DNA of 64,000 nucleotides from Laetmonice hystrix (lineage: Eukaryota), in contig OZ249436.1 in assembly GCA_965235115.1 (NCBI GenBank), forward strand, positions 3,226,001 through 3,290,000, in the 5' to 3' direction. A program made the translations under genes and the position numbers. Under the pieces are notes generated by a model, which was given only the letters and a program-made list of their open reading frames with translations, was not told the DNA's origin and made no database searches. Shown here in pieces: positions 1 through 64,000 of this stretch; positions within the stretch are counted from its first letter, which is position 1, and each line of letters begins with the position of its first letter.

Positions 1-26
1 CGGAGGAAGTTCTTACGTGTGAACAG
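1..26 (+). CDS. ZSWIM8: ZSWIM8 exon, 3' end only (EEVLTCEQ)
   Basis: CAG|gtaagg donor; phase 0 join to ILMWWF matches the ZSWIM8 segment as I recall it (LTxEQIxxWW). Confidence 0.8.
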
Positions 27-3000
27 GTAAGGGGTATCGTGTTTCTTACGGAATCGTGGAGATCGCTCACATTTCTCAAGTTCTTACGTGTGAACAGGTA
101 GGGGTATCGTGTTTCTTACGGAATCGTGGAGATCGCTCACATTTCTCAAGTTCTTACGTGTGAACAGGTAGGGGTATCGTGTTTCTTACGGAATCGTGGA
201 GATCGCTCACATTTCTCAAGTTCTTACGTGTGAACAGGTAGGGGTATCGTGTTTCTTACGGAATCGTGGAGATCGCTCACATTTCTCAAGTTCTTACGTG
301 TGAACAGGTAGGGGTATCGTGTTTCTTACGGAATCGTGGAGATCACTCAGGTTTCTCAAGTCATATTGTCATCATTCACATTGTCTTATGCCCAATTTCC
401 ACCGGATGCAAGCGAGCGATTTGCGACACCCACTCGCTCTCGCGTCCAGTGGAAATCGGGCATAAGTCGTGAATGATGACAACATTCCTATTTGGTCAAT
501 GGAAATGATGGAAGAAAAGTGAATGGATGCATGGAAATATATTCATAAAAAAAGAAAGATTGTTTTTGTAATAAGTCTTCCTTTCTACAGATTATGGTTG
601 ATATTTCTTTGGCAGATCCTCATGTGGTGGTTCAACACCAAGATCTCAGCATCCCACAACAGTGCCAACAACCACGGTAACCGAGGCAACCAGAACAGTA
701 GCTCCTCATCCCAACACGCTGCCTCCAGTATGTGTGATGAAATCGTCACATTATGGAGACTGGCCGCATTAAATCCAGGATTGTCCCCAATCCAGCGAGA
801 CGACTTGTGCACCCAGTTGAAAGACTGGCACATTAAAACAATAGACAAAGTACGGAAAGCCCGGGGTAATGTCTCGGCAGGAAATTCTGGTATAAAAAAG
901 ACAGACATTGAAATCTTTACCGGTTTCAAGGCAGCCATAGAGGGGACACAGTTAGACTGGAAGGATTATCCCATTCCAGGGTTAACGTACATGGAGCGGG
1001 ATCGACCCCGCTGGAAGTTTTCATTTGGCAAGTCCCAGGAGGTAGACTGCCGGAGAGGGGGGAGGGGGAAATGCCATGCTATGTCAACTGTATCTGGGAG
1101 TACGGCTATACATAATGGTGTACAAAAACTAGGTTTGGAGGCAGCCTTGGCACACGCTCAGGCTCACCTTCATGCTCACAATGCTGCGTATGCCCACAAA
1201 CATCATCCTCCCTTACAAACAGGGCCGTCACAGGAATCTAACACGTCTGATCTAGAGCCGGGATCAGCTCAGACAGACGGAGCCTGTAGTTCCAGCTCCG
1301 AGGGATTCTGTGAGAATGAGAAGGATGGCTCACACCAACATGACTCGGACTCAGATCTCGGCGAGGGCAGTATGCACTGCCACAAACTCGCGCTTCCGCC
1401 ACCAGGTGGCGCAGTTGGTGGTGTCAAAAGTAAGAAAGATCACAGCCGTGCCGGGCCTTTACCTCCCGGCCCAGTGTCGGTGGCGCCATCTACCTCTAAA
1501 TCAGAGGAATCATGTGCATCCATGTCATCAACAAAGGGTGCCGGGAAGGTACGAGATCCTCTGCTTGACGCTGCAACTCTGAAAACAGACGACCAGGATT
1601 CAGACAGCTCCCTGCCTGGTACGTACCAGGCCAGCTCCAGTAAAGGCTCACCCAATCAGGCTGGAGCAGCGGCTGCTGCTGCGGGCCTAGCAAAGGGTGA
1701 TCAGTCGGAGTCCCAACAGTCCAGTGATGAGTACCAAGTATACTTCTATGATACCAAGGCTAAGGTTTCCGACTCAGGTGCAGATAAGAAGAAAAAATCT
1801 GATGAGCCAAACTATTTTGCTGGTATCAAGAAATTGGAAAACAAGCAAGATGTAAGACTTTTAATATCTTTGTGTTCGTAGAAAATAAACCTTATTTGAT
1901 CATGTACAATACCTATTCAGAAGTTATTTTAAAAAGACACAGAAAGGGTTTAAAAATCTTATACATGTATATGCTAAGTTCTAAAATGATTTTCTTATTA
2001 GTAGATGAAATGTTCATTGAGATTCTCTGAGGCCTTCTTAACTTGTAAAACTGACGTGAATGTTTCCAGATTCTGTTTGCGCGTGCTGAAGGACTGCACG
2101 CCCATGGACACACTAAGGAAGCATGTCGCCTGGCCAAGCAGCTCGCGGAGGAGATGTTAAGTAACCCCCCTGAACTGACACAGGAGCAGCCCCAACAGGC
2201 TGCCAAGGGTAAGTACCCAGGGGTCAAAGGTGAAGGGTAGGATGCCCAACACGTTGTATTAGAAGGAAGGTTAAACACAATAATCTACACAAAGTATTGA
2301 AAAACACTTCTATCTCATATATGACCATCTTCTTGTTAGCTAGTATATCAGAGATTAGCCTATATTAGGTATAAATATCATCACTTTTCAGTCACTAATG
2401 ACCCCCCAAAAAATATTAAAGGCAATAATGTTTTAATTTAATGCACTTTTGCTCCCAAAATTTCACAAGGAAACTATTTACAGCATTCCATAGTTAATGT
2501 GTTTTGAAAATGTGTTTTGAAAATGTCAGTTTAAGAATTTTATGTCTTAACTTTAAGTTTATCATAAGTTATCAGTTTCATTATTTCTGACGTGTCTTCC
2601 CCACCCAACTGCCATATTACTAAACGCTAAGAGAGACATCTCTCTCACTGCAGGGAAGAAAAAGAAAGCCCAGAACAACATCTCGTCGTTTGCGAGTACA
2701 ACTCTGGCCAAGGCAGCCTTCCTGTGCTCGGTGCTACTGGAGGCTCCAGAGTGCCATCACCTGGCCTTTAAGGTGGGAATGTTTGGTCTAGAGATGCCCC
2801 GACCTCCTGCCTCGAGCAAGGCTCTAGAGGTGAGTCAAAGATTCGCCACAAATGCACCGGTAAGTCCCAAAATGTCTAATTCTCCAAAAATTCTTATCAT
2901 CATATTAGTTTCTAATGAGTACCTTAATTTTTAGTAATACTAAAAACGTTAGTGTAAGTTTTGTTTGTATAGTAATTTGAAGCAATTCTTTATAAATAAT

Positions 3001-6000
3001 TCTTATATAAGGAACTTTATGATGTTTCTATTCTGAACTAGTCTTGTGATAGTGCTAAGGCAAGAGTACAAAAATAGAAAGAAAATGATGAATAATTTCA
3101 AAACATGTGAAGCTCCTCACGTTGGAACATTATAGACAGACCTGTAGGATAATTCAGATATAAAAATATGTTAATGTGATATGTGAATGATTACAAAAAG
3201 CGACTCGTCATGTTGTTGCAGGTCAAACTTGCCCATCAAGAGTCCGAGCTGGCTGCACTCCTCAAGAGAATCCCTCTAGGTCTCGCCGAGCTCAACGTTA
3301 TACGGGACAGGGCGGAGCAGCTCCGCAGTGGCAAGTTAAAGTCTCGGGGTGAAGCACTACTGCCTCTGACATTGGCCAGTTTTATATTTGACTCTCTTTG
3401 TTTACCAAGTGAGTATACTTTTCTATGTAACAAGAAATAATTATGCTAAAAATATTACAACTTGGAGTGAAGCAGATCTCCTTACATTATGAAACATACA
3501 CATCTGTATAAGATCTTACATTATGAAACATACAAGTCTGTATAAGATCTTACATTATGAAACATACACATCTGTATAAGATCTTACATTATGAAACATA
3601 CAAGTCTGTATAAGATCTTACATTATGAAACATACAAGTCTGTATAAGATCTTACTTTATGAAACATACAAGTCTGTATAAGATCTTACATTATGAAACA
3701 TACAAGTCTGTATAAGATCTTACTTTATGAAACATGCAAGTCTGTATAAGATCTTACATTATGAAACATACAAGTCTGTATAAGATATCATCAAGAATAT
3801 AAGTGAGCAGTTTATTTGGGTATTTGCAGGACATGCAATATATTATAAAAAGTTATAAGTTAAATCAATTTGGTATTGTTTCAGTTATGCCCATCAATGG
3901 ACAGAATACACGATCCTCGAGTCGTTCCCCGCCGGTCGCTACCCGGGTAGCAGCTGATGAAAAACTTGGCTTTGAAGCTGCTGTAGCTGCTTTGGGTAAG
4001 AATAACTGATCCCTTAATGAAATATCGTGATAACATCTCATTATACGTCAACTCGTGCTAGTCACGTGTTAATGTTAACTTAGAAATTGTAAGTTAGTCT
4101 GACGAAGGTAGAGTTGACATCAACTCGTGCTAGTCACATGTTAATGTTAACTTAGAAACTGTAAGTTAGTCTGACGAAGGTAGAGTTGACATCAACTCGT
4201 GCTAGTCACGTGTCAATGTTAACTTAGAAATTGTAAGTTAGTCTGACGAAGGTAGAGTTGACATCAACTCGTGCTAGTCACGTGTCAATGTTAACTTAGA
4301 AATTGTAAGTTAGTCTGACGAAGGTAGAGTTGACATCAACTCGTGCTAGTCACATGTTAATGTTAACTTAGAAACTGTAAGTTAGTCTGACGAAGGTAGA
4401 GTTGACATCAACTCGTCCTAGTCGCGTGTTAATGTTAACTTAGAAACTGTAAGTTAGTCTGACGAAGGTAGAGTTAAACTGAAAGGTTGACTTTCATGTA
4501 GTTATGAAATGATTTGACCATCCAGGACTGAAGGCGAACGTGTCTGAGGCCGAACATCCACTGCTGTGTGAGGGGACTCGACGACAGCGAGGTGACCTGG
4601 CCATCACAATGTTAGTCTATTACAAGGACGACCAGGTCAAACTGAGCAAGGTACAACTGAACTCGTCTTCAAACACCAGTCATTCACTGCCACCAGTCAA
4701 TATCTAGACACATGTAGACCTTTTTTTATATGTTTTAAAACTAGTTTAGTCTTCAGTTTGTAAGGGACTGAATGTAACTACATCAGTTTAGACATTGATT
4801 CCCAGTAAAACACTCAGGTTTGAAATGTGTTTCTTTCTTAGATAATGGACAAGTTATTAGACAAAGCAATCCACCAGCTCTACAAGGCTCCATCCCTCAC
4901 CACCTACCTCTCAGCCAGTCAGACTGCCTCGGCTAAACTCGCAGCGAGTCGGCAACAGATGTCGCAACGACCACCTGTCAGTACAGCTGCAGCCGGCGGT
5001 GACGGTGGCGCACCCCAGCGGCAGGACCAGAACAAGGCCCCAAACTCTGGATTTGAAAGTGACGACAGCATGGGTACCAAGGATGACGGCAGCAGGGGTG
5101 CGTCATCAGTTGCTACGGTAACAACAAGTGCTGGTGACACTCATGTTTCCACGGCAGCAGTGGAATCTTCTCCGACATGGCAGGAACCTCTGGAGGAAGT
5201 GACGGAGAGCGGGACCCATAGTCTGGACTACCTAAACCTGGAGCAAAACTTCTCGTCGATGAGTCTCCAGGCCGGAGGAGGCGCTCGACCCAAGACAAGA
5301 TTATTAAATAGGTACAGCAGGTGGGTAGGGGGAGGGTCGAGCCGTGCTATATGTCACTTCACAGGCCAGCCGCGATAAGTAAATGGTAGAAAATAGTGTT
5401 TGGATTGTGAGGTATACGGATTAAAGAAGCACCGGTTAACGAGGTCTGACTGTACATATATGTAAATTGTAATTAGTTTAGCTGCCACGTTTAACAGCTC
5501 ACCCTGAATTATTTTTTCAGTGATTATCTTTGTGTGTTACAGTAAAGACACACACAGCTCACCCTGAATTATTTTTTCAGTGATTATCTTTGTGTGTTAC
5601 AGTAAAGACACACACAGCTCACCCTGAATTATTTTTTCAGTGATTATCTTTGTATGTTACAGTAAAGACACAGACAGCTCACCCTGAATTATTTTTTCAG
5701 TGATTATCTTTGTGTGTTACAGTAAAGACACAGACAGCTCACCCTGAATTATTTTTTCAGTGATTATCTTTGTGTGTTACAGTAAAGACACAGACAGCTC
5801 ACCCTGAATTATTTTTTCAGTGATTATCTTTGTGTGTTACAGTAAAGACACAGACAGCTCACCCTGAATTATTTTTTCAGTGATTATCTTTGTGTGTTAC
5901 AGTAAAGACACAGACAGCTCACCCTGAATTATTTTTTCAGTGATTATCTTTGTGTGTTACAGTAAAGACACAGACAGCTCACCCTGAATTATTTTTTCAG

Positions 6001-9000
6001 TGATTATCTTTGTGTGTTACAGTAAAGACACACACAGCTCACCCTGAATTATTTTTTCAATGATTATCTTTGTGTGTTACAGTAAAGACACAGACAGCTC
6101 ACCCTGAATTATTTTTTCAATGATTATCTTTGTGTGTTACAGTAAAGACACAGACAGTTCAGCCCTGGAGGAGGAGGGAGACCCAACCGACTACAAAGCC
6201 TGGGAGGCCAAATTCAGATGTGCTAATCTCAAGTCCAACAAAAAACACTCAGTTGGTGTGTATTGTGGTAATTATTTTTTGTTGTTGTTAATTAGAGTTT
6301 ATTTCATTATTTCACCGTAATATCATCTCTACGGAAAACAAAAAAAAAAACAATTGTGGTTTTGCAAAATTATGGGAAAGAGTCTGAAGCATAGAAGCTT
6401 ATATGACCATTACATTCTTAACATCCTCTAACAAACTGGCTTGATCATAGATATTTGATCAGCTTGCACATACCTGCCAACTCTTCCAATCGGAAAGTTT
6501 TGATTTCTGCTATAGAAAGAAAGGAAATCTTTTATGTGGTTTGTTACATGTGCTTTTCTTAATACCGTACTTTTATAACATATTATACCATAATATTATA
6601 TATTGTAAATATAACAATTTCAACTTCGAAGGCTGGCAATAGCCCTTCCAATATTAAACCCATAGAAATTTGTCACAAAAGTTCCTGACATGCCATTCAT
6701 CCACAGGCATGGCAGCTATCGACAGCAGTGCCCCAGAAACCACATCGAGTGACAACTCGCCCACATTAATCCGGCGTAACTGGGCCAAACACCAGGGACC
6801 TGGCAGTGACAGCGGCAGCTCGGGCAAGAGCTCCGACTCTCTCGGCTCATCAAGTTCCGGAGATAAAGGAGTGGCAGCCAAGTGCAGGGATAACGAAAGG
6901 TTAGTGCTTGTGTTGTTAACAGAATAAAATATCTCATACATTCTTCTCAGAGAAAATGGTGAAACCGTAAAGATTTACTTGTCAGCATTAGTTTCTGGTG
7001 ACGAAAGATAACCAAACAAGTGGAAACGTGACGGGAGATGTGATTCTCTAAATCTCTAGATGGCAGTAGCAGTGCGTGTCCTCCAAGGCTGTTCACCAGA
7101 GTTTTCTAAGTTATAGCTGTGGCCGTAACTGTTACGGTTAGACATTTATATGGGCAAGAATCTGACCAGAACATAGGTATTAGTTTAATATCCCATGCAG
7201 TAGAAACTTCAGTTGAAGTCATGAAACAAAACTCAACTTGATCTTTCAGTCCACCTTGTGTATACGGGGCTGCACGTTTTGCACCCCACCTGGTGGTCGA
7301 CTCAAGAAGCTCGACACCTAATATCAAAGGTCCAAGGTACGTTGTTAATGTGACTGTTTGGCGTATTGTAGGTAATAAATACAGCTGGGGGAAGGGGAAT
7401 ATAAACTTATCAGAGAAACTTAGAATCTGCAAATTACATTCAATGAATCTATTTCATTTTAGAGATTTCAGTTTCTAACACACTTCAGTTGTAAAACTAA
7501 AACACTAAATTTTTCTCATTTCTGTTTTTCTACAGATACAAGGGTAAAAATCGAATAATGCCAACTGTACCCAACATGCCAAGCGAGGCTTCAGCCCACT
7601 TCATGTTTGAGCTGGCCAAGACGTTGCTAAACAAAGCAGGAGGAAACAGTTCAACATCATTGTTCACCCAGCCTGCTGCCAACACCACACACAACGGTCC
7701 GCACCGTAACCTACACCTGTGCGCCTTCCAGGTCGGACTGTACGCTCTCGGACTCCACAACTGTGTCAGTCCCAACTGGCTGTCACGGACCTACAGCTCA
7801 CATGTATCGTGGATTACAGGTTTGTGGACAGTGACTGATAGTATGATCTTAAAACTTGTTCTCACCACAAATTACTTACAGCGTAGTGGCGAAAGACCAC
7901 CAGAAAAATAGGAGGGGGGTTGAGGGGCCACTAAGGCCACCGACCGGGTCCAGGCGCAGATCCCTGGTGAGCAAGGTTTGATAAATTAGAGAGTAAACCG
8001 TCGACATTTTACCAGTATGCCAGCGAGTTCTGTTGTATTTAAAAAGATATTACTGCTTTTACAAACTGGATAACTCAGTAGTTGTTGCCTGAAGTGTACT
8101 TGTTGACATAAAAAGAATGCTCAGGTTACAAGAGTTTTGTTTGGAAGAACTGTTCCACCCTGTGTTAAAAACACTGATTTTACCATTTCAGGCCAGGCGA
8201 TGGAGATTGGTAGTGCAGCCATCAATAATCTCATCGATACATGGGAGGGACACCTGACCCCGCCAGAGGTCGCCTCGTTAGCTGACCGCGCCTCACGAGG
8301 GCGTGATCCTAACATGGTGCGTGCAGCGGCTGAGTTAGCCTTATCATGTCTGCCACATGCTCACGCTCTCAACCCAAACGAAATCCAGCGAGCTTTGATC
8401 CAGTGTAAGGAGCAGAGCCGGGAGATGTTAGAGCGAGCCTGTCTGGCTGTGGAGAGTGCCGCCAAGGGTGGCGGAGTTTATCCTGAGGTGTTGTTTGACG
8501 TCGCCAAGAGGTGGTATGAGTTATACGAGGAGGCCATGCTCGGTCATGCAGCGCCGTCTAGTGCTGCGATGGCTGCGGTGGTGACCCAGGCGCAGGCAAT
8601 GCCTCCAGCGCTGGTCCCTGTCAATCTGGGCGCGGCTCAGCAACTGGTTGTAGAAAACAACAACAGTCCGCCTGTGATGCAGCTGGTACCGTGCCAGCAG
8701 ATCGGAGGCTCCTCCGCAGCAGCTGCTGTAGCAGTGACTGTCGGCCAGCAGGGGCAAGTCCAAGCACAGCAGGTAACAGCTGCTGCAGTTCCTGTTCCAC
8801 AGATGCAGTACAACTTGCCACCGCCCCCTGGTGCCCATCAGATCGCTCACCATCAGTACATCACGCCGTACTCGTACGTTCAGCAGGTCCCAGCCAACTT
8901 TGGGCATCACTACTCCCAGCCCCACATCCCCTTACAAACTCATTCCATACATCCCTCATACCTCGCCACTTACCCCTACCAAAATCAAACTGCATTCAGT

Positions 9001-11889
9001 AATGTCCAACATCTTCAGAACATGCATGCTAACGCAGCAACATTGTATCATGCCAATGTGTCACACCTGCGCCCACCACCCCCGACCGCCGTCCAAGTAG
9101 CTTACACCACCCAAGCATCGCCCCTCGCAGCCATACAAAACAGACCGCAGCATGCAGCGCATCTTCAAAACAAATTTAACCAAGTACAGATTGACGCTGT
9201 TACTGCACCGACAACACAGGTCATCGTAATGACAACACAAGCTAGCCTGAACGCTGGGGCCCCACAGCCACAGCAGTTGGAGAACCTGCCGGCTCAAAAC
9301 TCTGCCCAGATGAACTATCTGCTGTCTGCATACCGGGTTGGCATGCTTGCTATGGAAACGCTGGCTCGTCGTGTCCACGACGACAGACCACAGACAAAGT
9401 ACGCTCGCAATCCTCCTTATGGTGAAGATGTGAAGTGGCTTCTGAGTATTGCAATGAAACTTGGTAAGTTTTATAACCCTTCAAATAATAAACTTGGTAA
9501 GTTTTATAACCCTTCAAATAGTAAACGTGGTAAGTTTTATAACCCTTCAAAACTTGGTAAGTTTTATAACCCTTCAAATAATAAACTTGGTAAGTTTTAT
9601 AACCCTTCAAATAGTAAACTTGGTAAGTTTTATAACCCTTTAAATAGTAAACTTGGTAAGTTTTATAACCCTTCAAATAGTAAACTTGGTAAGTTTTATA
9701 ACCCTTCAAATAGTAAACTTGGTAAGTTTTATAACCCTTCAAATAGTAAACTTGGTAAGTTTTATAACCCTTCAAATAGTAAACTTGGCAAGTTTTATAA
9801 CCCTTCAAATAGTAAACTTGGTAAGTTTTATAACCCTTCAAATAGTAAACTTGGTAAGTTTTATAACCCTTCAAATAGTAAACTTGGTAAGTTTTATAAC
9901 CCTTCAAATAGTCAACTTGCACTGTGAATGGTCAGTATTGATTTGGGAGTCTTCTATGTGAGTGCATCTTGAAGGGATCCACATGCTCTTGTACAGTCCC
10001 AAATAGATATTACAGATTGTTGGAGCCATGACTTTCTTTTAAAACCAGGAACAAGCTACTTGCAGCAGTTCTGTGCGAGTGCAGTGAACGCGGTGGTGAG
10101 CCCGTTCGTACTACAGGACATCGCTCTCGAGTCGGCACACTATCTGGCTCGTAACAATCCAACACAGATGTCAAATCAGCTGCGCTCACCCACGCTCAAC
10201 TCTCTTGTACAGAAGTGCTTGCAGATGTAAGTTTACTAAGTTTCCAGTTTCGTGTAGATTGTGCCTTGAACTATTACCGGTAATTAGTGGTTCTGAATCT
10301 AATTGATTGTTGTAATTGTAAACTGCAGATGGTTATTTCATGGTTATCATTTAGTTGGTTTATTTATGGGGCATCAGCTAAATGACAACCTATCAATTAA
10401 ATCACTGCTTGTCAACTGTTTGATTAATTCCCTGTCAGATATTAATATATTTATTGCCCCTTAACAAACACTTTGACATGAAACACTCTTGTTGCCTACA
10501 TTTGAGGCATAATGACACGAAACACTGTTTTAACCTACATTTGAGGCTTATGACATGAAACATGACAAAAGCTGCCAAACAACTCTCCCTGGGGAAAATA
10601 GATAATATCTATGAAAATAAAAAATATCTATGAAAATGGATGTAGGTTTTAACCTACATTTGAGGTTTATGACCCGAAAACACTGTTTTAACCTACATTT
10701 GAGGTTTATGACATGAAAACACTGTTTTAACCTACATTTGAGGTTTATGACATGAAAACACTGTTTTAACCTACATTTGAGGTTTATGACATGAAAACAC
10801 TGTTTTAACCTACATTTGAGGTTTATGACATGAAAACACTGTTTCAACCTACATTTGAGGTTTATGACCTGAAAACACTGTTTTAACCTACATTTGAGGT
10901 TTATGACCTGAAAACACTGTTTCAACCTACATTTGAGGTTTATGACCTGAAAACACTGTTTTAACCTACATTTGAGGTTTATGACCTGAAAACACTTGTT
11001 TTAACCTACATTTGAGGTTTATGACATGAAAACACTTGTTTTAACCTACATTTGAGGTTTATGACATGAAAACACTGTTTTAACCTACATTTGAGGTTTA
11101 TGACCTGAAAACACTGTTTTAACCTACATTTGAGGTTTATGACCTGAAAACACTTGTTTTAACCTACATTTGAGGTTTATGACATGAAAACACTTGTTTT
11201 AACCTACATTTGAGGTTTATGACATGAAAACACTTGTTTTAACCTACATTTGAGGTTTATGACATGAAAACACTTGTTTTAACCTACATTTGAGGTTTAT
11301 GACATGAAAACACTGTTTTAACCTACATTTGAGGTTTATGACATGAAAACACTGTTTCAACCTACATTTAAGGTTTATGACATGAAAACACTGTTTTAAC
11401 CTACATTTGAGGTTTATGACATGAAAACACTGTTTCAACCTACATTTGAGGTTTATGACATGAAAACACTGTTTTAACCTACATTTGAGGTTTATGACCT
11501 GAAAACACTGTTTTAACCTACATTTGAGGCTTATGACATGAAAACACTGTTTTAACCTACATTTAAGGTTTATGACATGAAAACACTTGTTTTAACCTAC
11601 ATTTGAGGTTTATGACATGAAAACACTGTTTCAACCTACATTTGAGGTTTATGACCTATTTTCCACCACCAGGTTCATCCAGTGCACACATCAGAGGATC
11701 CACCACATCACCCAGGCGGAGTACGATGAGTTTGTAGGAATTGTATGCAGCGCTCGCAATGCGTTCTGCATGACGCCCGGAGGTATGGTGCAGTTCAACG
11801 AACTCCTCCAGAGCCTGCGGAGGTCTAAGTCGTGTAAGAAGGAGCTCTGGCAGCGAATCGTCAATGCCCTCGCCACGGGGAACATTTGA
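1..11889 (+). CDS. ZSWIM8: Zinc finger SWIM domain-containing protein 8 orthologue (EBAX-1/Dora), spliced, 5'-partial; 15 exons in window
   Basis: Exons 1-26, 616-1851, 2070-2208, 2654-2829, 3222-3408, 3885-3995, 4526-4650, 4842-5320, 6143-6255, 6707-6899, 7250-7336, 7536-7819, 8192-9463, 10049-10226, 11673-11889 join by GT-AG in one open frame. Recognised ZSWIM8 motifs: SMCDEIVTLWRLA, HPLLCEGTRRQRGDLA, MAAIDSSAPETTSSDNSPT, PSEASAHFMFELAK, NWLSRTYSSHVSWITGQ, YRVGMLAMETLARR. Confidence 0.95.
7..361. repeat. 70-bp tandem array, 5 copies, spanning a ZSWIM8 donor
   Basis: unit aagttcttacgtgtgaacag|gtaggggtatcg...tttctc. Confidence 0.95.
616..1851 (+). CDS. ZSWIM8: ZSWIM8 exon (ILMWWFNTK...LENKQD)
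   Basis: ttggcag|ATC acceptor, GAT|gtaaga donor; inside ORF 523..1881. Confidence 0.92.
2070..2208 (+). CDS. ZSWIM8: ZSWIM8 exon (ILFARAEGLHAHGH...)
   Basis: tttccag|ATT, AGG|gtaagt. Confidence 0.92.
2654..2829 (+). CDS. ZSWIM8: ZSWIM8 exon (...GLEMPRPPASSKALE)
   Basis: ctgcag|GG, GAG|gtgagt. Confidence 0.92.
3222..3408 (+). CDS. ZSWIM8: ZSWIM8 exon (VKLAHQESE...LCLP)
   Basis: ttgcag|GTC, CAA|gtgagt. Confidence 0.92.
3475..3786. repeat. 34-bp tandem array, about 9 copies, mid-intron
   Basis: unit agatcttacattatgaaacatacaagtctgtata. Confidence 0.95.
3885..3995 (+). CDS. ZSWIM8: ZSWIM8 exon (...DEKLGFEAAVAALG)
   Basis: tttcag|TT, TGG|gtaaga. Confidence 0.9.
4048..4475. repeat. 72-bp tandem array, about 6 copies, mid-intron
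   Basis: unit tcaactcgtgctagtcac...gtagagttgaca. Confidence 0.95.
4526..4650 (+). CDS. ZSWIM8: ZSWIM8 exon (LKANVSEAEHPLLCEGTRRQRGDLA...)
   Basis: atccag|GA, AAG|gtacaa. Confidence 0.92.
4842..5320 (+). CDS. ZSWIM8: ZSWIM8 exon (IMDKLLDK..., low complexity)
   Basis: tcttag|ATA; donor CAG|gtgggt (a same-phase alternative donor after 5311 is possible). Confidence 0.85.
5494..6161. repeat. 60-bp tandem array, 11 copies, spanning a ZSWIM8 acceptor
   Basis: unit acagctcaccctgaatt...gtgttacag|taaagacacag. Confidence 0.97.
6143..6255 (+). CDS. ZSWIM8: ZSWIM8 exon (KDTDSSALEEE...WEAKFRC...HSV)
   Basis: acceptor is the last copy of the 60-bp array; TTG|gtgtgt; phases fit neighbours. Confidence 0.85.
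6707..6899 (+). CDS. ZSWIM8: ZSWIM8 exon (MAAIDSSAPETTSSDNSPT...)
   Basis: ccacag|GC, AAG|gttagt. Confidence 0.9.
7250..7336 (+). CDS. ZSWIM8: ZSWIM8 small symmetric exon (PPCVYGAARF...KGP)
   Basis: ctttcag|T, AAG|gtacgt; 87 bp, phase 2-2, open. Confidence 0.7.
7536..7819 (+). CDS. ZSWIM8: ZSWIM8 exon (...PSEASAHFMFELAK...SHVSWIT)
   Basis: ctacag|A, CAG|gtttgt. Confidence 0.93.
8192..9463 (+). CDS. ZSWIM8: ZSWIM8 exon (QAMEIG...Q/P/A-rich region...WLLSIAMKL)
   Basis: tttcag|GC; donor TTG|gtaagt is the first copy of the 33-bp array. Confidence 0.92.
9457..9919. repeat. 33-bp tandem array, 14 copies, spanning a ZSWIM8 donor
   Basis: unit aaacttg|gtaagttttataacccttcaaatagt. Confidence 0.97.
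10049..10226 (+). CDS. ZSWIM8: ZSWIM8 exon (TSYLQQFC...LVQKCLQ)
   Basis: aaccag|GA, GAT|gtaagt. Confidence 0.9.
10475..11657. repeat. 39/40-bp tandem array, about 27 copies, ending 15 nt before the last ZSWIM8 acceptor
   Basis: unit ttttaacctacatttgaggtttatgacatgaaaacactg; interrupted near 10565-10645. Confidence 0.95.
11673..11889 (+). CDS. ZSWIM8: ZSWIM8 last coding exon (FIQCTHQRIHHI...GNI*)
   Basis: caccag|G; ends at TGA; matches the ZSWIM8 C-terminus. Confidence 0.92.
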
Positions 11890-14800
11890 TGGCGGCACAC
11901 CCCTAGAGAATTTCTATGTAATCACACTGTTATCCACCATACCAGGGATGTAGAGTGACGTGAACAGGAAGCCACGGACAGCGAGATACGATTACCTTTT
12001 TTCCAGCGGGTGATCAGTTTTGGAATGATAGTAGTGGCTATTTGTAAAGGTGTTGTGACTGGTTATATTCTATACTGTTGTCATATTGTCCTGTGGTGCA
12101 CACTTGCCACAAGGAGATGAACTCAGAGGATTTTTAAGAACTTTTGATGTATTGTTGCCAGTTGCAGCATTCATTGGACTGAGAGTACATGTGAAATGAT
12201 ACCAACCAACGCTTCTGATAGCTGCTGGTCAAACCCCATCGTTACTTGCTCAGCATCACAGAGACTGCTCACATCCGGACAGGCTAGCGAATTGTTCTTG
12301 TGGGACGTCAACATGTATGGAAGGTTCAGCATTGTCAGAAAGCTGCCAAACAACTCTCCCCAGGGAAAATAGATAATATCTATGAAAATAGATAATATCT
12401 ATGAAAATAGATAATATCTATGTGTACTCTAGCATCAGCAGCAGCAGTCGATACCATCGTCAGCAACAGTCTACATTCACCCCACAAGTCGGCTACAGAC
12501 ACGTCCACGAAGCAAGCAAGCCACCTTCAGTATCTCAACATATTTTTGTATGCATGGCATGTATTCTTACTGAAGAAGGGGGAGAAAAGAAACTGAGAAA
12601 ATAATCAAAAATTAGCCACAAGATTGGCTCTTATTCACCAATGTATCTGAAGACTAAAGTTGTGGCGTTCGGGCGAAGTGAAGAAGTGAGGTCGGACAGG
12701 TTTTAAAGAACGTGAGAAGAGTTCGAGTGTGAACTGTTGACAAACCAGGATTGCATTGGTTGTCCCCTTGTATGTGCGTAATCGTTATTAAATGTAGAAG
12801 CCCGTATAAATATGCCGTTTTGATGAAGATAGTTAGATTATGTAAATAATACATCATATGTAACTTGCATGTTGTGTGAAGCCGACGTAGGAAAATTTAA
12901 ATTAAGTGAATCAAGGTCATGTGACTAGGCTGTTGTTATGGTAACACGTCATGCTTTATGTCACTTTCTTTGGTTAAAAGTTAGTGTTTTCTTGGGGGAA
13001 AAATGAATTGAAATGTATTAGGAATTATTATTTATTTTACGTTTCTTTTTGAATTTAGGAAAAAAAATTGAAGCTGCTGCTCTTGTAATATAACTATTGC
13101 GTAGTACTGAAGTAATTTAGTGAATTTGAAGGTATTACCAATTAATTGACTATTTGATTGGTTAGTTGTATTAATTGGTGTTTGTATGTCACTCAGAGAG
13201 TGCCTATTGTTTTTGCTGGCACCAATTTCTAACTGGTGGTTCAGCGCGTCGTCCAAGCAGTGTTCAGTGTAGGAATTGACGGTAGTTTCACTGAACCAGG
13301 CATCGGTCCGAAGACTAGGACCTGCCAACTGCCCAAGCGCTCCAGTTTATCTAGTTTTATTGATGAAAAGGTTAACAAATACATACATATATTCATGTAT
13401 TTGTGTATATACACACTAATATTGGATGTATTATGTATGTAGAAGGGCCAAGGGCTGTAGGATATAACGCCCTTCATATATGCCTACTATAGGAGGAATA
13501 GTTGGCATAGCTTGTTGCACCAATAGTATGCAATGGATGTTTTAATCATATGAATACTAGTACATTTATTTAGTATTAAAAGTGATCATGGGTGGGAGAG
13601 AGTAACATAATTGAACACGTTGGTTGGGGAGCAGACATGGAGGCCCTGGGATTATATTTGTGGAATGCCCTGATAAATTTGTGTTCAAACATAAAAAACC
13701 TATCCTGTACTTGCGATTGCAACGACCAAAATTGTTGTTTGGTGGGGAGTTTTCATGCTTTTTGAAAGTGTTATATTTATATGAGGAAGAGAATATAATC
13801 AGACATTGTAAAGTTTAAGAGAAATCCCACAGGAAGCGCCCTCTGGCTATTAGGTAATGAACTAATATGTAAAAAGAAACCTTATATGACCTAGTGTTAC
13901 GTTATTTAAAAAACATTGGGATACACAAAAAATTGAACCCCTTATTATCATAATTGTTGAACCAATGTTTGACTGCAGGGATTTTGGAGTGTTTCCAAAC
14001 TAATTGGTAGCAAATTATGATATATGTATACGCTCTGGTTGGTCACCTATTTATAAGCACAAACTTGTACACAGAAAAAAATTTATATTGTATGTTGTGT
14101 CAAGTTTCACACACAGATTTATTAAGGAAACAAGAACCAGACTGGTGTGTCAGAGTTAAAGCTTGAAACTACGGTAAATACTAGAGTGACAAATGTGGAG
14201 CATATGTATTTTGCCATGCCTTCAACAAGCATGTGATTGTTTCACAGAGCACCGTTGATCGTTGTTGTTGAACTACCAACGTATAGAATATGCTCAAGGG
14301 ACTTTACAAGTTGGAGATATGCACTGCGTAGAATATTTTTCTACTGTTGACCTGTGGTGGATCTCGTTACCATATAGTGTTGTTTGAAAATTATCAATAT
14401 ATAGTATCCATGTATATGAATGCTTTGCTCAAGCAAGGCCAGAGTGGGCACACGTTTGTTTCTCCTATTTCTATTTTCCCCTTTATTATTTGAATGGATC
14501 ATATAGCTCTCGAAGCATCGACCTGTTGTTTGGTGTTATGTTATTATATACCCAGTTTTTGTTATTTAGATTTGACTGAACCTTTGTGGGGTTTCATGCT
14601 CTTATTGTGCTAAGAAAATGCGTCCAGCCTTGAATCAAAACTTTGCCTGAGTGTACATCTGCAACAACGAAATTAAAGTAATACAAGTAACTAACTATCA
14701 ACTAAAAAAAAAAATAAAAATAGGAATGACAAAAACACAATACATCTGTATATGGTCCTATGGTCCTAAGAAAACCTAGAAGACAAAACATATTAAAATC

Positions 14801-17426
14801 ACTGTACTAAGATTTCTTTTTCTTAACAAATAATTATTAGATTGATAAGGTCATATCGGAAAGCAGTGGGTGGGGTAGGGATGCTATGTTACAGGTGTAC
14901 AGCACTGGGTCGGGTAGGGATGTTGCAGGTGTATATACAGTAAAGAATCTTTCCTGGCTGGTTTCAACAGTATTGTTTGTATGAGTACCCCCAAAGATAA
15001 CTGGATGGCATCTCATTGTTTTGTGGACAATTTATTTTTGCATCTGGTAACATCTAGAGCCAACTATTTGAAGTATTTCTTAGGGAGAAAAAGAATGGTT
15101 TCAGAATAATTGTTCGCATCATAAGAGAATTTTAATTGACAATTTTGGTGAGAGAAAAGATGTGATGAATAAATGAAAAGGGCCCTGAAATTTTGATAAC
15201 AATCACTTTAATTTGGAGGACATAAATTTGATCTTTTATTCATAAAACCTGGACGTAGAAAGAATAATTGGAATGGAACTAGAAGAAGTAGAGTAGGAAT
15301 AAGTTGACATAAAACAGAGATGACTTGCAGTACATTTACCTCGTCCTCACTTCATTGGATCAATGGGTCGTCACCATGGTGACAAAGAGGCAGAGAACGA
15401 GATGGTCCTACCTCAAGGAAAGTGTAAGAGACACTAATACTTATACAACCAGGGATGTCGTGTTGACCTTTTAAACAAGATGGCACGAGCCGTAACGGAC
15501 CGGACATGGTGACGGTCAGAGAGGAGGGCCTACCTCAGAGGGGGTGGGGGTGGGTGTGGGGGTGGGGGGTAATAAACTCACATTCAAAGGCACCTCACGG
15601 ATAGGGGCGAACCCAACTGGTATTTGTAAACGTTGATAAGCTTTTTCTCGGCAGAATTCTCCAGTGCTTCCTATGTTAAACAGAAGTAAGAACAACAAAA
15701 AGAACTAAATTAAAAAATAAAAAATAAAATGAGAAAAATGAGAAGAAAAAACTGGTGCAAAGTTGAGAAAGCTGAGGCTGAAAATTGTTCTTATTAAACA
15801 GTATATTTTATCGGCATTTCTCTGAAATCACATAGATAATAGGAATTAGGTTGTTTAAGGTCCAGTGTAAAAAAAAAAGTTTTTATTTGTAACAGAATAC
15901 TGACGTATAACGGCATCTATCTGACATGGTATTTTCACAAATATACAAAGGAGCCCAGAATTAAAGGCCACGGGACGAAGTGTGAGAGGTAGAGGTTCTG
16001 TTTAAGTTTTGTATGACCGAGATAGGACCCCAGATAGCCGAGGTTTAGTCGGTGTTACATTGAATGTTGTTTAGGCAATGTTGCCAACCCTTTGATAACT
16101 TAACAAGTGAGACTTAGATGTGTCGGGTGCATACATCACAGCTTTTTGTAACTGTTTTATCATTACGGTTTGATTTGTTGATATATGAAATCGTTGTTAT
16201 ATGAAGTTCAGAAGGAAGAAAGGTAAATGAAAATATTTGTAAGTCAAACATCGCTTGAGAAAATCTATTGGCTGTCACTTCAATAACCTATCTTTGAGAC
16301 AACAGTATATCGAGTATGGTAAACACCCAGTGTTAAGTGTTTCATCAAATCTGGGACAAATAGATCCAATTTAAACAGAAAAATTTTACACAGTTTGTAA
16401 TAATTCCAGTTCCTTTAAACTCAACCTCTTTTTAAACAACACATCTATTTTGTTTTTTTTTAAATAAATGAAAAGTAGGACTGATAATTTAACCTGCCAG
16501 AGAATTTTTATTTTCATGTAATAATTGGGGAACTTTTTTTTATAGATTTTTTGGTTAACGGTATCACAGAAAGTTTGAGCCATTAGTATTTGAGATGATT
16601 AATTTAAACCTGTGTAAATTCACCTCCTTCCGTGACAGTCGACTATTTTCCGAGAGCGATGTTTAATGCCAAGCGTGTGTGTAAGAACTGTGCGCAAGAG
16701 TGTGTCATAACCCAAACAAATTCAAGACCCAGGTTGGTTTTTTTTTGGTCTCATTTACAAGTCATATAGAAACAGATATTTATTTACATTGACCTTTTAT
16801 TTTTGTTTTATGTGCAGGAAGTAGTTAGGTATTAGTGTGACTCGTATGTACTGATGTTGCATAAGCAATGGTCGTCTAGGTAGTAAGTAGAAACACCACC
16901 ATTTTCCCCCATTGTACTGGTATTGGTCAAACGATTCGTATCTTTCCCAATTCTGTATTGTATGCAACTATTGTAATTGCATTGAAAAGTACAGTATTTC
17001 TGTGTTTGCCAAGTGGGTAGTTTTTCATCAAGTCCATGCTGTCATCCCTCGCCCGATCCCATATTACAAACATACCCATTGCGAACAGTATTCAAAAGTA
17101 CCGAATGCCGATTTTCTTCCCTAAAGGAATAAAGGACCCAGAAAAAAACACTACCTTTAATTTTACGCTGATTGTTATCTATTCACTGTACACCGTTTCT
17201 TTTTCTATGGGAAATGTTCGCTTACTACGTCCGCAGTGAAAACGTGCCAATCATCCTTTATCCTTTTAGGAAAGAAAATCAGCATTTCATACATTTCGAT
17301 ATTTTTCACAGTGTGTCCCTTTAACAACCAACACAGTCTCGTATACAAGACAAGGCATAGCTCCATTCATCCATTACTTCTATATCAGACAACCAGACAT
17401 TTCACCTGGCAATACGAAATATTAGT

Positions 17427-17881
17427 ATTAAACACACACCACATTAGTTTGACATAACCTTGGCAGGATCAACAACATACCTTGCTCTCTAAACGGTCAA
17501 GTTGATTTATTAAACACACACAACATTAAAACTAAGTTTGACATAACCTTGGCAGGATCAACAGCATACCTAATATTGCTCTCTAAAAGGTCAAGTTGAT
17601 TTATTAAACACACACCACATTAAAACTAAGTTTGACATAACCTTGGCAGGATCAACAACATACCTAATATTGCTCTCTAAAAGGTCCAAGTTGATTTATT
17701 AAACACACACCACATTAAAGCTAAGTTTGACATAACCTTGGCAGGATCAACAACATACCTTGCTCTCTAAACGGTCAAGTTGATTTATTAAACACACACC
17801 ACATTAAAGCTAAGTTTGACATAACCTTGGCAGGATCAACAACATACCTAATATTGCTCTCTAAAAGGTCCAAGTTGATTT
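17427..17881. repeat. About 82-95-bp tandem array, 5 copies, intergenic
   Basis: unit tattaaacacacaccacatt...ggatcaacaacatacct...aagttgatt. Confidence 0.9.
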
Positions 17882-20800
17882 GGCAACAGAAAACATGAAA
17901 CAGAGCAATGGTGGCGCGATAAGAGTGTTGTATTTAGGCTACGTTGCTGATTAGATTTATTATTTCATTTCTTTCCGTCTTTAAAAATTCCAAGTATTAT
18001 TTTAGTGGCTATGATCTTCTCAGTCTGTTCCCCTTTTTTCATGAAGTTTCAAACAGAACATTTAAATTGCTGGTAAAGAGACTTTTGATATAAACAATAC
18101 AAGCTTATATTTCACCGAGAAATTCGCTCATTTTAAAAACTTCATTTTGATGATGGTGTGGTCCTTGACAAGTTATAGCGGAAGGGGTTTTTTGTGGACA
18201 ACACGCAAGGATAATCAGGGGATACAAACAGACTTTGTATGGACCCGTTTTCTTATATCAACTACGTTATTTAACCATGCAGTATTTTTAAAGTATTGGG
18301 CTGAAATAAGGGTATTAGAAATACCAACAGTGAAAAGAGGACTTTGTTCTGCTGAACCTGAACGTTTATTTGAGAGAAATATAGGAAGAAAATATCTAAA
18401 GACAAGCAAACGTCAGTAAGATACTTGCAAACTCCACAGTAGTACAGCGTACTATTCTATGCACTAGGCTAGAGTGCTATACTCTTGTGTCTAGATTCTG
18501 CTGCCGATCACAACAGATATCATCAGTGAAATCACCATGGGATGAAGCAAGGAACTAGCATTGAAACCACGGCAGATACAGTAGCGTTTGAAGGGTGAGA
18601 ATGACCACTAGTTTGAGGGAGAAATCCGTGGAAGTTAGGGGAGGAATGGCAAGCATTGTGTAAGTGCACTTGGTGGTTCGATGTAGTTTGCTACAGGAGT
18701 AAGGTCCCGTAGGCCTACCTCCATAGCTCTGTCAGTTGTACAGATGCAGGGACATGTAGTAGCCATTCGTTGTACGTGTAGTGTGACGTGCTTGTCATGA
18801 CTGACCGCACGTCATATATTGAGGTTGTATTGCCGGGCTAAGGACAGAACAGAGGCCTTGACCTTGAAACAATCGTGAATAGATCTCAGGTGACAATGTT
18901 AAAGACCAGGAAAATTTCAAAGGTGGTGCTTCAGACTGAATGACTTTGAAAGGGCAATGGGCCCGAGCGTGGTACCAGGGGTAAAGATAGGGAAAGAAAG
19001 GTGGTACCATGAGTAAAGATAGGGAAAGAAGGGGATATCATGCTATAGCAACAGTCATGAAGTATACTGAACACTAGAGAAAGAGTGCATTAAACGTAGG
19101 ACATAGTTTTAGGAATTGTCAGGGTTGCAAGGTCATAAACCAAGGTCCCAAAGATGCAAACATGACCTTGAGATAGGAAGGACATTGTAAGGATGTTACC
19201 CTAGCCTTTGAAATGATCCCTCGGTCAGGGACAAAGTTATATTTGTTAATATCAGTGATGATGGCGGTGTGGAGGGTACAGGAAGATACTGCCCCAACGG
19301 TTTGGTGCCTGAAAATGTTTGCGAAGTTTGTTAGTATTGTATTTCAACATATTTTTTAAGAAAACTGTATAGATAATGGCTTTACACAGGGAGCCACACA
19401 TTCTTCCATCTTAGTGACGTAGTAAGGTGGTACGTTGTGACGTCACCGATCTCGAGTCCTCACGATGTGGGAACGTTAGAAGCCGAGACACGACCTGGAG
19501 TTGGGTAACTAGACCCACGACTGACGAGTACAGGTCCGTTCAGGGTAATGAATATAATAATACATATAAACCATCATCAACTCTAGCCTTATAGGATGTA
19601 TCTTAGAGTAGAACATGTTTTCTATTGGTTTCAAATGCTGTTCTTTTGTAACTGTATTGTATATTAATGTGTATGACTATAACCATGATAAAAACACCTC
19701 TTCTACCCCCCCCCCCCCCTAAAAAAAAGAGAGAAAAAAAAGAGAAAAAAATGTTTACGAACGATTCATTTCATAAGACCAAGTAAGAAACTTTTTATTA
19801 GCAAGCAAGTTTTGTATGCTCTATTATTTTTCTTAGCTCTGTCGTTAAGACCAGTACTTTACGTACCTGTGTCGAGAATATGTTTTCTGTCAACTAATCC
19901 AGTCATGCAGGTTGGAAAAGGCCATGCGATTTTGTACGTAGGAAATTACTTTTTTTTTATCATTATAGTATGTCCAACCACATATTGTCGGGTCTGGGAA
20001 TAGACATGGAAAGACAACAGTTTGGGGACCCTTGCATCCGCTTCATGAAGGTCAGGACAGATGTGTGAGCTCTTGAAGTGAAGATTGTGTGATTTAGTAC
20101 CATTTATAATCTCAGAGCGAATGCAAAGAAAAACGACCTCGCTGTAAACGACTTGTGGGCCATCGCGGACCGCCTCTGACACATAGTTTACAACACACAC
20201 ACACACACATACACACACACCCAAACATATATCGAGACATAAGGAAGGCAAGAGAACCACACTTGCCTCATATCCCTGTGACTTTTTAGGTTGGACATGA
20301 GGAAAACACAAATCATAAATCATTGTAAACATTTATCATAATTTATTTAAACCCATATTTATCAACTGGCATACATGTATCATTTAGTGAATTCTGGTTG
20401 GTTGTTGTACGGCTATTATGGCCACAGTCAGTGCGTGTAGATGACCTGTGAGGTAGAAAACTTAGCAACCCCCTAATTCCTCCAACTTGTACTTTCAACT
20501 TTTCAAAAAAACAAATAAAAAAAATGGTCCAAAGCTCATGTTGACTTGTTAGAATTTATTTAAAGAATATCTTTAAGAGAACCCCCATATTTCTGAAATC
20601 AAAAGACCGAAGCTCACAAGATCCCGAAGTAAGGGTGTCATATGCATTCTGGTAAATCATGCGGCGCCATCTGGCGGGGTATGGATGTACTAACGTAAAG
20701 GGAGCCACAGTCGCTCCTCAGCGTTGAGTAACATACTGCAGTTTTATGGCTAATATTTTAAAGGTGTATTTACAGCTACTCTTAAATTTGTTTGCAAGGA

Positions 20801-21348
20801 GATGCTATGGAGATGGTGGAGGACAGACTACGTGTGCTGGAGGCCTAGATCCAGTAAGGGGCGGTCCATTTGATACGGAGGGGCCTATGGTAGGATAGAT
20901 AGGACTTACTTCCCTGAATCCAAATTTACACTGAAGTCGATTTTGATGAAAGTTGGACTTGCTTCCTTTTGTCATTGCACGGCAGTATAGTGTTATATTC
21001 GGCTCTACAAGTCTGGCCACAATAACAGTATGAGTCTAATTCTCCAGTCAATGACGTATCGCGCCACTTCTATAATAGGCCTACCAGGTCCGCTTTTCCT
21101 ACTGTGGGCCCCTTTCTAAAGTCGGACAAGATTACGCCATAAAAATCGCAGTCTATTTTAGTATTTCGCTTCGGGGTTCTGCAATCGGTGGTTAATGCAT
21201 GCCATTGGAAGAATGAACTATAGGACATATTTGATATAACCCCCTCCCCCTTACCTTCTCCTCTTAACCGAGGACCCCACCCCTCCCCCACCCCAACCTC
21301 ACCCCACCCCATCCCACCGGGCCCCCACCCTCACCCCACCCCTCCTTG

Positions 21349-21617
21349 CACTGGCGGATCCAGGATTTCACTAAAGGGGGGGCACAGAAAAGCAATTCAT
21401 GATTGTTTGCATTACTAATTAAAGCTCATGCTCTTGAATGAGAGTTTTAGAGGTATAGGTCTACATAATAGCTTGGGGTTTCCCGGAAATGCACCGTCAG
21501 TGTTAAAATAAATTAAAAATGTGTAGGCTATAGCCGTGTATAGGCCTATAAGCCTATAATTAGTGAAGCTAAAGGGGGGGCACGTGCCCCCTGTGCCCCC
21601 CTCTGGATCCGCCTTTG
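21349..21617. mobile_element. MITE with ggcggatcc termini
   Basis: cactggcggatccagg...ctggatccgcctttg inverted ends with internal poly-G/poly-C; flanks ccttg/gcttg; same family as 27444-27676. Confidence 0.7.
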
Positions 21618-22105
21618 GCTTGTATCCGACCTCATCTCGTCGGCCGACAACCGCTAGCAGACGACGCCCGCGAGTATATGAGTATGAGAGCGAGGCTCCA
21701 GTTAATGTGTACATAGTTACCTGGGATTGAGCGTAGGTATATATTACCTGTAGTGACACAAGACCAAACTCGCCACATAAAACTCTCAGATACAGTACTG
21801 ATATAGGCCTATATATAGGCCTACCTACCAGCTGTGGGTTCTGACATCCCTCTCTCCAAATCTTCTAAAAACAGCTGAAAATTCCAAATCACGCGTTCAC
21901 ATTTAGGGTACGGTACTACGTGCTGACAGGTGCGAACGCGGACGGATAAATTATACACACAGGTGTTGTGAGGCGATCGTCTACACAACAACAGTGCTAT
22001 GGTGTTGATAAACTGAAGTAACGTAAGCACCGGGATACGTGGTGTTAGCCAGAGATATACCAGTGGATATACACCGTGTAGGATCCATACACTCAGGCAG
22101 CCACG

Positions 22106-22152
22106 ATGGCCGTGTCTTCCACGGATGTCATCAAGTCCGTCTCAAAGAAACT
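22106..22152 (+). CDS. PLAT-ANK gene, putative first coding exon (MAVSSTDVIKSVSKKL)
   Basis: ccacgATGg start context; ACT|gtgagt donor; phase fits next exon. Confidence 0.55.
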
Positions 22153-25100
22153 GTGAGTATTTTATCATCTGTATTTGCAGTCAACACCTGTATGAGCCAA
22201 TGCTCAGGTACCTGTAGTGTATGAGCCAATGTGACCAGGTAGACCGCCAGCGTGGTGGAGACGAGGGGGTGATGATCGCGTATGCGCCCCCCCCCCTCAA
22301 AGATACATTTTACCCCATATAGAAATTTCACCCATTGACATTGATTTGATAAAGGGAGATAATATGTGCCCGGAGGAACCGCCTTTTGTTAACCTCTTAA
22401 ACGACGCCAAAACAACGTGTGTATAGGCACATTATGAACATGAGGTAGGCCTATACCTATAGGCCTACTAGTATATATCAATCCATCATATAATACATAT
22501 GTTTTTCTGTCTATGAATCAACCAAATGAAAAAATACGACGTAACGCCAGTATCGGCCTACCTGGAGTATACGTATCAGCTCTGACCTCATGAAGACGTT
22601 ATTCCATAGATCTACATCTGTTTGGTGTGATTAATTTAGGGCTGCGAGTCCGAGAAAAGGTTATCAAAGTTGCATTATGTTATTAACAAAATAAGAACAC
22701 TGGAAACTGCAAAGGCTGCCTTTGTGAACATTTACTGATTTAAACTGAATTGGAGGTAGAACTAGGCTAATTAGGGAATAATTATGAAGTATATAATTAA
22801 AGTTGTATCCCTAACTCTAACACACCTCTCAGTGAAGAATAGCGTTGTAACGTCATGTAATTCGTGACTGCAGAATGGAATTGTTGCTATATTATTAATG
22901 ATTTGATTTCATTTCCTCGATAACGCCTGCATGTATTGACCCATATAATTGAATCTGGTGAGTTCGCCAGGGTGGTGATTAAACAGTGGTTTCCTGTGGA
23001 TAGGGGTTTGTGGTGTGAGAGTATTAAGGCTCTCGATCACCTGGGGCATATTGAGGTGGGTAAGGGTGGTGTTTGAGGTACCAGGGGCCTGTCTTACTAA
23101 GGTCTGGTTATTAACGATATAGGTTATTTACATCAAGTCACAGACCAACTGGTTATTAACTAGTGGCCTGCAGTTTACTTCTATAGCCTAATAACCTAAC
23201 GATGATATCGTTAATAACCTTCGTGAGACGGGCCCCAGCTCTTCACACTTGGCTCCGTGTTATCAAACCTTATATCGGACAGTCCTGCTATATAGTACGT
23301 CTCCCACAGTATATAGTCGTACTGTGTTAGGCCTATACATACACAGACGCCTTTCCGGGGGTCGGGGGGGGGGGGGTCGGGATCGACTCCCCGCCTTGCT
23401 AAATACCCCCCAATTCTTTTATAGGTTGATATTAACGCACACCTTCGGCGCCCCCGATGTGGGGCTTTGACCGCCACATCCTTGAACACCGTGCACTCCC
23501 GTGCGAAAACTCCTGCACACGTGCCTGATAGGCCTATAGGAATAGGTCCCCTATAGGTGCCGACATGTGCTACCGGCCTAGACCCGTCCTTAAAACATAT
23601 AAGTAGGGCGTATACATATTGTACACTTGTAATGTTTAATGTGGTTGACAGCTCAATCTTAAACTACAAAGTCCGATTCCTCATATGAGAGGAGCATATT
23701 TATTGTTCCTTCGTCGGGAAAATATATAAGTTATATATTAGTACCTTTTGATGATCTGATGATGTTTACCAGTCGCCGACTCTCTGGGCCGTAGCCTGGC
23801 CCAAATACGCTGGGGGGGGGGGGGGGGGGCAGCCGCGTGATAGCGCCTCATTGCGCCGGTCGAGCTGGCCCGGGTAAAAAAAAACACAAAAAAACTGGAA
23901 ATCCCAGGAAGGCAGCTGCCCCCCCCCCCCAGGCTATACGGCCCTGGGACTCAGTAAAATAATAGCTGAAGACATGAGTATCTACTACCTCATTATGCTC
24001 CAACAATGCAACCTGATATGCTATAACTATTTCATTTTACTCTCAGCATAAATACCTAAAATCAAACCAATGTTTTTACATCTTTTGATTTTCAGGAAAT
24101 ACTATTTTGATATAAAGCGACTAGAAGATGGCTTTGACTTGTCTGGTGTCGACTGCCCAAGGTTGGATCACCCACAGGTTAAATCTGTAAGTCAATCAAC
24201 TTATCATTTCGGTCCTGTGTACCCATTGCCGTATTGTTTTTTTATAATATTTTCTTTTTAAACATTTCGTTTATTTCACCTGGAGGTGTTTTAGGTACAT
24301 AAATGGGGTACCGATTTTTAAACCGTCCAGTCCCCAGGCTTACATAACAGCGAGTTTAGGTATATAGATGGTTGGATACAACTAAAGTTATAGATGAGTC
24401 TTACTTTTGCTTAGATCAATTCAAGACCAACAATTACATAACCCTCAGCAGCCCGCTACCTCTCAAGTATAGGGCCTAGACCTCTCCTTTGGACTTTATG
24501 AAGAGCCTAGATTCTCCATACAGTGTTAAATGCATTGTGGTGCTGATTGGCTACGGAATTACCGCTTTATGAATATTGGAGAATAAAGTCTGAAAAGTTA
24601 TTTAGGGTTGAAATATTGACTGCTAAACGATCTCGTTTTTATATATTACATTGGCTAGATGATTAAAATACAATATAATATGTTATACTGCTACATTTCC
24701 AGGTTTTATCAGAGTAAAACATATGAATATCAAGTTGAAATGGTGTGTGAACCTGGTTCTTTCAGAGACCCACATTAATGTATGATGGACTCCATGACAG
24801 ACCTCTCAAACACTACTTCTCTCCCAAGGAGGTCCGGGTCTCTCTTACACAGTTTAAAACGGTAAGAACGTTAAAACCTTATTGTCATTGATTCGCTATG
24901 GTAGTGCTTTGCAAATTCCAGATTTACAGAAAAAACTTGTAGGCTTCCATGAAGTAATTGCAGTTTAGAAAGGTTCATTTTTCATCTGGACTGAAATTGC
25001 TAGAGCGTGCTCAGGTCTCTGAGCACATCAGGTTTGTGCTCCACAATATATGTTTAAAAGTAGGCTATAGCAGCTACACTTGAGACAGGGGAACATGAAC

Positions 25101-28100
25101 CAGTAGCCTATCAGCCGTATATAAAAGGGCCTACACTTGTACAACTTCTAAGAGACATGTGTCGTTCATCAACGCAGGCAGTTCTGTAGATTCACCAAAT
25201 AGGCCCTACACTTTGATCTATAGCCTGAGCGGTGTTACTGATCTATAGCCTGAGGGGCAGTGTCACTGATCTATAGCCTGAGGGGCGGTGTCACTGATCT
25301 ATAGCCTGAGGGGCAGTGTCACTGATCTATAGCCTGAGGGGCAGTGTCACTGATCTATAGCCTGAGGGGCAGTGTCACTGATCTATAGCCTGAGGGGCAG
25401 TGTCACTGATCTATAGCCTGAGGGGCAGTGCCACTGATCTATAGCCTGAGGGGCAGTGTCCCTGATCTATAGCCTGAGGGGCAGTGTCACTGATCTATGG
25501 CCTGAGGGGCAGTGTCACTGATCTATAGCCTGAGGGGCAGTGTCACTGATCTATAGCCTGAGGGGCAGTGTCACTGATCTATAGCCTGAGGGGCAGTGTC
25601 ACTGATCTATAGCCTGAGGGGCAGTGCCACTGATCTATAGCCTGAGGGGCAGTGTCCCTGATCTATAGCCTGAGGGGCGGTGTCACTGATCTATAGCCTG
25701 AGGGGCGGTGTCACTGATCTATAGCCTGAGGGGCAGTGTCACTGATCTATAGCCTGAGGGGCAGTGTCACTGATCTATAGCCTGAGGGGCAGTGTCACTG
25801 ATCTATAGCCTGAGGGGCAGTGTCCCTGATCTATAGCCTGAGGGGCAGTGTCACTGATCTATAGCCTGAGGGGCAGTGTCACTGATCTAATGCCTGAGGG
25901 GCAGTGCCACTGATCTATAGCCTGAGGGGCAGTGTCACTGATCCATAGCCTGGGGGGCAGTGTCACTGATCCATAGCCTGGGGGGCAGTGTCACTGATCT
26001 ATGGCCTGAGGGACAGTGTCACTGATCTATAGCCTGGGGGCGGTGTCACTGATCTATAGCCTGAGGGGCAGTGTCACTGATCTATAGCCTGAGGGGCAGT
26101 GTCACTGATCTATAGCCTGAGGGGCAGTGTCACTGATCTATAGCCTGAGGGGCAGTGTCACTGATCTAGAGTCCACTGTATAGAACATAAGAAGAAAACA
26201 GAATCTGATAAGTGACTTGTGATGTTAAATGGAGGTCGGCGTCCTTGGAGCCGTAGGCGGGTACAGAGGAATTGGTTTAAATGTGACCGTTATGTGGCCT
26301 TGATGTGATCGATAGCTTGGCACCATATTGGGCGGTGCCGTGATAAATATGGTTCTGCTCATGTATCCTGCAATATTATGTGTAATGTCACTGTACTCAA
26401 TTCTAAGTTACCAAAGCTAGTAAAGCTAATAAAGGTCACAATAAAAGGTCTAACTCCGCTTATATAGGTGCTATACGTACCATGCACCCGTAATATTTGA
26501 GGTATTCTGACTTAGTAGGCTTATTGTTTGATTTCCACGTAAAATGTCGTGAGGTTTCTGACAAGCCTTGTTTGTGTTACTTACATTGTGTTATTACTTT
26601 TGTGATAAATCAAAACATCCTTGACATTCTCTATCCTTACCGACCACCTAGGAACCCCAGGTAGCAGTGCCTATACCTTTGGCTTATTGCTATGGCAACG
26701 GATGCATCAATGTGCTTCGTATTTCATTGTCCCAGGTGTAATGTAACAGGTGTAGAGGTGTGATGTAACAGGTGTAGAGGTGTGATGTAACAGGTGTAGA
26801 GGTGTAATGTAACAGGTGTAGAGGTGTGATGTAACAGTTGTAGAGGTGTAGATAGGCTTATAATCTAATATGCTTAATTTAACACCCGCCTCCATTCTCT
26901 AATCCACATAGGGCCTAGCACAAACCTACCGGTATAGATCTATAGCATAGGCCTACATGACAGGACAGGGGACAGTTGGCCTGCTATAGGGCCTACATAG
27001 GCTACCCTAGGTACAGGGTTTATATATAGTATAGGCCTACATGACAGGACAGGGGACAGTTGGCCTGCTAGAGGGCCTACATAGGCTACCCTAGGTACAC
27101 GGTTTATATATAGTATAGGCCTACATGACAGGACAGGGGACAGTTGGCCTGCTATAGGGCCTACATAGGCTACCCTAGGTACAGGGTTTCAACGGTCATG
27201 GAGATTCCTGGAAAAAATCTGTCGTGGAAAGTCATTGAAAAGTCATGGAAAATTTGAAAAAAAGTCATGGAAACTGAAAAATATCATGGAAAAGTCATGG
27301 AATTTTTGGATGTCATTTCACATTTATCGCGATGTCTTATTCTTAGATCAGTAGGCCTACATTATGTCAATGTCGATTTGAAGTTGGTGTAGGTGTTGTG
27401 GGTGGATTGGATGGCTATGAGGTGAGAAGGAGGCCATAGCAACCAGTGGCGGATCCAGGATTTCAGAAAGGGGGGGGGGGAGCAACTTTTGTTGGATAAT
27501 CAGTGGCCCATTTTCGTGGGGTCTGGGGGCCCTCCCCAGAATTTTTTTTCAGGAACGTCGGAAAGTAGAAATTTCTCCCAAACGAAATTCCATTATTTTT
27601 AAGGATGAAACATAGAAAATAGGCAATTTTTTGGAAAATAGGGGGGGGGGGGGGTGGGCCCCCGGATCCGCCGCTGGCAACAAAATTGATAATTATATTT
27701 ACATGTATAGGCCTATTGTAGGCCCTAGGATATCTTGAACTAGGCCCTACATTTGCTTCTATAAAATATCGTAAACCAAGGAAAACAAGAAATTGTCATG
27801 GAAAAGCCATGGAAAAGTCATGGAATTTTGTTATCAGATTTCTGTGGGAACCCTGTAGGCCCCTATGTGGTAAATTAATATGTAGACCTTCCGGTATGAT
27901 ACACCTGTAGAGTAAGACCGTATTTTGGGCACATCATGAAAGGTAGAATACATAATGTATGCTTAAGTGGCTTATTGTGGTGCTTGTAGGCCTAACACTA
28001 TAGCCTTTGTATCGCCATGGCCTATGGTTCCTCTTTAGGGCGCTGGACTTTGGTGTTTCAGGAACACAAATTGTGCGTCTGATTGTGTCCCGATCATTGC

Positions 28101-31100
28101 GTCAGTGGGCTGCGTTCCATTGTGTCATTAGTGACGTTATGTGACGTGTTATGTTGTGACGTGTTGTGACGTCGTGGCGGCAATGGAAGCGTCCGTGTAT
28201 TTTAAGACATCGTGTTTCCGGCGTGTGAACAATCCAACCAGGAAGTTTGTCCCGGTTTCGTTCCGTTTCCTTGTCATAAATCATTCCGGATGACTGGTCT
28301 GTTTGGTGGCGATTACTCCGGTGATGTATCGGAAATCAATAATTAACTGTTGAATGTTGCCTTCTGATAGACTGTCGTGACACAACAGCTAACAGCTCAC
28401 CGTAGCCCTGCAGCCTGCGAGAGGACAGTGTGGTTGGCCAATGCCTAGAGACAGGAACTCCAAATTTTGGGCAGTCCGGCTAATTAATGCTCATTCTGGA
28501 TCAAATTGCCATAGAAGTCTAAACCTTAGTTGCTGAATATAGGGCCTAGCTATAAGTAGGCCCGCTACCCTGAATTTGGGCATTGGGGGCTTAACAAGGG
28601 CAAAACAAAAACATCAAAATTCATTTTTCTCAAATTTAAAATTAGGGCCTAAATGTAGAGCCGGATCTAAAATGATTTGTAGGCTTAGATCTATGGCCGC
28701 TAAAATCGTGTCCTGTGTTAGAAGTTGGCTTTGGTCTCATAAGAACCATGTCTCAATAATCAATAATCACCTCACGTTCATGCAACAAGATCTACAGTCG
28801 TGTAAACCTTTGCTATCTCCCTAATGGCAATAGGCCTGTCAAAAGAAAATAGGGTCTACAGTAGTATAGACTAGTCTGTCTGTTGAAATTTAACTTTGCA
28901 GGACTGTGTAGGCACCGACCGTAGGGAAGGAGATAGGATCGAAGTGTTTAAAGATTGATGAAAGGTTTAGACATGATTTCTGAACTGGAATTGGATTGTA
29001 GAGGAGACAATGGGACTGAGAGCATTCAAAGAGTTACCTGCGTTTAGCCAGGGTCGGTCGGGGTGGGGTACAAATACAAACATCACTGTTGCCAGGAGGT
29101 TTACATGTCTGAAAGCATGGATTATATATAGGCCTACGTACCGTAGTGCCATGTATTAAACCAATTTAATATGCACCAACAAACTCCCTATGAAAATATA
29201 GGCCTAGAGCGACATGTAGGTTCATAAGTAGGCCTAATTATAGGCCCAAGCCAGAATTCGCTGAAATGGTGACTTGGCTGAGTGTGTCGTCCGCTCCCAT
29301 TGTCTTACATTACCATAAATGGCTTTAACCTTTTAACACAAAAGATCAGGTAACATTTACGGTTGTTTGCTCGCTTTCTGTAGCTGCAACTACAACAGAT
29401 GGCTCGACACACTGAGCACAGGGCCAGGAGCCAAATTTTACGTGGATTAGAAAGCAATACGTAACTACGCTACAGTAGTTGCCTCGGAGTTTCTTCTAAG
29501 GACTTGGCCCTAGAATTTGTTGCGGTAATATTTGCAGCTGACGTATTCTGGAGAGAGAAAACAAGCCGAGGTAGATTTATAAATAGGCTCTGGTCAACAG
29601 AATCCAGCGAACCGTGACCGATCTCCGCCATGCACATATAGGCCTACATAAACATTACCATGCTGTTTGGCGCTGTTTTCCCTCCAAATGACGTCACTGC
29701 AAATATTCTATACACCGCTGCGGCTCTGGCCTCTACATGGGAATTACGGTACTCCCTGCTGTAGGACAACCGTACAAGGAATCACCGTTATTAGATTGGC
29801 CTACAGTGCCGTGTTTCTCTACAATACTCCTGGGAAGATGGGGATTACGGTACTCCCTGCTGTAGATCAACCGTACAAGGAATCCCCGATTAGATTGGCC
29901 TACAATGCCGTGTTTCTCTACAATACTCCTGGGAAGATGGGGATTACGGTACTCCCTGCTGTAGATCAACCGTACAAGGAATCCCCGATTAGATTGGCCT
30001 ACAATGCCGTGTTTCTCTACAATACTCCTGGGAAGATGGGGATTACGGTACTCGCTGCTGTAGGTCAACCGTGGCAAGGAATCACCGTTATTAGATTGGC
30101 CTACAGTGCCGTGTTTCTCTACAATACTCCTGGGAAGATGGGGATTACGGTACTCCCTGCTGTAGATCAACCGTACAAGGAATCCCCGATTAGATTGGCC
30201 TACAATGCCGTGTTTCTCTACAATACTCCTGGGAAGATGGGGAATTTTGAGGTGATAAAGAGGCCTCAATTGCAAGCTGCCCCGAGAAGAAATGGTCTGA
30301 ATTGTCATCTAAATACCCACACAACGTCCTAGGCTAAACAAACGCTGCACTACTCACAACTGCTGATTTTATACACTATCTCATTCGACGAACTAAGATC
30401 GGTCTTACCTTTATACAATGCCCTTTACATCGTCATATTATTGTAATGAACATTTCATAACCTTTATATTCTGTATCTATGTGCGATGTTGACACATTTT
30501 ACACCATGTTTTTGTCGAAGTGCCATAGTTATAGAAAGTTCTATGATCTATGCAGTTCCATTTTGCACCCCAATTTCACAATCGTGACAGAATTACAACT
30601 CTTTCTGTGACAGCAAGAGTAATTGGCTTGCTTCCTTGACGAGAGATTGTAACTAGGGCTTATTCGGTATTTGCAGGTTATTGATCTTGTATATGTCTGA
30701 GGGAAGCCTGAGTGGTTCATCCCTTAATAGGTATTAAACCTATACAAGTTAAATGGAGCATCATGGTGTAAACGGTTTAAGGATGGCGGTCAGGATGGCG
30801 TGGGTAGTGAACAAAGAATTGAGATCTATACGGCCAGTGGAGATACAAGTTCAAAGTAAGAAATTAACCAAATTTTTGGACTGATTAAAAGGTTAAGGGT
30901 TTGAATATATCTTAGCCACAATGAATGGGACAGAATGACATTTTCTCCCAGGCGTACATTGAAACCAGGTGAAACCGTGTGTGAAACAAGGGTTACTTAT
31001 TCTTTGGTATTTTGTGTTACAGCCAGAGGGACGAAAAACGAGAGAAAAAGAGATTAGGACGATGTTGGAACGGTACATTAGGAGGTACCACTTCAGGGTG

Positions 31101-34100
31101 AGTTCATACCACGTTATTTATATCACACAGGAGACCATGCTAGTAAAACTCTTCGTTCAATTTCCACTAACAGTGCCTAAATCTCCCTCATATCGCTCAT
31201 AATTATGGCCCACCAGGACAGTCCACGTAGTTTATAGTGGACAGTCCTGTCGAGGGAACATTCTCTGCTGATGTGTAAAAACCTGAATACATTGGTGGTT
31301 CAGGACAACAATAGCATCGTGAGTGAAGCTCTCCATCAACCTGACAATTCAAGCGTGAGCAGTTATTGAGATAAACAGTGAATAAAGGCACTGGGGTGTT
31401 TCCCTAAGCGCGTCGGACTGTCGGACCGTCCGACCAGCGACGGACCTAAAATTGCAGGCCCAACAACCAAGCGACAGACTCTCCGTCGCCGGTTGGACGG
31501 TCCGGCGCCCTTAACCACCCCCAGGTTTATGTAAAGTTATCTGTCATTCTTGGGCCCTATTCTCCATAAATTGTCATCCACTGTTATAACGTATACGGCC
31601 TACATCTTGAGGTCAAATTGGGACTGGCATCCTTTCACCTTGAAGCATGGTATGTCCATGGACAGAGTTTGAAGTTTGGGTTTCGTGTGGAGGATCATGT
31701 AACCATAGTTACCGTGATCTCAGAGGTCAGTCCCTGACTATGTCCTGTTCCGATATGTTGGGTGTTGGGTGTAACCATAGTTACCGTGATCTCAGAGGTC
31801 AGTCCCTGACTATGTCCTGTTCCGATATGTTGGGTGTTGGGTGTAACCATAGTTACCGTGATCTCAGAGGTCAGTCCCTGACTATGTCCTGTTCCGATAT
31901 GTTGGGTGTAACCATAGTTACCGTGATCTCAGGGGTCAGTCCCTGACTATGTCCTGTTCCGATATGTTGGGTGTTGGGTGTAACCATAGTTACCGTGATC
32001 TCAGAGGTCAGTCCCTGACTATGTCCTGTTCCGATATGTTGGGTGTTGGGTGTAACCATAGTTACCGTGATCTCAGAGGTCAGTCCCTGACTATGTCCTG
32101 TTCCGATATGTTGGGTGTTGGGTGTAACCATAGTTACCGTGATCTCAGAGGTCAGTCCCTGACTATGTCCTGTTCCGATATGTTGGGTGTTGGGTGTAAC
32201 CATAGTTACCGTGATCTCAGAGGTCAGTCCCTGACTATGTCCTGTTCCGATATGTTGGGTGTTGGGTGTAACCATAGTTACCGTGATCTCAGAAGTCAGT
32301 CCCTGACTATGTCCTGTTCCGATATGTTGGGTGTTGGGTGTAACCATAGTTACCGTGATCTCAGAGGTCAGTCCCTGACTATGTCCTGTTCCGATATGTT
32401 GGGTGTTGGGTGTAACCATAGTTACCGTGATCTCAGAGGTCAGTCCCTGACTATGTCCTGTTCCGATATGTTGGGTGTTGGGTGTAACCATAGTTACCGT
32501 GATCTCAGAGGTCAGTCTCTGACTATGTCCTGTTCCGATATGTTGGGTGTAACCATAGTTACCGTGATCTCAGAGGTCAGTCCCTGACAATGTCCTGTTC
32601 CGATATGTTGGGTGTAACCATAGTTACCGTGATCTCAGAGGTCAGTCCCTGACTATGTCCTGTTCCGATATGTTGGGTGTAACCATAGTTACCGTGATCT
32701 CAGAGGTCAGTCCCTGACAATGGCCTGTTCCGATATGTTGGGTGTTGGGTGTAACCATAGTTACCGTGATCTCAGAGGTCAGTCCCTGACTGTGTCCTGT
32801 TCCGATATGTTGGGTGTTGGGTGACGCAGGACGAGAAGATACTGAAGAACAAGTCGACGGACACATCCTCGCTCCCGCCAGCCCCTAGTGCCGTTAGTAA
32901 CGGTCACTGGGAGGGTAGTACCTCCAAGGTCCTTACAACCAAACAGGGCAGAAGGTCATCTCTTCCCGCCAAGGTAAACCTCCACCATCACGTGACCATC
33001 ACGTGACCACCACGTGACCATCACGTGACTATCACGTGACCATCACGTGACCACCACGTGACCACCACGTGACCACCACGTGGTCATCACGTGACCATCA
33101 CGTGACCATCACGTGACCATCACGTGACTATGGAGGGCGGCATGTGTACCAGCACACGACCACGGAGGGTCGGCGGCATGAGGCCAGCAGACAGTCTGTG
33201 GCTCCAGCCTGTCCCGTCAGGAGCAGGCCCTGACAGGGGTGGCATGAGGCCAGCAGACAGTCTGTGGCTCCAGCCTGTCCCGTCAGGAGCAGGCCCTGAC
33301 AGGGGTGGCATGAGGCCAGCAGACAGTCTGTGGCTCCAGCCTGTCCCGTCAGGAGCAGGCCCTGACAGGGGTGGCATGAGGCCAGCAGACAGTCTGTGGC
33401 TCCAGCCTGTCCCGTCAGGAGCAGGCCCTGACAGGGGTGGCATGAGGCCAGCAGACAGTCTGGGGCTCCAGCCTGTCCCGTCAGGAGCAGGCCCTGACAG
33501 GGGCGGCATGAGGCCAGCAGACAGTCTGTGGCTCCAGCCTGTCCCGTCAGGAGCAGGCCCTGACAGGGGTGGCATGAGGCCAGCAGACAGTCTGTGGCTC
33601 CAGCCTGTCCCGTCAGGAGCAGGCCCTGACAGGGGTGGCATGAGGCCAGCAGACAGTCTGGGGCTCCAGCCTGTCCCGTCAGGCCCTGACAGGGGTGGCA
33701 TGAGGCCAGCAGACAGTCTGTGGCTCCAGCCCGTCCCGTCAGGAGCAGGCCCTGACAGGGGCGGCATGAGGCCAGCAGACAGTCTGTGGCTCCAGCCCGT
33801 CCCGTCAGGAGCAGGCCCTGACAGGGGTGGCATGAGGCCAGCAGACAGTCTGGGGCTCCAGCCTGTCCCGTCAGGAGCAGGCCCTGACAGGGGCGGCATG
33901 AGGCCAGCAGACAGTCTGTGGCTCCAGCCTGTCCCGTCAGGAGCAGGCCCTGACAGGGGCGGCATGAGGCCAGCAGACAGTCTGGGGCTCCAGCCTGTCC
34001 CGTCAGGAGCAGGCCCTGACAGGGGCGGCATGAGGCCAGCAGACAGTCTGTGGCTCCAGCCTGTCCCGTCAGGAGCAGGCCCTGACAGGGGTGGCATGAG

Positions 34101-37100
34101 GCCAGCAGACAGTCTGTGGCTCCAGCCTGTCCCGTCAGGAGCAGGCCCTGACAGGGGTGGCATGAGGCCAGCAGACAGTCTGTGGCTCCAGCCTGTCCCG
34201 TCAGGAGCAGGCCCTGACAGGGGTGGCATGAGGCCAGCAGACAGTCTGGGGCTCCAGCCTGTCCCGTCAGGAGCAGGCCCTGACAGGGGTGGCATGAGGC
34301 CAGCAGACAGTCTGGGGCTCCAGCCTGTCCCGTCAGGCCCTGACAGGGGCGGCATGAGGCCAGCAGACAGTCTGGGGCTCCAGCCTGTCCCGTCAGGAGC
34401 AGGCCCTGACAGGGGCGGCATGAGGCCAGCAGACAGTCTGTGGCTCCAGCCTGTCCCGTCAGGAGCAGGCCCTGGCAGGGGTGGCATGAGGCCAGCAGAC
34501 AGTCTGGGGCTCCAGCCTGTCCCGTCAGGAGCAGGCCCTGACAGGGGCGGCATGAGGCCAGCAGACAGTCTGTGGCTCCAGCCTGTCCCGTCAGGAGCAG
34601 GCCCTGACAGGGGCGGCATGAGGCCAGCAGACAGTCTGTGGCTCCAGCCTGTCCCGTCAGGAGCAGGCCCTGACAGGGGCGGCATGAGGCCAGCAGACAG
34701 TCTGGGGCTCCAGCCTGTCCCGTCAGGAGCAGGCCCTGGCAGGGGTGGCATGAGGCCAGCAGACAGTCTGGGGCTCCAGCCTGTCCCGTCAGGAGCAGGC
34801 CCTGACAGGGGTGGCATGAGGCCAGCAGACAGTCTGGGGCTCCAGCCTGTCCCGTCAGGAGCAGGCCCTGACAGGGGTGGCTCCCCCTGGTAACAATCAC
34901 ATGAAGTTGGGAGGTTAGAGTTAAGTTAGCAGTGTTTCCAACCTATGGATCTCCCCAAATCGGGATTTAAATTGTCGGGAAAATCCTTGAAATCTAGAGG
35001 CCCTTAAACACCATTCCCAGCACTCTCAGACAAATATTTCTGTCAAAAAGAAATAAATTGATCGTCATTCTACATGATACTTGAAGCATTATAAGAATTT
35101 GACGTGATTTTTTAATAGTTGCCACCAAACTTAGTGAAGATGTTACCATGGAGATTTACCCTGAGAGGGTCAGGCGGGACTCGTGCGTGAGCCTGCCATG
35201 ATCTGAACTCCCTGACCACACCAGGCCCCGCTTCAGAAAGGCTTGTACATGCAGCAAACTTTAACAGTTTAAGCTAAGCAGAGCTACGGCAGCTCATAGG
35301 GACATAGACCTTTAGTGTTTTTAACTTTCGAGATTGATTTTCATCGATATTTTCACAGTTATGATAATTTTATAACCGTCAATGTTGAAAATTAAGTGTG
35401 TGTGTCCTCGTGGGCCACCGTAGACCTGCTAAACTTCAAGCTTGCTGCTTAGAGCCTTTCTGAAACCTGGCCCTGATATTGCCTGAACTCTCTCACCTTG
35501 AATTCCCCACAACCAGTTCCAGTTTTTATTCCCAACATGTTATTCTAACTCCACTTAGACGTTTCAAAGTGGTACCTTTAAGGGTTATGTTGTATATGTC
35601 ATGGTTTTATTTGTTAAATTGCCGACGTGAGGAAGTATTTCTGGTTCCAATTATCAGTGTATTTTAACTTGCATGATGTGTTTGAAGGGCATGACTGAAC
35701 ATTAACGATCTGTGACTGCAATACAAACAATTTGATGGCTGACTGTGAACGGGCTGTGGCTGAAGCATGTTTCCATTAAGATGTTTTACCGTTTCAATCA
35801 ATCATGGATATTGTGGACCTCAGTTGTTGTCAGGCTGAGTTAGTGAAAGTATTTTACACAACTGTTGGCAGAATAGGGCGTGGGAACTTAGATAGAGAGA
35901 TATTTCTGGTAGGGATAAACGTTATACTACATTATAAATCATTATAAACATAACAAAAAAAATGTATTCGGCAAAGAGATTGGTGAAGAGAATTCACAGA
36001 TAAAAAGGAAATACATCTATTATTCTCGGACAATGCTGATTCATGGTGAGCTTTCAGGGATTCCTTGATGACACCGTAAATTATTCATTTTATACTGAAA
36101 CAATGCATGCGTAATATTTTGTTTATAATATTATGTTTATTCTTAATTGTAGTGATTCAGCAACCAAACAGCAAGTAAAAACACCTGATGCCCTTTTTGA
36201 ATTTAGAATAAAATGGGGAGAGATTTGATTAAATGTTCCTGTGCCTGCAGTTTTTGTTTGTAGTTTTGGATTGTAAGATTTTACCTGGTTTGTTTCATAG
36301 CCTTCCGTCCTGCCCGACGGGTACACACCGAACCCGAAAGGTGGACAGCGAGTCGGACAGCGGAGACTGAGGGCAGATGGCACCGGTGGAGGAGGACCCA
36401 GGAAGAGAAGAAGGTAAGATCAGACAGTCGGACCCTGCCGAGCACGTGTGTGTGTGTGGGGGTGTGTGTATGTGTGAGAGAGATAGTACAGGAGTGGACC
36501 TAGGAGCAAGTTTGTCATCCAAGCATGGACAAATGAGGAGATCTTTCCTTAGGAGGAGCGCCGATAAGGAATTCTGTGATAACAGGGGTTACCTGCCTGT
36601 AGGAAGTGTTTGCATGCAGGCTGACAAATTCCTGTCATGGCAAAGTATTGTGCATAGGTTTGTCTATGGAGGGTGGGGTGGGTGTGCGCGTTTCCATGCC
36701 AACCATGAGGATCAGGATGACAGTGAGACTTATTATATAGAGGTATATTTCAAATGGTCCAATATTGGCTCAGCTGGGGGTAGACAAGAATGTGATAATT
36801 GATGGTGAGGACTGATTGGCAGTGCAGTTAATGAGGAAATACTATTCATAGTGTGAGATTCTTTCAGTGAAGTAATTAAGTATTAATTACGTTGTGTTTA
36901 TGTCGTACATTAAGTTTCACTTGAAGCTCAGAGTTACGATGAGTCATTCATCTCGCTCCTGTATTACACCTGTACAGTGGCGCCCGTGGAGGTCACTACA
37001 CCTTGCGATCAGCGCCACCTACCGCCACCTCGAGACACGAGGCAGAACGTCTGGTTAACATTGCCAGCAGACTCCTAGTCGCCACGGTAAATTAGTTCCT

Positions 37101-40100
37101 GGTTTTAAGTAGATTAAAACACATCTAGCTCATCGGGGTGAAGAATTGCTTTGCATCGTTGTTTATTTCATGCCCATATCTATTTCAAAACTGCTTCTAG
37201 TGCGAGAACAAGCTGGAGGGCTTGCACTAGGCGCGGTATAAAAGGATCAATAAAAAAACAAAAAAAACAACAAAGCCAGTCAATTTTACGAATTTTGTAA
37301 ATTTTAATTCTAAGTTAAAACGGTTGAGATCAATGCAGCTTGTTTCCTGTCCTATCTAGTCAGACATTGTCAAACCACACGTTTTAATTTCAGAAAACTC
37401 ATAACTTTCTGATGACCTCTTCTATACAGTTCTCTATTCAAATATTCAGATATACAAAGTCTCGCTCTATATAATGGTAAATCATTGTTTTCGCTTTGAA
37501 ATCCACTTTCAGGAGACAATCGACGTGAACAAGCCACCCCGAGGGACACAACTAAAGGAGAGGGGTCAGCCAGATGGACAGAAATCATGTGACCGGCAGG
37601 GCAAGAAATACCACAACGTGTTTACGTACGACATCAATGGCAGACGAGTCCTGGTTAGGGTGAGTGGGAGACGTGTTCTAAGTGTGGTGGTGTGAGTTTT
37701 ACATGATCTTGGAGGTGTTCTAAGTGTGGCGGTGTGAGTTTTACATGATCTTGGAGGTGTTCTAAGTGTGGTGGTGTGAGTTTTACATGATCTTGGAGGT
37801 GTACTAAGTGTGGTGGTGTGAGTTTTACATGATCTTGGAGGTGATCTAAGTGTGGTGGTGTGAGTTTTACATGATCTTGGAGGTGTTCTAAGTGTGGTGG
37901 TGTGAGTTTTACATGATCTTGGAGGTGTTCTAAGTGTGGTGTTGTGAGTTTTACATGATCTTGGAGATGTTCTAAGTGTGGTGTTGTGAGTTTTACATGA
38001 TCTTGGAGGTGTTCTAAGTGTGGCAGTGTGAGTTTTACATGATCTTGGAGGTGTTCTAAGTGTGGTGGTGTGAGTTTTACATGATCTTGGAGGTGTTCTA
38101 AGTGTGGTGATGTGAGTTTTACATGATCTTGGAGGTGTTCTAAGTGTGGTGGTGTGAGTTTTACATGATCTTGGAGGTATTCTAAGTGTGGGTGTGTGAG
38201 TTTTACATGATCTTGGAGGTGTTCTAAGTGTGGTGGTGTGAGTTTTACATGATCTTGGAGGTGTTCTAAGTGTGGGGGTGTGAGTTTTACATGATCTTGG
38301 AGGTGTTCTAAGTGTGGTGGTGTGAGTTTTACATGATCTTGGAGGTGTTCTAAGTGTGGTGTTGTGAGTTTTACATGATCTTGGAGGTGTTCTAAGTGTG
38401 GTGGTGTGAGTTTTACATGATCTTGGAGGTGTTCTAAGTGTGGTGGTGTGAGTTTTACATGATCTTGGAGATGTTCTAAGTGTGGTGGTGTGAGTTTTAC
38501 ATGATCTTGGAGGTGTTCTAAGTGTGGTGGTGTGAGTTTTACATGATCTTGGAGATGTTCTAAGTGTGGTGGTGTGAGTTTTACATGATCTTGGAGGTGT
38601 TCTAAGTGTGGTGGTGTGAGTTTTACATGATCTTGGAGGTGTTCTAAGTGTGGTGGTGTGAGTTTTACATGATCTTGGAGTTGTTCTAAGTGTGGTGGTG
38701 TGAGTTTTACATGATCTTGGAGGTGTTCTAAGTGTGGTGGTGTGAGTTTTACATGATCTTGGAGGTGTTCTAAGTGTGGTGGTGTGAGTTTTACATGATC
38801 TTGGAGGTGTTCTAAGTGTGGTGGTGTGGGTTTTACATGATCTTGGAGGTGTTCTAAGTGTGGGGGTGTGAGTTTTACATGATCTTGGAGGTGTTCTAAG
38901 TGTGGTGGTGTGAGTTTTACATGATCTTGGAGGTGTTCTAAGTGTGGTGGTGGGAGTTTTACATGATCTTGGAGGTGTTCTAAGTGTGGTGGTGTGAGTT
39001 TTACATGATCTTGGAGGTGTTTTAAGTGTGGTGGTGTGAGTTTTTCATGATCTTGGAGGTGTTCTAAGTGTGGTGGTGTGAGTTTTTCATGATCTTGGAG
39101 GTGTTCTAAGTGTGGTGGTGTGAGTTTTTCATGATCTTGGAGGTGATCTAAGTGTGGTGGTGTGAGTTTTACATGATCTTGGAGGTGTTCTAATAGTGGC
39201 AGTATGATTTTGACACAATCTTAGAGGTGTTCTAATAGTGGCAGTATGATTTTGACACAATCCTTGAGGTGTTCTAATAGTGGCAGTATGATTTTGACAC
39301 AACCCTTGAGGTGTTCTAATAGTGGCAGTATGATGTTGGCACAATATTGGAGGTGTTCTAATAGTGGCAGTATGATGTTGACACAATCATGGAGGTGTTA
39401 TAATAGTTGCAGTATGATTTTGACACAATTTTAGAGGTGTTGTAATAGTGGCAGTATGATTTTTACACAATATTGGAGGTGTTCTAATAGTGGCAGAATG
39501 ATTTTAACACAATATTGGAGTTGTTCTAATAGCTGCAGTATGATTTTGATACAATATTGCTATTGTTGTAATAGATGCAGTATGATTTTTTATAGAAATC
39601 CGGTGAGTCAGAGGACGATAGTGCATACAACTCGCCACCACAGAGTACAAGCCCAAACTATGTGACCATCACCGGGGACCAAGTGGATGACCAGGTTATG
39701 CCCGGCTGGCTCAGGTAAGATAACCGTGGCAGACCTTTTATATTGGCAAACTTGCCACAAGGCACGTGGGCTGTCAACAATCCACTTGCTCCGTAAAGAT
39801 CCAGGGGTGGGTTGCACTAACGGTCCTACGGGTTAGGACTAAATTTAGGACCAGTCCTACATTCAACAGAGACCAATATCCATAATTTAAATGTAATTCG
39901 TTAACTTTTATATCTCAAGGACTATTGAAACTCAGATAGATATGAAGTGCTTGGGGGGCATGACACTCAGTAGGACTGGTCCTAAATTCAGTCCTAACCC
40001 GTAGGACCGTTAGTGCAACCCGCCCCAGTGTCCTAAAATCCACTTGAACCCGGTCGGATAAGTCTGCACTTTCGTATTGGTTTATAAAAGTCAATGCAAA

Positions 40101-43100
40101 CCACTGGGGTGTGACAATCCCCTCACCTGACGGAATAGTCAATTCGCCCTGCGCGTTAGGTTGTAAGATTCTCCCCTGATCGCGTTGGGTTGTAAGATTC
40201 TCCCCACCCCTGATCGCGTTGGGTTGTAAGATTCTCCCCTGATCGCGTTGGGTTGTAAGATTCTCCCCTGATCGCGTTGGGTTGTAAGATTCTCCCCTGA
40301 TCGCGTTGGGTTGTAAGATTTTCCCCTGATCGCGTTGGGCTGTAAGATTCTCCCCACCCCTGATCGTGTTGCGTTGTAAGACTCTCCCCACCCCTGATCG
40401 CGTTGGGTTGTATGATTCTCCCCACCCCTGATCGCGTTGGGTTGTAAGATTCTCCCCACCCCTGATCGCGTTGGGTTGTAAGATTCTCCCCACCCCTGAT
40501 CGCGTTGGGTTGTATGATTCTCCCCACCCCTGATCGCGTTGGGTTGTAAGATTCTCCCTACCCCTGATCGCGTTGGGTTGTAAGATTCTCCCCACCCCTG
40601 ATCGCGTTGGGTTGTAAGATTCTCCCCACCCCTGATCGCGTTGGGTTGTAAGATTCTCCCCACCCCTGATCGCGTTGGGTTGTAAGATTCTCCCCACCCC
40701 TGATCGCGTTGGGTGGTAAGATTCTCCCCGCCCCTGATCGCGTTGAGTTTGAGGTTCTCCCCACCCCTGATCGCGTTGGGTTGTAAGATTCTCCCCTGAT
40801 CGCGTTGGGTTGTAAGATTCTCCCCGCCCCTGATCGCGTTGGGTTGTAAGATTCTCCCCGCCCCTGATCGTGTTGGGTTGTAAGATTCTCCCCACCCCTG
40901 ATCGCGTTGGGTTGTAAGATTCTCCCCTGATCGCGTTGGGTTGTAAGATTCTCCCCACCCCTGATCGCGTTGAGTTTGAGGTTCTCCCCACCCCTGATCG
41001 CGTTGGGTTGTATGATTCTCCCCACCCCTGATCGCGTTGGGTTGTAAGATTCTCCCCACCCCTGATCGCGTTGGGTTGTATGATTCTCCCCACCCCTGAT
41101 AGATTTCACCCCAGAAAGATTGTCAGTGTGTCAAATAAATCTACTTGAGCCCTAGAGTTTGTATTAAGCCCTGTTATGGTGGGTATAATAGCAATGATTG
41201 ATTGTTACAGGAAAGAGTTACAGCGTAGTGGTGGCGGGGTTGGGAGGAGGCAGTCTGCTGACGACTCCCCGACCCCACGACCCCCTGATGACGACACCGA
41301 CCGTCCTAAGTCTGCCAGGTTACGTCCTTTATCAGGTCGTAGACATCTGCGTGTCTCGTCACAGTCCCCAGACCCGCCAACTGTAAGTGTTTGTGTGTCT
41401 CGTCACAGTCCCCAGACCCGCCAACTGTAAGTTTGTATGTCTCGTCACAGTCCCCAGACCCGCCAACTGTAAGTTTGTGTGTCTCGTCACAGTCCCCAGA
41501 CCCGCCAACTGTATTGTGTGTCTCGTCACAGTCCCCAGACCCGCCAACTGTATTGTGTGTCTCGTCACAGTCCCCAGACCCGCCAACTGTATTGTGTGTC
41601 TCGTCACAGTCCCCAGACCCGCCAACTGTAAGTGTTTGTATGTCTCGTCACAGTCCCCAGACCCGCCAACTGTAAGTGTTTGTATGTCTCGTCACAGTCC
41701 CCAGACCCGCCAACTGTAAGTTTGTGTGTCTCGTCACAGTCCCCAGACCCGCCAACTGTAAGTTTGTGTGTCTCGTCACAGTCCCCAGACCCGCCAACTG
41801 TAAGTTTGTGTGTCTCGTCACAGTCCCCAGACCCGCCAACTGTAAGTGTTTGTATGTCTCGTCACAGTCCCCAGACCCGCCAACTGTAAGTGTTTGTATG
41901 TCTCGTCACAGTCCCCAGACCCGCCAACTGTAAGTTTGTGTGTCTCGTCACAGTCCCCAGACCCGCCAACTGTAAGTTTGTGTGTCTCGTCACAGTCCCC
42001 AGACCCGCCAACTGTAAGTTTGTATGTCTCGTCACAGTCCCCAGACCCGCCAACTGTAAGTTTGTGTGTCTCGTCACAGTCCCCAGACCCGCCAACTGTA
42101 AGTTTGTGTGTCTCGTCACAGTCCCCAGACCCGCCAACTGTAAGTTTGTATGTCTCGTCACAGTCCCCAGACCCGCCAACTGTAAGTGTTTGTATGTCTC
42201 GTCACAGTCCCCAGACCCGCCAACTGTAAGTGTTTGTATGTCTCGTCACAGTCCCCAGACCCGCCAACTGTAAGTTTGTGTGTCTCGTCACAGTCCCCAG
42301 ACCCGCCAACTGTAAGTGTTTGTATGTCTCGTCACAGTCCCCAGACCCGCCAACTGTAAGTGTTTGTATGTCTCGTCACAGTCCCCAGACCCGCCAACTG
42401 TAAGTTTGTGTGTCTCGTCACAGTCCCCAGACCCGCCAACTGTAAGTGTTTGTATGTCTCGTCACAGTCCCCAGACCCGCCAACTGTAAGTTTGTGTGTC
42501 TCGTCACAGTCCCCAGACCCGCCAACTGTAAGTGTTTGTATGTCTCGTCACAGTCCCCAGACCCGCCAACTGTAAGTTTGTGTGTCTCGTCACAGTCCCC
42601 AGACCCGCCAACTGTAAGTTTGTGTGTCTCGTCACAGTCCCCAGACCCGCCAACTGTAAGTGTTTGTATGTCTCGTCACAGTCCCCAGACCCGCCAACTG
42701 TAAGTTTGTGTGTCTCGTCACAGTCCCCAGACCCGCCAACTGTAAGTTTGTATGTCTCGTCACAGTCCCCAGACCCGCCAACTGTAAGTTTGTGTGTCTC
42801 GTCACAGTCCCCAGACCCGCCAACTGTAAGTTTGTGTGTCTCGTCACAGTCCCCAGACCCGCCAACTGTAAGTTTGTATGTCTCGTCACAGTCCCCAGAC
42901 CCGCCAACTGTAAGTGTTTGTGTGTCTCGTCACAGTCCTCAGACCCGCCAACTGTAAGTGTTTGTGTGTCTCGTCACAGTCCCCAGACCGGCCAACTGTA
43001 AGTGTTTGTGTGTCTCGTCACAGTCCCCAGACCCGCCAACTGTAAGTGTTTGTGTGTCTCGTCACAGTCCCCAGACCGGCCAACTGTAAGTGTTTGTGTG

Positions 43101-46100
43101 TCTCGTCACAGTCCCCAGACCGGCCAACTGTAAGTGTTTGTTTGTCTCGTCACAGTCCCCAGACCGGCCAACTGTAAGTGTTTGTGTGTCTCGTCACAGT
43201 CCCCAGACCCGCCAACTGTAAGTGTTTGTGTGTCTCGTCACAGTCCCCAGACCGGCCAACTGTAAGTGTTTGTGTGTCTCGTCACAGTCCTCAGACCCGC
43301 CAACTGTAAGTGTTTGTGTGTCTCGTCACAGTCCCCAGACCCGCCAACTGTAAGTTTGTGTGTCTCGTCACAGTCCTCAGACCCGCCAACTGTAAGTGTT
43401 TGTGTGTCTCGTCACAGTCCCCAGACCGGCCAACTGTAAGTGTTTGTATGTCTCGTCACAGTCCCCAGACCCGCCAACTGTAAGTTTGTGTGTCTCGTCA
43501 CAGTCCCCAGACCCGCCAACTGTAAGTTTGTGTGTCTCGTCACAGTCCCCAGACCCGCCAACTGTAAGTTTGTATGTCTCGTCACAGTCCCCAGACCCGC
43601 CAACTGTAAGTTTGTGTGTCTCGTCACAGTCCCCAGACCCGCCAACTGTAAGTTTGTGCGTCTCGTCACAGTCCCCTGGGCCCCGTCTTACTAAGCCGGC
43701 GACGTCGCCAAATGGGACGTCGCCGGCCCATATAAGGTAATATGTCGCCTGTTCTGGCGACGTACCCCATTGCTTTAACGTTGGCGACATTTGACGGGCG
43801 ATGTCGCCGGCTTAGTAAGACGGGCCCCAGACCCGCCAACTGTAAGTTTGTGTGTCTCATCACAGTCCCCAGACCCGCCAACTGTAAGTTTGTGCGTCTC
43901 GTCACAGTCCCCAGACCCGCCAACTGTAAGTTTGTGCGTCTCGTCACAGTCCCCAGACCCGCCAACTGTAAGTTTGTGTGTCTCATCACAGTCCCCAGAC
44001 CCGCCAACTGTAAGTTTGTATGTCTCGTCACAGTCCCCAGACCCGCCAACTGTAAGTGTTTGTATGTCTCGTCACAGTCCCCAGACCCGCCAACTCTAAG
44101 TGTTTGTATGTCTCGTCACAGTCCCCAGACCCGCCAACTGTAAGTGTTTATATGTCTCGTCACAGTCCCCAGACCCGCCAACTGTAAGTTTTTGTGGACA
44201 GAGATTCAAAACTTCAGTTATTGAGACTAAATGAGATATACATTTTACACTAAATATTCACCGGCTATGAACTCTACTTTGATCCGTAGAAACATTACTC
44301 TCACTCCAAATATGACGTTTTCCAACCTATTTTCTTTTCCAGTTATGAGTACATTTTAAAAACCTAAAAGCTATGCGTACTTTGTAGCGTTTTATATTCG
44401 GAAGTGGTAACCAATTGAGAGGAAAGTTAAAGAAGCCTGAAACGATGATAAACTTGCAGGTAAAGACAGGTTGGGGAGCTGAGACGGCCAGTACTAGTGG
44501 TGACAACGGTCAGGATGACGTCAGATCATCAGGTACTGTGGAGACAGCTGTACAGACAGGAGGGGAACTACTCCGGAACTACGAACCCGTGAGTATTCAG
44601 CCGTCAGAGGCTCCTTAACACTGTAACACCCCCCCCCAAGCGCGTTCTCATTGAAAAGCACTCACCATGATCAATCTAAGTGTATCCAGTTCGACCCACA
44701 TATAAGCGCTGTTTCGTTACTTTGCAGTCTGAGTGTATCCAATTTGACCCACCTATAAGCGCCAGTTTCGTTACCTTGCAGTCTGTTTGAACCACCTATA
44801 CGCACCAGTTTCGTAACCATGCAGTCTGAATGTGTCCAATTTGACCCACCTATAAGCACCAGTTTCGTTACCTTGCAGTCTAAGTGTATCCAATTTGACC
44901 CACCTATAAGCACCAGTTTCGTTACCTTGCAGTCTGAGTGTATCCTGTTTGACCCAGCTATAAGCACCAGTTTCGTTACCTTGCAGTCTGAGTGTATCCT
45001 GTTTGACCCAGCTATAAGCGCCAGTTTCGTTACCTTGCAGTCTGAGTGTATCCTGTTTGATGGTGAGAAAGCCCAGTACGAAGTCCAGGTGTTTACGGGA
45101 GACCGACTCGGAGCAGGCACCAAGGCCGACATCAAAGTGGTGTTGAGAGGCGACAAGGGGAGAACGAATGAGATCCACCTGAAGGATTCCAAAACTCACA
45201 AGATCACCTTCCAGAGAGGACAGGTGGGGTGGTCTCTCATGCAGAATCTCGTAAAACAAATTTTCCTATCACTGCAAATATATACAGCTGTATCTACAAG
45301 GAAATTATATACCAGTTATAAAGAACGTATTCAGAAACTGTGAGCTTCAACCCTTCAAGCATTGATAAAGTTTCTGTTATTAGAGCCGGAGCCTAGATTT
45401 TCATCATCCACATTGTGTCCGTAGAAATGTTATAAACAGAGCCTAGATTTTCATCATCCACATTGTGTCCGTAGAAATGTTATAAACAGAGCCTAGATTT
45501 TCATCATCCACATTGTGTCCGTAGAAATGTTATAAACAGAGCCTAGATTTTCATCATCCACATTGTGTCCGTAGAAATGTTATAAACGGAGCCTAGATTT
45601 TCATTATCCACATTGTGTCCGTAGAAATGTTATAAACAGAGCCTAGATTTTCATCATCCACATTGTGTCCGTAGAAATGTTATAAACAGAGCCTAGATTT
45701 TCATCATCCACATTGTGTCCGTAGAAATGTTATAAACGGAGCCTAGATTTTCATCATCCACATTGTGTCCGTAGAAATGTTATAAACAGAGCCTAGATTT
45801 TCATCATCCACATTGTGTCCGTAGAAATGTTATAAACAGAGCCTAGATTTTCATCATCCACACTGTGTCCGTAGAAATGTTATAAACAGAGCCTAGATTT
45901 TCATCATCCACATTGTGTCCGTAGAAATGTTATAAACAGAGCCTAGATTTTCATCATCCACATTATGTCCGTAGAAATGTTATAAACAGAGCCTAGATTT
46001 TCATCCCAGTATTCCCATATATGTTCCAGGAGGACATTTTTGACCTTGATACGTATTTTGTGGGACCCATACGGAAGATCACAATAGGTCATGACAGAAA

Positions 46101-49100
46101 GGAGCTTGGTGAGTAAAACCTTTCAGATACACGGAGAACGGGAGGTCTTACAGCAGTTCTTTGGGATCATGTTATTTAGAGATCTAACATTACCATGAAC
46201 ATTGGGTTAAGGTTAGGGGCAAGGGTAGGGCTACGGTAGAGAGATAGGTTTTTTTCGTAAAAGTTGTTTACGGAATTATGTGATTTAGGTTTCGGGTGGT
46301 ATTTGGAGCGTGTAGAAGTGAAGGACATGATGAATTGCGTCAAGTACGTCATTCCATGCGAACGCTGGCTTTCTTCAAAAGAGACCGACCAGCGGACATT
46401 GCGAGACTTTACTGTGGACTACAGCATGGGCTTCAGTCCAGGTTGGTACCCCATCCTTCCACCTGGACAATCTCTGCATGGAGTGCATGTCTTCTTGTCA
46501 GTGAGAGCCAGAATTTATCGTTCGGTCTAAATTCAAACTAGAACAATCAATAATCATTTATAACCACAATTACCGTCTTAACCGTTCAGGCATTACTAAA
46601 AATGTATAGGCCTATTGCAGCTCAAAGATCTATCCTTGACATATGGTTCAGTCCTCTGTTTAATAAAGAGAATTCAGTATGGCATTGTACGACCTCCAAT
46701 ACAGTGGCCATATCCAGTAACCAAAACCGTCATTTTTGGTTTTGGTCATGATATGATTCGAACCTCCCGATGCTGTCTCCATGGTATACATGTAACATAT
46801 ATACGTGGACCGTGTTTGGTCTGCAGTTCCACCACAAGCCTCCGAACCTGACGTCCCGGAGCCCCAGCAGGCAGCCGCCTCCTACGCTCCAGCTGATGAC
46901 CGTGAGGAAACAACATCCACGGTCTCCCATACCTCCACGGCTACTGTCTACAGTAACCGGAATGACCAGAAGGAAACACCCCGCCGTCGGCCCTCCTACT
47001 CCAGCCGGTCGAGTTACACCTCCAGTACCAGCTCCTACAGCAGGTAAATACAGAAATCTCAGCCACTGGCTGGGGAACTACACCTCCAGTACGAGCTCCT
47101 ACAGCAGGTAATGACAGAAATCTCAGCCACTGGCTGGGGAACTACACCTCCAGTACGAGCTCCTACAGCAGGTAATGACAGAAATCTCAGCCACTGGCTG
47201 GGGAACTACACCTCCAGTACGAGCTCCTACAGCAGGTAATGACAGAAATCTCAGCCACTGGCTGGGGAACTACACCTCCAGTACCAGCTCCTACAGCAGG
47301 TAATGACAGAAATCTCAGCCACTGGCTGGGGAACTACACCTCCAGTACGAGCTCCTACAGCAGGTAAATACAGAAATCTCAGCCACTGGCTGGGGAACTA
47401 CACCTCCAGTACGAGCTCCTACAGCAGGTAATGACAGAAATCTCAGCCACTGGCTGGGGAACTACACCTCCAGTACCAGCTCCTACAGCAGGTAATGACA
47501 GAAATCTCAGCCACTTGCTGGGGAACTACACCCCCGGTACGAGCTCCTACAGCAGGTAATGACAGAAACCTCAGCCACTGGCTGGGGAACTACACCTCCA
47601 GTACCAGCTCCTACAGCAGGTAATGACAGAAATCTCAGCCACTGGCTGGGGAACTACACCTCCAGTACGAGCTCCTACAGCAGGTAATGACAGAAATCTC
47701 AGCCACTGGCTGGGGAACTACACCTCCAGTACGAGCTCCTACAGCAGGTAATGACAGAAATCTCAGCCACTGGCTAGGGAACTACACCTCCAGTACGAGC
47801 TCCTACAGCAGGTAATGACAGAAATCTCAGCCACTGGCTGGGGAACTACACCTCCAGTACCAGCTCCTACAGCAGGTAATGACAGAAATCTCAGCCACTG
47901 GCTGGGGAACTACACCTCCAGTACCAGCTCCTACAGCAGGTAATGACAGAAATCTCAGCCACTGGCTGGGGAACTACACCTCCAGTACGAGCTCCTACAG
48001 CAGGTAAATACAGAAATCTCAGCCACTGGCTGGGGAACTACATGACAGAAATCTCAGCAGGGAGAAATATTTGCACCTCTAATATAAATTCACATTCAGA
48101 TCCAATGATCACTTTAGAAAGAGATGATTATATGGACGAGAAACTTGTAAAGAATGAGCGCATCATAAAAATTGCAAATTGCATAAAAGGCCTCTCAAAA
48201 CAATGACTGGCTATGCAATGGATTTGAAGATGACTCGTCAAACAGGACACATACCTAACGAAGGTGATTACTAAACTGAAACCACCCATATATTTGTACC
48301 TGAGTTTGTTGATGTTTACAGTAGCAGTGAGGAAGAGACGGATCACGAAGACGAGGACAAGGACAAAGTGAAGGAGGAAGAAGTGAAACCCAAACCCTTG
48401 CCCAGGGCTCGACCCTTCCGACGCCGGGATACTTTCTTTGACCAGAAGGGCCCAGGCCAAGATTACTCGTCAGTCTTAGAGTCGCTGTCACAGACTACAG
48501 AACAGGACACACGAGAACGGCAGGACTTTGAGCCGGATACCCCCAGCTATCTGACCAAGGAACCAGGAACTCTACCTCTCGCTCTGAGAGAGGAGGATGA
48601 AGGTCAGTGCGACTCAATGAGTTCATCTATAGAGTGAGTAAAAAAAAAAACTAGACACTTTTTAAAAGGCCCATTGTTTTATTGTGTACCAATATGTACA
48701 ATATATTTTTGCTTGTACTTATGGAGCAATTCTTCCTGCATCTTTTGGTACCAGTCATGCTTGATTGGTTTTCATGCATGACCGCACAGGAGACAATTAA
48801 GGGACAAGGGTGAAATCTGACCTGTACCAACAAACCAATCAAGCATGACTGGTACCAAAAGATGCAGGAAGGGTTGCTGCATAAGTACAAGCAAAAATAT
48901 ATTGTACATATTGGTACACAATAAAACAATGGGCCTTTTAAAAAGTGTCTAGTTTTTTTTTACTCACCCTGTATACCAGCTTAGTTCTAACAACAGCTGC
49001 TAGGTGGCGGTAGTGTATACATGACAGTGTAACAGCCTAATATTATCAGTGTTTAGCCGGTTCAAACAAACATATTTCATAACGTCAGAATTAAATTCGC

Positions 49101-52100
49101 ATTCTTGATTTTATATCACTTTATGGAGTTATACGATGGCGCCCCCTGTGGGCCAAGTTATCAACACGGGACCCTGAGTTTTGACTATTTTGTATAATAT
49201 ATTGATTGAGTTTATTACTCTTGTTTAGACACCGCCCACCTGGAGAAGAAAGATGTGACTGACCCCCAGGAGGAGGAAGACGAGAAGGAGAAGCATGGCA
49301 CGCGACTCTCCCTCCCAGTGAGGGAGGAGGAGAAGAAACCACTGGAGGAAGAAATCACTCCCGCACCTCGAGTAAGATTTCAATCACTCTCCAGGGGCGA
49401 CTCCTGGGTTGTACATTTAGGGGGGGTTAGATACAGCGGCAGGCTATTAAAGGCACACTGTTCGCGCACTGCACAAGGGTTGTCAGCTCATTTTTTGCCA
49501 AAGGAACTCTGGATGTAGCAAGTCGACTCCCTGGCTGTTGGAACCGCCCCTGTTCTGTTCCCTTCTGTTGAGAGCAAGCACTCTGATGCGGAAGATTTAC
49601 TTAGAACATGTATAAACATTTTATTCCTCATAAGTAGAAGTATAAAATTTGATGTTGATTGACTAGGCCACATGAGTTTGTTATCTGATTTCTGATTGGC
49701 TGCCGTTGTGTTTCCTTCCTAGTTGAGTCAGCCACCCAGAGGTCACCGTGAGGTTCGAGTCAATGACTCCGACACCGACTCGGACAATGACGAACTCGAG
49801 CGAGGACCAAACATTCACGAGGCCGCCAAACAGGGCGATCTCTCACGGGTAAAACGACACATAGAACACAATATCAAAGCCAAAGAGTGAGTCCTTTATT
49901 CTTCTTATCGTGTCTGTAATCTGGCAGTCTATTTCAATCATTCAGAACCACAAACATATACCACCATTTATACTGACGAAAGGGTAGAATGTGCTGATAA
50001 AAGTGGAAAGTAACGAATGCAGTTTTGAAATGGGACCATAGACGTAGAATAGACCTAACTGGGGTTGTCTAAATATATATGTTAAAGTGACACTGTCGTC
50101 CTTCCGCTCTTTGCTCTCGGGAGGCCGTGCTATGGTCTAATGTGCTATTTATAGACCTACATAAGACAGCCTTAGTTATCAAATACGACACTAGGTGGCT
50201 GTGAGCATGATCTGACGGACGACAGTGCCGCTTTAAGAAAGTATCTGAAGTTATTGCGAGAATTACGGGTAGGAGGCCATAATTATAATCTACAGCTCCT
50301 ACGTAACGATATAGATATAGGCCCTAGATTATTGAAGATAGGGTTTTGTACCGCTGAGAGTCATACTTACCCCCTCCTGTCCCCCACTCAGTACCACAGA
50401 CATTGCCATACCGGTGAGAGTGATACTCAACCCCTCCTGTCCTCCACTCAGTGCCACAGACATTGCCATACCGGTGAGAGTCATACTCACCCCCTCCTGT
50501 CCTCCACTCAGTGCCACAGACATTGCCATACCGGTTAGAGTCATACTTACCCCCTCCTGTCCCCCACTCAGTGCCACACACATTGCCATACCGGTGAGAG
50601 TCATACTCACCCCCTTCTGTCCCCCACTCAGTACCACACACATTGCCATACCGGTGAGAGTCATACTTACCCCCTCCTGTCCCCCACTCAGTGCCACACA
50701 CATTCCCATACCGGTGAGAGTCATACTCACCCCCTCCTGTCCTCCACTCAGTGCCACACACATTGCCATACCGGTGAGAGTCATACTTACCCCCTCCTGT
50801 CCTTCACTCAGTACCACACACATTGCCATACCGGTGAGAGTCATACTTACCCCCTCCTGTCCTCCACTCAGTACCACACACATTGCCATACCGGTGAGAG
50901 TCATACTTACCCCCTCCTGTCCTTCACTCAGTGCCACAGACATTGCCATACCGGTGAGAGTCATACTCACCCCCTCCTGTCCTCCACTCAGTGCCACACA
51001 CATTGCCATACCGGTGAGAGTCATACTCACCCCCTCCTGTCCCCCACTCAGTACCACACACATTGCCATACCGGTGAGAGTCATACTCACCCCCTCCTGT
51101 CCTCCACTCAGTACCACACACATTGCCATACCGGTGAGAGTCATACTCACCCCCTCCTGTCCTCCACTCAGTACCACACACATTGCCATACCGGTGAGAG
51201 TCATACTTACCCCCTCCTGTCCTTCACTCAGTGCCACAGACATTGCCATACCGGTGAGAGTCATACTCACCCCCTCCTGTCCTCCACTCAGTACCACACA
51301 CATTGCCATACCGGTGAGAGTCATACTCACCCCCTCCTGTCCTTCACTCAGTGCCACACACATTGCCATACCGGTGAGAGTCATACTTACCCCCTCCTGC
51401 CCTTCACTCAGTACCACACACATTGCCATACCGGTGAGAGTCATACTCACCCCCTCCTGTCCTCCACTCAGTACCACAGACATTGCCATACCGGTGAGAG
51501 TCATACTCACCCCCTCCTGTCCTCCACTCAGTACCACACACATTCCCATACCGGTGAGAGTCATACTCACCCCCTCCTGTCCTCCACTCAGTACCACACA
51601 CATTGCCATACCGGTGAGAGTCATACTCACCCCCTCCTGTCCTCCACTCAGTACCACACACATTGCCATACCGGTGAGAGTCATACTTACCCCCTCCTGT
51701 CCTTCACTCAGTGCCACAGACATTGCCATACCGGTGAGAGTCATACTCACCCCCTCCTGTCCTCCACTCAGTACCACACACATTGCCATACCGGTGAGAG
51801 TCATACTCACCCCCTCCTGTCCTTCACTCAGTGCCACACACATTGCCATACCGGTGAGAGTCATACTTACCCCCTCCTGTCCTCCACTCAGTGCCACACA
51901 CATTGCCATACCGGTGAGAGTCATACTCACCCCCTCCTGTCCTCCACTCAGTACCACACACATTGCCATACCGGTGAGAGTCATACTTACCCCCTCCTGT
52001 CCCCCACTCAGTACCACACACATTGCCATACCGGTGAGAGTCATACTTACCCCCTCCTGTCCCCCACTGAGTACCACACACATTGCCATACCGGTGAGAG

Positions 52101-55100
52101 TCATACTTACCCCCTCCTGTCCTCCACTCAGTACCACACACATTGCCATACCGGTGAGAGTCATACTCACCCCCTCCTGTCCCCCACTGAGTACCACACA
52201 CATTGCCATACCGGTGAGAGTCATACTTACCCCCTCCTGTCCTCCACTCAGTACCACACACATTGCCATACCGGTGAGAGTCATACTTACCCCCTCCTGT
52301 CCTCCACTGAGTACCACACACATTGCCATACCGGTGAGAGTCATACTCACCCCCTCCTGTCCCCCACTGAGTACCACACACATTGCCATACCGGTGAGAG
52401 TCATACTTACCCCCCTGTCCTCCACTCAGTACCACACACATGGCCATACCGGTGAGAGTCATACTTACCCCCTCCTGTCCTCCACTCAGTACCACACACA
52501 TTGCCATACCGGTGAGAGTCATACGCACCCCCTCCTGTCCCCCACTGAGTACCACACACATTGCCATACCGGTGAGAGTCATACTTACCCCCCCTGTCCT
52601 CCACTCAGTACCACACACATTGCCATACCGGTGAGAGTCATACTTACCCCCTCCTGTCCTTCACTCAGTACCACACACATTGCCATACCGGTGAGAGTCA
52701 TACTCACCCCCTCCTGTCCTCCACTCAGTGCCACACACATTGCCATACCGGTGAGAGTCATACTCACCCCCTCCTGTCCTCCACTCAGTACCACACACAT
52801 TGCCATACCGGTGAGAGTCATACTTACCCCCTCCTGTCCCCCACTCAGTGCCACACACATTGCCATACCGGTGAGAGTCATACTCACCCCCTCCTGTCCT
52901 CCACTCAGTGCCACACACATTGCCATACCGGTGAGAGTCATACTCACCCCCTCCTGTCCTCCACTCAGTACCACACACATTGCCATACCGGTGAGAGTCA
53001 TACTTACCCCCTCCTGTCCCCCACTCAGTGCCACACACATTGCCATACCGGTGAGAGTCATACTCACCCCATCCTGTCCTCCACTCAGTGCCACAGACGA
53101 GCTGGGCTGGGCTCCCGTCCATGTAGCAGCGTCCTATGGTCACGTGGACGTCATCAAGTGGTTAGCTGTGAGTAGTGCCAACCTGGACGCCCAGACACCT
53201 ACCGGCTACTCTCCCATGCACCTGGCCGCCATGCAGGGTCACACCAACGGCATGATCGTGAGTGGCGCCCCCTATTGTCTCTGATTGACTTCTGTCAGGA
53301 CAGAATAAGATCAAGATGTTTTGTCACTGAACTGAAATGGCCGACGAGAAAAGATATATTTCCCAATGAAACGGGACACATTATTATACCTGAAAGTTTT
53401 TTTTTGAATAAATAATTTAGAATTCGCTGCCCTGGCTGATGACTTTGGTATTTTATCCTCAGGTGTTGAATGCTATGGGAGCCAAACTGAACGCCATGTC
53501 AGTAGAACACCAGTCTGCGCTCCACGTGGCCGCAAAGGGGTAAGAAAAGAAATCAAATATCTTTGAAGTTTTTACTTTCCCTTTGATCTGTGAATCGCAT
53601 GATTCGCTAATAATCGTAGAATGACTTATGAAGGCGCGGCGTAGATTTTATTGATTTTTTAAAATTTAAAAATGGCCTTGTATTTGTCAGAGGTTACTTG
53701 GAGAGTGTGAAGTGGTTGGTTGCTAACCGGTGTTCCCTAGAGACAGCCGACAACATGGGACGGCGGCCGGTAGACCTGGCTGAGGAGCACAACCAACAAG
53801 CTGTCCATGACTTCCTCAAACTTTGTGCTAAGGAACAGGTGAAAAATCCGGACGGAAGCTTCGCAATGATGAGGACAGACAGCAGGAGAAGGTGAGTTTG
53901 TCTCATTGATAAACCCACCTGTACAAGTTATCTCTGGAGGGACAGGTAATTACTGTGGGGGTCGTCTCATTGATAAACCCACCTGTCTAAGGTATCTCTG
54001 GAGGGACAGGTAATTACTGTGGGGGTCGTCTCATTGATTAACCCACCTGTCTAAGGTATCTCTGGAGGGACTGGTAATTACTGTGGGGGTCGTCTCATTG
54101 ATTAACCCACCTGTACAAGGCATCTCTGGAGGGACTGGTAATTACTGTGGGGGTCGTCTCATTGATAAACCCACCTGTCTAAGGTATGTCTGGAGGGACT
54201 GGTAATTACTGTAGGGTTGTCCCATTGATTAACCCACCTGTCCAAGGTATCTCTGGAGGGACTGGTAATTACAAGTGTACAATTGTACTGCAATGTCCCT
54301 GTTCTACCAGTTGTGGTCCGTGTATGACATGTGGTCCGTGTATGACACGTGGTCCGTGTATGACACGTGGTCCCTGTATGACATGTGGTCCGTGTATGAC
54401 ATGTACGATGTCCGTGTTCTGCCTGTTGTGGTCCGTGTATGACATGTGGTCCGTGTATGACACGTGGTCCCTGTATGACATGTGGTCCCTGTGTGACATG
54501 TGGTCCCTGTATGACACGTGGTCCCTGTATGACATGTGGTCCCTGTATGACATGTGGTCCCTGTATGACATGTGGTCCGTGTATGACACGTGGTCCCTGT
54601 ATGACATGTGGTTCCTGTATGACATGTGGTCCCTGTATGACATGTGGTCCGTGTATGACACGTGGTCCCTGTATGACATGTGGTTCCTGTATGACATGTG
54701 GTCCCTGTATGACATGTGGTCCGTGTATGACACGTGGTCCCTGTATGACATGTGGTCCCTGTGTGACATGTGGTCCCTGTGTGACATGTGGTCCCTGTAT
54801 GACATGTGGTCCTTGTATGACATGTGGTCCCTGTATGACACGTGGTCCCTGTATGACATGTGGTCCGTGTATGACACGTGGTCCGTGTATGACACGTGGT
54901 CCCTGTATGACACGTGGTCCCTGTATGACATGTGGTCCGTGTATGACATGTGGTCCGTGTATGACATGTGGTCCCTGTATGACACGTGGTCCGTGTATGA
55001 CATGTGGTCCGTGTATGACATGTGGTCCGTGTATGACATGTGGTCCGTGTATGACATGTGGTCCGTGTATGACATGTGGTCCGTGTATGACATGTGGTCC

Positions 55101-58100
55101 GTGTATGACATGTGGTCCGTGTATGACATGTGGTCCGTGTATGACACGTGGTCCGTGTATGACATGTGGTCCCTGTATGACACGTGGTCCCTGTATGACA
55201 CGTGGTCCCTGTATGACACGTGGTCCGTGTATGACATGTGGTCCGTGTATGACATGTGGTCCCTGTATGACATGTGGTCCGTGTATGACATGTGGTCCCT
55301 GTATGACACGTGGTCCGTGTATGACATGTGGTCCGTGTATGACATGTGGTCCGTGTATGACATGTGGTCCGTGTATGACATGTGGTCCCTGTATGACATG
55401 TGGTCCCTGTATGCCACGTGGTCCGTGTATGACATGTGGTCCCTGTATGACACGTGGTCCCTGTATGACACGTGGTCCCTGTATGACACGTGGTCCGTGT
55501 ATGACATGTGGTCCGTGTATGACACGTGGTCCCTGTATGACATGTGGTCCCTGTATGACATGAGAACATTTTTTGTTACCAGTCTCGAGAGTACGGGGAA
55601 GAAATCAACGACAAGTAATTCTGACGAGGACAGCGAGAGCAACGACGAGTCCGACGATAGCGACCCCACGTGGCGTGACGTAAGCATTGCCGTCAGAGGC
55701 GCCCCCTATGTGTGGTTTAATTCCACATCAAGCCCCGTTCCTCCAGGGACCTTTTATTTTCTGAAAACAAGAAGACAATAAGTGAACTGTGTTGTAAATT
55801 AAATATTCATGGCGGCATGGTATAGGTTTGTTATCCTTCAGAGATTCCCTAGAGGTGTCGGGATAACGTACAATTACTTTAGAATGTATTATAACATTAG
55901 CGTGTAGATAAACCATAGACTGCATGTAGTATGTGGGGTAAGTATAACAGTTGTAGATAGGCCTATATAACTTTACGTTTATCATTTACTCTCAGGCTCG
56001 GCCTGACAGTATAACAGTTGTAGATAGGCCTATATAACTTTACGTTTATCTTTTACTCTCAGGCTCGGCCTGACAGTATAACAGTTGTAGATAGGCCTAT
56101 ATAACTTTACATTTATCTTTTACTCTCAGGCTCGGCCTGACAGTATAACAGTTGTAGATGGCCTATATAACTTTACGTTTATCTTTTACTCTCAGGCTCG
56201 GCCTGACAGTATAACAGTTGTAGATAGGCCTATATAACTTTACGTTTATCTTTTACTCTCAGGCTCGGCCTGACAGTATAACAGTTGTAGATAGGCCTAT
56301 ATAACTTTACGTTTATCATTTACTCTCAGGCTCGGCCTGACAGTATAACAGTTGTAGATAGGCCTATATAACTTTACGTTTATCATTTACTCTCAGGCTC
56401 GGCCAACAGTCCCGCATGGTGACAAGGAAAGTATTAGAAAGTCGGACGAGGATACGGACTCGAGAAAAACGTCCAAACATGACGAAGAATTGATGGTATG
56501 TTATCATTTTGATAAGAAATATGAAATTTTAAACTGCAAATAGAATATAAAATTGTCTGTAGAAGTGTCAGTGAGTCACTTGTCAAACAAATGCAAATAT
56601 TTATTAAGGAAATTTACTTTTTCTAACTGTCCTTTCTCACTAACATTTCTGAGAGAATATTATTTTAAAATTCAATCCAGGTCTTAGATTTCACTTGTCG
56701 TTTTTGTTTTAGTCTTGATTACTGGTATCTACGTAGATGGTCAGTCACACAAAAGTAACACGACCTAACTAGGACTCTCTATTAGTTCATAGTGATGTTT
56801 AACATTGGGAGTTAGCAACCCACTAAACATTTGTTTCCGACGGGAGATGCAAACTTTAGTCTCGCATTGAGATAGACTCCTATCATTATGTATTTACCAG
56901 CAACGGTTTTTAAACAACTGTGCCGTCTACGATAAACCGTAAAGTACGAAGTTTACTCAGTAGAAGCTGGTACACCATGCATGACAGTCATGATTGTTCT
57001 CTAGTTGTGTGTCATCTTAAACGATTGAATGACCCACTTAGTATGATAAAGGCAATGGCTTCAGGAATCCCTCAATAAAAATATTTGTTAAAGACCCCTT
57101 CAAACCCTCTGGGGGTAAATAGGAATCACCTCACCCTCTGGGGGTAAACACGAACCACCTCACCCTCCGTGGGTAAATAGGAACCACCTCACCCTCCGCG
57201 GGTAAATAGGAACCACCTAACCCTCCGTGGGTAAATAGGAACCACCTCACCCTCCGGGGGTAAATTCAGATTGATGCGATGCTGAGAGTGCACCCACCTT
57301 AGTATATATGTCAGCATGTACCACCCCTAAGTAAATCTATCCCGTTTTCCTGTTTGTGACAGCACGACTGCACCCCATTCTATGTTCACTGAGATCGTTT
57401 TGTACACTGGCAAGGTTTTGTGAACTCCATTGTTGATACGTGAATAAAGTGATTTAGGGTTTACGTTATACAAGTGGTTGATACGTGAATACAGTGATTT
57501 AGGGTTTACGTTATACAAGTGGTTGATACGTGAATACAGTGATTTAGGGTTTACGTTATCCAAGTGGTTGATACGTGAATACAGTGATTTAGGGTTTACG
57601 TTATACAAGTGGTTGATACGTGAATACAGTGATTTAGGGTTTACGTTATCCAAGTGGTTGATACATGAATACAGTGATTTAGGGTTTACGTTATCCAAGT
57701 GGTTGATACATGAATACAGTGATTTAGGGTTTACGTTATCCAAGTGGTTGATACATGAATACAGTGATTTAGGGTTTACGTTAACTATACAAGTGGTTGA
57801 TACGTGAATACAGTGATTTAGGGTTTACGTTATACAAGTGGTTGATACGTGAATACAGTGATTTAGGGTTTACGTTATACAAGTGGTTGATACGTGAATA
57901 CAGTGATTTAGGGTTTACGTTATACAAGTGGTTGATACGTGAATACAGTGATTTAGGGTTTACGTTATACAAGTGGTTGATACATGAATACAGTGATTTA
58001 GGGTTTACGTTATACAAGTGTATTTGTTCTCGTGTCATGCCGTGTGGCAACCCCGCCCCTCTTGCCCCCCCCCCCCCTCCCCGCATGGGCATGATCTTGG

Positions 58101-60949
58101 CTTTGCCCTGCAACTGCCATATTTGACGGCCTACCCCTCCCATGCAGTGCAGGTACTGGATCTGATTTTGACCTGCAGCTGCCATATTTGACGGCCTACC
58201 CCCCCCCCCCATGCAGTGCAGATACTGGATCTGATTTTGACCTGCAGCTGCCATATTTGACGGCCTACCCCCCCCCCCCCATGCAGTGCAGGCACTGGAT
58301 CTGGTTTTGACCTGCAACTGCCATATTTGACGGCCTACCCCTCCCATGCAGTGCAGATACTGGATCTGATTTTGACCTGCAGCTGCCATATTTGACGGCC
58401 TACCCCTCCCATGCAGTGCAGGTATCGGATCTGGCTTTGACATCCCAAATTGGGAATATCTACCGGATCCTATTATATATAATATATACATGTATGCGTG
58501 TTTGTAATACGTGTTTAAATTTTATATATATATAAAGTTAGAAAATTACACATTACAGCGATTTATACACATTTTCTCCCAATATTTAGCACGACAATCG
58601 TGTCATAATAATTCTTAATTGATTCTGAATAACTATTTCATGACCCCCCGTAAAAATTGTCTGTACTTTACCGCCACAAGGCTGAGGACCGACTTAAAAC
58701 TTCACTATCAGTGATAGATTTTGAGATGATTAAAATGGTCTGGAGGTAGGAATAATTATGTGGGGCGTATCCACATGCCCCCTCCTTTCCAGAATTCCTG
58801 ATTCTGCCCCTGTAATGACAGACCATTGATTATTTATCGATGTTTTCCTGATTCCGCCCCTGTATTGACAGACCATTGATTATTTATCGATAATTTCCTG
58901 ATTCCGCCCCTGTATTGACAGACCATTGATTATTTATCGATGTTTTCCTGATTCCGCCCCTGTATTGACAGACCATTGATTATTTATCGATGTTTTCCTG
59001 ATTCCGCCCCTGTATTGACAGACCATTGATTATTTATCGGTGTTTTCCTGATTCCGCCCCTGTATTGACAGACCATTCATTATTTATCGATGTTTTCCTG
59101 ATTCCGCCCCTGTATTGACAGACCATTCATTATTTATCGATGTTTTCCTGATTCCGCCCCTGTATTGACAGACCATTCATTATTTATCGATGTTTTCCTG
59201 ATTCCGCCCCTGTATTGAAGACCATTGATTATTTATCGATGTTTTCCTGATTCTGCCCCAGTATTGTGCAGACTATTGATTATTTATCGATAATTTCCTG
59301 ATTCTGCCCCAGTATTGTGCAGACTATTGATTATTTATCGATAATTTCCTGATTCTGCCCCTGTATTGTGCAGACTATTGATTATTTATCGATGTTTTCC
59401 TGATTCTGCCCCAGTATTGACAGACTATTGATTATTTATCGATGTTTTCCTGATTCCGCCCCAGTATTGACAGACCCATGATTATTTATCGATGTTTTCC
59501 TGATTCCGCCCCTGTATTGACAGACCATTGATTATTTATCGATGTTTTCCTGATTCCGCCCCTGTATTGACAGACCATTGATTATTTATTGATGTTTTCC
59601 TGATTCCGCCCCTGTATTGACAGACCATTCATTATTTATCGATGTTTTCCTGATTCCGCCCCTGTATTGTGCAGACTATTGATTATTTATCAATGTTTTC
59701 CTGATTCCGCCTCTGTATTGACAGACCATTGATTATTTATCGATGTTTTCCTGATTCCGCCCCAGTATTGACAGACCATTGATTGTTTATCGATAATTTC
59801 CTGATTCCGCCCCTGTATTGACAGACCATTGATTATTTATCGATAATTTCCTGATTCCGCCCCTGTATTGACAGACCATTGATTATTTATCGATAATTTC
59901 CTGATTCCGCCCCTGTATTGACAGACCATTGATTATTTATCGATAATTTCCTGATTCCGCCCCTGTATTGACAGACCATTGATTATAATTTATCGATGTT
60001 TTCCTGATTCCGCCCCTGTATTGACAGACCATTGATTATTTATCGATGTTTTCCTGATTCCGCCCCTGTATTGACAGACCATTGATTATTTATCGATGTT
60101 TTCCTGATTCCGCCCCAGTATTGTGCAGACTATTGATTATTTATCGATGTTTTCCTGATTCCGCCCCTGTATTGACAGACTATTGATTATTTATCGATGT
60201 TTTCCTGATTCCGCCCCAGTATTGTGCAGACTAATGATTTTTTATCGATGTTTTCCTGATTCCGCCTCTGTATTGACAGACTATTGATTATTTATCGATG
60301 TTTTCCTGATTCCGCCCCTGTATTGACAGACTATTGATTATTTATCGATGTTTTCCTAATTCCGCCTCTGTATTGACAGACTATTGATTATTTATCGATG
60401 TTTTCCTGATTCCGCCCCTGTATTGACAGACCATTGATTATTTATCGATGTTTTCCTGATTCCGCCCCTGTATTGACAGACCATTGATTATTTATCGATG
60501 TTTTCCTGATTCCGCCCCAGTATTGACAGACCATTGATTATTTATCGATGTTTTCCTGATTCCGCCCCTGTATTGACAGACCATTGATTATTTATCGATG
60601 TTTTCCTGATTCTGCCCAGTATTGACAGACCATTGATTATTTATCGATAATTTCCTGATTCTGCCCCAGTATTGTGCAGACTATTAATTATTTATCGATG
60701 TTTTCCTGATTCCGCCCCTGTATTGTGCAGACTATTGATTATTTATCGATGTTTTCCTGATTTCGCCCCAGTATTGACAGACCATTGATTATTTATCGAT
60801 AATTTCCTGATTCCGCCCCTGTATTGACAGACTATTGATTATTTATCGGTGTTTTCCAGGAGAAGCGAGCTTTGTTTGCCGAGCAGCAGAGGCGGATGTC
60901 TGAGAAGAATGTCACCTTCCTAGACAGTATTCGAAATGAAGCAGTTTAG
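22106..60949 (+). CDS. Uncharacterised PLAT/LH2 + ankyrin-repeat protein, spliced, about 1039 aa, 23 predicted coding exons
   Basis: Exons 22106-22152, 24096-24186, 24766-24861, 32830-32973, 36301-36413, 36978-37086, 37513-37659, 39596-39714, 41211-41382, 44460-44588, 45041-45223, 46030-46108, 46289-46441, 46827-47043, 48322-48602, 49229-49371, 49723-49886, 53089-53257, 53463-53539, 53691-53891, 55583-55679, 56397-56495, 60860-60949 sum to 3120 nt, ATG to TAG, with compatible phases and no internal stop. 5' exons are less certain than the PLAT and ankyrin exons. Confidence 0.75.
23085..23235. mobile_element. PIF/Harbinger-like MITE, CAG flanks
   Basis: gggcctgtcttactaaggt...accttcgtgagacgggccc inverted ends; termini resemble 43679-43827. 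Confidence 0.7.
23784..23946. mobile_element. Probable MITE remnant
   Basis: ctgggccgtagcctgg...ccaggctatacggccctg inverted ends, poly-G/poly-C; no clear TSD. Confidence 0.5.
24096..24186 (+). CDS. PLAT-ANK gene exon (KYYFDIKRLEDG...QVKS)
   Basis: ttttcag|G, TCT|gtaagt. Confidence 0.65.
24766..24861 (+). CDS. PLAT-ANK gene exon (RPTLMYDGLHDRPLKHYFSPKEVRVSLTQFKT)
   Basis: ctttcag|AGA, ACG|gtaaga; resembles the ERICH3/FSIP2 YxxLxDxxLxxYF motif. Confidence 0.65.
25215..26168. repeat. 28-bp tandem array, about 34 copies, intronic
   Basis: unit tgatctatagcctgaggggcagtgtcac. Confidence 0.95.
26734..26850. repeat. 20-bp tandem array, 5-6 copies
   Basis: unit gtgatgtaacaggtgtagag. Confidence 0.9.
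26947..27189. repeat. About 84-bp tandem array, 3 copies, overlapping a MITE terminus
   Basis: unit taggcctacatgacagg...ctaggtacagggttt. Confidence 0.9.
27182..27855. mobile_element. MITE with cagggtt...aaccctg ends and gtcatggaa subterminal repeats
   Basis: short inverted ends flanked by TA; carries a nested element. Confidence 0.7.
27444..27676. mobile_element. Nested MITE with 5-bp GCAAC direct flanks
   Basis: gcaac|cagtggcggatcc...ggatccgccgctg|gcaac. Confidence 0.78.
29738..30244. repeat. 99/102-bp tandem array, 5 copies
   Basis: unit gggattacggtactccctgctgtag...cctgggaagatg. Confidence 0.92.
31394..31521. mobile_element. PIF/Harbinger-like MITE, CTG/CAG flanks
   Basis: gggtgttt...ggaccgtccgaccagcgacgga pairs with tccgtcgccggttggacggtcc...aaccacccc. 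Confidence 0.62.
31698..32823. repeat. 72/65-bp tandem array, about 16 copies, ending 6 nt before an exon
   Basis: unit tgtaaccatagttaccg...gatatgttgggtgttggg, then acgcag|GAC. Confidence 0.95.
32830..32973 (+). CDS. PLAT-ANK gene exon (DEKILKNK...SLPAK)
   Basis: acgcag|GAC, AAG|gtaaac; unique island between two arrays. Confidence 0.65.
32986..33129. repeat. 11-bp tandem array, about 13 copies, each with CACGTG
   Basis: unit catcacgtgac, starting about 12 nt after donor 32974. Confidence 0.93.
33173..34881. repeat. 66-bp GC-rich tandem array, about 26 copies
   Basis: unit ggcatgaggccagcagacagtctg...ccctgacaggggt; two 60-bp deletion copies. Confidence 0.96.
35225..35472. mobile_element. Probable PIF/Harbinger-like MITE
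   Basis: gccccgcttcagaaaggct...agcctttctgaaacctggcc imperfect inverted ends; CAG/CTG flanks. Confidence 0.5.
36301..36413 (+). CDS. PLAT-ANK gene exon (PSVLPDGY...PRKRR)
   Basis: ttcatag|CCT, AAG|gtaaga. Confidence 0.65.
36978..37086 (+). CDS. PLAT-ANK gene exon (GARGGHYTLR...LLVAT)
   Basis: gtacag|T, ACG|gtaaat. Confidence 0.65.
37513..37659 (+). CDS. PLAT-ANK gene exon (ETIDVNK...RRVLVR)
   Basis: ctttcag|GAG, AGG|gtgagt. Confidence 0.7.
37673..39592. repeat. 42-bp tandem array filling a whole intron: about 36 homogeneous plus about 10 diverged copies
   Basis: unit gtgttctaagtgtggtggtgtgagttttacatgatcttggag, switching near 39190 to gtgttctaatagtggcagtatgattttgacacaatc... Confidence 0.95.
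39596..39714 (+). CDS. PLAT-ANK gene exon (KSGESEDD...PGWL)
   Basis: tttatag|AAA, CAG|gtaaga. Confidence 0.7.
39805..40025. mobile_element. PIF/Harbinger-like MITE, about 57-bp TIRs, CAG TSD
   Basis: gggtgggttgcactaacggtcctacgggttaggactaaatttaggaccagtcctac and its near-perfect reverse complement. Confidence 0.85.
40152..41100. repeat. 30-36-bp tandem array, about 28 copies
   Basis: unit cccctgatcgcgttgggttgtaagattct(ccccac). Confidence 0.93.
41211..41382 (+). CDS. PLAT-ANK gene exon (KELQRS...SQSPDPPT)
   Basis: ttacag|G; donor ACT|gtaagt is the first copy of the 42/44-bp array. Confidence 0.72.
41351..44190. repeat. 42/44-bp tandem array, about 60 copies, spanning a donor; MITE inserted
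   Basis: unit gtgtctcgtcacagtccccagacccgccaact|gtaagt(gt)ttgt. Confidence 0.97.
43679..43827. mobile_element. PIF/Harbinger-like MITE inserted in the 42/44-bp array
   Basis: ggccccgtcttactaagccggcgac...gtcgccggcttagtaagacgggccc splits one unit at its CAG. Confidence 0.88.
44460..44588 (+). CDS. PLAT-ANK gene exon (VKTGWG...RNYEP)
   Basis: ttgcag|GTA, CCC|gtgagt. Confidence 0.72.
44675..45060. repeat. 54-bp tandem array, about 7 copies, spanning the PLAT exon acceptor
   Basis: unit cccagctataagcaccagtttcgttaccttgcag|tctgagtgtatcctgtttga. Confidence 0.93.
45041..45223 (+). CDS. PLAT/LH2 domain exon 1 (YEVQVFTGDRLGAGTKADI...FQRGQ)
   Basis: Canonical PLAT start YxVxVxTGDxxxAGTxAxI; acceptor is the last copy of the 54-bp array. 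Confidence 0.9.
45389..46005. repeat. 50-bp tandem array, about 12 copies, ending about 24 nt before an acceptor
   Basis: unit gagcctagattttcatcatccacattgtgtccgtagaaatgttataaaca. Confidence 0.95.
46030..46108 (+). CDS. PLAT/LH2 domain exon 2 (EDIFDLDTYFVGPIRKITIGHD)
   Basis: ttccag|GAG, TTG|gtgagt; GxIxKIxIGHD motif. Confidence 0.9.
46289..46441 (+). CDS. PLAT/LH2 domain exon 3 (GWYLERVEV...PCERWLS)
   Basis: atttag|GT, CAG|gttggt; WYLExVxV and PCxRWL motifs. Confidence 0.9.
46827..47043 (+). CDS. PLAT-ANK gene exon (PPQASEPD...STSSYS)
   Basis: ctgcag|TT; donor CAG|gtaaat is the first copy of the 64-bp array. Confidence 0.75.
47014..48042. repeat. 64-bp tandem array, 16 copies, spanning a donor
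   Basis: unit tacacctccagtacsagctcctacagcag|gtaatgacagaaatctcagccactggctggggaac. Confidence 0.97.
48322..48602 (+). CDS. PLAT-ANK gene acidic exon (SSEEETDHED...REEDE)
   Basis: ttacag|T, AAG|gtcagt. Confidence 0.75.
48630..48971. mobile_element. Tc1/mariner-type fold-back MITE, about 140-bp TIRs, TA TSD
   Basis: 48630-48771 is a near-perfect reverse complement of 48832-48971; TA on both sides. Confidence 0.88.
49229..49371 (+). CDS. PLAT-ANK gene acidic exon (TAHLEKK...TPAPR)
   Basis: gtttag|AC, CGA|gtaaga. Confidence 0.75.
49723..49886 (+). CDS. PLAT-ANK gene exon with first ankyrin repeat (NIHEAAKQGDLSRVK)
   Basis: tcctag|TTG, AGA|gtgagt. Confidence 0.85.
50086..50232. mobile_element. 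TTAA-flanked MITE (Kolobok-like termini)
   Basis: ttaa|agtgacactgtcgtcc...ggacgacagtgccgct|ttaa. Confidence 0.7.
50350..53098. repeat. 60-bp tandem array, about 46 copies, spanning an ankyrin exon acceptor
   Basis: unit taccggtgagagtcatactyacccccctcctgtcctccactcag|trccacasacattgcca. Confidence 0.97.
53089..53257 (+). CDS. Ankyrin-repeat exon (GWAPVHVAASYGH...GYSPMHLAAMQGH)
   Basis: Ankyrin consensus; acceptor is the last copy of the 60-bp array; ATC|gtgagt. Confidence 0.9.
53463..53539 (+). CDS. Ankyrin-repeat exon (VLNAMGAKLN...SALHVAAK)
   Basis: cctcag|GTG, GGG|gtaaga. Confidence 0.9.
53691..53891 (+). CDS. Ankyrin-repeat exon (GYLESVKWLV...GRRPVDLA...)
   Basis: tgtcag|A, AAG|gtgagt. 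Confidence 0.9.
53900..54272. repeat. 64-bp tandem array, about 6 copies, starting 8 nt into an intron
   Basis: unit gtctcattgataaacccacctgt...gggacaggtaattactgtgggggtc. Confidence 0.92.
54312..55562. repeat. 18-bp tandem array, about 68 copies, ending 20 nt before an acceptor
   Basis: unit tgtggtccstgtatgaca. Confidence 0.96.
55583..55679 (+). CDS. PLAT-ANK gene exon (LESTGKK...PTWRD)
   Basis: taccag|T, GAC|gtaagc. Confidence 0.75.
55941..56410. repeat. 67-bp tandem array, 7 copies, spanning an acceptor
   Basis: unit agtataacagttgtagatagg...tttactctcag|gctcggcctgac. Confidence 0.96.
56397..56495 (+). CDS. PLAT-ANK gene exon (ARPTVPHG...DEELM)
   Basis: acceptor is the last copy of the 67-bp array; ATG|gtatgt. 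Confidence 0.75.
57104..57265. repeat. About 29-bp tandem array, 5-6 copies
   Basis: unit accctccgtgggtaaataggaaccacctc. Confidence 0.85.
57432..58020. repeat. 45-bp tandem array, about 13 copies
   Basis: unit gttgatacgtgaatacagtgatttagggtttacgttatacaagtg. Confidence 0.95.
58107..58441. repeat. About 65-70-bp tandem array, about 5 copies, variable poly-C
   Basis: unit cctgcagctgccatatttgacggcctaccc...catgcagtgcaggtactggatctgattttga. Confidence 0.9.
58795..60857. repeat. 50-bp tandem array, about 41 copies, ending at the last acceptor
   Basis: unit ttcctgattccgcccctgtattgacagaccattgattatttatcgatgtt; last copy reads ttttccag|GAG. Confidence 0.96.
60860..60949 (+). CDS. PLAT-ANK gene last coding exon (EKRALFAEQQ...NEAV*)
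   Basis: tttccag|GAG directly after the 50-bp array; TAG stop. Confidence 0.72.
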   Translation, partial: EKRALFAEQQRRMSEKNVTFLDSIRNEAV

Positions 60950-61958
60950 GATATATAAATTGTCACTCTTTGTTAGACTACTTGCCGCCAGAAACACTAG
61001 TGGCACCTTTATACAAGTTATAATTAAAACAATTGATACTGTGGACATAGTACGAATGTTGGTTAAACAATGATTAGCCTACAGAGGTGGTACTATGTTA
61101 CTGTGAATCTCTCGGTAATATCTGGTGACGTTATACTGTTTATCCAAGATAGGACTAAATATATACATAGCGCCTATGTGATGCATATAATAGGGAGGAT
61201 ATGGTTAATTTTATCAGTGCCTCCGCAATGGAAGTATTGAAGTTGGAGGAAGGCAATTTGACGGCACGTTATTTACAGCAAGGAGTCAACAAATACTAAA
61301 GTTAAAATGTTTGCATTTGACGGAGTATCAAACACATCATGACATGATATTATAAGCAAAAGTAAATCATATGTTAAACATGCTTTGTTAGCATAAGTCT
61401 CATATATTATTTCACACTTGTTAAGTAATTATGTCTGAACTATAAAAGTGTTATCTATACTTATGTCGGGAGATTATTGTGCAGAGAGAATGATATTTAG
61501 ATACATCAAAATGACTTGCTTTCCATATGAACGTGACTATTCAATTTGCTTTAGAGGTTAAAAAAAGTAAGGAGTCGTGTCGACAGATCGCGTTAGTAGT
61601 ACTGTGGTATGGCCGATATATTAATGCAGCAAATGGTGTGACATTGAATTTCTTGCGTTTTCGTCAAATACGTGAACATTACAAGTACCGATCCTAGAAT
61701 GGTGCTGCCGCCTGTCGACCGAATTTGAAGCACAGTACTGGAGGCTGAGCGGCAGAACAATTGTTTTTATTCGCATTTGTTAAAATATTTTGTGAAAGAA
61801 GATTTTCGTCGTATACTGAGTATCTTTTCAATGTCTCTGGTTGGAAATGTGTGCCAAATCATGTAAGGGTGTGCTCATTGCTTGTCAGATTGGTTAATAA
61901 TCATTATGATGGCGTCACTGACAAGGTAAGTACGACGGGCCCCAGGGTGGTCGACCTG

Positions 61959-64000
61959 TTGCCCATTGATGGCATATTTCACTATTAATGTCAATGACCT
62001 TCTTGCCCATTGATGGACTGTTAATGTCAATGACCTTCTTGCCCATTGATAGACTAGCAATGCCAATGACCTTCTTGCCCATTGATGGACTATTAATGTC
62101 AATGACCTTCTTGCCCATTGATGGACTATTAATGTCAATGACCTTCTTGCCCATTGATGGACTAGCAATGTCAATGACCTTCTTGCCCATTGATGGACTA
62201 TTAATGTCAATGACCTTCTTGCCCATTGATGGACTGTTAATGTCAATGACCTTCTTGCCCATTGAAGGACTATTAATGTCAATGACCTTCTTGCCCATTG
62301 ATGGCATATTTCACTATTAATGTCAATGACCTTCTTGCCCATTGATGGACTATTAATGTCAATGACCTTCTTGCCCATTGATGGACTATTAATGTCAATG
62401 ACCTTCTTGCCCATTGATGGACTAGCATTGTCAATGACCTTCTTGCCCATTGATGGACTAGCATTGTCAATGACCTTCTTGCCCATTGATGGACTATTAA
62501 TGTCAATGACCTTCTTGCCCATTGATGGACTATTAATGTCAATGACCTTCTTGCCCATTGATGGACTATTAATGTCAATGACCTTCTTGCCCATTGATGG
62601 ACTATTAATGTCAATGACCTTCTTGCCCATTGATGGACTATTAATGTCAATGACCTTCTTGCCCATTGATAGACTATTAATGTCAATGACCTTCTTGCCC
62701 ATTGATGGACTATTAATGTCAATGACCTTCTTGCCCATTGATGGACTATTAATGTCAATGACCTTCTTGCCCATTGATGGACTATTAATGTCAATGACCT
62801 TCTTGCCCATTGATGGACTAGCATTGTCAATGACCTTCTTGCCCATTGATGGACTAGCATTGTCAATGACCTTCTTGCCCATTGATGGACTATTAATGTC
62901 AATGACCTTCTTGCCCATTGATGGACTAGCATTGTCAATGACCTTCTTGCCCATTGATGGACTATTAATGTCAATGACCTTCTTGCCCATTGATGGACTA
63001 TTAATGTCAATGACCTTCTTGCCCATTGATAGACTAGCAATGTCAATGACCTTCTTGCCCATTTATGGACTATTAATGTCAATGACCTTCTTGCCCATTG
63101 ATGGACTATTAATGTCAATGACCTTCTTGCCCATTGATGGACTAGCAATGTCAATGACCTTCTTGCCCATTGATGGACTAGCAATGTCAATGACCTTCTT
63201 GCCCATTGATGGACTGTTAATGTCAATGACCTTCTTGCCCATTGATAGACTAGGAATGTCAATGACCTTCTTGCCCATTGATGGAATATAAATGTCAATG
63301 ACCTTCTTGCCCATTGATGGACTAGCAATGTCAATGACCTTCTTGCCCATTGATGGACTGTTAATGTCAATGACCTTCTTGCCCATTGATAGACTAGCAA
63401 TGTCAATGACCTTCTTGCCCATTGATGGACTAGCATTGTCAATGACCTTCTTGCCCATTGATGGACTGTTAATGTCAATGACCTTCTTGCCCATTGATAG
63501 ACTAGGAATGTCAATGACCTTCTTGCCCATTGATGGAATATAAATGTCAATGACCTTCTTGCCCATTGATGGACTAGCAATGTCAATGACCTTCTTGCCC
63601 ATTGATGGACTGTTAATGTCAATGACCTTCTTGCCCATTGATAGACTAGCAATGTCAATGACCTTCTTGCCCATTGATGGACTAGCATTGTCAATGACCT
63701 TCTTGCCCATTGATAGACTGTTAATGTCAATGACCTTCTTGCCCATTGATGGACTATTAATGTCAATGACCTTCTTGCCCATTGATGGACTATTAATGTC
63801 AATGACCTTCTTGCCCATTGATGAACTATTAATGTCAATGACCTTCTTGCCCATTGATAGACTAGCAATGTCAATGACATTCTTGCCCATTGATAGACTA
63901 TTAATGTCAATGACCTTCTTGCCCATTGATGGACTAGCAATGTCAATGACCTTCTTGCCCATTGATGGCATATTTCACTATTAATGTCAATGACCTTATT
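61959..64000. repeat. 36-bp tandem array, at least 55 copies, running to window end
   Basis: unit ttgcccattgatggactattaatgtcaatgaccttc. Confidence 0.96.

What the first reader, a model, noticed from the sequence alone, without database searches (positions are those of the whole stretch)
1..60949. Splice-junction amplification: many unrelated minisatellites built from each gene's own splice sites
Seen: of about 29 sequence-unrelated arrays, 8 have a unit made of exon end plus adjacent intron (donors: 7-361, 9457-9919, 41351-44190, 47014-48042; acceptors: 5494-6161, 44675-45060, 50350-53098, 55941-56410). Eight more start or stop within about 25 nt of a splice site (10475, 31698, 32986, 37673, 45389, 53900, 54312, 58795). 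Both genes show it, while 12-25 kb is nearly array-free. The gene-preserving site is always the exon-proximal copy, flanked by about 4-60 near-identical decoys. Inference: a local amplification process (slippage or rolling-circle copying of small circles, possibly linked to transcription or splicing) acts in gene bodies, and the spliceosome copes with massive splice-site redundancy. I know of no named system for this but cannot confirm novelty. Caveat: short introns plus selection against exon-internal arrays would produce some of this pattern by chance.
Basis: partly seen in the sequence, partly recalled or inferred. Interest (0 to 1): 0.88.

Follow-up and report, generated by a model that had tools for sequence, protein, structure and literature searches.

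The report
Splice sites copied inside intron minisatellites
In two neighbouring genes of a spiralian invertebrate, short tandem DNA repeats have swollen the introns and nine of them happen to contain a copy of a splice site, a known oddity (called 'mirages' in amphioxus) that here looks mostly like what many repeats landing in very short introns would give by chance.

Summary
TRF finds 29 arrays of 100 nt or more covering 41.6% of the window. They are mutually unrelated, and the four tested match only their own locus. Exon models validated as uninterrupted ORFs collinear with orthologues (ZSWIM8, 21 exons; a spiralian PLAT+ankyrin gene, 24 exons, 22.1-60.9 kb) confirm all 8 claimed junction arrays. 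These are 4 donors and 4 acceptors, with 4-59 matched decoys that nearly all keep GT or AG. A ninth lies upstream of the window. All 8 'near' arrays end 2-24 nt from a splice site.

The kind is known: amphioxus 'mirage' minisatellites and human F7/IFI6/CBS/LMNB2/PDGF intron VNTRs. Placing collapsed units at random within their own introns predicts 6.7 junction arrays against 9 seen (P=0.19). Ancestral introns were about 150-600 nt and units 30-70 nt. Only the 'near' class shows a nominal excess (8 vs 3.65, P=0.019), in gene 2 alone and with a post hoc threshold.

Introns here carry about ten times more arrays per kb than the spacer between the genes. Eight kinase-gene stretches elsewhere carry none. 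No RNA could be laid, so use of the exon-proximal copy is inferred. Best reading: ordinary minisatellite turnover in a repeat-dense domain. A splice-linked process is not needed but not excluded.

The parts
1..11889 (+). 3' part of ZSWIM8 (gene 1). Exons in the window: 1-26, 616-1851, 2070-2208, 2654-2829, 3222-3408, 3885-3995, 4526-4650, 4842-5320, 6143-6267, 6707-6899, 7536-7819, 8192-9463, 10049-10226, 11673-11889 (stop).
   Evidence: Pfam PF25572 and PF21055; tblastn of four homologues; splice refinement; joined ORF of 1,943 codons, 60-63% identical end to end.
7..361 (+). Donor-junction array, 70 nt x 5.1. Unit = 20 nt of exon end + 50 nt of intron. Authentic CAG|GTAAGG; 4 decoys CAG|GTAGGG.
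3481..3786 (+). Internal intron array, 34 nt x 9, 72 nt from the donor.
4048..4475 (+). Internal intron array, 72 nt x 5.9, 50 nt from either splice site.
5494..6167 (+). Acceptor-junction array, 60 nt x 11.2. It runs 25 nt into the exon that starts at 6143. 10 of 10 decoys keep ...TTACAG|TAAAGA. Use of an upstream copy would meet a TGA in frame.
9457..9919 (+). Donor-junction array, 33 nt x 14.2. Unit = 7 nt of exon + 26 nt of intron. 12 of 13 decoys keep GT. The period is in frame and the frame stays open 461 nt past the donor.
10474..11655 (+). 39-nt array cluster (10474-10562 and 10646-11655, split by a 19-nt repeat). It ends 17 nt before the acceptor of the last ZSWIM8 exon.
11890..22105 (.). 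Intergenic spacer with one array of 100 nt or more (17446-17881).
   Evidence: No Pfam hit in 144 ORFs scanned across 12-41 kb and 56.4-64 kb, which include this spacer. 1 array vs 10.5 expected at the intronic rate.
22106..60949 (+). Gene 2, a PLAT + ankyrin-repeat protein of spiralians, 24 exons: 22106-22152, 24096-24186, 24766-24861, 31023-31097, 32830-32973, 36301-36413, 36978-37086, 37513-37659, 39596-39714, 41211-41382, 44460-44588, 45041-45223, 46030-46108, 46289-46441, 46827-47043, 48322-48602, 49229-49371, 49723-49886, 53089-53257, 53463-53539, 53691-53891, 55583-55679, 56397-56495, 60860-60949.
   Evidence: Pfam PLAT and Ank on exons. Orthologues from Capitella, Owenia and Biomphalaria found by exhaustive HMMER. 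Exon mapping. One ORF of 1,064 codons, all introns GT-AG. BLASTP collinear with P0257, E 2e-167.
25214..30243 (+). Four internal arrays in the 6.2-kb intron 3 of gene 2: 25214-26168, 26734-26849, 26941-27189, 29737-30243.
31698..32823 (+). 72 nt x 16 array ending 6 nt before the acceptor AG of exon 5 (32830).
   Evidence: Exon 5 rests on phase and on the collinear ORF.
32984..33128 (+). 11 nt x 13 array starting 10 nt after the donor of exon 5 (32974).
33175..34881 (+). Internal array, 66 nt x 26.
37673..39529 (+). 42 nt x 44 array starting 13 nt after the donor of exon 8 (37660). 34 GTGAGT motifs lie in the array. Diverged copies reach to about 6 nt from the acceptor of exon 9 (39595).
40152..41100 (+). 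Internal array, 34 nt x 29, 110 nt from the acceptor of exon 10.
41351..44196 (+). Donor-junction array, 42 nt x 67, with an 86-nt higher-order period. Unit = 32 nt of exon 10 end + 10 nt of intron. 58 of 59 matched decoys read ACT|GTAAGT. It is interrupted by unrelated sequence at about 43.7 kb.
44675..45060 (+). Acceptor-junction array, 54 nt x about 7. It runs 20 nt into PLAT exon 12 (45041). 6 of 6 decoys keep AG. The period is in frame and the frame is open.
45389..46005 (+). 50 nt x 12 array ending 24 nt before the acceptor of exon 13 (46030).
47015..48042 (+). Donor-junction array, 64 nt x 16. Unit = 29 nt of exon 15 end + 35 nt of intron. Authentic CAG|GTAAAT. 15 of 15 decoys keep GT (13 GTAATG, 2 GTAAAT). 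Use of a decoy would meet a stop.
50349..53095 (+). Acceptor-junction array, 60 nt x 46. It runs 7 nt into ankyrin exon 19 (53089). 45 of 45 decoys keep AG. The period is in frame and the frame is open through the whole array.
53900..54272 (+). 64 nt x 5.8 array starting 8 nt after the donor of exon 21 (53892).
54312..55562 (+). 18 nt x 69 array ending 20 nt before the acceptor of exon 22 (55583).
55941..56404 (+). Acceptor-junction array, 67 nt x 6.9, with a 200-nt higher-order period. It runs 8 nt into exon 23 (56397). 6 of 6 decoys keep AG.
57104..58441 (+). Three internal arrays in the last intron: 57104-57265, 57432-58020, 58102-58441.
58795..60857 (+). 50 nt x 41 array ending 2 nt before the acceptor AG of the last exon (60860). 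The polypyrimidine tract of the acceptor is array sequence. At the homologous place, 39 of 40 decoys read TTCCTG and only the last copy reads TTCCAG.
61981..63968 (.). 36 nt x 55 array about 1 kb downstream of the gene 2 stop codon, outside both gene models (3' UTR or intergenic).

Best explanation
These are ordinary DNA-level minisatellites. A short local segment of 11-99 nt (in-window arrays of 100 nt or more) is duplicated in tandem, then grows and is homogenised by replication slippage and unequal exchange. This happens in a chromosomal domain, and a genome, that is unusually rich in tandem repeats.

The two genes had compact introns of about 120-680 nt once the arrays are collapsed, and units are 30-70 nt. 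A sizeable share of arrays therefore captures a splice junction by chance.

A tandem duplication destroys nothing. It leaves the original exon-intron junction intact at the exon-proximal end. The extra sites lie inside the intron and are removed with it, provided the spliceosome takes the exon-proximal site, as was shown experimentally for repeated donors in human F7.

Shown here: the arrays, their local origin, the captured junctions, the intact decoys, the agreement of junction capture with random placement, and that only exon-proximal sites give orthologue-collinear ORFs.

Inferred: the growth mechanism and which site is used in vivo.
For: 1. Arrays are mutually unrelated and locus-specific.
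2. Copies are 93-100% identical to their consensus in most arrays; median TRF match is 95%.
3. Higher-order periods fit stepwise unequal exchange: 86 vs 42, 200 vs 67, 201 vs 99, 184 vs 94.
4. The 20 array-free introns have a median of 388 nt. The 23 array-hosting introns collapse to a median of 342 nt.
5. With random placement of each collapsed unit within its own intron, 6.66 junction arrays are expected and 9 seen (P=0.19). In ZSWIM8 alone it is 4 vs 2.69. In its upstream part outside the window it is 1 vs 0.45.
6. The junction sits anywhere in the unit, with an exon share of 0.12-0.76.
7. There is no sense-strand-specific excess of donor-like motifs in non-junction units: 14 sense and 9 antisense in 2.1 kb, against a background of 3.3 and 2.3 per kb.
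8. The genome is repeat-rich in general. Arrays cover 10.9% of 14 arbitrary 10-kb stretches, 36.6% of the 40 kb upstream and 41.6% of the window. A 1.7-kb-period satellite starts 2.9 kb past the window.
9. Both genes give full-length ORFs collinear with orthologues when exon-proximal sites are used.
10. Precedent: amphioxus mirages do not disturb splicing (PMC3087553 and PMC3902484, passages). In F7 the most upstream of identical donors is chosen (PMC1557585, abstract and passages).
Against: 1. Arrays that stop just short of a splice site are nominally in excess: 8 vs 3.65 (P=0.019), all of the excess in gene 2 (7 vs 2.26, P=0.003). Junction plus near is 17 vs 10.31 (P=0.0034). Under a gene-level null it is 17 vs 7.56 (P=0.0004).
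2. The intergenic spacer has 1 array against 10.5 expected at the intronic rate. This fits a link with transcription, though it is a single spacer.
3. One junction array sits in a 22-kb intron, where the chance for any one array is about 1%.
4. The tests are in-sample, on 49 arrays. A genome-wide test could not be run.
5. Which copy is spliced was not observed.
Confidence: 0.65

Rival explanations
1. Array birth or retention is truly biased towards exon-intron junctions or transcribed DNA. The bias would be either mutational, from transcription- or splicing-coupled damage and repair near splice sites, or selective. Array ends would then be anchored at splice sites more often than chance.
For: Near-class excess of 8 vs 3.65 (P=0.019). 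Junction plus near 17 vs 10.31 (P=0.0034; P=0.027 and 0.033 at thresholds of 10 and 50 nt). Gene-level null 17 vs 7.56 (P=0.0004), and the intergenic spacer has 1 vs 10.5 arrays. Five arrays end only 2-13 nt from a site. A kinase-gene intron elsewhere, of about 770 nt, is about 696 nt of 21-nt array.
Against: Junction overlap itself is not in excess (P=0.19). Gene 1 shows no near excess (1 vs 1.39). The threshold and the window were chosen after seeing the pattern. Collapsed lengths of multi-array introns probably overstate ancestral length, which makes the null too strict. Donor-like motifs show no sense-strand bias. Eight kinase-gene stretches with introns of 0.4-2.1 kb hold no array of 100 nt or more. 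Arrays abound in four arbitrary loci where 0 of 118 ORFs pass a Pfam cut-off.
Confidence: 0.2
2. The repeated splice sites are functional. They would tune splicing, for example as decoys that slow or buffer splice-site choice, as sources of in-frame alternative isoforms, or as intron-length regulators.
For: Three junction arrays have in-frame periods and open frames (33, 54 and 60 nt), so internal sites could add 11-, 18- or 20-residue repeats. Decoys are almost all intact.
Against: Orthologues have no such repeats at these places, and the alignment is collinear without them. The other junction arrays would give frameshifts or stops. Units are unrelated, and no feature is shared beyond the captured site. 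Young, near-identical copies are what neutral turnover gives.
Confidence: 0.06
3. The arrays, or their lengths, are assembly artefacts.
For: No independent reads could be laid. The three DNA-like runs that hold 59-67% of the sampled words come from the same sample as the best holder.
Against: Arrays are 0.1-2.8 kb with internal variant patterns, higher-order periods and unique flanks. Arrays of this class occur at 9 of 14 arbitrary loci.
Confidence: 0.03
4. Units were amplified from small circles, either eccDNA or reverse-transcribed circular or lariat RNA, by rolling-circle copying and were then reinserted at the source.
For: None specific. Copy identity is high.
Against: Units mix exon end and intron start, or intron end and exon start, which is no natural lariat or circRNA product. 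Array starts do not coincide with +1 of the intron. Higher-order periods and variant gradients point to many steps rather than one burst.
Confidence: 0.03

Closest known systems
Amphioxus 'mirage' minisatellites. Described for Adh3 (Canestro et al. 2002, cited in PMC3087553; the paper itself is not held), globins BflGb6 and BflGb9 (PMC3087553, abstract and section passages), and PGBD5 and TnC (PMC3902484, one passage).
   Same: Minisatellite-like tandem duplications whose unit spans an intron-exon boundary. Both 5' and 3' boundaries are affected. Most copies keep AG or GT. Each gene has its own unit of 10-160 bp. The gene still reads correctly through the authentic site.
   Different: Here the host is a spiralian (best matches annelid, nemertean and mollusc proteins), not a cephalochordate. 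The density is far higher: 9 junction arrays in two adjacent genes, with up to 67 copies. Regular splicing and length polymorphism, shown for mirages, were not observable here.
Human intron VNTRs whose first monomer spans the exon-intron boundary: F7 IVS7 (37 bp), IFI6/6-16 (25 pseudo-sites), CBS IVS13, LMNB2, PDGF (PMC1557585, abstract, introduction and results passages).
   Same: The authentic donor is followed by identical pseudo-donors inside the intron. The five donor arrays here (four in the window, one upstream) have that anatomy. The proposed working rule, that the most upstream donor wins, is taken from that work.
   Different: Four arrays here reiterate acceptors, which that paper does not treat. 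Copy numbers reach 46-67. No minigene or transcript data exist for this locus.
Intron gain by tandem duplication across an AG|GT proto-splice site. The Rogers model is discussed in PMC3087553. Cases are reported in potato (PMC4974935) and Drosophila (PMC2891723), of which I saw only the search listing and the start of the abstract.
   Same: A tandem duplication creates extra usable splice signals next to an exon.
   Different: No new intron is seen here. The duplications extend existing introns, and the gene models need no array-internal exon.
Introners and other transposon-borne splice sites (recalled; no call).
   Same: Repeated DNA that carries splice signals within genes.
   Different: Those are dispersed families with shared sequence. 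These units are unique to their locus.

Membership tests
Mirage-type boundary-spanning minisatellite | Head-to-tail tandem array of a short unit (tens of bp) inside a gene. | tested here: met
   TRF. The 29 arrays of 100 nt or more have periods of 11-99 nt (with higher-order 184 and 200) and 2.3-69 copies.
Mirage-type boundary-spanning minisatellite | The unit contains an exon end (or start) together with the adjacent intron sequence and its splice signal. | tested here: met
   Met for 8 arrays in the window and 1 upstream, on exon models validated. Not met for the other 40 of the 49 intronic arrays.
Mirage-type boundary-spanning minisatellite | Regular splicing is kept: the authentic, exon-proximal site is used. 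| not testable with these tools
   The one read-laying run returned nothing. Indirect support only: exon-proximal sites alone give ORFs collinear with orthologues.
Mirage-type boundary-spanning minisatellite | Copy-number instability or polymorphism between haplotypes or individuals. | not tested
   Only one assembly is held, and the listed runs are from one sample.
F7-type VNTR with reiterated 5' pseudo-sites | The first monomer spans the exon-intron boundary, so the donor is repeated downstream. | tested here: met
   Five donor arrays. Matched decoys with GT: 4/4, 12/13, 58/59, 15/15 and 10/10.
F7-type VNTR with reiterated 5' pseudo-sites | Only the most upstream functional donor is selected. 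| not testable with these tools
There are no transcript data for this window.
Dispersed mobile element carrying splice sites (introner-like) | Related copies at many loci. | tested here: not met
   Four of four arrays searched match only their own locus in the assembly. 5 of 1,275 array pairs share words.
Coding tandem repeat (exonic VNTR) | The repeats are translated as part of the protein. | tested here: not met
   No array lies wholly in an exon. Orthologues align collinearly without the repeats. Open frames through three arrays are compatible with chance for stop-free units.

The most novel reading that the evidence does not exclude
In this animal, tandem-array formation is coupled to transcription or splicing. 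Arrays arise about ten times more often in introns than in flanking intergenic DNA, and their ends are anchored at splice junctions. The nominal excess is 1.6-fold within introns and 2.2-fold across the genes. Under this reading, mirages would be the footprint of a germline mutational process that acts at exon-intron boundaries, not chance captures.
Probability: 0.17. Interest if true: 0.8.

Novelty: new member of a known kind. Interest (0 to 1): 0.4.

Why it matters
Tandemly reiterated splice sites are natural experiments on how the spliceosome chooses among identical sites. So far they are known from a handful of human genes and a few amphioxus genes. This locus shows the same thing in a spiralian, at a much higher density. 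Nine junctions in two adjacent genes are affected, with up to 59 matched intact donors and 45 intact acceptors in a row. Four of them are acceptor arrays, for which the selection rule is less well studied.

Ebner et al. 2010 call the mechanism that generates mirages 'unclear'. The analysis here suggests that for junction capture no special mechanism is needed: a high minisatellite birth rate plus compact introns is enough. It also isolates a smaller, testable residue, namely arrays ending just short of splice sites and array-poor intergenic DNA, that a genome-wide test in this repeat-rich genome could settle.

For annotation, such loci are a trap. My first ab initio model of gene 2 missed half of the gene.

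Tried and rejected
1. RNA evidence. The run search listed 4 runs of one sample and no RNA holder. Which copy is spliced therefore stays unobserved.

2. Word-based homologue search with the PLAT exon found nothing. The exhaustive HMMER search later found orthologues.

3. My first ab initio gene 2 model started at 41.1 kb with 11 exons. Under it, 3 of the 8 'near' claims had no supported exon and one (45389) lay 164 nt from a site, and the null test was skewed (5 vs 1.98, P=0.018). I rejected it after the orthologue mapping.

4. A Pfam scan of 144 non-array ORFs in 12-41 and 56.4-64 kb gave 0 hits. This wrongly suggested that 25-41 kb is intergenic: the N-terminal exons there are short and match no Pfam model.

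5. A strand test for donor-like motifs in non-junction units showed no sense-specific signal.

6. Periods that are multiples of 3: by my hand count, 16 of 31 in the window, 9 of 22 upstream and 8 of 28 elsewhere. No clear excess overall, so I did not pursue it.

7. Genome-wide sampling. Only 222 kb outside the window could be read.

8. Out-of-sample test on kinase genes. Eight stretches with introns of 0.4-2.1 kb hold no array of 100 nt or more. One 10-kb locus holds five arrays, one of which fills a 770-nt intron but ends 28 and 46 nt from the sites. That is too few for a test.

9. A Pfam scan of 118 ORFs in four arbitrary array-bearing loci found none over cut-off, so no exons could be placed there.

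10. The original mirage paper (PMC117041) is not held.

11. A look-up of earlier notes by words found none.

12. Ungapped extension of array ends changed almost nothing. The upstream junction array was recognised only by gapped inspection.
Full report
WHAT IS IN THE WINDOW. Tandem Repeats Finder reports 51 rows. After merging overlaps these are 40 arrays totalling 26,619 nt, or 41.6% of the 64 kb, and 29 of them are 100 nt or longer. Periods run from 11 to 99 nt (higher-order 184 and 200), copy numbers from 2.3 to 69, and the median TRF match is 95%.

The arrays are not a family. Among 51 arrays in 104 kb (window plus the 40 kb upstream), only 5 of 1,275 pairs share two or more 11-mers on either strand, and three of those pairs are pieces of one array. 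Four arrays searched against the whole 627-Mb assembly (47015, 50349, 41351, 5494) match only their own locus.

Several arrays have higher-order periods: 86 vs 42, 200 vs 67, 201 vs 99, 184 vs 94. Copies are mostly 93-100% identical to their consensus.

THE GENES. Gene 1 is ZSWIM8 (Pfam PF25572 and PF21055). Its best relatives are from Owenia, Lineus, Liolophura and Lingula at about 55% identity over the query exon, so the host is a spiralian with no close relative in the protein collection.

tblastn and splice refinement give 13 complete exons plus the last 26 nt of another in the window and 8 exons in the 40 kb upstream, the eighth being the one that runs on into the window. Joined, the 21 exons make one ORF of 1,943 codons, with GT/GC-AG at all 20 introns. 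It is 60-63% identical end to end to four homologues.

Gene 2 misled me at first. A word-based search with the PLAT exon found nothing, Pfam saw no domain in 144 ORFs of 12-41 and 56.4-64 kb, and I modelled a gene starting at 41.1 kb.

An exhaustive HMMER search with the 61-residue PLAT exon then gave single-PLAT proteins of 842-1,163 residues. These are PLAT + ankyrin proteins of Capitella, Owenia and Biomphalaria. Mapping them back gives 24 exons from 22106 to 60949, all GT-AG. They form one ORF of 1,064 codons that aligns in a single BLASTP segment with the Capitella protein (3-1062 vs 1-1011, 33% identity, E 2e-167).

The array-poor stretch is the intergenic spacer 11890-22105.

CHECKING THE CLAIMS. 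All eight 'unit = exon end plus intron' arrays are confirmed on these models. Exon shares of the unit and decoy counts are listed under parts. Matched decoys keep GT in 4/4, 12/13, 58/59 and 15/15 copies, and AG in 10/10, 6/6, 45/45 and 6/6.

A ninth junction array sits at the donor of the seventh ZSWIM8 exon, 22 kb upstream of the window. There, 10 matched decoys keep GT and other copies read GC.

All eight 'near' arrays end 2-24 nt from a splice site: 11655 (17 nt), 32823 (6), 32984 (10), 37673 (13), 46005 (24), 53900 (8), 55562 (20), 60857 (2). Two of them flank exon 5 of gene 2, which is supported by phase and by the collinear ORF rather than by strong local similarity.

In the 58795 array the acceptor's pyrimidine tract is array sequence. 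At the homologous place, 39 of 40 decoys read TTCCTG where the authentic copy reads TTCCAG.

IS IT MORE THAN CHANCE? The 43 introns of the two genes hold 49 arrays of 100 nt or more. The 20 array-free introns have a median of 388 nt. The 23 hosts are 452-22,157 nt long but collapse to a median of 342 nt when each array is reduced to one unit.

Results:
- Junction arrays: 6.66 expected, 9 seen (P=0.19).
- ZSWIM8 alone: 4 vs 2.69.
- Its out-of-window part: 1 vs 0.45.
- Gene 2: 5 vs 3.97.

The headline pattern is therefore what compact introns and 30-70-nt units give by chance. In addition, the junction sits anywhere in the unit (exon share 0.12-0.76), and donor-like 9-mers in non-junction units are raised about equally on both strands.

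What is nominally in excess is the class that stops just short of a site: 8 vs 3.65 (P=0.019). All of the excess is in gene 2 (7 vs 2.26, P=0.003), with none in gene 1 (1 vs 1.39). Junction plus near is 17 vs 10.31 (P=0.0034), or P=0.027 and 0.033 with thresholds of 10 and 50 nt. A gene-level null, with units placed over all introns, gives 17 vs 7.56 (P=0.0004).

Three cautions apply. The window was selected for this pattern among very many. The 25-nt threshold was set after seeing it. And collapsed lengths of multi-array introns probably overstate ancestral length, which makes the null too strict.

GENE BODIES OR DOMAIN? Introns of the two genes carry 1.07 arrays per collapsed kb. The 9.9-kb spacer carries one array against 10.5 expected (P=3e-4). 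That is one spacer.

Elsewhere the picture is mixed:
- Fourteen arbitrary 10-kb stretches hold 26 arrays (10.9% of the sequence), and 5 of the 14 hold none.
- In four array-bearing stretches, 0 of 118 ORFs pass a Pfam cut-off.
- Eight stretches of kinase genes with introns of 0.4-2.1 kb hold no array of 100 nt or more.
- One kinase locus holds five arrays, one of which fills about 696 of about 770 nt of an intron.
- The 40 kb upstream of the window is 36.6% arrays, and a satellite of 1,708-nt period begins 2.9 kb past the window.

The locus thus lies in a repeat-dense domain of a repeat-rich genome. More of the genome could not be read.

HOW IT MOST LIKELY WORKS. A tandem duplication adds a copy and destroys nothing. 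The exon keeps its original junction at the exon-proximal end of the array, and the further copies lie inside the intron.

The genes give full-length, orthologue-collinear ORFs with the exon-proximal sites. Use of internal copies would have different effects in different arrays:
- A stop or a frameshift in the 7-361, 41351, 47015 and 5494 arrays.
- In-frame insertions of 11, 18 or 20 residues per unit in the 9457, 44675 and 50349 arrays. Orthologues lack these insertions.

That the exon-proximal site is chosen in vivo is inferred. It rests on the F7 work, in which the most upstream of identical donors is selected and the pseudo-sites are functional but silent (PMC1557585, abstract and passages). 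It also rests on RT-PCR statements for amphioxus mirages (PMC3087553 and PMC3902484, passages), and on an earlier, unchecked note of this scan on LIG1 in the same genome. No transcript data could be obtained here.

COMPARISON WITH WHAT IS KNOWN. [quoted passage not shown] They are described in amphioxus Adh3, globins, PGBD5 and TnC, at both 5' and 3' boundaries, with the generating mechanism called unclear (PMC3087553, PMC3902484).

Human F7, IFI6 (6-16), CBS, LMNB2 and PDGF carry the donor version (PMC1557585).

In three full-text searches I found no report from a spiralian and no genome-wide test of whether such boundary-spanning arrays exceed chance. That is a statement about those searches only.

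This locus is therefore a new member of a known kind. It is notable for its host, for its density (9 junctions in two adjacent genes) and for the four acceptor arrays.

VERDICT.
- Observation: confirmed.
- Interpretation: partly supported. Local amplification, redundancy and local intron bias hold. Junction targeting and rolling circles are not supported, and 'unnamed' is wrong.
- Best explanation: ordinary minisatellite turnover in compact introns of a repeat-dense domain (0.65).
- Main rival: a real exon-proximal or transcription-linked bias (0.2).
- Interest: 0.4.

Noticed in passing
L010:2900-10000 and L011:1-10000 (about 66.9-84 kb in window coordinates): A large satellite with a period of 1,708 nt (two sub-repeats of about 853 nt), 98-100% identical between neighbouring copies, starts 2.9 kb past the window and runs to the end of the fetched DNA. 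Similar long-period repeats occur in L024 (866 nt) and L020 (3,405 nt).
   Followed up: partly
window 10594-10641 and 12365-12422: The same 19-nt unit is repeated at two places 1.7 kb apart. The two places bracket the 39-nt array and the last ZSWIM8 exon. This may be an old segmental duplication or the ends of an element.
   Followed up: no
window 58795-60859: At the place homologous to the authentic acceptor, 39 of 40 array copies read TTCCTG and only the exon-proximal copy reads TTCCAG. Either the boundary of the original duplication fell by chance 2 nt before the AG, or AG-bearing decoys were lost.
   Followed up: partly
window 9457-9919, 44675-45060, 50349-53095: Three junction arrays have periods that are multiples of three (33, 54, 60 nt) and frames that stay open through the array into or out of the exon. 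Use of an internal site would add 11-, 18- or 20-residue repeats in frame.
   Followed up: partly
window 22106-60949: Gene 2 is a conserved but uncharacterised spiralian protein with a conserved N-terminal region, one PLAT domain, acidic and serine-rich linkers, ankyrin repeats and a conserved C-terminal ...FLDSIR... motif. Orthologues are a Capitella hypothetical protein, Owenia PLAT domain proteins and a Biomphalaria LOC annotated by some sources as 'ankyrin-3'.
   Followed up: partly
window 43680-43800: The 42-nt donor array is interrupted by about 120-300 nt of unrelated or strongly diverged sequence (copies 55-61 fall to 48-79% identity) and then resumes.
   Followed up: no
L026:5913-6682 (minus strand): A protein-kinase gene at 50.8 Mb of the same chromosome has an intron of about 770 nt, of which about 696 nt is a 21-nt array with variants. 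The ancestral intron would be about 95 nt. Four further arrays lie in the same 10 kb.
   Followed up: partly
L008:2680-6299 (window -17320 to -13701): The 22-kb seventh intron of ZSWIM8 holds 13 arrays, including a 3.6-kb array of a 118-nt unit. Array sequence makes up about 10 kb of that intron.
   Followed up: no
window 37673-39595: The 42-nt units carry a GTGAGT motif in 34 places, and the stretch before the array (exon end plus donor) resembles the end of the unit. This may be a tenth, degraded donor-junction array.
   Followed up: partly

Follow-up and report, generated by a model that had tools for sequence, protein, structure and literature searches.

Minisatellites that lie across a splice donor, with the first repeat unit on the exon-intron boundary and further copies in the intron, are an anatomy already published for human genes and for lancelets. 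In the 37-bp VNTR of F7 intron 7, only the most upstream of the identical donors is used, though two pseudo-sites would keep the reading frame open, according to the available portion of that report (PMC1557585). The same portion describes donor-spanning minisatellites of 10-25 copies in CBS intron 13, IFI6 (6-16), LMNB2 and PDGF; two extra donors are used in CBS and IFI6, and the first only in LMNB2 and PDGF (PMC1557585). The lancelet 'mirages' of Adh3 and of the globin genes BflGb6 and BflGb9 are minisatellite-like duplications of exon-intron boundaries, at donors as well as acceptors; in the accessible text of their description, normal splicing was undisturbed and array length was unstable between alleles (PMC3087553). 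Microhomology-mediated tandem duplication, as outlined in an excerpt of PMC13167724, duplicates and expands a segment lying between short direct repeats. When two strong 5′ sites competed in HeLa assays, the intron-proximal one was favoured, the preference growing once they lay more than about 30 nt apart and approaching 100% from 45 nt onwards (PMC3413131, partial text). Two of these observations, both mammalian, speak against a first-donor reading of donor arrays, namely the use of two downstream copies in CBS and IFI6 and the preference of strong-site pairs for the intron-proximal member.

ZSWIM8 is a cullin-RING ligase substrate receptor in target-directed miRNA degradation (TDMD). We analysed a window of 64,000 nt from Laetmonice hystrix (contig OZ249436.1, positions 3,226,001 to 3,290,000), in which 15 exons with GT-AG ends join into a single reading frame, open over 1606 residues. 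Positions 6-56, 56-114 and 116-173 of PF21055, the ZSWIM4-8 C-terminal domain, fall on the three last exons, and the gene matched annotated ZSWIM8 best, in agreement with tblastn; the naming of the gene as ZSWIM8 in the initial annotation is upheld by these results. The best full-length protein matches came from an annelid, a nemertean and a chiton (55-56%), and the predicted product was 58% identical to P0002 over 1576 columns, in the gene model that preceded a correction of the last exon. By these comparisons the host is a predicted lophotrochozoan ZSWIM8. The N-terminal BC/cullin box, SWIM and D domains fall upstream of the window, and 20 kb of upstream sequence added only one ZSWIM8 exon.

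The exon junction that concerns us corresponds approximately to human G1711/V1712, as judged by the match to PDB 9RWZ. The C-terminal HEAT repeats of human ZSWIM8 were modelled from cryo-EM without side chains, and the AGO2 contacts named in the available text involve the sensor and HEAT repeats 3-6, with residues up to 1375 (PMC13083262). The AlphaFold prediction for a homologue shows two helices at this place (pLDDT about 95), joined at the junction by a turn of one residue.

At this junction, TRF reported an array from 9457 to 9919 with a period of 33, 14.2 copies and 95% matches. Splice donors begin at 9464, 9497, 9530, 9557, 9590, 9623, 9656, 9689, 9722, 9755, 9788, 9821, 9854 and 9887; they are 33 nt apart except for the 27-nt step from 9530 to 9557, and all 14 share a single reading frame. 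Thirteen read GTAAGT and the one at 9788 reads GCAAGT; they are preceded by TTG at 13 of 14 positions and by GTG at 9530. The donor is perfect at +1 to +6 and matches the consensus 9-mer at seven of nine positions, and the original 9-mer is kept in 11 of the 13 downstream copies. Joining from any of these 13 would give a stop-free insert of 11 to 141 residues, whereas retention of the intron leaves the frame open for 154 codons. An intron spliced from donor 14 would measure 162 nt. The initial annotation had described 14 in-frame donors in 33-nt units with one of 27, a lone GCAAGT near 9788, a stop-free array in which each downstream donor adds peptide in frame, and read-through to a stop upon retention; donor positions, TRF and the sequence itself bear out all four descriptions. 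As a tandem array of units within the 10-100 nt range, the first of which crosses the authentic boundary, the locus is a donor-spanning minisatellite. A second reading frame of the array is nearly open too (one stop in 152 codons), five of six substitutions between full-length units alter the residue, and predicted folding of the array RNA was not unusual (z -1.83). The features are collected in Table 1.

Table 1. Features of the ZSWIM8 locus of Laetmonice hystrix; positions are those of the 64,000-nt window.
Feature	Position	Strand	Evidence
ZSWIM8 70-nt donor-spanning array with 5 donors; 0 of 4 downstream donors open	7..361	+	
ZSWIM8 60-nt acceptor-spanning array with 11 acceptors; the 10 upstream ones in frame yet meeting a stop	5494..6167	+	
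ZSWIM8 coding exon with the phase-1 end ...LLSIAMKL-G, the final 7 nt of which form the exonic portion of each repeat unit	8192..9463	+	tblastn, PF21055 6-56, open exon chain
Minisatellite, 33-nt unit (7 exon and 26 intron bases), 14.2 copies, one 27-nt unit, GC 27%	9457..9919	+	
Left microhomology AACTTG, exon end	9458..9463	+	
Donor 1, TTG/GTAAGT, authentic; joined to 10049 gives the ancestral KLG/TSYLQQFC	9464..9469	+	tblastn, homologue spacing
13 reiterated candidate donors (12 GTAAGT, GCAAGT at 9788), in frame, stop-free	9497..9892	+	
Right microhomology AACTTG, array end	9914..9919	+	
Unique rest of the intron, acceptor AG at 10047-10048	9920..10048	+	
TGA met when the retained intron is read through; the last exon junction follows 299 nt further downstream	9925..9927	+	
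Next ZSWIM8 exon, PF21055 56-114; aligns with residues 1713-1766 of human ZSWIM8 (PDB 9RWZ)	10049..10226	+	
Last ZSWIM8 coding exon with stop	11673..11889	+	

The likeness to F7 is close, in that the first unit lies across the exon-intron boundary and donors recur downstream at similar spacing. Unlike F7, the ZSWIM8 array has a 33-nt unit, keeps every copy in frame and open, uses GTAAGT rather than GTGGGT and resides in an invertebrate. It is likewise similar in anatomy to the arrays of CBS, IFI6, LMNB2 and PDGF, although unit lengths and genes differ. As with the lancelet mirages, donor and acceptor arrays recur within one genome, which here is lophotrochozoan. The flanking AACTTG repeats fit microhomology-mediated duplication, the single-copy ancestor being in our case a reconstruction. 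A literature search, in which ZSWIM8 and minisatellite terms were used separately rather than combined, returned no report of such an array in ZSWIM8.

Could the array have been created by the assembly? Read-derived contigs from three runs (one sample, one study) run into it from either flank, and a collapsed repeat contig had about 14x the flank depth in X1 and 12x in X2, depth not being equal to copy number. Because contigs enter from both sides and the repeat contig stands at 12-14x flank depth, we judge the array to be real. The chance of an artefact is next to negligible: the whole array is spanned by no read-derived contig and the runs may derive from the source sample itself, but the units differ from one another by distinguishing substitutions and include a 27-nt variant. 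In X2 and X3, positions 10038 and 10041 show allelic differences. Over the compared interval of 9847-10640, which covers the last two donors only, the read contigs cross the intron unbroken and without a splice joint, and the three runs therefore behave as DNA; the sole joint recorded in these contigs lies inside a dispersed repeat (10554-10568).

The protein junction given by donor 1 was compared with homologues through an anchor motif, which was present in 110 of 120 homologues and stood in 92 of the 110 at exactly the spacing that donor 1 gives. In four of the 110, 1-16 residues are inserted, and the other 14 either diverge or stop at this place, mostly, by appearance, through intron read-through. 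A chiton (P0003) and two beetles (P0080 and P0090) have database proteins, annotations only, with 6, 15 and 16 residues inserted at the junction or immediately ahead of it. The repeat peptide was found in none of 243 fetched proteins, a set that holds no transcript product of L. hystrix. Protein searches, in which lengths of 742-1010 were reached solely by one short query, returned no transcript-derived protein of this species. The two nearest relatives among the proteins compared, P0121 and P0122 (exon identity 95% and 84%, respectively), show unrelated intron sequence past the donor, and the array is absent from their read-through sequence. A phase-1 GT intron was scored at the homologous position in 24 of 47 metagenome ZSWIM8 loci, counts in which four rows scored 'intron?' are actually continuous and two rows were mis-parsed; none of the 45 parsed loci, which are mostly distant and partly redundant, has an array at the homologous junction. 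By this comparison the intron is old and the array young. Throughout the 627-Mb genome, all 14 matches to the 33-nt unit (up to 3 mismatches) lie inside the array and none elsewhere, which marks the unit as locus-specific and apparently locally born, with no dispersed repeat family behind it. Two loci considered as paralogues (L002 and L003) were rejected; they hold an unrelated 35-nt array with a shared short core, and L002 gave no ZSWIM8 tblastn match.

Donor-spanning arrays are common in this genome. The window is rich in minisatellites (TRF), and we annotated in it 37 introns (74 splice sites) of ZSWIM8 and of a PLAT/ankyrin gene at 22106-60949; boundaries of the latter, open over 1064 residues, were placed by eye from GT-AG ends and frame, and Pfam backs four of the five exons tested. 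Eight of the 74 splice sites are spanned by arrays (four donors and four acceptors). Among 23 arrays of at least four copies in the 37 introns, 16 span a splice site or sit no more than 25 nt from one, whereas a rough uniform null predicts 4.4. Terminal direct repeats of 3-8 nt were detected at five of the eight window arrays, and a crude test found none at the other three. Downstream donors of the 70-, 42- and 64-nt donor arrays give no open product, and in the 70- and 64-nt arrays most of them are changed relative to the first (GTAGGG for GTAAGG; GTAATG for GTAAAT). The PLAT/ankyrin gene has 58 downstream ACT/GTAAGT copies, none of them open.

Genome-wide, three successive GGTAAGT motifs gave 5717 matches compared with 4777 for the reversed pattern, a count of overlapping windows and not of arrays. 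From 11 GGTAAGT arrays on the same contig, among the matches listed, two exons were confirmed by homology and two were exon-like. An array in a GABA transaminase gene (E 3e-8) has all seven downstream donors out of frame, six of them with TG/GTAAGT, and an ankyrin exon carries a 52-nt donor array whose downstream donors are not open. Both exon-like cases (27- and 45-nt units) keep the frame yet meet a stop, and homology support for them is absent. Seven further GGTAAGT arrays (L085-L088 and L093-L095) were left out of the tally as unverifiable; L085 and L086, if real, have no open downstream donor. A scan of 30 kinase loci for arrays likewise stands outside the tally.

Only the 33-nt array of ZSWIM8 is in frame and open among the eight donor-spanning arrays examined, or one in four if restricted to those confirmed by homology, the 42-, 64-, 27- and 45-nt arrays resting on frame and consensus; the remaining seven yield only frameshifts or stops. 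Of the simulated duplications at other donors of the window, 17% were in frame and stop-free, which gives 1.4 expected of 8, and a simulated 33-nt duplication was open at 22 of 33 other window donors. With donor and acceptor arrays of the window taken together, three of eight were open (P 0.18). Frame preservation was not above chance (1 vs 1.4 expected of 8), at a sample size of low power. The repeat itself is far beyond chance, but its in-frame, stop-free state is within chance, and nothing in these small samples points to selection for a peptide.

We favour the explanation, with a probability of roughly 70%, that the donor-spanning minisatellite is a neutral by-product of repeat instability and that the first donor dominates. 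The single-copy state would have contained two AACTTG motifs 33 nt apart, a distance that would have fixed the period. Slippage or unequal exchange between them would have produced a 33-nt duplication, which would then have grown to 14 copies, a period divisible by three and a stop-free unit having presumably arisen by chance. The spliceosome would pick the first donor in the great majority of transcripts and so yield normal ZSWIM8. At the other arrays, including those of GABA transaminase and the 70-nt repeat of ZSWIM8, much use of downstream donors would wreck the proteins. Because conserved genes carry intact downstream donors that yield nonsense, the first donor must dominate there if these genes are functional; expression of the control genes is an assumption of this tolerance argument, and a sample of eight arrays is low in power. 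By analogy with F7, LMNB2, PDGF and the lancelet mirages, first-donor dominance probably holds for the ZSWIM8 array as well. Most downstream donors are changed in the frameshifting arrays of 70 and 64 nt, and 11 of 13 are intact here; selection could be damping harmful copies only.

A leakier outcome, in which donor 1 is the main site, neighbouring or intron-proximal copies take at least 10% and the additional 11-residue loops, placed between two C-terminal helices, are functionless but tolerated in frame, seems unlikely, though its chance is more than slight. Such tolerance would explain why the donors have not decayed. In favour of this outcome, all six intronic positions of the donor are perfect, seven of nine positions match the consensus and the 9-mer survives in 11 of 13 copies. 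The two extra donors used in IFI6 and CBS (PMC1557585, partial text) and a proximal preference that begins near 30 nt between strong sites (PMC3413131, partial text) point in the same direction, and the annotated inserts of 6, 15 and 16 residues in three proteins suggest that inserts may be tolerated here. However, the TG/GTAAGT copies of the GABA transaminase array are just as intact although not one of them is in frame, and none of the 58 ACT/GTAAGT copies of the PLAT/ankyrin gene is open. Since intact copies without an open product thus occur elsewhere, those of ZSWIM8 need no tolerance argument, and youth and homogenization suffice. The one-residue turn between confidently predicted helices in the homologue model also counts against this outcome. 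We regard it as decidedly unlikely that the extra donors take a substantial share, with a ladder of 11-141 added residues and a repeat number that acts as a heritable dial on TDMD. It is very improbable that the ladder is selected and regulated, so that repeat number or tissue-specific donor choice would tune the C-terminal solenoid of ZSWIM8 and hence TDMD. In its favour, every one of the 13 extra donors keeps an open frame, even across the 27-nt unit, and the junction falls in the part of the clamp modelled as C-terminal HEAT repeats. Against this, the array is not conserved in relatives, no insert of this kind was found in the 243 proteins, most unit substitutions (5/6) are non-synonymous and the frame is kept at the chance rate; moreover, the AGO2 contacts named in the available text reach residue 1375 and lie away from the junction (PMC13083262). 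The evidence, which is indirect, goes against a meaningful form of the isoform ladder that the initial annotation had put forward as potential.

That annotation had also held that NMD would not remove the products. This stands for the in-frame inserts, which create no premature stop, but not for the retained intron. Under the exon-junction model, a stop far upstream of the last junction makes a transcript an NMD target; in the intron-retained form the stop precedes that junction by 299 nt, and this form would be such a target provided that the next intron is removed. Promotion of retention by the array, with 14 repeats as the C-terminus of a truncated ZSWIM8 or a reduced output through NMD, is extremely improbable. 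The 154 open codons before the TGA would allow the truncated form, and steric hindrance among close strong donors has been suggested (PMC3413131, partial text). The position of the stop argues against it, as do the loss of about 130 conserved residues that truncation would entail, the tolerance of other arrays by this genome and the ordinary structure of the array RNA.

Read as a neutral array with a dominant first donor, which is the most likely reading, the locus carries little weight and is one further donor-spanning minisatellite of the published type. In most arrays of this type, splicing from a downstream donor leads to a frameshift or a stop, and NMD can therefore hide the use of these sites. 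All products of the ZSWIM8 array would be in frame, and donor choice among near-identical strong sites 33 nt apart would therefore be readable here without an NMD filter. The array thereby bears on first-site scanning (PMC1557585) versus proximal-site preference (PMC3413131), as each is presented in the available text of its source. An abundant ladder, if true, would mean a repeat-encoded variable loop in the receptor of the TDMD ligase. With approximately one in ten splice sites of the window reiterated (8/74), this genome would offer a natural test bed for the choice of the spliceosome among identical donors.

Over positions 1-60949 of the window, exon edges are the places where minisatellites cluster. 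Eight of the 74 splice sites annotated in ZSWIM8 and the PLAT/ankyrin gene (37 introns) are spanned by an array, and 16 of the 23 intronic arrays counted (at least four copies each) either span a splice site or lie no more than 25 nt from one. Near donors, array 37673-39529 begins 13 nt and array 53900-54272 begins 8 nt past the donor; the real junction is unspanned in both cases, and the respective units carry the cryptic donor-like sequences GGT|GTGAGT and CAG|GTAATT. The coordinates of the arrays that are analysed further below are collected in the table, together with the predicted PLAT/ankyrin gene.

Features within the window and at a second locus of the same contig
Feature	Position	Description
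GABA transaminase exon with donor array	L089 590-1101 (G000:C1:3590000-3591100)	51-nt unit
Predicted PLAT/ankyrin gene	22106-60949	24 exons; 1064-residue protein; PLAT/LH2 domain and ankyrin repeats
42/44-nt array	41351-44196	~67 copies
Acceptor-spanning array before ankyrin exon	50349-53095	60-nt unit; ~46 copies

The donor array of the GABA transaminase gene has a consensus unit that is free of stops when read in the frame of the exon. All seven later donors are nevertheless out of frame, because the first unit is 50 nt long.

At the ZSWIM8 junction itself (9463 joined to 10049 in Laetmonice), or just before it, the ZSWIM8 proteins annotated for a chiton (P0003) and for two beetles (P0080 and P0090) carry unrelated inserts of 6-16 residues, which may be either true isoforms or annotation errors. 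Separately, a segment of ~50 nt from the last ZSWIM8 intron (10568-10620) reappears, nearly identical, at 12339-12422, i.e. 3′ of the ZSWIM8 stop and in the presumed 3′ UTR.

Repeats of other kinds occur in and beside the window. Judged by eye, intronic sequence at 48700-48970 resembles a long, MITE-like inverted repeat whose arms flank ~48790-48820. A short way downstream of the window, units of ~854 nt are repeated in tandem over at least 18 kb (loci L036-L037, G000:C1:3291800-3310000).

Within the PLAT/ankyrin gene, the unit of the 42/44-nt array combines an AG with a GTAAGT at a distance of 18 nt; the array offers 59 identical ACT|GTAAGT sites, and none of the downstream sites is open. An unrelated insert resembling an inverted repeat splits this array at ~43677-43827. 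All 16 upstream acceptors that a search pattern matched in the 60-nt array are in frame and open, and an ORF of 980 codons is found at this array, which represents the acceptor-side counterpart of the 33-nt ZSWIM8 donor array.
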